A DNA stretch of 63,211 bases, the filler included, from Bonamia ostreae (taxonomy: Eukaryota): the NCBI GenBank assembly GCA_040357525.1. It is 14 parts of 14 records of this genome, joined end to end, with 100 filler letters (N's around TTAATTAATTAA, not from the genome) between each part and the next. Parts side by side here need not be neighbours in the genome. Positions count along the whole stretch, not along the records: positions 1 to 4,454 come from JBDODL010000308.1; positions 4,555 to 8,999 come from JBDODL010000309.1; positions 9,100 to 13,540 come from JBDODL010000310.1; positions 13,641 to 18,075 come from JBDODL010000311.1; positions 18,176 to 22,604 come from JBDODL010000312.1; positions 22,705 to 27,133 come from JBDODL010000313.1; positions 27,234 to 31,661 come from JBDODL010000314.1; positions 31,762 to 36,185 come from JBDODL010000315.1; 6 more parts are not named here. One strand, written 5' to 3'. Position numbers and translations under genes: made by a program. Numbering within the stretch: the first letter of the stretch is position 1; each line of letters opens with the position of its first letter. Positions 1 through 63,211 of this stretch are shown in pieces. The notes under the pieces were generated by a model. It was not told the origin of the DNA, did not search any database, and saw only the letters and a program-made list of their open reading frames with translations.

Positions 1-162
1 ATAGATTTTAGAATTTAAAAAGTTCAACAAAATTCAAAAAAAATAGATTTTAGAATTTAAAAAGTTCAACAAAATTCAAAAAAAATAGATTTTAGAAATT
101 TAAAAAAGTTCAACAAAATTTAGGAAAAATCGATTTTAGAATTTAAAAAAGTTCAACAAAAT
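1..162. repeat. AT-rich tandem minisatellite (~40-nt unit), probably intronic
   Basis: Unit atagattttagaatttaaaaagttcaacaaaattcaaaaaaa repeated about 4 times. Confidence 0.9.
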
Positions 163-1132
163 TTAGCGACAAAAGGAAAAATAACGAAAAATTTGGTCAG
201 AAATGGGAGAAAAATCGGCTTCAAAAGTTATTGCGGCAAAATTGTTAATCGAGTCGTTTCTTCTGGAAATCAACAAAAAGTCTTCGTAATTTTCTAAAAT
301 ATCGAAAGAAGCTTCGAATGTGGAATCGATATGTTCCAGATTGAAATCAATCGGTTCAAAATCGCCATTTTTCAATTTATTGAAGATATAGCGCAAAATT
401 ATGTGCTTCATTCCGTTTTCTTTCGACATTACGGCGACTTGCAATTTTCTCTAAAAATACCGTTTTTGTAAAAACGCTGTTGTCTGTTTGCGGCCGATGC
501 CATTGAATAGGCTTTTCTTCGGAACTACTGTCGTTGTTTTTTATTAGAGAAAATTGCTCTTTGTTTTGGGTTTCAATGGCTTTTTCTTCGTCAGTTTGTT
601 CGAAAATCGGTTTGAAATCGAACTGCGCATTTTTGAGGCACATTTTGTCTTTTTCTATTTCTTTTATTAATTCGAATTCGTCTTTAATCAAATTTTCGTT
701 TTGTGCGTATTTTAAGACGTCTTCGAGTTCTAAGTCGTCTTTTTCTGAAGTGGTTTCATTATGTAAAATTGTTTGTTTGAGCGCCGATTTTGAGGTCGAA
801 TCTGTGATTGGCGATCCGTTCAGACTTTGTTTTCTCGGTTTATTTGGCAAAGCCGTCTTTTTTGGTTTCTTGTTTCTTTCGCAAATTTTTTTGTGTTTCG
901 GCCAATTTTCGATTTGACATTTCTCGCAACAATAGACGACCTTTTCGATTTAAATTTAGTTATTATTAAAACGGACATTCAGTTGTAGCTTTAACAATTT
1001 ATTAAATTTATTGTTTATTGTAATATCACATAAATTTGTTAAAACTTCTTTGCCAAACTCCGGAGGACGACAACATCGCAAAATGAACTCAAAAGCTTCC
1101 TTGCTGCAATTAAAACATCGATAGGAGCCCAT
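163..1132 (-). CDS. MYND-type zinc-finger protein (multi-exon, 3' partial)
   Basis: Spliced N-terminus MGSYRCFNCSKE...RCCR...|VVYCCEKCQIENWPKHKKIC fits the MYND pattern. Continues into ORFs 377..850 and 163..444 via a 25-nt GT-AG intron. Confidence 0.65.
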
Positions 1133-1395
1133 TCTTAAGCTAAAAATATTATAGCCAAATTAATTATGCTTTTTCAATATATTGTCAAAATGTTCATTGA
1201 TAAGTGGCTAAATAGTTAATAATAACAGTTTAAAATATAATAATGATATAAAAGCTTTTTGTGATTTTTAAAATGGCCAAAAAATGATAACGGGGATTCA
1301 TTGTAGTTACTATAAAAACTGTAAAAACTAAAATTTTTTAGCTGTAAATTGAATAACGGGAGGATAATTTTATCAACAACAAGATAATTTTAAAA

Positions 1396-3765
1396 ATGTC
1401 ATTTTCCGACCTGTTTTTTGCTTTGATAACATTTGTTAATTCTGGTCACCCCCAATATGGCAGTTTCAGCCAATATGACGGTTTTCATTTTGTAAAAACG
1501 TGAAACAGCCCATCCGTTTCCAATGGGATGGCCGGATAAAAACCAAAACGCAGAATATGTTTGCCAGCGGTATAATCGCAGATTGTGTTCATCAAAAGAT
1601 TTGGAAATTTTAGCTTACACCCAAAAAAGGGGGTTTTGTCTACTCGCATGGGCATTCGACATTCGTTTTAAGAAGGTTAGAGGCTTTTTGACGAACACTG
1701 AAAAAATGCCCTGTTTCTCAACAACGGGAGGAACTTATGAGTTGCCTCCGTATGGTCCGTTTCCACAAGTATTCTCATACACAAAAAATGTTCTCTATTA
1801 CATTTGCGTGATTAAACAATCTGAGAGAGAAAGAGAGTATGGTTTTTGCAAAAATTGGTTAAAGAATGCAGTGGAAACGGTTCTGATTATAATGGCTATC
1901 AATCGAAAACTGAAACCGGGGAAACCTGTCAATGGTGGGAGGTGCAGTATCCAAACAAACACATAGAAACTCCCGATAACAATGAAAATCCAGAATTTAA
2001 GTCTTTGCAGAAAAATTATTGCCGCAACCCTGACAATTCTGTGCGACCTGTTATTTGAGATAACTTTGTTGTGACAATAATTTAATAATTTTTATAGTTT
2101 TATGTTTGTTTGATAAATTGTAACAATGGCATATTTTAGTTCTAATAATGATTGTAACAATAATATATTATTGTTCTTTTTTAATTCTAATAATGATTGT
2201 AACAATAATATATTCTTGTTCTTTTTTAGTTAAAATAATGATTGTAACAATGATAATATTCTTGTTCTTTTTTAGTTAAAATAATGCTTGTAACAATGAT
2301 ATAAATTTAATGAAAAATAGTGGTGCTATCTTGCAAATAAATTAGGGAGAGAATACTGTGACATCACATGTAGTACATGTTTCAATTTTTTTAATAATTA
2401 TAAAAATGAAAAGTTGGAGATAGCAGTTTTTATTTGTAACAACGTTAAATCCTTTTATTTTCTATCGCCAAAACCATTTTTTTAGGCGGATTCTGTGAAA
2501 TGACGGTCTACGAATATCCTTATTTTTACGGGAAAAGCTGTACAAAAAATTTGGCTCTTGGACAATATGATATTTTCATGTTTAACAATCACGACGATTG
2601 CGACATGATTTTTTACACACAAATTCGCTCTTTCAAGGTAAGAGGCGATAGATGCAAAGCCAAAGTCTTTGGTCTTGACGGCCACAATGAGGATTTTTTC
2701 GGCAATGTTGACATCCCAGAATTATCATTGACAAACCTCACAAACCAGATCTTTTACGCTTTTCTATTTGAATTATCTGGTAACATTTAAATTCACACTG
2801 TTACAACAAAGCGGATGTAATCTTAACTACCTATTTTGATTATGTAAACAGAAGGAGTTTTGCGTATGATTATTCTTACTTGCACGTTTGTTCGTCAACT
2901 GAAGTCGACAACGGACTTAATATCGCCAAACTAGATTCGAACTCTCCAGATTTTGGTTGGGTGTATGAAGGCGAATGGACGATGTATTCCCACGAAAAAG
3001 TTACTCCGATGCCGGATAAAAAATCTTGGTGCTGTCTTGATGGTTTTTGATGAATGTTGTTAAATATGATTTGTAAAAATTTTGAAATAAGATCATTTAA
3101 AAACAAACTTGAAGATATTCAATTAAAAATTCAAAAAGAATTCCCAAAACTAACCGAAGAACTAGTTTATTCGAACGAGGCCTTTTCAAAATGCGCGGAA
3201 AAGACGAGGATAGCACCAACAGAACTGAGAGGAGTACAAATGGAATTCATTTATCGGCGAAGACTTTGCACTGTCAACGATTTGACTTCCCATTTTCACT
3301 ACAAAAACACAACTTTCGCAATGGGATTTGCTGCTTCAACGGAAAATGATGTCGTTTTGATTGGTAAAATTGGTGCAAATTTGGATGTTGTTACAAATTT
3401 GAATGGAAATACTCTATATCGCGTTTGGTGTTGTGATGAAGATTGTTATCCTGTTTTCTACCAATGCATTGAAGATAAAGATTGTTGTACTTTTAATTGC
3501 GTCAATAATATATGTGCTTGTTTTTGTTTAATTTTATAATTGATAATATTTTTGTTTGTTTTTGATTAAGAGATAAATCAAAATTTTTAAAGTTCCGGAA
3601 ACAACTGGTGGTGATGATGATGGAGAAAATGGCTCAGGGGAAAGAAAAATGGGTTTGTTGTCGAGAATAATTATTTTTTTGGTCGGTTTGTATTTTTTTG
3701 GTTGGATATTGAGATTTTGTTGTCCGAAAAGAAAACGGTTTGATCGACGCATTAAAATACATTGA
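1396..3765 (+). CDS. Modular type-I membrane protein: signal peptide, Link/CTL-like Cys modules, kringle, beta/gamma-crystallin-like domain, knottin-like domain, TM
   Basis: Kringle CSGNGSDYNG...GETCQWW...NYCRNPDNSVRP|WCY...EYCD. Crystallin-like TVYEYPYFYG...IRSFKV. TM LLSRIIIFLVGLYFFGWIL then RFCCP. Joined by GT-AG introns, e.g. 1842-1864. Confidence 0.8.
2117..2300. repeat. Intronic tandem repeat (~44-nt unit) inside the kringle-splitting intron
   Basis: taatgattgtaacaataatatatt...gttctttttta repeated about 4 times. Confidence 0.85.
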
Positions 3766-3915
3766 CAATTTTAACAGACAAAAATTTTTATTGAAAATAT
3801 CAAAAATCAATTGTTTTTTATCTACTAAATAAAAATGTGCAAAATTTAATAGCATTTTTCATACAAAATGATTTAAAAATTGTTATTTTAAAACTAACAA
3901 AAACGATTTATAAAA

Positions 3916-4454
3916 ATGTCAGATACCGATTTTGAAGTAAATCCAATTGATAACTTTATTTCAATGAACTCTTCTGATAGTTACAAATGCCATGATGCAA
4001 TTTGGTTTGTTGTATTTTTAGTCAATTTTACTGTGTTTTTGGCTTTTTCCATTTTCGCTTTTATTCAAATCGACCACTTTGCTTTCAAAAGTTCTGATTG
4101 GGGCAAGTTTATCGTTATCTTTGGTTTTATTTTGGAAAATAGAACATTAATTATTTATAATAATTGATAACAACAGAACATTCAAGTATTTATACTAATT
4201 GGTAACAATAAAGGAACAGTATACTTGCTTTCTCAAATCTACGGGATCCTAGCAATAATGACATTTTATTATCAACCAAAAGCATCAATAATCTTGAGTG
4301 TCGTCACATATTTTTTGAGCATAATAACATTTATAGTTGTTATGACAGTGAAAAATTTTGCAAAAAACGCTGTGATAATAATTTTTTCTGTCTTCTCGTT
4401 TTTTGTTTTGTTGTTACTGATTTTTTCTCTGTATAAACATTTTATCTTGTTAGC
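3916..4454 (+). CDS. Multi-pass membrane protein, choline transporter-like (CTL/PNS1) N-terminus, 3' partial
   Basis: YKCHDAIWFVVFLVNF resembles the CTL first-TM motif. Several further TM helices follow. Truncated at contig end. Confidence 0.45.
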
Positions 4455-4554
4455 NNNNNNNNNNNNNNNNNNNNNNNNNNNNNNNNNNNNNNNNNNNNTT
4501 AATTAATTAANNNNNNNNNNNNNNNNNNNNNNNNNNNNNNNNNNNNNNNNNNNN
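4455..4554. other. Artificial contig linker (N44-TTAATTAATTAA-N44); 13 in total, also starting at 9000, 13541, 18076, 22605, 27134, 31662, 36186, 40701, 45211, 49718, 54220, 58720
   Basis: Identical 100-nt spacer with stops in all six frames. Contig lengths fall from 4454 to 4392 and never increase. Confidence 0.98.
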
Positions 4555-4678
4555 TTCAAAAACGAAGCGTAGACATATCCACAAAGGAAGAAACGCAAAA
4601 AAGATTTGATCAAATCTTTATTGACTAAAAAACTACAATTTTGTTGAAATATAGATGAAACGTTAATTTAAATTTAGA

Positions 4679-4716
4679 AATCCCATAAATTTTTAATTTT
4701 TAAAAATTTTATATAT
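4679..4716 (+). promoter_or_regulatory. Candidate snRNA upstream element (TCCCAT) and TATA-like box
   Basis: aaTCCCATAAAT about 57 nt and tttTATATAt about 25 nt upstream of the U4 5' end. Resembles a plant-type USE/TATA arrangement. Confidence 0.35.
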
Positions 4717-4737
4717 TCGAAAGTTTGGGTTGACCGC

Positions 4738-4875
4738 ATCTTTGCGCAGGAGGCAATATCCAAGCGAATGAAGTTTTATACTGATGCTGGATTATTGCTA
4801 GTTGAAAACTACTCCAGTTGCCTCGGGCACCTGGGAAACCTAGTGCCCAATTTTTGTCAGCCAGTCCAACTGGCC
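4738..4875 (+). ncRNA. U4: U4 spliceosomal snRNA
   Basis: 5' ATCTTTGCGCAG, 5' stem-loop GCAATATC...AATGA...CTGA...GATTATTGC, TAGTTGAAAACT, GGGCAC/GTGCCC stem, Sm site AATTTTTG at 4849, 3' hairpin GCCAGT/ACTGGC. Confidence 0.95.
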
Positions 4876-5026
4876 TATTTAACGCATTTTAACTTTCCAA
4901 CTTATTATTTTTAAAATTGCAAAACGACCAATCTTTGAAAACAAAACTAAGCGTTTACCTAAACCGACGAAAAAATTTGAAATAAGCTAAATTTCCAATT
5001 TAGGAAAAACTATAATAATCGTTTCA

Positions 5027-5448
5027 TTAATAAAAAACCGCATCAACAATTTTTATGGGCGAATAAAAATCGTTTTGCAAGCTGCTTACCATTTTTCTAT
5101 ACAGCAAACTTTCTTTCCGAAGATAAAAATCTTCGTTGTTTTCTTTTTCGCCGTCCTTTATGTCAAGATTCTTAATTTTCGTCACAGTCTTTTCAAACAA
5201 ATCTGGAAAATTTGAGTCGATTTCTTTGTCCAGCAGTTTTAAAATATTGTCCCTTGTCGTTTTTTCGTTTGTTTTCGAATCGCTTTCGATTATTTTTATT
5301 ATACTTATTATTTCCTTGTTGCTATATTTTCTATATTGTTTATAAGAGCAAACTCGAAATTCTTTTCCAAAACACATTTCCTCATTTTTTCGTCTGTCGT
5401 CTTCAAACTCTTAGCCATTTTAGCTATTAAATGCTGACCACTTTCCAT
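5027..5448 (-). CDS. Small protein, possibly RNA polymerase II subunit RPB4-like
   Basis: Spliced MESEFEDD...MCFGKEF...SNKEI...LFEKT weakly resembles RPB4. The 3' end is uncertain. Confidence 0.3.
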
Positions 5449-5539
5449 TGACTTAATTAATATCTCTCAGTTTGTTAAATCTTTTATATATAATAGAACC
5501 AGAATCTTTAACCCGAAAATAAGCTCTTATCAGATAATA

Positions 5540-7088
5540 ATGGATCAATCCCAAAACGATAAAAAACAAAAACTCGTTATTGAGGGGAAAACAAAGATAA
5601 AAATCACTGAAAACAGCTTCTACAACGAAGCCCAAGTCTTGAACCGAGATTTGTCAGTAGCCGCCATTGCAACTTTCATAAAGTACATTCAAAAAAAAGA
5701 CGACATTAAGTTTAGGCGCAATTTTGAATTAAATGGCGACAAAATAAATTTCAAGAAAAAGGTCGTCATCGTCGACGGCCTAAGCGCAAGCGGTTGACTT
5801 TTTGTTCATTCCCAAAGGAATCCGCTCGATAAGATATGCGAACGAACTGGAGCCCAAAAAACACATCGAGATAATCGCAAATGACATCGACCCAAAATCG
5901 GTTCGTTTGATAAAGGAAAACTGTGATCTCAACAAGACCTCCGAACGCGTTCAAATTCGCAACAGCGATCTCAAGTTTTCTTTTGCACAGCAAAGCAAGT
6001 TTTTGCTGACCAATGAAGACGATCTCACCATTATCGATTTGGATCCGTACGGATCGGCAGCGCCCTTCATCCAAAACTCCCTCAATTCCATTCAAGACGG
6101 CGGCCTTCTCTGCGTTACTTGCACCGACATGCGAAACTTTGCCGGCCTGAACACCGGTTCGTGCTGGAGCCACTACAACGCAATGACCACGAGAGGCAAG
6201 TACTGCCACGAATTGGCGTTGAGGATACTGCTCGGGCACATCAGCAGAACGGCAAGCGGTCTGAAGAAGCACATCGTGCCGCTGGCTTCTTTCAGCATCA
6301 ATTTTTACGTTCGCGTTTTCGTGCGAGTTCTGAAATCGCCTTCCGCGGCCAACTCGAGTTGTCGGTTTTGTGTTCTAAAATGAAGCCAAAACGGACATGT
6401 TTTTGTTTGCAGCGACTGCGACTCTTTCAAGACACAGAGACTGGCTCGGATCAACGGCAACGGGGACATGAAACCGGTTCTGGTTGATCCGAACGCTTCC
6501 AAATGCGAAGTGTGCGCCGGGAGAAGAGAAGTTTTTTTCGAAATTTGCGATTAGATGATCGGGCCGATATGGTGCGACAGGTTGCACGACGAACTTTATC
6601 TCGAAGAATTGATCGGCCAAACGAAAAAACTCGATTTTTTGGAGCGGCAAAGCGAAGCGGTTTCTTTGGCTTCTTTGGCCAAAGCCGAAATCGAAGCGCC
6701 TTTTTATGTAAATCTGAGCGCACTTTCCAAGAAAATAAGATGCGGTTCGATTTCTAATAGAATGTTCGGGTTTCGATTTTCTAATTTGGAATTCAGTCGG
6801 GGAATCGTCAACAGCGGATACAGAATAAGCAGAAGTCACATAAAGCCCGAGTTCTTGAAAACGGACGCGCCGTTTTCTGTAATTTGGGCAGTTTTGATAA
6901 AGCACTTCGAAAACAGTCCTCCGAAAGAGGAAAACGATTTGATGCGAAAAATAAGATCGACAACGGAAGCTTTGAAAATCGAAGTGGATTTTGAAAAAAA
7001 GGGGGAAGAACTTATTCAAAAAGGCGTCTTCAAATTTTCGTGGCGCGGGAAAAGTTGGGGGCCGAAGAAAAAAATTAGACTAAATTAA
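5540..7088 (+). CDS. TRM1: tRNA (guanine-26 N2,N2)-dimethyltransferase
   Basis: FYNEAQVLNRDLS, DGLSASG|IRSIRY, IDLDPYGSAAPF, GGLLCVTCTD, HELALRILL, CSDC/CEVC, GPIW, GYRISRSH. Introns 5793-5817, 6365-6385, 6531-6554 and probably a 27-nt in-frame intron. Confidence 0.97.
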
Positions 7089-7246
7089 GTTGTTTCAAAA
7101 CTCGAAAAGTTAAAAAGAGACCAGAAAAGCAAATCTGTGAAAAGTGCTATTTAATAAAATGAGCACTCTTCAATGAGCACTCTTAAAAAAATTAGTTTAT
7201 TCAAAGATATTTTGGTAAAACAACAAATTTTCGTGATACAGTTTAT

Positions 7247-7642
7247 TCAATACTTCAAAGATATTTTCCGCATTAAAGCTGTGAAGTATTTTTTCATTTT
7301 CCCTAAGACACTTTTAGGAACAACTACTTCGATCAGATCGGACATTTCAGGGGCATTTTTGTCTGTGCTCAATGTGTTTTCTATCTCATTTTCTCGTCTT
7401 TTAAACGATTCTTCTCTTTTTTCTCGTCTTTTAAACGATTCTTCTCTTTTTTCTCGTCTTTTTAGTGATTCTTCTCTTTTATTTTCTTTTCTCTCTTTCA
7501 GTTCATCTTCCTTTTGTCTTTCGTAATACAAAAAATGTTCTTTTCGAATCCGCCAGTTGTATTCGTAATCTGAGCACGAGTCATATTTTTTATTGTAATA
7601 TGTTTTTTGGCGGCGCCCTAAAACGTTTTTTAGAGAATCCAT
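7247..7642 (-). CDS. Hypothetical protein with tandem KRREKREESF repeats
   Basis: ATG-initiated 131-aa ORF; 30-nt repeat about 3 times at 7390-7480. Confidence 0.55.
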   Translation of the reverse strand: MDSLKNVLGRRQKTYYNKKYDSCSDYEYNWRIRKEHFLYYERQKEDELKERKENKREESLKRREKREESFKRREKREESFKRRENEIENTLSTDKNAPEMSDLIEVVVPKSVLGKMKKYFTALMRKISLKY

Positions 7643-7899
7643 TTTATTTTGTTAAATGTTCTATGTCACTATTAATTGTGGTCGATTTTTCTTAAAATCG
7701 TTTTTGTTAATTGTGGATCAACTTTTTTAACATAATTTTTTCGATATTTTGCTTCAGATTTTTAAATTTATTGGTGTTAAAAAAATTAGAATTTTGCGTT
7801 TATTGTAAAATTTTGAATCGGAACTCTTCTCAAATTGTCTATGTTTATCGATCCGTCATCTATGAATGGGCGAATAAATATCGATCTTGAACTTTTTTT

Positions 7900-8999
7900 A
7901 GATTTTTGATTTTTTTTATCTTGAACTTTTTCTAACAACAAAAATTTGTTAAAAACTCAATAATCAAATGATCTTTTAACGACAAAATTCCTTCAAAAAA
8001 TTCTTTACTTTTAGCGAGAACAATAATCGTTCCTTCTGATAACTCTCTGACATCGTTTATATAACCATTTTCATAAGAAAATTTTTGCTAAATTTTTAGA
8101 ATAAAAAACGTCAAGTTCATTATTCAAAATTTCAATTACTTTTTCGATTGTTCCTTTATGCGAAATGTTTGATATTACTATTGGATATCCCGATTTTCTC
8201 TATTTTTTTAAATTTATTGCCAAAAAACAAAATTTTAAATTTTCGTAAAAAAATTATTCCGAAAATATTTTCGAAAAAATTTACGAAAAAAATATTTTTG
8301 AAAAAGCAAAATTTTAAAATTTAGTTTTCGAAAAATTATATTTTTGAAAAAGCAAAATTTGCGAAAAAAATATTTTCGAAAAAATTTGCAAATTTTAAAA
8401 TTGACATTTTCGGGTAAATCGCTATTAATGATGGCGTCTCTAGCGGTCCTCCAATCTGACCCGCCATTTTCAAAATTTTTTTGTCCCAATTTTGCGATTT
8501 TTGATTAAATTTTGTATTTATTTTTATCGGACTTTTACCCGAAATATTTTGCTGATTGTCAATTAAAAAGTTAGAAATGAGTTCTTTTGGAGCAGGAAAA
8601 ACATTTATTCGGAAATTTCTGTAAAATTTTGATTTCAAAACCCGAAAATCGATCCGTTTAAAGACAGAGCTGCGGACATTGCGGAATGTTCGTTCAAAAT
8701 GACGAGAATTGAGTTTTTTAATTGCGGCGGATTTGAAACGTTTTTTATCATTTCTTTTTGTGTTCCCATTTTTGTCTTAAATTTTGAAATTTAATAACAA
8801 TTTTTGTTCATTCGGAACAGAACTAATTTTAAATTTGTCAAAATTCAATTCGAAGAGAAACTTGAATATTGGAATTGAACCAGTCACCGATCGTTTGCAA
8901 TGTTAAATTGAAAGGCACATTTTCTACAATTATTCCTAAATTTCGGATATAAAATATAACCTGAAACCGGATCTTCGATTTCGCCGTTTACGATAACTA
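7900..8999 (-). CDS. Hypothetical multi-exon protein, 5' partial (possible RRM-like segment)
   Basis: Coding-like exons, e.g. GIIVENVPFNLTLQTIGDWF, interrupted by GTTT...AG introns. Boundaries approximate. Confidence 0.35.
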
Positions 9000-9438
9000 N
9001 NNNNNNNNNNNNNNNNNNNNNNNNNNNNNNNNNNNNNNNNNNNTTAATTAATTAANNNNNNNNNNNNNNNNNNNNNNNNNNNNNNNNNNNNNNNNNNNNT
9101 CGGAAAAGTCATTCACCATTCCCTCCTCTGAAGGATCCACTATAAAAAATTGCGGTACTAATCAAAAATTTAGCGGTAAAAATCCTCCTAAAAAATGTTG
9201 TTTTGACAAAACGGAATTAATCAAAAAATGTAGATCAATAAATTATCGTAAAATTATCCTAAAATAACTTAATCAATAAAGCTAAAAAATGTAGTTCTGT
9301 CGATTAGTTAGACGTCGAGTTAAAAGTTTTCTAGATAAAAATATAATAAATCATTTCAATAATTTATTGAATTGATGCAATATTTTTGATCAAATCGTTG
9401 CAAGATTTGATAACTAATTTTTAAAAGTTAAAAAAGTG

Positions 9439-11779
9439 TCAAAATGTATTTAATATTTTTTTGATTGAATTGGCCAAAAAATCAATTTGTTCAACTGAAT
9501 GTTCACAATTAACGTTGATTCTGATGCTCCCCCTTTTTGAAGGATATCCATCTATACAATTTGGGCGACTGAATTCTACCAATATTCCAAAATTTCGCAA
9601 CGATTTGACGATTTTTGCCAACATGAGAAAATTCTCATTTTCCTCTTTTCCGCCATTTTTTTGCCTTAAATGACAGAACGGAACAGGATGTTCTCCGAGA
9701 ATTTCGAATTTGTGAAGTTCCAAGTTGCTTTTAAGCGAATTGATTTTGCTCCAAAAATATTTTGTGATCTGGTTCAATTTATTGATCCGCCATTGTTCGA
9801 TTGTTACAATATCTATCGCTGTGGACGACGCTCCCGCCGTGAAAGGCGGAGCTGACGCAGAAAAACAATATCCGGCACTACCCAATCTTTGGTAATTACT
9901 CACATCTTCATCTCCCACACAGAATGAACAAACACTTCCGAAAGCAAAATTTAAAGAAGAACAATATATTTCAATCTCCGAGAGCTTTCGATTTAAAATT
10001 AAATTGTAAAAAGTTTTCTAAATATAAATGTCGAGTCCGAGGCAATTTACTGACACAAAACATCCCATTTAATTCGAATTTGAAAAAACAGATTTTGAAA
10101 TTTAAAATTAACTTTTATAAAAATCGAATTCGAAAAACAATTTGCAAATTTAAATTGTTCCAAAAACTATTTTGCAAATTTTAAAAATCAAAAATCGAAT
10201 CAGTTTTAACAGAAGAAACACAATGCTTCCAACATTTTTACAATATATGCATTTTGCTAATATAGAAAATTATATCTAATCAATCTCCGAAAGCTTCACC
10301 AAAAAATGGCGATCTAAAAACAACTCCGAACATAATAAAAACTGGGATTTTCAAATAGTCCAAACTTCCACGGAGACCCAAAACACCGACCGCAAAGGAG
10401 TCGTCCAGAATAAGCCGATAATGATATTTTCTCTTTAATTCCAAAAGTTTCCTCAAATCCAAAATATCCGCGCGGTCTCTGAAAACGCCTTCTGCGACGA
10501 TGAAACGCCGCGTCAAAGGCCGCTTTGTTGTCTCGTCTTGTTTTTTGACTGCGATCATCAGCTTTTCCAAACTTTGCATATTGTTGTGCTCGTAGAAAAA
10601 CGACTCGGAATGAGAGATTTTGACGCCATGTTTGATGAAAAAATTGCATGCACTGTCACACAAAATTATGTCGCGTTTTTTGGAGAACGCGGCGATGACA
10701 CTCGAAACACAGCCGATTGTGTCGGAATAGATCACGCAGTTTTTCGATCCGTACAAAGCGGATATCTTCTTTTCGAGGGAAAGGTGCACATCCGTCGAAC
10801 CGTAAAATCCTCTCGGCCCGCAACTGCCAACAGCATATTTGCGCACAATTCTGCACGCCGTTTCCTTTAATTCTGGTCTGTTCGCAATGTTCAGAAAATC
10901 GGGACTGGCGAAATTGGAGTACTTTTTTTCTTCGATGGTGACAACAGTTGAAACGGCAGATTCCAGGAATAACGGTGGAACAATGTCATCAAAACGTGGA
11001 GACTTTTTGATTAAAGGTTCTGGAACCCATTCTTCGATCAGTTTTTCCTTTTCCTAATAATATTTTTGAACATTTTTTTAAAACGAAAATTTTAATTTTG
11101 AACAAATTTTTTTAATACGAAAATTTTTATTTTGAACAAATTTTTTAAAACGAAAATTTTTATTTTGAACAAATTTTTTAAAACGAAAATTTTAATTTAA
11201 TTTTTTTAAAACGAAAATTTTAATTTTGAACAAATTTTTTAAGACGTTAATTTTTATTTTGAACAAATTTTTTTAAACGAAAATTTTAATTTTGAACAAA
11301 TTTTTTAAGACGTTAATATTAATTTTGACCATATTTTTTAAAACGAAAATTTTAATTTTGACCAAATTTTTATAAAACGAAAATTTTTATTATGAACAAA
11401 TTTTTTAAAACGAAAATTTTAATTTAATTTTTTTAAAACGAAAATTTTAATTTTGACCAAATTTTTTTAAGCGAAAATTTTAATTTTGACCAATTTTTTT
11501 AAAACGAAAATTTTTATTTTGACCAAATATTAAAAATTATTATTGTTTAACTTGTTCGCTAAGTTCTTTTGGTTTCTTTGCTTTGAATGGTTTCTCAATG
11601 AAAAAATAGGAAACAATGAACACCAACAAAAAAACTTCGACGAAAACATGATATTTGTCTCTCCAAAAAGCATACGCCAATTTCTTGGCCCATTTTTGTG
11701 CCACGGCAACAAAAAAATGGTCATGCAATTTAAAATCTGTTAATATTTTTCTTATCGCTTTTGTAAAAAAGTTTTTCAT
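9439..11779 (-). CDS. SPTLC1: Serine palmitoyltransferase subunit 1 (LCB1)
   Basis: N-terminal TM, EEWVPEPLI, RKYAVGSCGPRGFYGSTDVHLSLE, RRFIVAEGVF, YRLILDDSF, YQRLGSAGYCFSASAPP. Long introns 11054-11551 and about 9985-10343. Confidence 0.93.
11060..11530. repeat. Intronic minisatellite (~33-nt unit, about 14 copies)
   Basis: ttttgaacaaatttttttaaaacgaaaatttt(a/t)a repeated. Confidence 0.92.
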
Positions 11780-11887
11780 TAATTTTTTATTATATCGGTT
11801 ATGCGAAAAAATATATATAATTTCTAAATTTCATATTTAGACACAATTTTTGTAACTTAAACATGTTCCTATATAAACTTAAAACAA

Positions 11888-12204
11888 TGAAAATGGTGGA
11901 AAACAACAAAACAATTAAAAACAACAACAAAAAGTTAAAACAAAAAAACAAAAAATCTCAAATTGAAAAGTTTGTCCAGAAAATCGAAGAAACGACGAAC
12001 GAACAACTTTTCCACAAAATAAGTTTTTACTAATTCGATTGATCATCTTTTTCTTTAGACATTCAGATGTTGAAAGGCAGAAAAAGAAAGAATTGGATTA
12101 AAAAGCGAATGGTTGAACTTGGAGTTAAAAGAAAAAAAATCAAAATACCGTACAAAAATTTGAAGAAAATTGCTAAAAATAGAAAACGGAAAATTAAAAA
12201 TTGA
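11888..12204 (+). CDS. Small basic protein (DUF4602/C1orf131-like?)
   Basis: Two exons; LKGRKRKNWIKKRMVELGVKRKKIKIPYK. Confidence 0.4.
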
Positions 12205-12421
12205 TTTTTGTAAATTTATATTATTTGGACATTGTCGCTTCAAACATTTTCCCGCAATTTTTTGAAAAAATTTAATGTCTTCTTTTTGACTAAAAGTCAT
12301 ATACACTTTTTCACCACAACACAAAAACAAAAAAAACCAATACGCCATTTAATATCAATAAACGAATTGTTAAGCGTTAGCCATATAACAAGTCACCGCA
12401 TTATAGTCCGATTGAGCTAGA

Positions 12422-13373
12422 ATGGATTTGAACACAGCGACCTCCGTTTTAATAAACGAATCAAAACCTATCGCAGAGAGAATGAACGCAGTTTTCGCAT
12501 TGAAATCGCTAAACAACGAAAAAGCGATCGAATCTCTAAATTCAGGATTTTCGTCAACTTCAAATCTGCTAACCCATGAAATAGCGTACGTGATGGGCCA
12601 AATGCAAAACAAATATGCGATTCCGTTCCTAAACAATATCCTTCGAAACACAGAAAACGATTCCATCACGCGCCACGAAGTTGATTAAACTTTGAAAATC
12701 GGCTTTTTCAAACTTTGAAAACTAGGCGGGAGAGGCATTGGCCGCAATCGGCGACCCGGCTTCAATTCTAATTTTGTCAAAATTCGTCAACGACGAAAAA
12801 GTCAACGTCTCTGAAACTTGCATTTTGGGAATGGACACTCTCAAATTCAAAGAATCGAATCAATGGAAACAAAGCACTCGCTTTGATTCAATGGACCCCG
12901 CTCCTCCAAACGGATGCTCAAACGTAGAAAAGTTGTCCGCTGATTTGTTGAACAAAAAATTATCTTTGTTTGACCGTTATTCGGCTCTGTTCCAATTGCG
13001 TGAAATCGGAACGCGACGAGCTGTTTCTGGGATAACAAAAGGATTTTGTGACGAAAGCAGTTTATTCAAGCACGAAATCGCTTATGTGCTCGGCCAGTTG
13101 CAGGACGAATCTGCGCTCGAGTCACTGGAAAAAGTTTTGAGAGACGAAAATGAGCATTCGATGGTGCGTCATGAAGTTTTTCTACGTTCATATTAATGGC
13201 GTATTTTGAAGGCGGCGGAAGCGATCGGCTCAATTTCGGGAGAAAAAGCAAAGTCGATTTTGAGAGAGTTTGTGGGCGACAGCGATCGGATTGTTAGCGA
13301 AAGTTGTCTTGTGGCTTTAGATATGGCGGAATTTTGGACTAACAACGAAGAGATTTTGAAGCAAAATGGCTAA
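12422..13373 (+). CDS. DOHH: Deoxyhypusine hydroxylase
   Basis: Four HE motifs (LLTHEIAYVMGQ, TRHE|AGEAL, LFKHEIAYVLGQ, VRHE|AAEAI) and FDSMDPAPP. Introns 12680-12725 and 13176-13211. Confidence 0.97.
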
Positions 13374-13718
13374 ATTGAAAAAAGATTGGTTTTTGACAAT
13401 TTATTTAATGAAACATAATTTTGTAATATTTGAATCAAAATTGTTAAAACGAAAAATATTAATTTTTCAAAAATTTTTGAATTGAAAAATATTCGATGCC
13501 GCAATAATCGAAAATCGCAAAATAAAAATATTCGATGCTGNNNNNNNNNNNNNNNNNNNNNNNNNNNNNNNNNNNNNNNNNNNNTTAATTAATTAANNNN
13601 NNNNNNNNNNNNNNNNNNNNNNNNNNNNNNNNNNNNNNNNTTTTTTTTATTATTATTTTAATTTGTTTGTATAAAAATTATTTTTATAATTTTAAAAATT
13701 ACAAAAACTATTATATAA

Positions 13719-13928
13719 ATGGAATTCTTTGAGAACAATAAAATCATCTATTTGGTTGCTTTGTTAGCTCTCACGGTTGCAAATTTGCTGTATTTGGGGG
13801 ATTCGTGTTTTCGAATTTATTTAATACGCCTCGACATTTCAAAATTGCAATTTAAAATTGAGGAGAAAAATGATAAACTGGATAGAATTTTATCCCGAAT
13901 CGGCGCTAAAAACGAGGTGTATTATTAA
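13719..13928 (+). CDS. Small single-pass membrane protein with coiled coil
   Basis: 69-aa ORF with hydrophobic IIYLVALLALTVANLLYL. Confidence 0.55.
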   Translation: MEFFENNKIIYLVALLALTVANLLYLGDSCFRIYLIRLDISKLQFKIEEKNDKLDRILSRIGAKNEVYY

Positions 13929-13996
13929 ATATGTCTTAAAAATATTCTAATTTGAGCGATAATTAAAAATGGCGTGATATAAAATTTTAAAAAAAT

Positions 13997-14781
13997 TTAT
14001 TCAAATCCAGCTTTCTGTAAAGAGTTTAAATCAAAAATTGCACCGGAGATCAATTGTTCGTTCATTTTGAACAAGTCGTTCTCTAATAAATCTTCGTCCA
14101 AAGTTCTAAATTAAATTTCAATAAAACGACTCTAAATTTTAATGCAGAAAACTCTGTTTAAAGAAATTGTGTTTTGGATCGCCAACATAAGATGCGGCAC
14201 ATTCCAAATTCTATCTACGATTAAGCTTCCTTTCGTCGCAAAGTCCGAAAAATTTGGCGGATCGATCGCAGTGATATCGCAAATTTTAGTCAACTTGTTG
14301 AAAAGAGAAAGACCGATATTCTTAGACATTGATTCGTCATTTCTAAATATTTTTACAAAAACGACAATTTATCCAAAGAAACGCCAAAATTTGCCAAAAC
14401 GTTTATTTTTTCTTCTTTCTGTTCTTTGCTTGGGAAGGCCAAATTGTGCAGTTCTACCATAACAAACTTTTCCCATTTTTTGCTCAGTTCGATTTCAAAA
14501 ACACTTTTTAAAATTTTCTTGTTTTCTTCCAGAGTTTTTGCTCGTCCATTTTTAGGTAAAAATCTCTGTTTTTTCTCGTTTTTTGCAATTTCCAAATCTT
14601 TTTTTTGTTTCTGGTTAATTGTATTAGGATTTTCTTTTTGTTCTAGTTCTTTTTTGACTAAAGATGCGATAGATTTTAGACAGTTTTTTATGTCGTGCGG
14701 GTCCTTTTGCATTGCCTCGTCGATATGCTTCTCGTTAAATCCATATCCTAACAATGTCTGCCGAATATTAGATTTGGTCAT
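13997..14781 (-). CDS. Hypothetical protein with N-terminal UBA-like domain
   Basis: RQTLLGYGFNEKHIDEAM (MGF-loop-like). Multi-exon; 3' end approximate. Confidence 0.45.
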
Positions 14782-14992
14782 TTCGCCTAAATTTTGATTT
14801 TAAATTTAGATATCAAATTTCATTTCGCCTAAATTAAACCACAAATAATTTTATGAATTAAATTTTTCAGTAGAAGAGTAAAAGTGGCAATGTAAAGTAA
14901 AATGTCGGAAAATAAAGATTTTTAAAGAAGAAAATTTAACACAATTTTTGCATATAAAAAGACCACACGAAAACGAACGAAAAATTAAGAAA

Positions 14993-15178
14993 ATGGATGG
15001 AAAGGAATTTATTGTACTCGGCTTCAATTTAGCCAATTTAATTTTTTTCGTTTCCAGTTTAATGTTTTTGATATTTTTACGTGCCAAAAATTGCTTTTCT
15101 CAAAGAAAAGCGATGAGAAAATATTACAGGACTGATAAAAGTGTTACTGACAATGATGAAAAGCGGGTAGTGATTTGA
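14993..15178 (+). CDS. Membrane microprotein A (61 aa)
   Basis: MDGKEFIVLGFNLANLIFFVSSLMFLIFLRAK...; paralog immediately downstream. Confidence 0.65.
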   Translation: MDGKEFIVLGFNLANLIFFVSSLMFLIFLRAKNCFSQRKAMRKYYRTDKSVTDNDEKRVVI

Positions 15179-15317
15179 TAAACATTTGATCTTACTTTTG
15201 AAAATATTAAATAATCAGAGAATTCAGCCATGCAATTATTTATTTCTGTGTAAATTCTATTCATGCGCAGCATGCAAAAAACAAAATAGTGCGCAAACAT
15301 TTTCATAAAGCAAGTAA

Positions 15318-15467
15318 ATGGAAGGAACTGAGTTTATTATATTTGGGTTTAACTTGTTAACCATTTTGTTTTTCTTTGGAAACATCATTTTGATACTCGC
15401 CTTGCGCTCTAAAATGAGCCCTCGGGACAATATTGGAAGCAGTGAAGCTGGGATGAAAGAAAAATAA
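15318..15467 (+). CDS. Membrane microprotein B (49 aa), paralog of A
   Basis: MEGTEFIIFGFNLLTILFFFGNIILILALRSK...; too short to appear in the ORF track. Confidence 0.65.
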   Translation: MEGTEFIIFGFNLLTILFFFGNIILILALRSKMSPRDNIGSSEAGMKEK

Positions 15468-15616
15468 ATTCCCGTTAGTTTCGAAAATTTGTTTTTTGGA
15501 TTTTATCGATTTGAAGATAATTTGTTTCGAATTTTGACAATTCTGCGTTCTATCTAAAATTATGTACTAATAAGTAAATTCGATATATAAAATTTAAAGC
15601 TCATAAGCTTTAATTG

Positions 15617-16340
15617 ATGTCTAAGAATTACAGTTCGTCAAACACAGGTCCAAAGGGCGTAAAGTCAGATTATAAAAAATTTGTGACAAAAGAGGAGCAG
15701 AAAAGAAAAGACGAAAATAAAAAATTATTCGATTTGTTAGAAAACAAACCAAAATTCGTTACAAAACTCAGTCAAAAAAATGAACAAATTTTTATTAATT
15801 CAAAACGATCGTTCGGAAAAATTTTCTTTTTCCAAAACGCGAAAAATTTTGTCGAGATCGTTCATAAAGATCCCCATTCTTTCACATTGTTGCATCTTTA
15901 TCAAAATGTAAATTTTTTNNNNNNNNNNNNNNNNNNNNNNNNNNNNNNNNNNNNNNNNNNNNNNNNNNNNNNNNNNNNNNNNNNNNNNNNNNNNNNNNNN
16001 NNNNNNNNNNNNNNNNNNCACAAACTCATTTTAAAAAGAATTTGGAAGAATGCGAAAAATTGACAAAAGTGCTCTCAAAAGTTTCGGAAACATTAACTAA
16101 ACTCAGAATATGTTGCATTGAATGGCATTTATTGCTACAAAACATTGAACCAAAATCACTTCCTATTTTAATTCTGTTTAAGGGCGATCGAATATTAAAG
16201 AAACACGAAGACTTCGATCTCGGCTTAAAATTCGATTCAGAAGATTTTATCGATTTCCTCGAAAAGTAATTTTAAATTAGATTCAAAGCTCCTTTTTTGG
16301 GGAAACTGCCGAAGTTGGTGTCGAAGATTTAACCGATTAA
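15617..16340 (+). CDS. Phosducin-like protein (PhLP1 type)
   Basis: NTGPKGVKSD motif and thioredoxin-like C-terminus (LLHLYQ...C...LPILILFKGD). Spans a 100-N scaffold gap in an intron. Confidence 0.8.
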
Positions 16341-16391
16341 ATTTTTTCAATAACATTTTTCACTAAAATCTTAACCTCCCTTAAATTGGAA

Positions 16392-17444
16392 ATGAGCCTT
16401 TTTTTATGTTTGTTGTCGATCGCGATGTCAGAAAATGTCGAATTTGATTTGATTCAAAAACAAAACCCCGTTTTCGAATTTAAAACGCCAGTTGAGCTTT
16501 TCAAGCGAAACACCTTTTTCGTCGGTCTTGCCTTTAATGCCGATGATATCGATTTTACTTTTCCGTCTTGTTTGTTATTTTAATATACACATTTGTAGAC
16601 AGCGCGGTATCAAAAAATCTGCCAAACGAAAATTTTGAGCAATCTTACAATAAGTATATCAATTATATTGACAAAATATTGAAAAAGATGGTTATTTCAA
16701 GTAATTCGAATGAAAACAAAATATGTTTTTTAGATTTAATAAAATGAAACAATAATGGCTAAATGTAACAGATTTGTTTTCGATGAGAATGTTCGAATTT
16801 TTACTTTCGATTGAAAAGGAAACGCCAATTATCCCTATAAATTTGATAACAAACGACGAATATCGTTATTAATATTCGATGTAAAAAATAAAGAAAAGAC
16901 ATTGTTCACTAAGATTGACGAAGAAAAAGATGAATTTGATTTTTTTAAAGAATACAAATTAAGTGACTTTTCAAACTATTTTTTGACCATTAATGAATAC
17001 AAAGATTTGTCAGAAATTTTCGATATCGAGATTAATGAGAACAACAGCGGTATTTTTGTACTAAACCAATTATTATATTTTGCAATTTTTTTCTAATAAT
17101 TTGCAAAAAATAGAAAAGATAAAAAGGGAATTTGTGGAAAGATTGAGAGCGAAATATTACAAGAAATAAAAGTGCTCCAATTTTCACTTAACTTTTCAAA
17201 TATTTAAAAACGCGTTTAATCAACCATTCTTATTCTGAAATTTGGACACCGCCCATCAGAAAACTGGAAAGCATAAAACTATTTGACGAGATTATAATTT
17301 AAAGCAAACCATATCTTGATATGCACATAACCACCTTCCTTTCATTACCTAAATTTCCAGTTTGAGCACAGCGCCTAAATTTCATCCAACAGAACCACCC
17401 AAAAAACACAATATTCTTGAAAAGATCAGATTTGATCAAACTTG
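16392..17444 (+). CDS. Hypothetical secreted protein, multi-exon
   Basis: Signal peptide MSLFLCLLSIAMS and several small introns. 3' end approximate. Confidence 0.45.
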
Positions 17445-17566
17445 AAAATATTTTATTTCTTTTCGTTAAATTTAAAGCTTAAAAATGTTTGTAGTAATAT
17501 ATTATTATATGGCATAAACCAAATTTTCTTGTTGAAAACAATATATGTAAAAGAGAAATCCGAAAA

Positions 17567-18075
17567 ATGAATACTAAAAAAGAGACAGTACTTAATTTTA
17601 AAATCGGTATTATTGGAGAAACCGCAGTTGGCAAAACTTCTTTGGTCAACAATTACATGGGAATTGATTTGGACGATCCAGAATTTACAAGTGGTTTTTT
17701 TCAAAATATCAAAATTAAAAAACTAAATTATTTCCGGACTTTTCACCTAGATATATGGGATTTTTCAAATGACTTTTTTTGAAAAAAATATTTAGAAATG
17801 TTATTTTCAAATAATCGAAAAAGGAATCGATTTTACAGAAAAAATGGTTCCGGTTAAAAACAGAAAACTGAAACTTCAAATTTGGGACGTTTCGGGTTTT
17901 TTTTTGTTTACAAAAGGGACTGCGATCGATTTAATACCACCGACGGCCAACGAAGCGAGCGCCATCTTGTTAGTTTACGATTTAAATTCCCCATTTACGT
18001 TGCGCCGGATTGAAGAGTATCATAAAGAATCGAAAGGAAACAATCCAGAGAATTTTATTATCGTCGGATGTAAAT
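17567..18075 (+). CDS. Small GTPase, Spg1/Tem1- or Rab-like, 3' partial
   Basis: FKIGIIGETAVGKTS, GIDFTEK, LQIWDVSG, NEASAILLVYDL, IIVGCK. Confidence 0.75.
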
Positions 18076-18175
18076 NNNNNNNNNNNNNNNNNNNNNNNNN
18101 NNNNNNNNNNNNNNNNNNNTTAATTAATTAANNNNNNNNNNNNNNNNNNNNNNNNNNNNNNNNNNNNNNNNNNNN

Positions 18176-19377
18176 ATTAGTTCTAAAATCTTTAAAAAGC
18201 AAAAATTGTTTTAAAATCGTTCAATTTGTTTCAAAGCAAAATTTTATTTTAAAATTCCTTCAAACAGAAATAAGACGGAAAAAGAAATCTTAAAAACAAT
18301 AAGAGAAAAGTTTTACCTAAAAAACTTCTTGTTGAACTATTTTCAAAAACGCATTGGCGATCCAGATAAATTTTGGGATTTCAGAAAACAAGTCACTAGA
18401 CAATACGCTCTGTCTTCATACGCAGGTCATTTTTCTCTTGACAATCACAACAATATCATTTGTAACAACAAAAAGTACTTGCAAAATTGCAATGTCTTAA
18501 CTCTCAAAAAACGGTAAAAATAAAGAACATTTGATGTTTTTTAACGAAAAATTTCCGTACAAAAAAATAATCGATCTGAAAACGTCGAGCATCAGCACAA
18601 TCGAGTCGTATCCGTTCTACGACAAAATTTTTGAGATAAAGAGACCGGAAGATCGGTTCTTTCGATTGACCAATGAAATCCAAAATTTACTGTCGCCGGA
18701 ATTTATCTCTGGTGTCTTTGGGCCTTCGCTAATCGCCATCTCGACTTGTTTTCTCAAAAATAATGTTTTTGGGCATTTTTAAACTATTCAATTTAATTTT
18801 TATAAAAAGACATTTTTACATTTTTAAAAAATTTCGAATTGACCATTTTTATTTAACTTTGCAAAATTTTTCGAATTGGCCATTTTTATTTAACTTTGCA
18901 AAATTTTCGGATTGGCCATTTTTATTTAACAAATTTTTCGAATTGGTCATTTTTGCATTTTTACTAAACTTTGCCAAAGAAACCGTGGAAATACTTTTTC
19001 TATCTCTTCTTTAGAGATGACATTTCGTCCTGGCTAAATTTGAACAGAAAAGATTTCAAAGTTGGAAATGACGGCGCCGTTCAATTGGGAAAGCAGAATT
19101 TGCTGGAAGCACAAATTAAAAAAGCAATCGGCAAAAACACTTACGACGTCATGAACCAGATCTCATCGTTCATCAAATATGACAGCGTCGACTCGGAAGT
19201 CAAAGAAATGGTAACTGGCGACGTTTATAATTTTATTTGTAAGTTGAAGAATTTGAAAGTGAAAACGATATCGGAGAAAACAAAAAAGTTTTTGGACGAA
19301 TCGATGGACGAAAATCGTTTTGTTTTTTATTTTAAGGAATTTGCAAATTGCCACTGATAACGAAGCCGTGGATTTAG
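18176..19377 (+). CDS. TRRAP: TRRAP/Tra1 PIKK pseudokinase, C-terminal part
   Basis: FWDFRKQVTRQYA, FFRLTNEIQNLL, YLFFRDD, FATC-like end ICKLPLITKPWI*. Confidence 0.75.
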
Positions 19378-19663
19378 TAAATTTGAAAATTTATTGAAAA
19401 CCAATTTTTTGAAATTCAAATTTTACGTTTTTTGTCTCAAATTCGCTTAAATCATTTTTGAAATCGTTTTATAATTTTCAATTTTTCTAAATTTTTTAAT
19501 AAACAAAATTTTCTAAAATGGCGAATTCTAAAAATTAAAGTATAAAAATATGTTTTTGTCCAATTCTTAAATTTCAAAAAATTTTCCAGTTATTTGCAAA
19601 AATTCGAACTAACAAAAAATATCAATTTTAAAAAAAATTTCCATTTATTTGATCATACAAAAT

Positions 19664-20580
19664 CTATCGAGGTTTTATTGGTCCAGGGCATCCAGGTTTC
19701 CCGGGACATCTCGGTACAATTTTAATTAACGGCTTCGCAATTGTTTGTTCCATTTTGGCTAATCGGGTCGTTTTTTGAATTGGAGAATATTGAAGGAAGA
19801 GAACAACTAACTGAAATACAAAAACTAGCAAACGGAATTTAATGGAAGGCAAAGATTTACATTTAATGACTTTCATCAATATTTGACCCAAACAAGATCA
19901 TTCAAATGATTTTTGGCCAATTCTTTTATTTTAGCTGACAATTCCCCTTTAAAACGCAAAAATTCGATTTGGCCTTTTTTAAGACGACAAAGCACTTTAC
20001 CCTTAAAATTATTAATTTTAAACTGATTTTCCATATCTGTCAAATATTTTGATTTTGCATAAGATATTTTTGTCTCTGGCAAATTTTGTTGACATTATGA
20101 TATTTTCTGGAAATATGAACAATCTTTTTTCTTTCTTTTAATATTTTCGTGCAAAAATTTTGAATATAAAAACTATAATTTGACCGTCTTTGTTAAAACG
20201 TTGTCGCAATATTTTAGTAAAAACATTTTTCTTTTTGCTTTGAGCAACAATTTTCTAAATCTTATTTTGAAAACTTTAACGTCGCCGTTAAAATCAAAAA
20301 ATATTATTTTTTTGTTTTTGACGTTTTGTTTTTTATTAACAAGTTTATAAATTTCCTTTTTGTTGTCGTTGATAGCGCTTTTTATTGATTGGACGGTCTT
20401 CAAATATTTTTATAAATTGGCCGTTCTCGAAAATTTGTCAAATTTAAAAATTGAAACCAAAATCGAATCGCCAAATTTAAAACGGTCGATTTTATTGTTG
20501 TTGTCATTTAAACTTTGTTTTATTTTAAAAAACTTTGATTTTAACCCGCCAATAAAATAAAGAACAAAAATTATTGACAT
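19664..20580 (-). CDS. Hypothetical membrane-associated protein, multi-exon
   Basis: Collinear ORFs 20173..20403, 19876..20082 and 19664..19891, with hydrophobic N-terminus and a C-terminal TM segment. Confidence 0.4.
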
Positions 20581-20847
20581 TTCCGGAATATTTTCGCTTT
20601 AAATTTTAGTTTGAAATCGAGTACTTTTTTGTAAATTTATGTATTTGTGTAGAAACGAATAGTTTTTACGTAAAAACAATTTTTTAGTTAATTATCCCGT
20701 CATTTTATAAAATGTGACGATTTTACGTTATTTTTTATTTAAGATTATTTTTGGAGACGCGTCAAAAAATGACATTTTTTGTAACCGATTTAAATTGGTC
20801 GATTTTTATTATTAAAACTATTTTGAAATTAAAAAATGTCAAAATAT

Positions 20848-22566
20848 TTATTGAAAAATGTCGCCTTTGGATGGCCCAAAAGCGATTTTTTTGAAATCCA
20901 GTTTTACTATGTTTTCGTCTGAAAAACTTATTTCTTTTAATTGGTCTTCGGTTTCTTCAGTAACGGCGACAACAAATTTTCCAGTTTTTCTAAAATCGCC
21001 AAAAGATTTTTTGATAATGGCGTTATGTCCGTTGACGCGAACAACAAAATTTTGGAAAACAGAAAATTTTGCGAAAGGCGAAAACATCTTTGAACAAATT
21101 AATCTGTTTTCCGATTGAATTCGTTCGATTTTGCCAGTTTTGGATTTGCTTTTGTAAATAGTTATTTTTGAAAATATTTCTTTTTCGTTTTCAAATACCA
21201 AATTTGGCGTTCCGTAGAATAGAAATCTAAACATTTGTCGATTAATTTTTTAATTCAACCTAAAATCAACACAATCTAAATCTAAAGCGACAATCGGAAA
21301 TTTTTCGTTGTAAATTATTTTTTTGTTGAAAGTCAACAAAACAAAAAATTTTTCTGTTTTGCAAAATTTCAATTTTTCTTTGTATAAAAAGGATTTTTTG
21401 TCATCCGGATAATTTATTCCTTCGTCGACTAAAAATCTTGGATTTGCCTTTTTTACAAAAAAATTAACAAGAAAATAGCGTCAAAATGTGCAAAAATGAT
21501 AAAATTGGAACATTTATGTTTGTGTATCCAGAATTAATATAAATTTTTTTCGTTGATTCAAATTCGGTGCGTTTAAACATTTTGACTTCCATTAAAACAG
21601 CTTTGACATTTTTAAAAATCTTATTCTTGGCCAAATATCCTCTTTCTATCTTTTCTGAATTAAGTCTATTTGTCAAAATTGCGATTCTGTCTCCTCTTTT
21701 CGCATTCTTTCAATTTAAAATTATTGAACCGGAACATTTTGATGAAATTTTTGAATCGATTTTACTTTCAAAAAAGCGTTTGGATTTGATTGAAAATAAA
21801 GTTTATCGCCAATTTTCACATTTCCGTCAAGAATAGTCCCCGTCAAAACAGTCCCTTTTCCTTTAACTCCAAAACAATGATCAAATGCCATTAAAAATTT
21901 TTCTTGTCTTTCGTCAAATTTTTCGCCGCTTCGATCCAAAAAGTGCCCATTTTCGCAAAAATTTGCTATTTTTTCCAAAATAAAATTCGAGATCTTCTCC
22001 TTTTCCGCCATTTCTTTATTTTTGTTGTTTCTGAAAACAGATTGAATCGCCAAAACATTTTTGCGAACATTTTTTCGCAAAAATAGTTTTGTTAAGGCTT
22101 TCTCGATTTTGGCCATTTTCGCTTTCAATACCTCTTCGTTAGCGAGCAGATCGACCTTGTTAAGAAAAAAGAAGAGAAAAAAGGGTCGGCCGTTTTTGTG
22201 CGCCATTTTCGACAACATTTTGCATAACGCAGAGCACTCCAAAGTTTGTCTTTGTATCCCTTCAACGATATCGATAACAATTATGGCGCCATCCACAATC
22301 TGAGCTCCGCCCATTATTGTTTTTATATAATTGGAGTGTCCTGGGCAATCCACTAAAGTTACTTGGACGCGTTCTTTGAGAAAGATTACCGACGAAAATC
22401 CCAAATCAAGCGTTATTTTTCTTTCTTGGGACTGATTGGATTTGTCGAACGCTGCTGTGGATTTGTGAGTGCTAATCAATTTCGACAAAGAAGTTTTCCC
22501 GCTGTCGACGTGTCCAAATAATCCGATATTTACGTTTGTTATTTGTTTTTTCGGGCTTTCAGTCAT
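20848..22566 (-). CDS. EEFSEC: Selenocysteine-specific elongation factor
   Basis: NVNIGLFGHVDSGKTSL, STAAFDK..QSQERKITLDLGFS, TLVDCPGH, DHCFGVKGKGTVLTGTIL, C-terminal YKSKSKTGKIER...GKF. Confidence 0.93.
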
Positions 22567-22704
22567 TTTGTGATTTATTGGTTTGTGTTAGTCGAAAATA
22601 AATTNNNNNNNNNNNNNNNNNNNNNNNNNNNNNNNNNNNNNNNNNNNNTTAATTAATTAANNNNNNNNNNNNNNNNNNNNNNNNNNNNNNNNNNNNNNNN
22701 NNNN

Positions 22705-22845
22705 TTTAAACGTTCAAACAATAAATTTTCAAAATGTCTTTAAACGTTCAAACAATAAAATTTATCAAAATGTCTTTAAACGTTCAAACAATAAATTTTC
22801 AAAATGTCTTTAAACGTTCAAACAATAAATTTTCAAAATGTCTTA
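22705..22845. repeat. Tandem repeat (~34-nt unit, 4 copies)
   Basis: tttaaacgttcaaacaataaattttcaaaatgtc. Confidence 0.9.
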
Positions 22846-22886
22846 AAATTTAAGCGAAAAGTCATTTATTCTGCAATTGCAAGAAA

Positions 22887-23198
22887 ATGGCGACAGAGGC
22901 AAATCCCTGTAAATCCAAAATGTGTAAAATAATGTTGTGCAAAATGTTCCAATTGGAAGACAGTTTAAATTTTGACTTCGACAATCCGGCGATAAAAACT
23001 CCGCGCGACGATAATTTAAATTTTCGCGCCTTGGAAACATTTGATTTAAAATTAGAGAAAACAAATTCTAAAAAGGATAAAACCGAAGACGAAATGATCA
23101 AAAAATTTGTAAAAAGAGAAAAAGATATTTTCAACGTCGACGAAGCACAAAATTTTACAAAATTTTTGGCTAAAAAGTGGAAAAGTAAAATTGAATAA
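22887..23198 (+). CDS. Hypothetical protein (probably the last exon of a gene cut at the contig start)
   Basis: 103-aa ORF following an intron-like repeat. Confidence 0.4.
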   Translation: MATEANPCKSKMCKIMLCKMFQLEDSLNFDFDNPAIKTPRDDNLNFRALETFDLKLEKTNSKKDKTEDEMIKKFVKREKDIFNVDEAQNFTKFLAKKWKSKIE

Positions 23199-23437
23199 TC
23201 ATTTTTGTAAATTTTGTTTATAAATTAAATTTCTTTCGACGATTTAATTTTTTAAAATAATTACTTTTTTAAAACTGATTTTAAATTTTGCGATTGAATT
23301 CATTTTTGCAAATTCATTATAACTAAACATCCCAAAAAACAATCTCAACATTTGCACAATTTAAATATTAAACAATCTCATATAATAAAATTTACAAAAA
23401 AGCTATAACCGAAGCTTTAAAATTTCTATATAATATA

Positions 23438-23737
23438 ATGTCCAAATTATCCGAAATTATCGATGAGAACTCTTTAATTGAAGATGATCTAAAACCGATT
23501 GCACAAGCACAACCGAATGAACAAAAGGCGAAAAAGAGCATTAACGAAAGATTGCGGAAGCCTTGTAAAAACTGCACTTGCGGAAGAGCTGATAGTCAGA
23601 AAAATAATTCGGCCTCGTCAAAGAAATCGGCTTGTGGGTCTTGTTATTTAGGAGACGCTTTTAGATGCTCGGAATGCCCTTATCTGGGAACGCCCCCTTT
23701 TAAACCAGGCGAAACCGTCAAACTAGACTTGGATTAA
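23438..23737 (+). CDS. DRE2: Minimal anamorsin/Dre2 (Fe-S domain only)
   Basis: [45 protein letters not shown]. Confidence 0.92.
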
Positions 23738-23981
23738 ATTTTTGAAATTTTTTGTCTTAAACAATTTTTCTAAACAGTGATAAAATATAATGGCTGATAA
23801 CATAAAAACAACGCAATTAAAAACAAATTTCTAGCAGAAAAATGAACACTTCTAGCTCAAAATTCGCTTCAAAAAACTTTCTGGTCAGTTAATAAAATTA
23901 AAAACATTATTAATAAGCGTCTCTGAAACAAACGATTTTAATAGATTTACAAAACAAAAATAATAATTTTGAAAATTAAAA

Positions 23982-35940: not shown

Positions 35941-36520
35941 GATTTTTGTCTTAATTTTCAGTTTTTAAAAAATTTTGAATTTTTTTTAAATATTTTAAAA
36001 CTTTAAATTTTTACAATTTAATTAAAACATAGCAACCGTAAATACTTTTCGTTTTTTTTTTTAAATTACTTTTTAAATTTTGTTTTTTAATTTTTTTTTC
36101 ATAAATTTTTTTCGCGTTATATTTAAAAATTTAGTTTAATGTTTTTAACTATAAAAGTTGTTTTTTTTTTTTTTTTTTTAAAAAGNNNNNNNNNNNNNNN
36201 NNNNNNNNNNNNNNNNNNNNNNNNNNNNNTTAATTAATTAANNNNNNNNNNNNNNNNNNNNNNNNNNNNNNNNNNNNNNNNNNNNCGAATAATTGAAAGT
36301 GACAAGAGATGAAATCCATGTTATATCCATCAAAACAAAACAGATAAAAATGCTCAAATTCAATTGAAATAATTTTGCATTGAACAAATTTGGCTCGAAT
36401 TCCAATCGCCAGATTTTAGCCAAAGACAACATGTTTGAAACAATATTAACAAATGATGGGCAATCGCTCATTTTATAAAAATTTGGATAATAATTTTGTG
36501 GTTTTGAAGTTAATTTTTAA

Positions 36521-38653
36521 TCAAATCTCTTCATTTTTAATGTGCGAATTTAATCGCTTTATATCGTTTTCGAATTTAATTTTCAAAAATTTGGCAAATT
36601 TCCGCTTTAATATTTTACTTTGTTGATTTTTACAAATTCTTATCAAAATTTTTGATGCTTTTGCAATTTTTATTCGATTTACAAACTTTGCGCAGATTTT
36701 TGAGTTATCAAAAACAAGAAAATTTAAATTTGTTTTACTGTCAAACAATTCTAATCTGTCCCAAACATCCTTTTTCAGCTGCGTTTTGCCTTTTGTTTTC
36801 AACAGAGACTTAATAAACGGATTGACGATCTTTTCGTGATGAACAATGTAACTTTAAAAACATGTGCACTTTCTTTTTCAGCGCTAATACTGTCGATGAC
36901 AGTTTTATTAGCCAGAAACAACGCAAACAAACGCAAAAAACCTTTTGAATACGGAGCCGAAGTGCTCTTAATTAATTCGACTGTAAATTTTCTTATCAGC
37001 GCATAATCGATTTTGGAAACCGCAGATATCAGAAAATTGAACACTTTTTGATATTCGAAAATGCACATTTTTGATAACGTTTTTAACAGTTTCTTGTGGT
37101 GGTCGATAATCTGAACGGCTCCGAAATTAGTTGGAAATTCGATGGAAAATATTTTTGTCGCCAATTTTATTAATTTTCGTCTCTTAAATTTTCAAAAATT
37201 TTTAAAACGATTTTGTCGTTTTTCAGTGCAAAGTTTTCAAGTTTTTTTAAGAAAAGAAGAGAGATATTGGAATGGTAACTTGTGTTGTAAAAATTGCGAT
37301 CCGTCAAACAATTTTCTGCCACAACAAATAAAATCAAAGCAGTGCCAAAATTCTGATTTTTATTGGTTAAAAACATCGTCCATTCGTTCAATTATAAATT
37401 TGTTTTGATCAAAATTGATCAAAAAATCTTTCGAGTCAAAAATTTTTTTGAAATTTATTAGAAAATCGAAAAGTCTCTTTTCTTCTTTTAAATTCCTTTT
37501 TACCACAAATTTAATGTCGTTTTTAAAATAGTCGTCGTTTGCACAACAATAACAACAATAAATTTTGAGTAGTTTTTCTATCGATTTTTTGCTCATTTTC
37601 TGCTGATTTCGAGTGATCGATAAAATGATTTTTGCGAATAATGACAGGATTTCAATGTTGCCGAAGATGTAACATGGGCAAATTTTATTTTCTGCTAAAC
37701 TTAAGTTTTCAATGTCGTTTTCGGTAAAATTTTTCTTGTCATTTGAAAATGCCATTTTTGTTATTTTTTGTATTGTTTTCGTTTCTTTTTCCATATTTTC
37801 GAAAAATTTTGGGAAAATCAGACTGTAACATTGTCTAAAACTATCAAAATTTATAAAATTTGTAACAATAAAACTTGTTGATTTTGATAAAATATTCAGT
37901 CAATAAATTGCCAAATCTTAGAATATTTTGCCCATTTTCGCCATTATGCAATATTAAAATTTCTTGTTGCATCAACGAGAAAACATTTTGGTTGAAACAA
38001 GCTGTATCAACAAATTTTGTTATTTTAAAGTTATTTTTGCAAAATTTGGAAAACTCTTCCAAATCCATTCCAAAGCAGAATTTTTTCTTCGACAAAAATT
38101 TTGCGAAGGTTTCAACGTAATCTTTAGCGATTACAAAAATAGTTTAAAATTTTGGAAAATTTTAAGCAAAAGTTTTGATTAAAATCGAAAAGCAAAATTT
38201 GCAAACTTGATATTTTATTGACGTCTTTTATGATCGACAAATCAACATTTAGCAAATAATTATTCTCGTCGAATCCAAAAAATTCGAGTTTCTTTCGTAA
38301 AATTTAAAATTGCAAGAAAAAACTTTAACACAATATTGCAAGAAAAAATTGTCATATTTTGTTTTTAGTTGATAAATAGCTTTTCTTCCAAAAGTGTTTA
38401 ATAAGAAAATGTCAATCCATTCTGGCACTTCCTCAAATTTGCTCAAATTTTTTTCAATCGCTTCGTTTTTAAAGTTTGAAACGATTTCTTCAAAAAGTAA
38501 ATCTTCGGCAATTTTTTCTATTTCTTCTTTTTTCATTCCAGTTAAAACTAATATTTCAAAAAAATGGTTTATAGTCGTTGAAGAATTTATTTTTTCGGAC
38601 TTTTTTAAAGCTCTTTCCGGATTTTTCTTTTGTTTTTTGTTTTTTTCTGACAT
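36521..38653 (-). CDS. NELFCD: Negative elongation factor C/D (TH1-like)
   Basis: VPEWIDIFL...GRKAIYQL...FLQYCVK and IDYALIRKFTVELIKSTSAPYSKGFLRLF match the N- and C-terminal TH1 blocks. 3' end approximate. Confidence 0.7.
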
Positions 38654-38870
38654 ATAAGTTTAATACTGAAATTTTGGCTAAATATTTATTGACTAAAATT
38701 TGTTAGCTAAAAAACGATAAAATCCTCTTTAAAATTAAGAGGAGCAATTTATTTTTTTGTGGATTGTTTTTATTATAACAATTTTTGATTTTTAAAAAGT
38801 TCCGAAATGTTTTTGGCATTCTATTTTTTCATCAAATTTTTTGCTTTTGAAATAGAATTCGATTCTGAAA

Positions 38871-39717
38871 ATGGAACAAATATTGTTTTTTGTTAAAATA
38901 AAGATAAAACACGTTTCGAGAAACAAAAATGGCGAAACGGTTGTTTTTATTTTAGATTAAGTTGAGACTTGTAACGAAATTTAAAAACGATGTTATGGTC
39001 GTTTTTAATATTTTCTTCTAAATGTTCAATTTTTTCCAATTGAAATAATGGTCCAAATTTTTTGTTCGTTTAAAATTTTAACAACGAAAAATAAAGCGCA
39101 TTAATAAAGTTTTATTCGTCTATTCTGGAAAACGAAGGAGGCACAACAGTTTAAAATAGTTCATAAAAGTACACAAAAGAAGAATTTGATGAAAATGGAA
39201 TTATAAAGAAGACCAAAAATGTCGCTAAAAATAACAATTACACTGTTTTTACAAATATTCTAGAAAACTACAATTGATTCCTTTGTCAACAACAAATTGA
39301 AAAAAATAAAGAATATTGAAAGAGACAACGAAATTACAGTTTCGATTTAATTTTTAGAAAATAAGTACAGAAATTTACGATGAAAACGAAAAATTAATTG
39401 TTTTAAATTTTTAATAAAAACGTCGCAAATATAAAAATTTTAAAGAGAAAAATTTTTTCGAAAGAAAATATAAGTGACCACCAAAAAGTTTTTTGAATTA
39501 TAAAAAGAATGTTGTAAAAGAAAAAACGATAAGAAATTACAAAAATGGGAAATTGTTAAATTCCACTATTACACTGATCAACGAAAATAACGAAAAAGGC
39601 AAAGTCGTTCTTATCTTTGAAAACAACAAGATAACAAAGGTAACAAAAAACGGAGAACTTGGAAATTATATTGAACAACAGATCAAATTTTACACTAGAA
39701 AAAACAGATTTGAATAA
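38871..39717 (+). CDS. Hypothetical multi-exon Lys/Asn-rich protein
   Basis: Short exons separated by GTTT...AG introns; last exon is ORF 39493..39717. Confidence 0.35.
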
Positions 39718-39838
39718 ATTATTCTGTTATTTCTGTCAACATTTTTAAAATCTACAAAAAATAATTTAAATGAGTCTCAATTCAATAAGATCATGGTCAC
39801 TCGTTATTGAGTCGACAAATAAAAAGAAAAATGGCGAT

Positions 39839-40204
39839 TTAATAAATATACATTTTTGAGTTCTCTCTGGATGGACATATAACAATCATGAAAATACAAC
39901 AAAAGAAAAATAATGCAATTCCAATAGCGAGGAAAATAGACACAATTTTTCCCGAGAGTTCCTCTTCGCAAGATATTTGTGCGTACCCTGTTTTTCTATC
40001 AAGTTCCAAAACATAAGTGTTGTTTTCACAAATCATATAAAATGGATTGGTAAACGAGACTCTGTCGGGAGTGTACAGAGTCCCTTTTTCGCAAAGGTAA
40101 CTAGTTTCTATTGTGTTTTCGTCTATTTGTTTGTATTCGAAATCCAGAGGTTTTACGCAAGAGCGAACCATTTGGAGAGTGAAAAGCAATGTTAACAACC
40201 ACAT
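39839..40204 (-). CDS. Small type-I membrane protein with one 4-Cys Sushi-like domain
   Basis: Signal peptide, CVKP...SYLCEKG...MICEN...ISC, TM IVSIFLAIGIALFFFCCIFMIVI. Confidence 0.7.
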   Translation of the reverse strand: MWLLTLLFTLQMVRSCVKPLDFEYKQIDENTIETSYLCEKGTLYTPDRVSFTNPFYMICENNTYVLELDRKTGYAQISCEEELSGKIVSIFLAIGIALFFFCCIFMIVICPSRENSKMYIY

Positions 40205-40504
40205 TGAAAATTTGGTTTGTTCTGTATTTAAACTCTGAAATAAATGACAAAATAAAAATAATCGTTTATTTTGATCAAAAAAGCACTATTTATTATTATT
40301 ATTACTTTTAAACTAATTCAAAATGTAAATTTTTTAATAAAAAAGTACATTTTTATGTACATATTCCCCAAAAACAAGTCGTCGCAATTTAAAAGATTAA
40401 ATTTGAAAAAAAATAAAATTCCTCGCACAGACATAAAAATCAATGATGAAACGCTTTTTTGAATAATTTTAACGAACTATTAAAAAAGCGCTGAAGTGAT
40501 TTTT

Positions 40505-40700
40505 TTTTGACATTGGCCATTTTCGCACAATAATAAAAAGAAATTTTGACATAATTAATTTTACAAATTTGGCCATTTTCGCAAAATTACAAAAAGAAAT
40601 TTTGACATTTTAATTTTGCAAATTTGGCCATTTTCGCAAAATAATAAAAAGAAATTTTGACATTTTAAACATTTTAATTTTGCAAATTTGACATTGACCA
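40505..40700. repeat. Tandem repeat (~55-nt unit, 3 copies) containing GGCCATTTTCGC
   Basis: ttggccattttcgcaaaat..aaaaagaaattttgacat repeated. Confidence 0.85.
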
Positions 40701-40959
40701 NNNNNNNNNNNNNNNNNNNNNNNNNNNNNNNNNNNNNNNNNNNNTTAATTAATTAANNNNNNNNNNNNNNNNNNNNNNNNNNNNNNNNNNNNNNNNNNNN
40801 TTTTAGACCATTTTATTTTTGACTATTTTAATATTTATTTTCGACCATTAAAATTATGTTTATTTTTGACCTTTTTATTATTTATTTTGGACTATTTTAT
40901 TATTTATTTTCGATCATTTTATTATTTGTTTTATTTATATTCGACCATTAAAATTATAT

Positions 40960-43506
40960 TTATTTTCTCAAACAAACAACACACCCCAAAGAGTATTCAA
41001 CGCCATTGGGCGGGTGATCTACTTTAAGCGGACACGTCTCTTTCCCTTTGCACTATTTTTGCAAAAATCAAACTTTTGGCAGTTGACTAATTTTTTTCCT
41101 GCTCATACTTTTGCCCACCACTTGTTTCTTATGGCATTTGTCGCAAAAGTGCGTAGTGTCCCAGCAAAACCAGTTTGCTACGCCGCAACAAAATTTGCAT
41201 TTAAAAGTAATAAAGTCGTTTCCGTGGATTTCGCAACTTTTCGCGTTCTTCCCGGAAGAGCATGGTCCGCAAACCAAGTGAGATTTGTTGAACTAAAATT
41301 TTGTTGTTGCGATTTTTTGTTAACAGAAACGTTTTCAGAGACTTCGCGCAAAGCTTCTTCGCAATTCCTCATTCCTCCGAAATAAGGTTTTTCACATTTG
41401 CTGCAGAAATAGAAGGCAAACCGATGCATAGCGAATTCGTGCGGTCTGTTGTAGTAATGACTGTCTTTATTGCTCAATTTCGGGTCGTTTCTTAATCCTT
41501 CTAGATCTATTCTCTTTTTAATTTGAAATTTATCGCAAAAATGAACATTGCGATCACAAATTATTTGCAAAAACTTTAAACGCCATTTCGCGAATTTTAA
41601 GAAAGAAAGTTTTTTCCGTCTCAAAGACAGAACGCAAAGCTGGCTCCGACTTTAGATCCATTAATTTTTTGCACAGCGGGCAATTCAAATAACCAAACGT
41701 TATTCGAGCCGAAGGCCATTTTTTGTCCAATTTGGTCTTCACGCATTCCGAATGGAAAACGTGTCCGCATCCCAGAAGGACCACCGGAGCAGCCCCCAAC
41801 GACTCCACCCAACAAATTTGGCAAAAATCTTCACTCTTCACTTTAAGCTTCTTCTCGATGTGAGAAGCGCAATCTTCGACCAAACATCCCGGTCCTTTCT
41901 TCTCAGCGTGATTTTCCGTGCCCAAGCATCGATGCCCGCACGGAAGCTGTTCCTTGCACGAAATTTCGTCGCGCTCTCTGCACTCCTTTTTCGCGCAGAT
42001 CCCGTCGATCTGCGCGGGGACCAGCTCCGATTTGCACAGACGGCATTTCGGAGCAGCCCGGTAAAAGGAAAACTGTTCGCACGTTCTCCCTTTGTGGTAC
42101 GGCACCGAATCGCAAGAAGCGCAAAATTCGGTTTTGCATTGACTGCACCTAAAACGGTTTTTGACCAAATCACGACTCGCTTCTTCGGACAAAGCGACGC
42201 CGTTAAAAGTCTGAATCAACTCGTTTTCGTCGCCGTCCTCTTTATAGAAAGTGTGGCTGCACTTGGGGCAATTAATAAAAGAGTCGGATTTGGTCAAAAA
42301 CACCATTTGCTGCTCTGAAAACTGTTCGAGAAGATTGTTCTGTATGAACGAGCTGAAAAGCCAAGGCATTTCTGCGTTACAGCCATTTTTCAAACATTGC
42401 AATTTGTTGTTTTCGTAAAACTTTTCTTCGATTCTTCGAATTAACGTTTCGCTGATGCAAAATTGACAAGTTTTGTGTTCACATTTATTCTTTTGTTCAA
42501 CGTTTTCGTAACAAGATAAAACCTTTATCAGCGCTTCTTCGATCATTTGGCGGTTGCAAACAGCGCATTTTAATGTTTCGTTTTTGTTGTGGAATTTGTC
42601 GAAAGGGATTTGCGGTTGGTTTTTTTGTTGGCTATTTTGGTTTTTTTTGCCAATGTCGTCATCGTGTTTGAATATTTTGTCAAAATGCGCGTTTTGGTTG
42701 TTTTGTTTTTTCTGCTTTTTGGCGGTTTCAATTGTTTTTTTGTTCCGATAAAGTTGCCTTCCAAAAATTTCTTCGTTTATTATTTGGTCATTTTGTTCGG
42801 AAACGGAAACCGAGCCATTTTCGTTCATGTCGTTTCCTCTTTCGATGATATCCGTGTTATTAGTTTTAGAATCTCCGACTATCGGATTTTTCTTATTTGG
42901 CAATATTTTATGATCTAATTCATTAATTTCTAAAAGATTTTCTTGTTTCATTTGGTCCTTTTTAATCGGTTCGTCGATCAAATCAAATTTTTTGCGAAAT
43001 TGGTTAAATCCCTTTTTAACATTTTTTAGATTGTTTGAATTGGAACGTTTAGAAAAAGTTTTATGTCGTTGTCGATTTTGTTATAAAGATTTTTGTTGCT
43101 GCAATGGAAATCTTTGTCCTTTTTAATAACGATATCGCGGATACCTTTCATCGCTAATTTTATTTTTCTCAGTTCTTTCTCCAATTGTTTATAATCAAAT
43201 CGACTTGTTTTTAGGTTAGAAACTTTTGTTCTTCAGTTGCGTCAGTTTTCATTTTTCCCATGATTTTTGGGTTTTTGTTATCTTTGTACGAAATTTTAGT
43301 TTGATTTTTATTATATTCCGAAAATCCGATTTGTCTTATAGATCGGATTTTCGCCAAAAATGTGATAAACCTTTGTTTGAAATGGCCGGCGAAGAGTTTT
43401 TGTTTGGCAGCGAAAGACATAAATCGATATGCTAAAATTGAATTAATTGAACCGGTTCCAGTTCGTTTATCGGAAAGCTTTTAGAGCAAATCGGACATTG
43501 ATTCAT
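40960..43506 (-). CDS. E3 ligase: UBZ - RING/IBR-like - MYCBP2-type RING-Cys-relay module
   Basis: MNQCPICSK...HIDLCL; RFRCSQCKTEFCASCDSVPYHKGRTC; DFCQICWVESLGAAPVVLLGCGHVFH; PYFGGMRNC; FKCKFCCGVANWFCWDTTHFCDKCH; CPLKVDHPPNGVEYSLGC. Confidence 0.88.
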
Positions 43507-45462
43507 TATATCGATTATGTTTATATTTTTAATGGTTTTCTAAGTTTTTTAAATGAAACTATAAATTAGATATTTTTAAATGCAACTAAAAACTGAACTT
43601 TGAATATCGATATTAGATCGCTTTTGAGGGATTGCCTCACTTACGATTTTTCTTTTATCGAAAAAAATAAACGAAAACAAATTTACATAAAAAAGAATTA
43701 ATGGAACAAATAAACCTAATTTGCTCAAAAATTGGTAAAAAAATTAAAATGGAAAAAATTTGATCATAAGAAATTTGTTAATAAGAAAATTTAAATGGAA
43801 AGTTCATTTGCTACACAAATCGATTTAGTTTCTTTATTATGTTTAACGCCCCTAAAATTTAACTAATTCCATTTTTTTAACGGAAAAATAACTTGATCCA
43901 AAAGTTACTTTCACCTCGAAAAATAAATCTAAAAACAATTTGTTTTTTGTAGAAGAAAACTAAACTTGTTTAGGAATTTGGAATCCATTTTATGTTTACG
44001 ACTATTTCGATTTTTAATCATTTTTTCAAATCATTTAATCATTTTTCAATAACAGGTAATTCTGATTTTTTATTTACGGGATGATAACTGTTATGTTGAT
44101 TTACATTGTGAAATTGATATTTGGAATTTATTATTTTGTAAATTCGATATTTCTGTTTAATCGAATGTTGTCGAACTGGATATTTTGCAAAAATATTTTA
44201 TCGCTAAAATTTTTAAATTGCGAAGAAAATTTATTTTAAATCTTCGGACAGCTTTTGCACTTCCAAAAAATCCGTTTTGAGCATTTTGTTTCTCGTAAAT
44301 CGACTTTTTTGGAAAAGTTGAATTTTTATGGTTTTCCACAAATAACAAATTATTAGTAATTCTACCAACATGAGAATAAAAAGACACCAATTACTTAATC
44401 TAAAAGTTTTTCCAACCATTTTGATCTATCAATATACAAATAATATGTAATCTATTTAAAGCTTATCCCGAAAACTCAATTTTTAATTTCATTTCTTGTT
44501 TTTTTGATGTTCATTATCTTTTTTAATTCAAAATTTTTGTCCTCAAGTTTGATTCATTAGCGATCTTTTTATTCCCCAAATTTCTTAAATGAGCGCATTT
44601 AATCAATGTCCTTCTTCAAAAATTCTTTCTTCGCCTTAATTATAACCTTTTTTCTAAAAGGAAATAATTAAAATGTTTTCTTTTAGATAAAGTTTTGTTC
44701 TATAATAAAGTAATTTGGGACTCAAATGAAAATTGAAAAGGAGATAAATTTACCTCGCAAACTTAATTCATCTTTGACGATCGTTTGATTATGAAACAGA
44801 TTATGAGATCGTTGATTTTTGTAAATCCGTTTAGGCAAAACCACTTTTACAATGTAAAAAAAAATAAAAATAGTTTGTTCTAGATTATTTTTAAATGTAA
44901 CGAAAAACTCAAATTCGGAAATCAAAGTAAAATGGACAACAGTCAGTGACAACAGAGGTCGTTGTGGAACAGGGGAATATTAAATTAATTATAATATTTT
45001 CGCTGCAATTAAATGTCTGATAAAGTAAGGTTACTTTCATAAAACAAATATAGATAAAAAAATTATCAAAACTGTAAAGCAAATATAGATTGAATTATGA
45101 ATAATAAATGTAGTTGTCGCCGTCACATAGATATCTCTAAAATAGTAATTTTTATATTTAATAAAAATGATCAAAGTCGTGGTTTGAAAGAGTTGTATCA
45201 GTTATTCTGTNNNNNNNNNNNNNNNNNNNNNNNNNNNNNNNNNNNNNNNNNNNNTTAATTAATTAANNNNNNNNNNNNNNNNNNNNNNNNNNNNNNNNNN
45301 NNNNNNNNNNTTTATTTTTTTTTAAATTGATTATCGATTTTAAAAAATATTTGGAAATGGCTAAAATAAGAGGAAAATGACATTAAAAACAAGTGTGAGT
45401 GAAAAAGAATAAATTACTTGAAACGTAAATTTCGTAAAACATCAAAATTTTTGTAATTAAAA

Positions 45463-46424
45463 ATGGATTGCAGATTCCGTTGTAACAAATGTTGGAACTC
45501 TATAAAAGATTTCTTTTTTGTTGTTTTGTTAAAGCTAATAAAGATTCCTTGTTCTCATTTATTTTGCAGTGAATGCTTCAAAGTCTTAGCAAAATGCCCT
45601 CCAAAAAATCTTTCATGTTTTAACTTTTATGTGCAGGTCCTTGTTGCAATAAAGAATTTTGCATATCAAAAGTGCTCAAAATACCAACTAAAATGAATAT
45701 TAGCACATCTTCTAAGCAATTGTGGGGTTATCCTCCTTCAGTAGGTTTAAAAGATCTTGCATTGACATAAAAATAGGTGTGAACAGTCTTTCAAGTTGTT
45801 TGCAGTTCTACGAATATCATAAAAGACAAGAAATCGCGTGGTTACAGCATAGAATTGTTGTGGGGCAAAATAGACTTTCAGAAATAAAGGTTTTTTTTTT
45901 GTATTTAAAGAGGCAATACAAATCGTCGATATATGAAATTAAAGCAAAATTCGCAAAGATGAAGACTTTTTGCGAATCGAAGAAAAGTTTTTTCGAATAT
46001 AAAAATTCGGATAGACGAAACAGAAAAAATAAAATCGACGTACAAAAAACTGTACAAAGCCTATTCCGAAAAATGCAGAAAACTGAAAAAATTTGAAAAA
46101 TTTTATTCCTCGATTAAAACATCAGAGAATGTCATCAAAAAATCTTCTCAAAGGATTACAAATTACAGTTTTAGAACATTTATAAAAGGCCTTTCGCCAA
46201 TGATGGAAACTCAAACGCAAAAATTTTCCCCGTTTTCGCCTAAATCAAAAACAAGAAACAAGTCTCCCTTTCTACAACGCCTCGAAGAACCGGCAAAATT
46301 CCTCACTCCCAGCCGCAAAAATAAGAAAGAGATGTCAAAAAGCATAGAATACAATCAACTAAGCAGCGGCGGAAAAAGAAAGTATTCATTTTCTAATCTT
46401 TCTAGAAACGCGAGCGATTATTAA
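45463..46424 (+). CDS. RING/coiled-coil protein, HEI10/RNF212 (Zip3)-like
   Basis: FRCNKCW...IPCSHLFCSEC...CPCC...LWGYPPS...LQFYEYHKRQE, then coiled coil and S/P-rich tail. Confidence 0.6.
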
Positions 46425-47507
46425 AAAAAAACAATTAAAATTTGTTCACTTTTTAAATATGATAATTTAAAAACAATTAAAATTTTTCCTCAAAACAAGT
46501 AAAATTAACCGAAAATTTTTAAATGAGTTCAATTAATTCAAATAATTTTATATATCACGTCAATATTTTTGCAGAATGCAGTTGTCAACCAAAGTTAGTT
46601 AAGCAGTTTGAAGAATTTTTAAAAAATGACCAATTTTATATATTTGTTAGGAATACCACAAAACATAATGTTTGATTGTTTCAAGATTGATAACAAAGTT
46701 GATTAGAATATTGAAAGCGATCAAAAAACAAAAATTAACAGCTCCAAAAATTGCGATAAAAAAAATTTGCAATCGTTTTAACTTCCTTTACAAAGATTTG
46801 GATTTAAATAATGATCAAATATATTTGTTGATTGGAATTGAGAATATTCTCATTAATCCGATGATACTTTATGCAAAAGTGATCGATTATTTCACAGATA
46901 ATAAAAAATATTTAGAATTTAATGAACATTTGTGTTACAGATTAAAAAAATTTAAAGTATCGAATGTTTTCCAACTTTATACGATTTACAATTATGAAAA
47001 AATATTATTAAAATGAAAGAGTTAATAGCAATCTTTGATATCGTTAAATATTATTTATATTAAATGATAAACGGAAATTAAATTTTTATTTACGAAAAAT
47101 ATTTTTAATTAAAATTAGTTAAAAAAAATTGTAACAAAGTAGAATATTTTTATTCAAATTATGTATTTGGTGAATATTTATGTTCTGCTGCCATATTCAG
47201 TAAAAAATATAAACCAGACGAATAATTATGTACTTTTTGATTGGATTCAGAGTTTAAAAGATGAAAAAATTTTTAAGAATAATGTCGTAATAATTCTGAA
47301 AAAAGAGCGCAAGAATAACGGCTGTAATATTATTTATTATCTACACAATTTAATTTCATTTTGATAAAAAGTAACAGCAAAAATGAATTTGTTGTGACAA
47401 TTTAAAAAGAACGCGATTAATAAAAAAGAAATTGTGTCACAAATTTGGCGAATCAAATTCGATTGATATCTGACACAATTTTTTAACCGATAATAAATTT
47501 TTAATTA

Positions 47508-48392
47508 ATGGCTTTCACAACTTCCGATATGAACTATCTGTTTTCGGGTGATCCCAAAATCGCCGACCCTTTTCAAAGTCAGAACAAAAATTTTTTTTCT
47601 TTGGGGAATACCAATCAATCATTCAATGTTATTTTTCTATTTCACGTAAAACATAGACACAACTTTTACGGGAGATAAATGACGATATTGGCACGGAATG
47701 CATTCCAGACACTAATAAAGATGACTTGATTCCACATACCGGAAAAGTTGCCAAGTTTAGCCTCGACTCGCTTGATTTGAACCGTTCCTCCATTAAATCT
47801 TCAGAAGAGTCTAAAATGACGAGTGATGTAAATCACAACAATGCTTTTTTGGATAAACTGTTCGGTTACGATTGCAATAAAAGCTTTGGTAACATGAGCA
47901 AAAACTCATTTGAGAAACAATACAATCACAATGAGGCAAAGAGTAAACGGATTTTTAACAGAGACGCTCAAAATGTTGTACCTGTACCAAAACCAGTGAC
48001 AGAGAATAGTAAAAACATCCCAAATCTGAAAAATTTTATGCACAATCGTCACCTTGAGAAAAATTTTGCTTTAAATCCTTCTATGGGAATAAATCCATCA
48101 GAAAATCTGTTGAGACCAGAGAACAAGGAATTTCGAGACCTTTATCTGAAAAGGTACAAATTTTTAATGTAAAAGAATTAGAGCGCACTGTAATAAAACT
48201 TACAAAACAGTTTATGGGTTTGAGATGAGAAGAAGAATGATTTTACAGTTTAGAAAAAAGATGTATGCTTTGAACAAAAGCGGAGTGACAAAATATCCGA
48301 GGAGAAAAGTTTTTGCCGAGAAGAGACCCAGAATCAATGGAAAGTTTGCAAAAATGGACAGAATAGATAGACAACAAGTATTAACTTTTTAA
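47508..48392 (+). CDS. CCT-motif protein
   Basis: Last exon RRRMILQFRKK...KYPRRKVFAEKRPRINGKFAK; two short introns. Confidence 0.75.
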
Positions 48393-49028
48393 ATTGGAGT
48401 TTTTGTTCATCTTTCAAATCTTCCTTGTTTGAACTTTTAATTTTCTGCATCTCTGATAATACACATTACCAAAGAGAAACGCTCCTGTTTCTATCGTCGG
48501 CTGATCACACGGCATCGAACTTCAATGATACAGCAATTCAGTTGGAACATAAATAATTATCTGTTATTAAAAATGACCAAAAGTTAATGTCTACATTTCG
48601 GAAAATAATATTTATTTATTCTGAATACGATGTAAACGGGCTTCCAATAGAGTCCTGAGCTTCTCCTCTTTGACCTGTCTCAATTAAAAAAAATAACGAA
48701 CACATTTAATCTCATTCGAAAATATCTCAAAGGGTCTATAAGTGTGGAAGAAAGTTGACTTTGCTAGAAAACATAACTTCGACCCTCTTATTTAAACCTG
48801 CAACTGAAAATTCAAACAAAAATTTATTTGAAATAAAATATTTTCGATAACGTCTTTCCATTACACTTTTTCAGTCATAGTCTGTCTTCTCTTTATGGTA
48901 TTGTTAAGTATAATAACTCATTGTTGTTGCAAACAACAGAAGTATTTTGATTCAGATATAACAACCTGAACATATAATTTATATACTTGGAATCAAAAAA
49001 ATTAAATTTAAAGCCTATTTATTTAAAA

Positions 49029-49717
49029 ATGATTCTGATTCTAACAGTATTTTCGATTTTCACCGTGCTTTCGACAGACAGATACATCAGAATCACCCCT
49101 TTGAGTGGAGTAACAATGACCGACAACAGCAAGTTTGGAAATCAAAGAGTTATTTTTTTTAAATTTAGATAATACCGGAAATAACTCTCCGTTTCAACCT
49201 CTCTTCGAAAATCATGGTTTGGTTCCGTCTAAATGAATTCAACAATCTCGCCAATTACGAAGAAAGTATTTTTAAATTATCGAGCCCTTAATACGCAACA
49301 AAAAACTTTAAAGAAAAAGTTTCTCAATTCTTCGTTATCAACGAATTCGCCAGAATACAGCCGCCGGTGGCGACGGTAGAATACGGAGCTGTGTTTTACG
49401 TCGGCGATGAAAAATTTGAAACGTATCGAAAAGCAAAGTTTTTCGCGTCCACTCATCGCCAATTCTTCATCGGGTCGTTATCGGCTGATTCCCTGCAACT
49501 CAACTACAGCATTCCGAGAAGAATTTCCGTTGCATTTTTAAGTTTGAAGAAGGTTGTCAAAGTGTTCAAAAGAAGACAGCGTTCAAATCGATTTCTGTTC
49601 TTCTTCCAGGCAAGGTTCTGGGACAGCGAGGACAACAACTGGCCATGCTTCAAAGACACATCCATGCGCACCGGGAAGTGTCTTGCAACAGAAATACCGA
49701 CGTACTACTTGGAGCCA
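49029..49717 (+). CDS. Hypothetical secreted protein, 3' partial
   Basis: Signal peptide MILILTVFSIFTVLS; multi-exon. Confidence 0.5.
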
Positions 49718-49817
49718 NNNNNNNNNNNNNNNNNNNNNNNNNNNNNNNNNNNNNNNNNNNNTTAATTAATTAANNNNNNNNNNNNNNNNNNNNNNNNNNN
49801 NNNNNNNNNNNNNNNNN

Positions 49818-49965
49818 TCACGATTCGACGAATGGAGCCGATCTTCTGTACACCAAATATTTGAAACCGGCTTTGGAAAGACATGAAGCTAGTATCGATA
49901 AAGGACTAAAAACAGTCGATTCGAGTCAATTTATCAAAGGAGTGATCAGTAATGACGTCTCTTAG
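49818..49965 (+). CDS. REEP/HVA22/Yop1 family C-terminus (5' partial)
   Basis: TNGADLLYTKYLKPALERHEASID. Confidence 0.7.
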
Positions 49966-50500
49966 TAAATATTGTTTTAATCATTTTATTTATAAAAATG
50001 GCAAACATAATTTTTGCAATTTTATAAATTTTACAAAATGAATATATTCTCGAGTCTAAACTCTTTTTGGAGATTATTTTGTAAAACAAAAATTGTTTTT
50101 AGTGGCAATTTGAGTTTATCAAACTGTTTTTTAAGAAAAGCATTTTATAATTTTTGCATTTTTAGACATTGATTTTTTATAATAATACAAACTGTTTTTT
50201 GCATTTTATCTGATTTTTCCGTTTTTATTAAATTTTTAGACATTGTTTTAGTTGGAATAAATAGCTGTAAAAACAGTTTTTTAATGTTATTTTTTGAAAA
50301 TTTTAAAATCTTTTTAAAACATTTTGTCCATCATTTGGGATCAAAATTCATTAAAAATATTTGAAATATAAAATTTGGATAAAAATAGGCGGATATAAAA
50401 TTTGGATAAAAATCACAACGAAAAAAGAACAAAAAAATTGTAAAAATACCGAAGATTTTATAAAATAGAGTGCATAATAAAAATATAAACAACCGATCAC

Positions 50501-51817
50501 ATGCCAATTGTTCTGTGGATTTTATTAATCCTTTATAAATGCGTTCAATTGTTGTTTCTTTCAACGTTGTTTTATCGCAGGCGTATAAAATTTCCATTAA
50601 ATCGAAGAAACTGGAAGATTGCGTTGCTACAAAATGCAATTTGCGGTTTTCTTTTTATTATTGTTCTTTTTTACAATTTCAATTTTCTGCCCGAAGCGGC
50701 TCTTTGCTACTATTTCTACCTTCTCAAATTTACACTTCTCCTCGCTCTCCAATTGATCATCTGTTTTCGAGCCATCTGTCTTTACAAGTTTCAAAGAAAC
50801 CCGCATTTGAATTTTGAATTGTACGTTAAAAGAAAAAAGTTTGTCTTGGTATCGTCGTTTCTGGCTGTTTTGGTGACATGTGTGGCGCCAGTTTATTTGA
50901 TACCTCTTTGGAATCACGAGATAACACAAAACAATCTGTTTAATTGCAAACACAATTTCTTCTACGTTTATGTCATCTCGATTTTGAATACTTTCTATCT
51001 CGTTGTCGTCTTTAAAATGCGTTTTTATATTTACGTCGCTCAATTTTAATCAGTTGGCGAATTTTAAATCTTATTTTGAATCTGTCGCTTTATTTGAGTA
51101 AATGACGACAATTAAAAATAGGCAACGATCACGATTTGTTGCTGTTCAGAATAGAGTTTCTAGGTCTTTTGAGTTTAACACCGTTGATAATTTTAACTAA
51201 AATCGCCCATTATTTGGATTTCCAAGTTTTAAGTTACACCAGCCAACTCGTAATGTGCGAATTCGCAACTTTGTTCATTATCGAGCTCCCCCTTCTGAAC
51301 TCGTTCAAAGTCTCTAGACAAGTCGAATTGACACAGTTTTAAATCCCAGATTATTTAAAGAAATGGAGATATAAATTTTGATAAGAAATTGAGACAGACT
51401 TTGTGCAATGAAAAGTCTAGAAAAATATTTGGCGAATTTTTGACAAAAGAGTTTGCAGTCGAGAATTTGGATTTTTATAAAGCGTGCGAGGAATATAATG
51501 AAAAGTATAATGGTTTTTATGATGGAACTGCAGAGAAAATTTTTTATAATTTTGTTGACGTGGGAGCTTATAAACAGGTTTATTGATATTTCTATCCGAA
51601 ACATGTCCACAGATCAATAAGCACAAACATTTATAAAATATAATTAAGTCAAAATTATAAAAACTTTTTGAAACAGGTTATTTTGCCAGAAGACGTCCGT
51701 GCAAACATTAAGCACAACATTACGAGAGGGAACAAATCGCCTTCGATTTTTCTAGACGCGCAGAAATTCGTCTTTAATTTAATGAAAAATGACAATTTTA
51801 TGAGATTTTACCACTAA
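50501..51817 (+). CDS. 7TM-RGS fusion protein
   Basis: About seven hydrophobic segments, then FGEFLTKEFAVENLDFYKACEEY...IFYNFVDVGAYKQ|VILP...IFLDAQKFVFNLMKNDNFMRF. Confidence 0.88.
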
Positions 51818-52136
51818 ATTGTATTTTGGTATTAGCCATTTTTCGCATTTACGATCGTAATTTAATAACGTGCAAAAATTTTGCAGAAAGTTGTTTCTGC
51901 AAAAATAAGTTTATATGCAAAGCTTCTTTAGTGATATATCGAAATATCTTAAACATGAAAAATCATAATAGAAACCCGAATAATGGCAACATTACAAAAA
52001 CTGATTAAAATTTTCCACGGGTTTAATAAAATCTCTCATTGCCATTTTTCAGCCGAAATTGAAATGTAATTGATAAAATTTAATGAAAAATGTTTAACAA
52101 AAATGCAACTTTTTAACAAAAATGTTTTTGTGTAAT

Positions 52137-54219
52137 CTATTCGTTTAATATTTCATTAACATCTTTAAACAATGCTTTAACAATCGCAGATTCGCCAGAA
52201 AAAGTTTTTGAAATATCGCCCGATTGAAAAACAATGTCATTATCAGTTTTCAATCGAACCGAAAGTTCTCTGTCTATTTTGAGAGCAGAAAATTTTTCTT
52301 GATCCGTTTGATCGGTCCAGATTATCTCGTTGTCAACAATTTTCAATTCGACTCTTTTACCCTTTTTCATAAATTTCCGTTTCAAAATTAATGAGTACGG
52401 ACCTAAAAGTCTTTGTTTTTTCAATGTATTTGAATACGACGAGTTGTTTTTTTCAGTCGAAGTCTTTTTTTCTTTTCTGTTTTTTGACAATTCCAGGAAA
52501 CTTTTGGCTATTCCATTTTATAAATATTAATAAAAATTGACATTTTCAGACAACAAAAATAAAACTTAATTTCGCTGGTGACTTTTTATTAATTTGAAAA
52601 AACCAGTAAACGTTGCATTTTAGACGAATAAGATTTCTTTTCGATTCTAAGACCATTTTTTGCTTTACTTTTAGCTTAATTTCAAAACGGGCTAAAGAAG
52701 AGTTTAGACTGTTTTTGTTCTCCAAAACTCGACGTTTTCAAAGAAACCAACAACATGGCTTTGCTGGGACTATCCGAAAATTGGTTTAAATCGGTCGAAC
52801 TGGAATTCTTGTTTGCGAAGCCGTCGTTTTCAACCATTTCGATCTCGTTTTGAAAACTCGAATTCGATCTCGATTTGGATGGCAAAGAGTTCGATGGCTT
52901 CATATCGTCGTTTTCAGTGGCTAAATCGGTGTTATTGAAAATTTTGCTGTCAATTAGTTGTTCTTGGCCTTCTTCAGCCAATTCTATCCATTGCTCTCGC
53001 CATCGGAGTTGATTTTTGAAATCGACTTTGAGCTTGATCAAACCGAGGAGAATATTGACATTGCCAGAAATGCTGTTGAAAACTTTGAATTGCAGCTCAA
53101 ACGAGCTCTTCTTCGTAGAATATTCAAATTGTTCTTGCCAAACCGGAGAAGAACATTTTTCTATTATTCTTGTCTAATTTTTGATTAAAATAATTTTTCG
53201 TTTAAATTTTTTATTTTTTCAATTTTTATCGTTTATTTTTTATTTTTTCGACTTTTTTCGTTTTATTTTTTCAATTTTTATCGTTTTAATTTTTTCATTT
53301 AAATGTTTTTATCAATTTTTTTTCATTTTTTCGTTTTATCAAAATTTTCGTTTTTAGATTTAAAATTTTGTAAAGTTTTTATTTAAAACAGATTTTGTTT
53401 CGTTTTCGTTGAGAACAATAGAGACAAAAGTATTGAGTTCGTCTGTGGACGTCGTCAATTTTGAAAGATGGATTCCTCGCAGTACATTAACTACTAAAAG
53501 GTTCTGATTCCTATTCTTTATTTTTTAATTTTATTGGTTGTCAAATCTGAAAAACAGCTTTGGCTCTCATGTCAAATTCATTTTGAGATTTGGCATTTAA
53601 AGGCTCTTTCAAATTTTTCGAGTAGAATATTTTCTTTTTCCTTAAAATTTTGAAGTTAATTTTGCATAAATCTAAAATTTTTCCTGATCATTTTTCGCCA
53701 ATTCCAATCAAAAATTTTTAATTTTTTTTGTGATAAAAATTCAAATTTTAAAAACTCGGCCAAATTTATGATTTGCGAGTTGATGGCTATTTTGATTCGG
53801 CCAGATTTGTTTTCTTTCGTGTTTTTGAGAAAATGCCATTGTTCTTCTTCGTTTTTATTGAAAAGAGAGAGCCCGTCTTCGTCTAGAAACTTTATTTTTG
53901 ATTTCCCGATAATGCGATTTTTAGCGTCGAAAATAAAAATGGTCAATTCCTTGGTTGCCAAGAATGGCAGTTCCACTTGGAATTGTTCGTTCCAATATGG
54001 TTTGCTTGTCCTAGGACGCAGTTTTGTCTAATTAGTTAAAATTTAGTCTAATCAGATATTTTTTCAAATTTGAAACTCTCAAGACAAAATCAGATATTTG
54101 AACATAAGCTCTGATGTCTGGAAGACGTGTTCCTAATGGAACAGATATTTCTTTTGCTCCGATGATCTTTAGTGTTACCAAATGGATGCTTGGGACTCCG
54201 TCTCTTAACGAAAATATGT
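52137..54219 (-). CDS. Multi-C2-domain protein with PH-like C-terminus, 5' partial
   Basis: TSKPYWNEQFQV...LTIFIFD...IIGK...WHFL...GRIKIAI and a second C2-like block. Confidence 0.65.
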
Positions 54220-54633
54220 NNNNNNNNNNNNNNNNNNNNNNNNNNNNNNNNNNNNNNNNNNNNTTAATTAATTAANNNNNNNNNNNNNNNNNNNNNNNNN
54301 NNNNNNNNNNNNNNNNNNNTTGCAATATTAAAATTTTTCTGATCAAATTTTATTGTTTAATTTCGCAAAAGTTTTGATTTGTTTGTAATATCAGTTTTTA
54401 GACGAAATTTATCGTTTGAATTAGAACGAGATAAATTTTTTACGACACAAAAAAGTTATAAGATAAAGACGTTTGACAATATCCATTTTAAACTATTACA
54501 ATATACGTGATTATAAAGCCTATTTAGGAAATTCGATAATGATGATGATTATATAATGTCGCCAAAAACGATAAAATTTTATGTTTGTCTAAAACTATTT
54601 AAGCGTTTCAATATATTACAGTGAAGCTCTAAT

Positions 54634-55031
54634 TTAAACCTTATCCAACAATGGCGTGAGCCAGCGTGGATTAAGAAAGGTTTTGTTATACTTGAAGAAG
54701 AGCATCAACAGACGGAACAACAGAACTCTGTTTCCGTCTGTTTCCACGTTCCAGTAAAAGAGCACTCTTTTGACCGCTTCTTCGAATTGCGACTAAACCT
54801 TTCAAATTGAACCTTTTTGTTTTTGACGGCCATTTTCGACTTGTCGAGGACGTCCATCAAAATCTTCAATTTGTTCACTTGGTCGGAAAAGGTCGTGAGA
54901 CTAAATTGCTCTCCGTTTTGTCTCAGTTGAGTCATATAGCTCCCAGTTCCTCTGATCGATTTTTTAAGTAACCTTGCTCGGGGATACGCGTCCCGTCCGA
55001 TATTGGGATTGTTGTAGAAATTTCTATTCAT
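54634..55031 (-). CDS. Hypothetical protein (two or more exons)
   Basis: ATG ORF joined by a 20-nt intron to SQFEEAVKRVLFYW...PRWLTPLLDK. Confidence 0.55.
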
Positions 55032-55640
55032 TTAGCTAACTAATTGATAAAATTTAGGATAATTTTATATTGCGATCGCTAAGCTAAGCCTCGACAAAGC
55101 GAAGAGGGTTAAGTTTTTAAAAAAAATTTAAGTTTTAGCTTTTTCTGCTTGTCGAGTTAAAGTTTTTCGAATTTAAAGTTCTAACGCCATTAAAATTTTT
55201 GTGGTTAAATTTTATAAAAGGAATTTTAATAAATTTTATCAATCATTCCATCTTTAGGAAATTTTATTTTGGCGTTTGCACAACCGCAATCATTAATAAA
55301 TATAAACCGTGCCACATTTATTTTTTATTTTAAGACAACGACGAAAGAAAGGAATTTTTTAACTTTATTTTTTATTTTTGACATGTCTTTTTTATTTTTG
55401 TCATGTCTCTTTTATTTTTTATTTTTGTCATGTCTCTTTTATTTTTTTTGTCATGCCAACTTCAATCATTAAGAAAATTTTACTTTAAATTATTATTTTT
55501 GTTTTGAATATTATTAAATCGTCGACAAATCAATAAAAGCGAATAGATGTAACAACTATTACAATGAACTATTTTTAAATGAAGAATTAACAAATTGAAA
55601 TAAAAAGAATTGGCAAATTGTTCAAAATTTATTTATTTTC

Positions 55641-56400
55641 TCACAAAACGCTCTTTTTAGATCTTCTCTTTCTCCTCCGTTTGTACATCTTCACAAAAAT
55701 CACAAGTACATAAAATATAACAACAAATCCAACTGACGCAAGCGCTATTATCTTCAGCAACGTCAGTTCTTGATAATTTATTCAATTAATTCATTCTTAA
55801 AATGATAAATCGCCAAAGCAGTTAATTCAATTAAAAAAACTGCAAGATTTCTTAGTGAACTCATTTGAAAAATCTTTGCCATTCCAATACCACCATTTTC
55901 CCTTGCCACATTGAATTATCTGCACAGATTCATCCGAATTACATGTTACTTTCATTTGATAAGTCTGATGGAACTTCTTTTTCAACAGTCCAACCTCCAT
56001 TTTTATGTCCAATTTTTCCAGCGGGTCGATTCCACACGATCCATTGTCCGCTTTTCTTAATTTAATTTAAACTCGCACAGGCCATTTTCGCCGCAGAGAC
56101 TTCTCCATATTTGCTTTGGAGTATGGAGTCGTCGCAATGCGCCAAAATGTAATTTCGAAGGATGTGTCCACCATTCATGGCAGGGATTTTAATCATCGAA
56201 TGTTCCCCAATGCATTCGATTAAGCGCATGTCACCGTCTGATAATACGTTCACATACGCATTTGCATTTTCTTTCGACGGATAGACTCTAGCGATCCGCA
56301 TCGAAGAGCCTAATTGATACAGTGAGCATTGTCTTCCTGGGGGTACGACAATCGAGATTGTGGCGCACAAGACGCGAAGAAACATTATTAATAATATCAT
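55641..56400 (-). CDS. Type-I membrane protein with two 4-Cys Sushi-like domains (copy A)
   Basis: Signal peptide; GSC...VTC...IQCGKGKWWY...SC; TM IIALASVGFVVIFYVLVIFV and basic tail; phase-1 introns. Confidence 0.8.
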
Positions 56401-56547
56401 TGTTGGTTTGTATTTTTAGTCGTTTAGGTAATAATTTAAACCTTCGATTATTGGTTTTAATTCTTCAATTTAAAAATTTTAATAAAGTGCGCGGTTTCGA
56501 TTTTGTTTTTGCATGGAGGTAAAAATAATAAAATGAATGCATATTTT

Positions 56548-57535
56548 TCAATAAAATGGTTTATTCGATTGGTTTTTACGTTTGTTTCTGCAGCGTTTCT
56601 TGTACGAGTGCTTTAACTTCTTTCTGAAAACGTAAACGATGCAGAAGACTAAGTTGACGAAAAAGGCGACGATGATCAATTTTGTTGCTAAAATTGAATT
56701 TATATACCTTTCGGCAGTTCTTTTGTTTTGATATTGTTAATGGATGGACGGTTCGATAAAATTTACGAAAAATTATATTTACTGACAACAAAATTGATTT
56801 TATTCAATATTATGAGCGGATAAAATTTTCGACTAAATAAAATATTTTTTGAAACGAAATTTAAAATTGATTAAGAAATAAAACGACAAGTTTTCGATTT
56901 AAATTCTAAAATTTCATTTTTTTTGGCCGAATAGAACCATTTTCCGTCACGACAAAAAATTTCCCATTTCTTTCCATCCGATTTACAATAAACTATTATT
57001 TTTGAATTCTGTTCAAATTTTTGGAACAAATACCCAATTTCAAAATTAACGGGAGCTTTAATATCCTTCTTCCTACACGAACCATGTTCAACTTTAATTT
57101 TCTAATTACAAACATTGATAATTGTAACAATGAAAATTTTTAAACAACAAATATTAATTTTTTTAAAGAAATTAGATACAATAACGTTAAATCAATTACT
57201 AAACACGAAAAATTTATAAAATATAATCAACGTTTACAGTTAAAAGAAAGATCAGTAACATTTCCAAAATCTGCGTTTTTGAGAAAACCATTTTCGCAAA
57301 CTGTCATTAAATAGTTTTTGCTTTTGTTTGTTGGTAACACCAACATGTTTTTTTCTCCTCTGCACTCTATATAACGCAAATCTCCTTCATAAAGTTTTTT
57401 TGGCTGCAACCTCAATAGTCCACCTAAATAAAAATCAGCGATGCCGATGTCATTACCGAGTTCAAACAAATCACAATAGCACATTACTTTCGTAAACACA
57501 AACAGTACTGGTAGAATTTTTCTGAAAACGACCAT
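56548..57535 (-). CDS. Type-I membrane protein with two 4-Cys Sushi-like domains (copy B)
   Basis: Aligns with copy A (GD.R.IEC.GE, NY....C, GSC, VYC.SD, C.DGKWFY); TM LIIVAFFVNLVFCIVYVF. Confidence 0.8.
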
Positions 57536-57827
57536 TTATTTTTTCAACTTAACGTTACTGTTTTTCAGTTTTTTAAATAATTAATTTGAGTGTCGGTAAT
57601 AAATTGTTTATGGCCATTTCAAAATGTCATTATGTTCAATTTTAAAAACATAATTTAAGTGTTTTCAAGTTACATTTTCTAAACAAAATTGTGCATCATT
57701 ATTTAAAATTATTTTATTGATAAATATAAGTTTCACTAAATTATTTATTTGGTATAGCACAAGCTATTACCTAATCTTTTTACTTTTTCTACAGCGAAAA
57801 TATTAACTCTACAATTTTATAAAATAA

Positions 57828-58076
57828 ATGGCAGAAGCACCAGAAGTGATAGATTATTGGCACGATTCGGAAAATTTTCATTCGGAAGGTCTTTTGGGTA
57901 AATATAATGATGATCAATATCAAATTTTCGTTGAAAGAACAACTTCTGATGGCAGAACATGTAATTTTACAATCATTATTGTCTCAAACTAAAATCCTTA
58001 TTCAATCTTAATTAATAAAATCTATATAAAAGTGTTGAATTTATACGGCGAATCAGAGGAGGACAAAAAATTTTAA
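57828..58076 (+). CDS. Small acidic hypothetical protein (~58 aa, two exons)
   Basis: MAEAPEVIDYWHDSENFHSEGLLG...GRT|LLNLYGESEEDKKF*. Confidence 0.4.
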
Positions 58077-58819
58077 GTGATCTCAGATCAAAATTTGAAA
58101 ACTTCAAAGACTGTTCCTTTGTCCCAAAAATTGTTGCTTTTACTAAGAATATTCTTATGTTGAACGACGTCCAAGGATTGTCACTAACTGTTATTTTGAA
58201 AAAAATTCAAATTCGAATTACAGATTTGAGTTTTATATATTTTTTAGAATTTAGAATACAAATTTTGTATTTTTTGTCGTAATCAAGTTTGTTAAACAGC
58301 TTAAGTTTTATATAAACACAATAGATTACATAATGCTAGAATTGGTTGAAATAGTGTTAAAAATAAACAAAAGAAATTATTTTTTGTGTGATCTATCGAC
58401 AGATAAGATATTTTTGTGTACAGATGGAACAGTTTCTATGCCAAATTTGGTTTAAATCAGTCAATTTATTTAAATTTAGAGTGATTGCGTTAAATTGGCT
58501 GTGGTAATGAAACCAGAGCTATTTTATGTCGCAAAAGTCATAAGATCGATCGTCTCCAAAAGCGGCTATAATGATTTACTTTCAGCAGCAATCCATATCG
58601 AAGAAAATAGAAATGAGCCTAATTATTTTGAAAATTTGCACCGCATTTTGTGAATAAGCGAAAACGGCGAGAATATGTATGAAAAAACGGCCGATTTTCC
58701 AAAATACATATTTGACTCANNNNNNNNNNNNNNNNNNNNNNNNNNNNNNNNNNNNNNNNNNNNTTAATTAATTAANNNNNNNNNNNNNNNNNNNNNNNNN
58801 NNNNNNNNNNNNNNNNNNN

Positions 58820-59958
58820 AAATAATTAACTTGAGACCAGTCAATGGAAACTATATCTGATCGATGCCCTTTCAATGTTCTGATTGGGCTTTTGCCAAAA
58901 AAATATCTATTCACTTTTTTCAGTTTCTGTAAAATAAAGTATGTATTATGCTCAAAATAAAAATGTAACGACAATGTTAAAAAGATTGTTTTAGATGCGT
59001 TAAATTTATACACGGAGCAATTAGAATTTTAATAAGTTTTTGTATACGCTAATTCCAAAAACTTTGATATCTCCATCCACGATGTCACCATAAAAATATT
59101 CGATATTGCTTTGCGCCAAATTTTTAGCTTTTAAAATCTGGTTATTTAAAAATGCCCCCATTACAATCCAGACATTAATCTTCATATCTTTTCCCGCTGT
59201 AGCGAACAAATCCCCTTTTACAGAAAACTTTGAGCACCAAATAGGACCAGAATGTCCTTTTATTACTTGAACACATTCTAAGCCATTTAATAACTTTTTA
59301 ATTGTATTGTCACATAATGAAACGCAATTTAAATATTTGAAAAAACTTTTTTCTTTGTTTTGAATGTTTTAACGGTATGATAATCTTCAAACGCTTCATT
59401 ATTTTCCTCGTTGATTAAAGTGTTGGAACTTGACTTTGTTTTTTATTACTTTTTAAAACATTTTTTTGCTTGTTTTTGACATGTTTTTTAAGAAAAGAGA
59501 ACGGAGACATTGTCTTTTCAAATTCCAATAACTAAATTAATATTTTTTAAACATCTTCCATATTCTTCGGAAAATTTTTATTTTTTTCGGTGCTTCTACA
59601 TATTGTGTTATTAGGCAATGTCTTTGAATTGCTTAAACAAAAATTTATTACAATAAATCAGTAGTTAAAAACGATATCAATATTTAGTAACAATAAAAAT
59701 AACGATATAAATTTTGTAACAAAGAATAAACCCAATTTTGTAGGAACTCTTTCTTTTTGGACAAGAAACAAATTTGTCTTCTCCCTTGATTTTTGGAATC
59801 GGGGAACAGAACATTCTGGAAAGAGAAGAAGACAAACAAGAGCTCTTATCTGTCGAATATTCATTGCTTTCAAAATTTTTTGCCTTAGAATTTGTTTCGT
59901 CTTTTATAAATTCGTTTGCTACTTCGTAATATTCCATCGGTTCGTTATTTTTCAACAT
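58820..59958 (-). CDS. WD40 protein, WDR44-like, 3' partial
   Basis: QVIKGHSGPIWCSKFS..GDLFATAGKD..INVW; PIRTLKGHRSDIVSIDWS. Confidence 0.75.
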
Positions 59959-60138
59959 TTTCTAATTTTGTTAAGCTTCTTTCTATTTTTTATTACGATA
60001 GTTTTTTATGGTTTCAATGTCGTTTATTTTATGATTTTCTAAATTGTTGTTTGGTGTTTTATTAAATTAATCTATTGCACAGGGAAAACAGGCGAAAAAT
60101 ACAAAGAAAACTGATTGGAAGTTAAAATTTATTTTAAA

Positions 60139-60445
60139 TTATTTATTCAAATTCGCTCTCAAGATTTTGGAATAGTCTTCAAAGTCTAGTTTTTCTAGAG
60201 CTTGTAAGATATCATCAACATTAAGCGTCTTGTAGCGACCTTTTTTACTTATTTCGGCGGCTCTTTTTTGAAAAATCAAACTCGGCACAGACAAATCCAA
60301 TAAACTCAGTCAAGAAAATTTGCAGGCGTTTTTTGGCTTTTTCGCTGATCGAATATTTCAGTGGTATCACATTTCTCACGATTTTATCTATTGTTGCTAT
60401 TGGCAACTTTAGTTCCGACTCGTAAATAACTTTTTCATCTGCCAT
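60139..60445 (-). CDS. Histone-fold protein, NF-YB / NC2-beta (Dr1)-like
   Basis: LPIATIDKIV, TEFIGFVCAE|AAEI, KTLNVDDILQALEKLDFEDY; 19-nt intron 60263-60281. Confidence 0.85.
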
Positions 60446-60504
60446 TGGCTAATTTCTTATTTAGACATTTCGTTTAATTTTAGTTTCTCTAAATATATCT
60501 TCAG

Positions 60505-62632
60505 ATGGCGTTTCAGCAGCCCAATCGACGATTTTCGGGAAAAAACGAATTTTATTTCCAAAAAACAAACACAAATTCGTCTTTTCAACAAAACGCAAAA
60601 AATAGGGCTTTACCAAATATAATTTACCGACAAAACGAAAATTCCAAGTATAGGCCACCCATTCCAGTCTTCAGAATGCCTCCGATCATATACAGACGAG
60701 TTTTTATCAACCGCCCTACCCGGCGTCCAATCAGCGTCCGTCCGCCTATTCGCCCGCCGATTCGTCGTTTTGATTTGCCGATTCAACCGCAAATACGCAA
60801 TGCCCCGCAAAAAATATCACAGTTACCCAGTCGAAACTTCGTTATCCGCACAACAGAAAGCAATCTTAGAGCTCAAAAAGCCGATCACAAAAATATCAAA
60901 AGTCCGCCTAATTCCAAACATAAATTAAACAAAACAAACAAACCGACAGTCAAAAGCATTTTAAACAGAGAAGAGACCCTGAAAGTGCGAAAAACTCAAA
61001 CGCAAAAACCAAACGACGACAAACAGAAATCGGTTTTTGCCGATAAAAAAAGAAATTAGTTAAAAAGAAATCGAACCTGAAAGCCGAAGAAGACATCGCG
61101 TTTTCCGACAACTCCAGTTTCGAATTGGAAATGATGACTCAACCTCTCATCTCAAACAGAAATGTCAATTTGTCCAACGCGGAGGCCAGAAAAGACGTTA
61201 GTTCGTTCATTCACGACAGAAAACGTTCTTCAAAAAACGAAAATTTTTTAAAGCAATTTTTACTAAATTTTCTCTATAAGAAAAATCGGTTCACAAAACG
61301 AAACTTTACTCCTTGAAAACCGAAATCGAAAATTCTGCGCCGGTCGTTTATTGGGACAAAATCTGCGACGACCCCAATTTCATCGATTCGCCAAAGAAAC
61401 GCAAAATCGGTTCTGTTGCGAATGATGATTTGTACGACAACAGAGATCCGTTTATAGACGACAGCCAACTTGTTTTAAAAGCAATTTTAATTAATTCGTT
61501 TAAATTTGCAACAGAAACAACTGCGGAATGACATCGAACCAGAAATGCCCGGCTTCTTCGTTTACAAAGGCTTCGACATTCCAGTCATAAGAAGACAAAC
61601 GAAGTCGAAAAACGGAAAAAACGCAGCCGAAAAAATAACTTTCCCGAAAGAAATCGAATTCATTCTTTTCGCTTTCAAACATTTCGCAATCGAGAAAACC
61701 GATTCTGAAATGGCTCTCAAACTAATCGCGCAATTGAGGGCGATTGTTTCCAAATATCCGAACTACAGCAATTTGGTAGTGCTTAGAGAACAGATTGCCA
61801 AGATTGCCGTCGATTCGAAGCGGAAAGAGGCCTTTCTCAAAAAACTTTCCGTCAAAACGACTAAACCCGTCTTCAAAGAAGTTTGAAAACAAATTTTAGT
61901 CGTTAATTAAAGGATTGTTTGAAAAATGGAAATCACTCAAAATGGAGGAAAATATTGCGAAGGGATTGGAACAATTAAAAAGATTTAAACAAATGACCCC
62001 TTTCACCAAAAGCAAGTTTACTTATTATAAAACAGAATCGCGTTTGTAATTAAAAGCGATTTGGAGACTGAACCCAAAAAAGACTATTTCAGAGAAGAAA
62101 ACAGTCTTTTGCAAAAAATTAACTCTTCGATAAATTTCAAAAATCTCACTGTACACGAATTGGAGGACATCTTTGAGAATGCGAAAATTAGGAATTTTCA
62201 AAATTTTGGTTTTGTTTATAAATCGTTCTATTTCGCTCATCCTCCGCCTCCGACTGGTTCAATAATACAATTTTAGATAATAATTTAGTTTGTCCAACAA
62301 ATGCCAAAAATACGAAAAACAAGAAAACGAAAAATATCGATTCAAAAAATAACAATAATGCGAAAAAAGACTCGAAAAATATAAAAAATGCGAAAAATCT
62401 CGAGTCGAAAAATAACAATTGTAACACAAAAGAAACCAAAAAGAATATTATTGCAATTTTAAACAACAAAAACAAAGAAGTGATTGATTTATGCAGTGAA
62501 GATGGTGATAAAGATAATCATTCAACGTCAATAAATATATTAATGAGTGAAAATAGCGAAGAAAGAAAAAAGAGTGTAATAACATCGTTGCTAAATGAAA
62601 TCTTGTCGGAAATCGTCAATCGAAATAAATAA
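60505..62632 (+). CDS. Ubinuclein/HPC2-like protein (HUN/HRD motif)
   Basis: DDLYDNRDPFIDDSQL...GFFVYKG; multi-exon with low-complexity ends. Confidence 0.65.
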
Positions 62633-62743
62633 TTTTTATCATCTATTCAATGAAATTTTTAATAACAAATATATCGATTAAATGTGCACATTAATATCGT
62701 CATCATATTAAATAAATTATAGATTGAATAGTGCACACACAAT

Positions 62744-63058
62744 TTACATTTCCCGTTTTTTATGACAAAATGGATACGGCACATAATTTCCTCCAATGCA
62801 CATTGAATAACCGTCTTGGCCGTTGTCGATGATACCTTTGGAGGGTGTAAATTCTTCTTTACAACGATAATACACTCTGTTATAAGCGTTTGGGGCCAAT
62901 TTTGTTTTCAACACAAAAGTTTGAAGAGTGATGTTGGCTGGGTTGAATTGATAAGTTGTCATTCTGCTAGTGCTTTTATTCGGTAAATGCAGTGGGCAAT
63001 TGTTTATTAGAGCGTAAACGCTAGAAAAGAGAATAGCTGTGACTACAAAGGCGCTCAT
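62744..63058 (-). CDS. Small secreted protein with one Sushi/CCP-like domain
   Basis: Signal peptide; NCP...VYYRCKEEF...G...SMCIGGNYVPYPFC. Confidence 0.7.
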   Translation of the reverse strand: MSAFVVTAILFSSVYALINNCPLHLPNKSTSRMTTYQFNPANITLQTFVLKTKLAPNAYNRVYYRCKEEFTPSKGIIDNGQDGYSMCIGGNYVPYPFCHKKREM

Positions 63059-63211
63059 TAATGCAAATTGAATTAATTAGTTTTTATTTGTTTTAGAAAC
63101 GATTTTATTTTTTCAGTTAGTTTTTATTTATATGTAAATTATTGTAAGGTCAAAATAGACGTAATCATTGTTCAAGTTTTTTCAAATTTCTGTTCATCTA
63201 ATTTTTTAATT

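Follow-up and report, generated by a model that had tools for sequence, protein, structure and literature searches.

Exon shuffling is described in PMC8001218 as practically restricted to animals, and the question raised by the locus studied here is whether surface-type proteins of the rhizarian oyster parasite Bonamia ostreae have been built by the same mechanism. The stretch of DNA analysed (the window, 63,211 nucleotides) consists of short B. ostreae contigs strung together, and two loci of the module family, gene 1 and gene 2, are readable in it, on separate contigs. An earlier note on this DNA had proposed that both share one plan of extracellular modules assembled from phase-1 exon cassettes. 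Its observation largely holds and its interpretation is partly supported; we put the probability that, taken as a whole, one Link-like family arose as class 1-1 exons were duplicated and inserted at roughly 0.6.

Gene 1 (positions 1396-3765, plus strand) is readable as eight exons encoding 565 aa, and splicing at GT..AG sites gives an open frame throughout. Its introns measure 64, 23, 271, 113, 32, 96 and 73 nt, with phases 1, 1, 0, 1, 1, 1 and 1, and its parts follow in the order signal peptide, HPF module, kringle (two exons), exon-5 module, short WCC module, FP...WCC module with a cysteine knot, transmembrane (TM) helix and CCP tail. The public annotation of this 4454-nt contig divides gene 1 into two models, P0013 upstream and P0001 downstream. 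Sequencing runs were compared on the same contig (contig 1); X1-X3 are DNA, and X4 was treated as RNA-like, a guess made because GT..AG joints occur in X4 alone. The features of gene 1 are:

1321..1341, + strand: intron in the 5' leader, 21 nt, GT..AG; missing in an X4 contig, present in X1-X3
1396..1444, + strand: exon 1, start codon and 16-residue hydrophobic signal-like peptide, from the model and hydropathy
1445..1508, + strand: intron 1, 64 nt, phase 1, predicted; joins the signal peptide to the HPF module
1509..1841, + strand: exon 2, HPF module of about 110 aa
1842..1864, + strand: intron 2, 23 nt, GTTTTTG..AAAG, phase 1; required by the frame
1865..2049, + strand: exon 3, kringle residues 1-61 (Pfam Kringle)
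2050..2320, + strand: intron 3, 271 nt, phase 0, within the kringle
2321..2372, + strand: exon 4, the final 17 residues of the kringle (WCY...EYC.I.C)
2373..2485, + strand: intron 4, 113 nt, phase 1, predicted
2486..2779, + strand: exon 5, 97-residue module, possibly beta/gamma-crystallin-like
2780..2811, + strand: intron 5, 32 nt, phase 1; a GT..AG joint in X4 skips the 32 nt, and P0001 concurs
2812..3042, + strand: exon 6, short module with WCC at its end
3043..3138, + strand: intron 6, 96 nt, phase 1; a GT..AG joint in X4 skips the 96 nt
3139..3519, + strand: exon 7, FP...WCC module and six-cysteine knot, C-x6-C-x5-CC-x3-C-x4-C
3520..3592, + strand: intron 7, 73 nt, phase 1; a GT..AG joint in X4 skips the 73 nt
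3593..3765, + strand: exon 8, acidic Gly-rich stalk, TM helix, CCP-basic tail, TGA stop

Phase 1 of intron 4 is set by its acceptor, and each of three alternative donors would likewise give phase 1. Exon 1 is in neither public model and has a counterpart at the same place in gene 2, where intron 1 also has the identical codon position and phase.

Gene 2 (33463-31950, minus strand) has a short form of the plan, with signal peptide, two modules, knot and TM helix. Its limit had been placed at 31762, which is the end of the contig; the gene itself ends at 31950. Once spliced at GT..AG sites its frame is uninterrupted, and its introns of 78, 451 and 22 nt are all in phase 1:

33373..33463, - strand: exon 1, start codon and signal-like peptide (mean hydropathy 2.51, residues 2-16)
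33010..33294, - strand: exon 2, HPW...WCC module, predicted to be Link-like
32559..33009, - strand: intron 2, 451 nt, phase 1, containing short tandem arrays
32247..32558, - strand: exon 3, FP...YCC module, 28% identical to exon 7 of gene 1
32225..32246, - strand: intron 3, 22 nt, GTTTTG..AAAG, phase 1; separates the YCC motif from the cysteine knot, required by the frame
31950..32224, - strand: exon 4, four-cysteine knot, stalk, TM helix, Cys-rich CCP tail, TAA stop

The reading joined over intron 3, CCDRDYKRPGEPC, matches an unbroken CCDRDYRMTGESC in the relative P0003. Exon 4 of gene 2 may contain an extra in-frame phase-1 intron of 21 nt at 32149-32129. Intron 2 of gene 2 corresponds in codon position and phase to intron 6 of gene 1, and at its position gene 1 carries exons 3-6. 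The tandem repeats of the two long introns, compared between the genes, showed no significant mutual similarity.

All motifs by which the two genes had been linked were found again, namely (A/G)HP(F/W), FP..TE...C, RxCT..DL, (W/Y)CC, C..D.DC....C...IC, the TM helix and CCP. The genes are related in their C-terminal half, where blastp with composition statistics off aligned 194 columns at 27% identity (E 2e-12), and the C-terminal modules themselves, exon 7 of gene 1 and exon 3 of gene 2, gave a Smith-Waterman z of 6.7 with a score reached in 0 of 300 shuffles. Between the N-terminal HP(F/W) modules the resemblance is weak (z 2.8, score reached in 8 of 300 shuffles). Within gene 2, exons 2 and 3 resemble each other (z 5.3), and an HMM of the C-terminal WCC modules alone matched gene 2 exon 2 among 1393 ORFs of the window (E 7.9e-4). 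Exon 2 of gene 1 aligned in register with the other modules and matched the WCC family by hhalign (P 2.8e-4, 33 columns including R.C...DL; reversed control 0.6), but alone it was not significant (hmmsearch E 0.26); its HPF module is probably, judged by sequence, a diverged member of the Link/CTLD-like type (CTLD, C-type lectin-like domain). Exon 6 of gene 1, whose short WCC module recurs in the relative P0010, aligned with the family over 52 columns in register (hhalign P 1.3e-3; reversed control 0.43). Five exons in all, three in gene 1 (2, 6 and 7) and two in gene 2 (2 and 3), appear to be copies of one module.

No third member was found in the window by HMM scan. Among 1.84 billion representatives, a family profile search found 11 proteins at E<=1e-3, nine of which were accepted as family, including three annotated B. 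ostreae proteins, gene 1 itself among them; P0002 (4449 aa, 26 stretches) and P0008 (882 aa, 4 short stretches) were dropped uninspected as probable repeat artefacts. P0010 has the layout of gene 1 exons 5-8, and P0003 and P0004 have the short layout; all of these belong to one family. A protein search with gene 1 exon 2 at near lengths returned nothing beyond the window's own two versions. For P0010, 41 pattern matches yielded no confirmed genomic locus, and L001, a candidate locus of P0006, was discarded as a 28-residue chance match on a contig of 64% GC.

The module itself is about 100 residues long and is recognised by an (H/F/N)P start, R.C...D(L/I), GW and a final (W/Y)CC. In the AF2 model of P0001 the 10-residue block means are 68-92 at residues 171-300, the N-terminal 170 residues being unreliable. 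Residues 169-272 were aligned by VIA-align with Link modules (aggrecan G1, Z 10.2; TSG-6, 9.0; LYVE-1, 8.9 and 8.8) and then with CTLDs; the six chains at Z of at least 8 comprise four Link modules, the C-terminal domain of Bd2740 (8.4) and invasin (8.2), and the Link matches cover about 80 aligned residues at an rmsd of 2.3-2.6. For gene 2 exon 2 (AF2 pLDDT 72.8) all five chains at Z of at least 5 are Link modules (Z 7.1-5.3), the best value lying in the range called common for that tool, and this fold is not fully independent, because its folding alignment contained C-terminal modules. A check by AlphaFold and Foldseek had been suggested for each module: in VIA-align the predicted models resemble Link modules, but with neither model (P0001 and gene 2 exon 2) did Foldseek retrieve a PDB entry at E<=0.001. 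Pfam gave no Xlink (PF00193) or Lectin_C (PF00059) at E<=1 for nine window pieces and nine relatives, and the language-model atlas gave no usable match for gene 1 exon 7. The WCC module is thus predicted to adopt the fold of a Link module, or of a compact C-type lectin domain, as in TSG-6, aggrecan G1, LYVE-1, CD44 and the tips of intimin and invasin, with which it would share the strand-helix-helix-strand order, cysteines in the first helix region and the last strand, and an extracellular setting in an adhesion-type protein, whereas it differs in lacking profile membership and in its own signature, (H/F/N)P...R.C...DL...GW...WCC. New here is this predicted Link-like fold of a module that has no Pfam family. 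It amounts to a Link/C-type-lectin-like module that so far has no name and that occurs in Bonamia and in further public sequence sets.

In gene 1 exon 7, P0005, P0010 and P0011 the knot that follows the C-terminal module contains six cysteines spaced as C-C-CC-C-C; in gene 2, P0003 and P0004 it has four, the first and fourth of the six being absent. In an inhibitor cystine knot, cysteines 1 and 4 are bonded to each other. Pfam Toxin_27, the family of the scorpion calcines, matched the gene 1 knot below threshold (18.4 bits against 25, E 0.0024). The likeness lies in the spacing and in the joint loss of cysteines 1 and 4 in relatives; unlike the free toxins, the Bonamia knot is part of a membrane protein, where it is joined to a larger domain. 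The TM segment of gene 1 reaches 2.23 in Kyte-Doolittle windows (residues 527-553) and coincides with an AF2 helix at 319-340 of P0001. Based on hydropathy for signal peptide and TM segment and on this helix, both gene products appear to be type I membrane proteins whose ectodomains are rich in cysteine, which agrees with the earlier claim of a protist surface-type protein: B. ostreae is a parasite, and by hydropathy there are a signal peptide and a single C-terminal TM segment.

The kringle reported earlier in gene 1 is real. Exon 3 alone scores 53.9 bits against Pfam PF00051 (cut-off 34.3, E 2.3e-14, positions 3-60 of 79), and at E<=1e-3 there are 71 matching PDB sequences, plasminogen first and HGF kringles among them. 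Spliced together, exons 3 and 4 match mussel kringles over their full length, with 38 of 76 residues identical (E 1e-18), and only this predicted join brings together all six kringle cysteines and the CRNPD...PWCY...EYC..C end. The intron inside the kringle, which is in phase 0 and separates CRNPD....P from WCY, probably does not sit at the vertebrate position.

The resemblance to mussels suggests that the kringle cassette could have reached the parasite by horizontal transfer from a bivalve host and been inserted at a phase-1 intron of its gene. A word search of long proteins placed two of six candidates above threshold, both of them Mytilus kringle proteins at 48-50% identity that have WE.QYP.KH and NYCRNPDNS in common with the Bonamia kringle; a protein search at near lengths returned only the kringle itself, and at the level of titles and abstracts the literature searched contained nothing relevant linking Bonamia with kringles or kringles with Rhizaria. 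Yet the ranking of Mytilus is biased, because this search sees only proteins sharing exact five-residue words, human plasminogen kringles align almost equally well, and kringles are short and conserved. The exon composition is moreover of the parasite type, as are the tiny introns that flank it, and we consider such a transfer quite unlikely.

The module following the kringle had been called beta/gamma-crystallin-like, and possibly it is. Its first match in the language-model atlas scored 0.94 with 193 of 256 features in common, recognition being below the tool's mark, and the atlas clusters carry PF00030 or PF03995 on 11-18% of members (PF00030 on 18%). The motifs Y....F.G.S and (R/N)S(F/I)K(V/I), present in exon 5 and in P0010, resemble by eye a first Greek-key signature. 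Pfam gave no match to exon 5, a PDB sequence search gave one unrelated match (E 0.68), and in this part of the AF2 model the 10-residue block means are 24-48.

For the junctions of gene 1, transcript evidence had been called for. X4 contigs carry exact joints across introns 5, 6 and 7 (three of seven), and these joints are absent from DNA runs X1-X3; against this, intron 1 is retained in X4 and the donor of intron 3 is read through. The X4 coverage, taken on the contig of gene 1, has gaps at 1649-1863 and 2094-2667, which include introns 2 and 4 and the links between exons 3, 4 and 5. Tiny introns are removed in X4, of 21 nt in the leader of gene 1 and of 25 nt in a neighbouring gene. The public models concur on introns 2 and 5-7 of gene 1, P0013 sharing the intron 2 junction that joins ...EREREY to ECSGNG.... 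Two further joints in X1 and X2, 27->3775 and 69->3780, were disregarded, their sides being 21-25 letters in AT-rich repeats.

The public annotation could be right, with P0013 (HPF module and truncated kringle) upstream, P0001 downstream and exons 1 and 4 as relics or chance. Exactly these two proteins are what NCBI has on the contig; P0013 stops inside intron 3, an X4 contig (1864-2093) extends 44 nt beyond the intron 3 donor and ends near an AATAA-rich stretch, and another (1257-1648) covers intron 1 unspliced, the spliced form being absent from the listed contigs. Given the read-through and the end of P0013 there, the upstream part may be a gene of its own or a truncated isoform. However, the kringle of P0013 would have three of six cysteines (from the first Cys to CRNPD), whereas the missing end is found 271 nt further downstream, preceded by an AG and in a phase that fits. 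Neither model has a signal peptide, which exon 1 provides in matching phase. P0001, the final 354 residues of the gene 1 model, would be a Cys-rich ectodomain with a TM helix that begins at a Met in exon 5, in the middle of a module which reaches further upstream in P0010; no start codon with signal peptide occurs within 2373-2485, and gene 2 has the same plan in one piece. Since the kringle is complete only with exon 4, the public models lack a signal peptide and P0001 starts in mid-module, gene 1 is most likely one gene and not the two annotated, whose separate existence we regard as unlikely. The annotation would then need correction, two truncated models, one of them misnamed threonyl-tRNA synthetase, being probably a single 565-aa membrane protein.

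A misjoin of two loci by the assembly would be sought in intron 3, which contains a minisatellite (45 nt x 3.8 at 2134-2303) that no DNA contig of X1-X3 spans in one piece. No displayed X1-X3 contig spans 2170-2306, the depth is raised, and loose ends occur at 2396. The repeat is nevertheless tiled by short contigs, and the kringle halves on its two sides stand in the right order, strand and phase, unlike a chance misjoin, which makes a chimeric contig hardly credible.

Taking gene 1 as one gene, phase 1 is found in nine of ten introns of both genes, or seven of eight distinct positions, the exception lying inside the kringle. As had been claimed, the module borders coincide with introns and every intron between modules is in phase 1 (six of six in gene 1, three of three in gene 2), three of them confirmed by X4. 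The window background, rough since it consists of ab initio, unverified introns from the same window with some false candidates, has phase 1 in 6 of 33 introns (15-23% across five settings); against it the excess of phase 1 that was to be looked for is present, with one-sided Fisher P of 7.5e-5 (9/10) and 5.2e-4 (7/8). In the neighbouring gene both X4-confirmed introns are in phase 0. The four extra exons of gene 1 replace exactly the single phase-1 intron of gene 2, as the earlier note had seen, and encode the two-exon kringle, the possibly crystallin-like module and the short WCC module; they include two unrelated module types. With a phase-1 intron at every module border, the frame stays intact whichever cassette is duplicated, inserted or lost.

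We therefore favour the following mechanism. Genes 1 and 2 would belong to a single lineage-specific family and encode type I membrane proteins of the oyster parasite, in which the C-terminal module would be followed by an inhibitor-cystine-knot-like mini-domain, a short stalk, a TM helix and a cytoplasmic tail opening with CC(P). Between its two modules gene 1 would have added the kringle, the possibly crystallin-like module and a shortened third module copy. Each module would be its own exon (the kringle two), and these cassettes would have been duplicated or inserted as class 1-1 exons, a mechanism of animal extracellular proteins operating here in a rhizarian with introns down to 21-32 nt. 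The sequences themselves, the intron phases, three junctions, the kringle, the match in fold and the relatives in public data are observed, and from them we infer the continuity of exons 1-2 and 3-4-5, the surface location and exon shuffling as the cause.

Descent might explain much of this pattern as well: an ancestral secreted Link-like module could have gained phase-1 introns at its borders, the 'modularization' of Patthy, and been duplicated in tandem, the tiny linker introns arising later. Three or four of the modules do resemble diverged forms of one Link/CTLD-like unit, and since several modules are mutual copies, their shared phase may be inherited from one ancestral exon. The P0003 ORF lacks the 22-nt phase-1 intron seen in gene 2, and introns at sub-module borders therefore turn over without shuffling. 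A bias to phase 1 at signal-peptide cleavage sites and linkers is also described in PMC8001218. On the other hand, the kringle is clearly unrelated to the module, exon 5 probably so, both lie between module copies with phase-1 borders on each side, and in gene 2 this site is taken up by one intron; the unrelated cassettes would thus reflect either foreign 1-1 insertion or modularization of an already fused gene. Descent alone is a possible account that we hold to be rather less than probable. The claim of exon shuffling accordingly stands as far as class 1-1 building is plausible, but with two loci, tandem duplication and intron gain remain alternatives to it.

Compared with the class 1-1 proteins of animals (plasminogen, tPA), the Bonamia genes are alike in their signal peptide, disulfide-rich modules, phase-1 borders and kringle, and in a cassette that sits where the shorter paralogue has a single intron. 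They differ in belonging to a rhizarian protist, where the arrangement is known here from two loci, and in that several border introns are of 22-32 nt and therefore offer little target for intronic recombination. Apicomplexan TRAP/MIC adhesins and the kringle-bearing CRMPs likewise carry animal-like adhesive modules on type I membrane proteins. Both are from protist parasites, but the lineages are unrelated and the module sets different, and a tie between module borders and phase-1 introns is not known from apicomplexan adhesin genes. If our reading is true, Bonamia would be an independent case of the phase 1-1 rule outside animals, with a kringle among the cassettes, and its short introns (22-32 nt) would test the need for long recombination-prone introns.

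The domain types suggest that the two proteins may bind host glycans or proteins on haemocytes and act in adhesion or invasion, and they name putative host-binding molecules for a notifiable oyster pathogen. The B. ostreae genome paper speaks of many proteins with signal peptides and of function unknown (PMC11069148), and no parasite lectin-like proteins appeared among the matches listed for literature on Bonamia transcriptome, lectin and haemocytes.

A last observation concerns the DNA contigs of X1 and X2. Those matching exon 4 diverge at 2396, in intron 4, those matching exon 8 join at 3577, in intron 7, and depth is raised over the exon 4 and exon 8 segments. Such breaks are expected if a second locus or haplotype had replaced the block of exons 5-7 between phase-1 introns. 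It is conceivable, if a long shot, that Bonamia has an animal-style class 1-1 exon-cassette system of its own that is still active and diversifies the host-facing ectodomain by intronic recombination between cassettes, with a kringle that is maybe host-derived.

The two genes were modelled by six-frame reading followed by scripted exon joining at GT..AG sites. Gene 1 was obtained as an uninterrupted frame of eight exons on the plus strand, with a CDS of 1698 nt encoding 565 amino acids, and gene 2 as an uninterrupted frame of four exons encoding 320 amino acids on the minus strand. They lie on different contigs. The 63,211-base window (about 30% G+C) is not one genomic stretch and consists of about 14 contigs, each roughly 4.5 kb, separated by N44-TTAATTAATTAA-N44.

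Gene models and neighbouring features, in window positions
1-4454, contig of gene 1, first in the window
377-949, minus strand, MYND-type zinc-finger-like ORF of the neighbour gene (gene region 377-1045)
451-475, minus strand, RNA-supported intron of the neighbour gene, 25 nt, GTTTTT..TAG
about 941-1045, minus strand, RNA-supported intron of the neighbour gene, 105 nt
1321-1341, plus strand, 21-nt GT..AG intron in the 5' leader of gene 1, absent from the RNA-like contig, present in the DNA runs
1396-1444, 1509-1841, 1865-2049, 2321-2372, 2486-2779, 2812-3042, 3139-3519, 3593-3765, plus strand, exons 1-8 of gene 1, GT..AG joining; introns 1-7 of 64, 23, 271, 113, 32, 96, 73 nt, phases 1, 1, 0, 1, 1, 1, 1
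31762-36185, contig of gene 2, eighth in the window
33463-33373, 33294-33010, 32558-32247, 32224-31950, minus strand, exons 1-4 of gene 2, GT..AG joining; introns of 78, 451, 22 nt, all phase 1

We consider it likely (roughly 75-80%) that the locus of gene 1 holds one gene and not the two of the public annotation. That annotation agrees with our model in part: the protein P0001 (354 aa; about 2497-3765) matches the C-terminal 354 residues of gene 1 without a difference, and P0013 (170 aa; about 1530-2058) shares the 23-nt intron 2 (GTTTTTG..AAAG) and then runs through intron 3 to a stop, so that two genes are annotated where we read one. P0013 is labelled 'threonyl-tRNA synthetase', and its only Pfam domain is Kringle. 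Its kringle match reaches no farther than position 60 of the 79 in the profile; the absent end (WCY...EYC.I.C) follows an AG at 2321-2372, and its phase is compatible. Once exons 3 and 4 are joined, the kringle aligns end-to-end with mussel kringles (38/76 identical, E 1e-18), and the kringle proposed in the earlier note was confirmed by Pfam (53.9 bits, cut-off 34.3) and by 71 PDB sequences matching at E<=1e-3. Both public proteins lack a signal peptide in spite of their disulfide-rich modules and, in P0001, a C-terminal TM helix. A hydrophobic leader is available in exon 1 of gene 1, and its codon position matches that of the gene 2 leader. The start methionine of P0001 falls within a module that reaches farther upstream in P0010, a family protein found by profile search. 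Since the split kringle is completed, the leader is supplied by exon 1 and P0001 starts inside a module, two separate genes appear the less likely reading.

The RNA-like run X4, whose RNA nature is an automated guess, speaks on both sides. As to the junctions that the earlier note had proposed, GT..AG joints in X4 skip exactly the 32, 96 and 73 nt of introns 5, 6 and 7, and no such joints were found in the three DNA runs (X1-X3). The 5' part fared differently: in one X4 contig (1257-1648) intron 1 is retained, and a second (1864-2093) ends 44 nt beyond the donor of intron 3, both of which count against the single-gene model. Position 1864, where the second contig starts, is the first base that spliced and unspliced forms would have in common. 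X4 also lacks the leader segment 1321-1341 and the 25-nt and 105-nt segments of the minus-strand neighbour gene. It follows that introns of 21-32 nt are real in this genome. The two introns of the neighbour gene fall between codons of its ORF and so are phase 0.

With a profile made from the C-terminal modules of the two genes, 11 proteins were retrieved at E<=1e-3 among 1.84 billion representatives, nine of which were accepted as family; two long repeat proteins were dropped uninspected. The nine comprise three annotated B. ostreae proteins (P0001, which is gene 1's own, P0004 and P0011); of the others, Logan assemblies contributed four and JGI two. The arrangement of gene 1 exons 5-8 recurs in P0010 (360 aa), and P0003 and P0004 follow gene 2 in its short layout. 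No third member was found in the window by an HMM scan of 1393 ORFs. The sole metagenome locus for P0006 (L001, 1821-1904) was rejected as a relative, being a 28-residue chance match on a 64% G+C contig.

In both genes the codon just before 'HP' is split by intron 1 and the codon before 'FP' by the pre-FP intron; these two introns therefore occupy the same positions. The uninterrupted CCDRDYRMTGESC of P0003 backs the reading across the 22-nt intron of gene 2 and also shows that intron to have no counterpart in P0003. A candidate fourth intron of gene 2 was noted at 32149-32129 (minus strand; 21 nt, GTTTG..ATAG, phase 1, in frame, stop-free). This segment stands at the position of gene 1 intron 7, the P0003 ORF diverges there, and it may be a further intron.

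For the FP...WCC module no Pfam family was found at E<=1 with the window pieces and nine relatives. The AlphaFold model of P0001, for which the alignment had 11 rows, is of low overall quality (mean pLDDT 56.7), with 10-residue block means of 68-92 over residues 171-300, and Foldseek with this model gave no match at E<=0.001. A structural search of the module model, all against representatives, returned six chains with Z>=8; below Z 8, C-type lectin-like domains fill the list.

Structural matches of the FP...WCC module model
Aggrecan G1 Link, Z 10.2, rmsd 2.3, 79 aligned
TSG-6 Link module, Z 9.0, 80 aligned, chain of 98 residues
LYVE-1, two entries, Z 8.9 and 8.8
Bdellovibrio C-terminal domain, Z 8.4
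Invasin, Z 8.2

The knot that follows the module has the spacing C-x6-C-x5-CC-x3-C-x4-C (Pfam Toxin_27, E 0.0024, sub-threshold). Just its first and fourth cysteines are missing from gene 2, P0003 and P0004, a joint loss that would fit the loss of one knot disulfide; we take these two cysteines to be bonded, as in the known connectivity of such knots.

The HP(F/W) modules appear, from profile comparison, to be diverged copies of the WCC module. An HMM of the C-terminal modules only, run against the 1393 window ORFs, recovered gene 2 exon 2 at E 7.9e-4; gene 1 exon 2 reached only E 0.26, which is not significant. In hhalign against the WCC family, the exon 2 pair gave P 2.8e-4 (reversed control 0.6) and the exon 6 pair 1.3e-3 (0.43). 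The two modules of gene 2 matched each other with z 5.3. The five chains that the model of gene 2 exon 2 (pLDDT 72.8) matched at Z>=5 are without exception Link modules, with the reservations that its alignment included the C-terminal modules and that Z 7 is within the range rated common by the search tool.

The crystallin-like label given earlier to exon 5 stays a lead. A language-model search ranked Crystall/Inhibitor_I36 clusters first (0.94, 193/256 features) and a Y....F.G.S signature is common to gene 1 and P0010, but exon 5 had no Pfam or PDB match, and the AlphaFold model is unreliable in that part.

Nine of the ten introns of the two genes are phase 1, or seven of eight distinct positions when the two common positions are counted once. 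The background started from all GT..AG candidates of the window, 17-130 nt long, that are flanked on either side by 45 or more open codons and whose read-through is closed. Of these we kept the ones of <=45 nt with a GTT or GTA donor, best per cluster, and removed mixed-phase clusters and those within the two genes. Phases 0/1/2 then numbered 13/6/14 (n=33), and over five settings phase 1 made up 15-23% (n = 25-50). The phase-1 excess anticipated in the earlier note was thus seen (9/10 vs 6/33, from a rough ab initio set of the window only); one-sided Fisher tests gave P 7.5e-5 (9/10) and 5.2e-4 (7/8) against this unverified background, which includes some false candidates.

The kringle, on two exons, and exons 5 and 6 of gene 1 occupy the site of one phase-1 intron of gene 2. 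At least the kringle is unrelated to the Link-like module, and exon 5 probably is as well, so that foreign cassettes were once placed between module copies with the frame kept. Of the proposal that the family diversified by exon shuffling, the formal class 1-1 rule stood; the layout is what exon insertion predicts and is not proof of it. The uniform phase can largely be inherited from one duplicated exon. A known alternative is that sites at signal peptides and linkers favour phase 1 (PMC8001218), and one phase-1 intron here can be shown not to be ancestral to the family as a whole.

Contigs of X1 and X2 depart from the reference within intron 4, at 2396, and join it within intron 7, at 3577; each differs from it beyond the break for about 255 letters or more. 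Depth is raised across 2236-2533 and 3577-3874. These observations suggest a second genomic context for the segments that hold exons 4 and 8. A second locus or haplotype sharing exons 4 and 8 but not the intervening cassettes would explain the breaks, as would unrelated repeats. More loose ends lie at 3782 and 3800.

The predicted signal peptide, Link/CTLD-like modules, kringle, TM helix and Cys-rich juxtamembrane tail point to a putative surface or secretory-organelle membrane protein that would bind glycans or proteins. As B. ostreae is an intrahaemocytic parasite, the obvious guess would be that the protein helps it to attach to oyster haemocytes or to be taken up by them.

The B. ostreae genome is given as 12.24 Mb in 9705 scaffolds (N50 1417 bp, 33.3% G+C; PMC11069148), and neither 'kringle' nor 'exon shuffling' occurs in the text of that paper. 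MES1919496.1 ('hypothetical protein MHBO_001318 [Bonamia ostreae]') exactly matches a protein encoded on the first contig. Exons 2-8 of gene 1 have 36-41% G+C; in gene 2 the first two exons have 36-41%, exons 3 and 4 (31950-32558) 50-52% and the 22-nt intron 45%. The longest intron of gene 1 (271 nt) carries a tandem array at 2134-2303 (45 nt x 3.8, 92% match) and that of gene 2 (451 nt) several 18-26-nt arrays at 32607-32883; GTAACAAT-like cores are abundant in both, yet the arrays of the two genes have no significant mutual similarity. About 25 nt from the gene 2 stop codon ends a convergent gene (31762-31925, plus strand), cut by the contig end, whose 3' end encodes a hydrophobic stretch and finishes in ...VAQVWEWREQ. 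Contig 1 opens with an AT-rich direct repeat (1-76 vs 85-163, 90% identical).

Follow-up and report, generated by a model that had tools for sequence, protein, structure and literature searches.

Tiny introns of the window

The window analysed here (63,211 nucleotides of DNA of the oyster parasite Bonamia ostreae from assembly GCA_040357525.1, joined from 14 parts) carries a U4 snRNA gene with its upstream element and several protein-coding genes interrupted by very short GT...AG introns (Table 1). A sequence-only reading of the window had described a normal U4 and dozens of 19-35-nt GT-AG introns starting GTT or GTTT, and both descriptions hold: U4 matches its Rfam family well, and a motif-blind gene finder called 62 introns of ≤45 nt, 54 of them beginning with GTT and 46 being 19-35 nt long. 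The five introns named in that reading were all found in place, on the strand assigned, and all run GT...AG.

Table 1. Introns, snRNA genes and promoter element discussed in the text; positions without a contig name are those of the window.
Feature	Position	Strand	Description	Basis or remark
Intron between an upstream reading frame and a kringle exon	1842..1864	+	23 nt, GTTTT..AAG	Finder-predicted; MFE 0
snRNA upstream element, 15-nt motif	4678..4692	+	TATA 17 nt on	Exact in U3, U5 and both U1 genes
U4 snRNA gene, conventional	4738..4873	+		Rfam RF00015, 94.4 bits, E 5.8e-20
TRM1 intron 1	5793..5817	+	25 nt, GTT donor	Finder-predicted; removal gives annotated B. ostreae protein P0001
TRM1 intron 2	6365..6385	+	21 nt, GTTTT donor	Finder-predicted; consistent with P0001
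TRM1 intron 3	6531..6554	+	24 nt, GTTTT donor	Finder-predicted; consistent with P0001
TRM1 intron 4	6770..6796	+	27 nt, in frame, GTTT after exon G	P0001 against sequence; missed by finder
Intron of DUF2009 gene	25802..25821	-	20 nt, GTTT..AAG	Finder-predicted; MFE 0
Intron near 3' end of protein disulfide isomerase gene	28595..28613	+	19 nt, GTTTT..AAG	Missed by finder; MFE 0
Intron of RING/IBR gene	41053..41073	-	21 nt, GTTT..TAG	Finder-predicted; MFE 0
Intron of NF-YB-like histone-fold gene	60263..60281	-	19 nt, GTTT..AAG	MFE -2.2 kcal/mol
Variant U1 snRNA gene	L001:766-925	-	Arm 5'-(GC)AAAAC-3', reading CAAAACAUC
Canonical-arm U1 snRNA gene	L113:1560 to contig end	+	Arm ACUUACCUG

The encoded proteins bear on several of these introns. 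The Pfam kringle domain begins at residue 2 of the exon that follows 1842..1864, and the exons flanking the DUF2009 intron match positions 360-408 and 410-455 of PF09418; those flanking 41053..41073 gave no Pfam match. If the intron of the protein disulfide isomerase gene is retained, the frame stops at 28602, and if it is spliced (read by hand) the protein ends in KKEL-stop, resembling an ER retention signal. For the NF-YB-like gene the finder instead called a 43-nt intron ending at this acceptor, which is disfavoured by the match of the exons flanking the 19-nt form to PF00808 (positions 2-41 and 44-65).

Predictions covered 787 kb (~8% of the genome), made up of the window and, from each of the 80 longest contigs, the initial 10 kb at most, and the filtered set comprised 546 introns of 18-45 nt. 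Intergenic GT..AG decoys served as background and a null simulation run through the same finder as a further control; exact calls were made for 381/516 introns in simulation, and 11/13 RNA gaps on contig L050 were matched by predictions. Intron lengths peaked at 19-20 nt (mode 20) with a sharp lower edge at 18-19 nt, in line with the length constraint that had been proposed, whereas the null simulation gave a flat length profile and T at +3 in only 35%. RNA run X1 was compared with L050:1-9908, a contig outside the window, and all 13 intron-sized gaps or joints (18-323 nt; one 1-nt gap excluded) proved to be GT..AG, 12 of them GTT. The tiny introns of ~20 nt are thus real. The description of the Bonamia genome calls these introns canonical (PMC11069148), a label of consequence for annotation.

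Donor classes, acceptor and branch region

Among the 546 introns, donors began with GTT in 456, GTA in 59, GTC in 17 and GTG in 14; GTTT was present at 333 and GTTTT at 176, while the GTRAG consensus was found at 2. T occupied +3 in 84% of introns, compared with 47% of the intergenic decoys (p 1.7e-68). The donors fall into classes, GTTTT having no requirement for a G at the last exon position (-1) and other donors needing it: G preceded 28/176 GTTTT donors (16%) vs 150/339 other GTT and GTA donors (44%; odds ratio 0.24, p 4e-11), and ~42% of the GTT donors other than GTTTT. This contrast persisted in the 18-23-nt, 24-45-nt and non-3n subsets; the odds ratio was ~0.7 in decoys, and the null simulation gave 11/42 vs 75/334. 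It was missing from predicted introns >45 nt (16/58 vs 35/112) and was not significant in the window by itself (3/11 vs 8/23). GTA donors were mostly GTAA (49/59), and 58% of GTA donors followed a G. Relative to background, GTAA stood at 0.82, GTAT at 0.18, GTAC at 0.26 and GTAG at 0 (GTAA vs GTAT, p 5e-5), so that GTAA donors are tolerated rather than enriched. One GTAA donor was verified by RNA (L050:3384-3411), a single RNA contig (L050, record 3) held both donor words, and the two occurred together in 30 of the 35 loci with a GTAA donor and in genes of every GC level.

Acceptors were AAG (275), TAG (168), CAG (87) and GAG (16). AAG, the commonest, is only a little above background (50% vs 43%). 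The reported lack of a polypyrimidine tract was borne out by a pyrimidine fraction at -12..-4 of 0.52 and 0.48, compared with 0.51 in decoys. A U-rich 5' and A-rich 3' polarity, which had been described as a property of the two intron halves, is real in introns of 18-23 nt (0.34 vs 0.07 in intergenic decoys); however, it is not spread over the halves, since trimming of +1..+5 and of 9 nt at the 3' end reduced it to 0.055±0.045 and 0.017±0.032. An A was present at -8 or -7 in 251/305 short introns vs 58% of decoys (p 2e-19), and this excess kept its distance to the 3' end in 19-21-mers, marking the probable branch point. The polarity is thus a U-rich donor and this probable branch A lying side by side.

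Two U1 genes behind one snRNA promoter

The 15-nt element upstream of U4 had 29 matches at ≤1 mismatch, compared with 2 for a reversed control. Its five exact matches lie before U3, U4, U5 and two U1 genes, each with a TATA 15-17 nt on; U3, U4 and U5 are represented by one copy each and U1 by two. As judged from these gene sequences, the genome carries two U1 genes behind one snRNA promoter type, one with the canonical arm and one with an arm that fits GUUU. The change of U1 anticipated by the sequence-only reading is therefore present in one gene and accompanied by an unchanged arm in the other.

The variant gene matches the Rfam U1 model with an E of 2.7e-10 and 47.4 bits, below the Rfam cut-off of 69.5. 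It has the U1-70K loop GAUCAAGAAG, a U1A-type loop, an Sm site, stem IV and a loop II with one change (AUGGCAC), and its predicted fold is the U1 four-way junction (z -2.17; 5/200 shuffles equally good), at 57% GC in a window of ~30% GC. The canonical ACUUACCUG arm is missing from this gene; A7-C8 is retained and arm positions 4-6 are changed to AAA. In the second gene the arm and loop II are exact, the stems are paired and GC is 56%; loop I is deviant but keeps UCA, and stem I contains an insertion. Its Rfam E is weak (0.05), and shuffles fold at least as well as the 116-nt fragment (z +1.05). The Sm site, stem IV and the closure of helix H are unseen because the gene is cut by the contig end after 116 nt, and an overlapping contig was looked for and not found. 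A standard Rfam search finds the variant only and misses this copy. The two RNAs align as paralogs, and tiny introns with GTT or GTA donors are predicted in genes on both contigs.

The two arms differ in their fit to the donors. Of 64 trimers, the AAA at variant positions 4-6 told real donors and decoys apart best (AUC 0.725), whereas canonical CUU ranked 44th. At +3..+5 the variant arm formed on average 1.94 Watson-Crick pairs in introns, compared with 1.24 and 0.97 in decoys, and the canonical arm 0.41 in introns; paired length with the canonical arm gave no separation (AUC 0.50). The pairing energy of the better of the two arms reached an AUC of 0.705, vs 0.658 and 0.554 for single arms. 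These AUCs are modest, and in an AT-rich genome a run of A can be a matter of chance, with a probability that we put at ~4% for AAA.

Among other components of splicing, U2 keeps its GUAGUA box with an exact core (model score weak, E 0.17) and U5 its canonical loop I, METTL16 and a U11/U12-35K-like gene are present, and a U6 snRNA gene was searched for and not found. A U2AF65 gene with RRM2 and UHM is present, and a loss of U2AF finds no support.

Recognition of the donors

The best explanation, to which we assign a probability of about 0.5, is that two U1 snRNPs share donor recognition in B. ostreae. On this explanation, U2-type spliceosomal introns would have shrunk to ~20 nt, with length and three short signals, and not structure, defining them. 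The first would be the donor, read by either U1 snRNP: the variant arm AAAAC would pair with GUUUU at +1..+5 without help from the exon, and the canonical-arm U1 would read GUAA donors and those preceded by a G at the exon end. The second would be the branch A, which lies in a loose UNAY context at 7-8 nt from the 3' end and which U2 would recognise through its normal GUAGUA. The third, the AG, would be reached by distance, leaving U2AF65 with 0-2 pyrimidines. Adjoining donor and branch signals would then account for the U-rich start and the A-rich end. Both U1 RNAs are presumably expressed, each probably serving its own donor class. A stronger statement, that the two snRNPs are interchangeable in the major spliceosome, the AAAAC-arm duplicate having taken most introns and the ancestral U1 keeping GUAA and G|GU donors, is one we hold tentatively, at somewhat less than even odds.

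Several observations sit uneasily with this explanation. From the variant arm a U would be expected at exon position -1, yet U is depleted there (17%, compared with 32% of coding decoys; among GTTTT donors 19%), and from the canonical arm a G at +5, which is found at 1/59 GTA donors. Anticorrelation between the strength of the exon end and that of +3..+5 is also known with a single U1, where U5 and U6 are held responsible (10.1101/2022.04.05.487178), and the canonical-arm copy has the weak Rfam score, deviant loop I and stem I insertion noted above.

Alternatively, the variant could be the only working U1, as proposed for Entamoeba, with the canonical copy decaying or otherwise employed and U5 loop I supplying compensation through the -1 G. 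The predominance of U at +3, the lack of selection for G at +5 and the condition of the canonical copy, whose 3' end lies beyond its contig, are in keeping with such a replacement, as are the canonical U5 loop I and the published U5/U6 anticorrelation (10.1101/2022.04.05.487178). However, that copy keeps its exact promoter, arm and loop II, its GC and its paired stems, and the retention of GTAA with depletion of GTAT argues against a lone AAAAC reader, which would prefer GTAT; the RNA-verified GTAA donor points the same way. We therefore regard full replacement as unlikely.

Likewise improbable is a reading of every donor by the canonical U1, by means of exon pairing and of U-U or pseudouridine-U contacts and with the aid of a U-binding protein of the TIA-1/Nam8 type or of an altered U6, the variant being a bystander. 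The canonical-arm gene and METTL16 are retained, and many GTT donors other than GTTTT do follow a G. Several lineages altered their donors without altering U1, according to Roy and Bowser (10.1101/2022.06.08.495308), and most human variant U1s are described as having little splicing activity (PMC10870369). Against this, paired length with the canonical arm does not distinguish donors from decoys, GTTTT donors lack an exon G for pairing (16%, near background), and the variant keeps A7-C8, promoter, fold and Sm site around the best trimer of 64.

Far less probable is an assembly that mixes two organisms, each the source of one U1 gene, or an identity of the variant as a derived U11 belonging to the minor spliceosome. 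Such readings draw on the fragmentation of the assembly (7503 contigs, with stretches from 26 to 45% GC) and on the U11/U12-35K-like gene; however, both U1 genes share their exact promoter with the single U3, U4 and U5 genes, both contigs hold predicted tiny introns, the donor classes are independent of GC, Rfam favours U1 within its clan and the RNAs align as paralogs. U11 pairs with U12-type donors through a GG in its arm, and the variant arm has no GG. The variant also has a long stem-loop I with a 70K-type loop, the stem-loop I of U11 being described as much shorter and its 35K site as lying on stem-loop III (10.1101/2023.12.22.573053).

Definition of the introns by structure was the model of the sequence-only reading, with the U-rich half pairing to the A-rich half and drawing the splice sites together. 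Folding was compared with composition-matched shuffles, and the introns did no better: mean MFE of 18-23-nt introns was -0.28 kcal/mol, slightly worse than each of four shuffle and chimera controls (-0.32 to -0.38), and 69% had an MFE of 0. The 24-45-nt introns gave z of -0.4 to -1.05, and 44% of them fell below -1 kcal/mol, as did 42-43% of shuffles. Stable pairing joins the intron ends in the nonconventional introns of euglenids, the structure-defined type, and such pairing was not found here. Although the polarity is real and one of the five named introns, 60263..60281, folds, the hairpin model is very hard to sustain, since the other four have an MFE of 0, halves could be swapped between introns without effect (z +1.0 and -0.46), folding was better in intergenic decoys (z +4.8 and +5.9) and the polarity vanished on trimming of donor and branch positions.

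The closest precedent is the co-evolved U1 of Entamoeba, where GUUUGU(U) donors accompany a U1 with 5'-AACAAAC-3'; Mastigamoeba U1 has ACGUAC, and Roy and Bowser rate Entamoeba the most direct case of joint change of donor and U1 (10.1101/2022.06.08.495308). As described there, U lies at +3 and +4 and the U1 arm has changed to A where it faces them, as in Bonamia, and the branch A of E. invadens is ~8 nt from the 3' end. Entamoeba differs in keeping G at +5 and U at +6 and in having few introns with near-uniform signals, and that account reports no second, canonical U1. Bonamia has a variant arm complementary to its atypical donor by the trimer and pairing tests, but its donor is weak and lacks +5 G, GTTT reaches 333/546, many introns are 19-25 nt long, and the canonical-arm gene stands beside the variant. 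Entamoeba belongs to a different supergroup, and its change is therefore independent. Of the joint change of a genome-wide splice signal and its reader, Entamoeba shows the end state only. If two U1 snRNPs do share the donors of Bonamia, a change of splice code would be caught midway, and gene duplication would offer a route for donors and U1 to change without a lethal intermediate; with old and new U1 together, each fitting a donor class, that route is testable through haplosporid genomes and RNA data.

Paralogous U1 genes also occur beside the canonical one in humans, where the variants are described as expressed at <0.001% of U1 with few affecting splicing (PMC10870369); the Bonamia variant arm, in contrast, fits the majority donor word of its genome. 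A similar anticorrelation of exon-end and +3..+5 strength is described for two classes of 5' splice site, //GURAG and AG//GU, that U6 and U5 determine (10.1101/2022.04.05.487178), but in Bonamia the intron-side word is UUU rather than RAG and has a matching second U1. Short length, an A-rich end and a missing pyrimidine tract are not new, being known from other tiny-intron lineages: Stentor (15-16 nt; PMC9505925), myxobolids and Dicyema (PMC13644364) and Mikrocytos (16-17 nt; PMC10245619). As these are described, they have in common with Bonamia a tight length limit, a branch A or a brief run of A close to the AG, a pyrimidine tract that is minimal or missing, a retained U2AF and a canonical U2 branch box. 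Stentor differs in its GUA donors and canonical U1 (PMC9505925), and Mikrocytos in that its description identifies no U1 (PMC10245619).

Tiny introns and their donor word

The window consists of contigs of ~4.5 kb joined by N spacers (GC ~30%), drawn from a 10.3-Mb assembly of 7503 contigs, and a TRM1 exon in it matches a Bonamia ostreae protein with 100% identity, the next matches standing at 39-49%. Intron statistics were obtained with a gene finder whose sole knowledge of introns was GT..AG ends and a flat length prior, run over 787 kb (~8% of the genome), i.e., the window plus up to the first 10 kb of each of the 80 longest contigs. The 1143 introns predicted were reduced to 1126 in genes of at least 80 aa, to 764 by a flanking-exon filter, and to 546 of 18-45 nt, the last step excluding 196 longer introns and 22 shorter ones (14-17 nt) left out as unverified. 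When given simulated genes with random introns, the finder produced no GTT bias, length peak or A peak.

A sequence-only reading had described dozens of very short introns starting with GTT, and the five that it named were all found in place. Introns of this type are real, as judged by the agreement of RNA gaps, Pfam-flanked exons, the TRM1 protein and the motif-blind finder. Comparison of a 9.9-kb contig (L050) with contigs of run X1, presumed to be RNA, showed 13 intron-sized gaps (18, 19, 20, 20, 21, 23, 25, 28, 29, 31, 73, 73, and 323 nt), all 13 bounded by GT..AG, with GTT donors in 12 and GTA in one; the finder matched 11 of the 13 exactly. Runs X2 and X3 yielded no joints. The shortest intron seen, 18 nt with RNA-contig support, lies at L050:8881-8898. 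The exons flanking the DUF2009 intron correspond to adjoining Pfam segments (360-408 and 410-455), as do those of the NF-YB intron (2-41 and 44-65), and the four TRM1 introns deduced from the annotated protein all start with GTT. After filtering, the length profile held two introns of 18 nt, 68 of 19 nt and 115 of 20 nt, with a tail beyond. In the 18-45 nt set, 456/546 began with GTT and 2/546 with GTRAG.

Folding, polarity and a candidate branch point

The same reading had proposed that these introns are self-complementary hairpins, and this part of it fell: folding was no better than in shuffled, chimeric or intergenic controls, and four shuffle/chimera controls plus the intergenic decoys led us to discard the hairpin model, while the remainder of the observation holds. 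Introns of 18-23 nt folded slightly more poorly than half-swapped chimeras and than all three kinds of shuffle (interior, end-preserving, half-wise), and 69% had no predicted structure; those of 24-45 nt equaled their controls, and intergenic decoys folded more strongly than either length class. The minimum free energy was 0 in four of the five named examples.

The proposed U-to-A polarity exceeds that of intergenic DNA (0.34 vs 0.07), but is lost once positions +1 to +5 and the last 9 nt are trimmed; it therefore amounts to two local signals, donor U and an A at -8/-7. Donor U occurs at +3 in 84%, at +4 in 64% and, weakly, at +5 in 46%. The A is present in 251/305 short introns, as compared with 58%, its position being tied to the 3' end in a loose UNAY context; the AAG acceptor is near background (50% vs 43%). 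Ultra-short introns with an A close to AG and no tract are known in several lineages, and near-AG branch adenosines are described for Stentor (PMC9505925), myxobolids and Dicyema (PMC13644364), and Entamoeba invadens (10.1101/2022.06.08.495308). By analogy with these organisms, we infer that the A at -8/-7 is the branch point.

Two U1 genes and the donors they may read

An Rfam search found one U1 gene (contig L001), with a complete fold and an Sm site, in whose arm CAAAACAUC replaces ACUUACCUG. Positions 4-6 of this variant (AAA) lie opposite +3 to +5 and rank top of the 64 trimers for these donors. The U1, U4, and U5 genes are each preceded by the same 15-nt element and by a TATA box, a plant-like promoter in which the predicted snRNA start lies 44-46 nt downstream of the element. 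A genome search with the element gave 29 matches, as opposed to 2 in the control, and the five exact matches lie upstream of U3, U4, U5, the variant U1 and a second U1 (contig L113); the promoter search recovers snRNA genes missed by Rfam. The second U1 has a canonical arm and is truncated at the contig end, which is why Rfam overlooked it, and our first reading of a single rewired U1 was abandoned upon its discovery. A search for the missing 3' end of the canonical-arm U1 gave 6 matches vs 7 in the control, the only exact one being the gene itself. Judged by promoter spacing, U5, whose loop I is normal, would carry a ~30-nt 5' extension containing a hairpin, and the variant U1 would start with GCAAAAC or AAAAC, in accord with a donor signal that stops at +5.

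Features of the snRNA and splicing set (L-numbers denote other stretches, mostly from Bonamia)
Feature	Location	Strand	Remarks
snRNA promoter copies	window 4678-4715; L001, L020, L111, L113		15-nt element + TATA
Variant U1 gene	L001:766-925	minus	
U2 gene	L002:368-514 (G000:C951)	minus	weak score, exact core with GUAGUA
U3 snoRNA gene	L111:887-1063	minus	same snRNA promoter
U4 gene	window 4738-4873		ordinary
U11/U12-35K-like gene	L148:217-903 (G000:C105, about 6116-6802)	plus	

The introns fall into donor classes that differ at the exon end. An exon-terminal G precedes 28/176 GTTTT donors, i.e., no preference, vs 150/339 of the other GTT/GTA donors (p = 4e-11). GTA donors, which are mostly GTAA (49/59), have the highest rate of preceding G (58%), and GTAT, GTAC, and GTAG are depleted. 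Both classes occur in the same genes, with the same GC levels, lengths and branch-region A. The simplest joint account, to which we give a probability of roughly one half, is that each of the two predicted U1s reads its own donor word, the variant reading GUUU and the canonical-arm copy GUAA and G|GU. Several observations count against this account: the canonical-arm copy is truncated and shows unusual features, the exon-facing bases of the variant are unmatched with U at -1 depleted, +5 G is not under selection, and the -1 G contrast does not appear in introns >45 nt and, within the window alone, falls short of significance. Moreover, an exon-end trade-off is known with one U1, arising from U5 and U6 (10.1101/2022.04.05.487178), and either U1 could conceivably work by itself; we consider the variant alone unlikely, and the canonical U1 alone likewise. 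Since the variant has a part both in the two-U1 account and in the variant-only alternative, its participation in GUUU reading is probable.

Altered U1 arms that accompany altered donors are published for Entamoeba and Mastigamoeba (10.1101/2022.06.08.495308), and human variant U1 genes are described as giving rare transcripts with little activity (PMC10870369). The Ascetosporea genome paper (PMC11069148) terms Bonamia introns canonical, and its main text does not use the word snRNA. The literature searched, with figures, bioRxiv supplements and most subscription papers outside it, held nothing on Bonamia splice signals or U1, nor any report of a canonical and a rewired U1 divided by donor class. 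We regard the pair of U1 genes as the novel and interesting element. A metagenome scan for U1 with an AAAAC arm returned 23 stretches, 20 of them Rfam-scanned, with one U1 (L175:58-126, minus; 96 bits, one copy, arm AAAAC then CUGG); the rest we read as chance. The core of the L175 U1 is strong and conventional, unlike that of the Bonamia variant.

Other splicing components and neighboring genes

In the U2 gene, 2 extra nt precede the branch box, stem-loop I is enlarged by a ~24-nt insertion, and helix Ib reads GCC instead of GCU; no snRNA upstream element occurs within 400 nt of the gene. This gene may represent a variant copy, or may be adapted to tiny introns. Loss of U2AF65 is contradicted by the presence of its gene (RRM2 and UHM, cut by the contig). 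Loss of METTL16 is a possible cause of +4 U, and was ruled out here by the presence of the gene. U6 was not found by Rfam searches (E 0.001 and 10; 48/1323 candidates scored), by three sequence patterns, or among all 29 promoter matches, and its absence carries no proof since the assembly is fragmented. Among RRM loci (21 of 27 examined, plus 3 more), no true U1-70K or U1A was found.

The 35K-like gene has an N-terminal exon whose sole PDB protein match is U11/U12-35K (E 0.27) and an RRM exon that ties between 35K and U1-70K; its tail, as we take it, also resembles 35K. Its introns 1 and 2 have GTAAAA donors. The finder, which models GT..AG and not AT-AC ends, gave no convincing U12-type intron in the 787 kb. 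The supplement of the Ascetosporea genome paper (PMC11069148) records, among its orthogroup gains, one tagged U1 snRNA binding, which also appears for M6MM; this gain may reflect only the 35K gene and was given no weight.

Elsewhere in the window, 31761-32560 is GC-richer than its neighbors, and unlike them has long overlapping frames. A kringle-domain gene lies at 1496-2058, and three short cysteine-rich genes whose starts resemble signal peptides are clustered at 55600-57535; these possibly encode surface or secreted proteins, and similar families occur in L027, L030, and L039. An elongation-factor GTPase at 20848-22587 (minus) resembles the selenocysteine-specific factor, a likeness that suggests selenoproteins.
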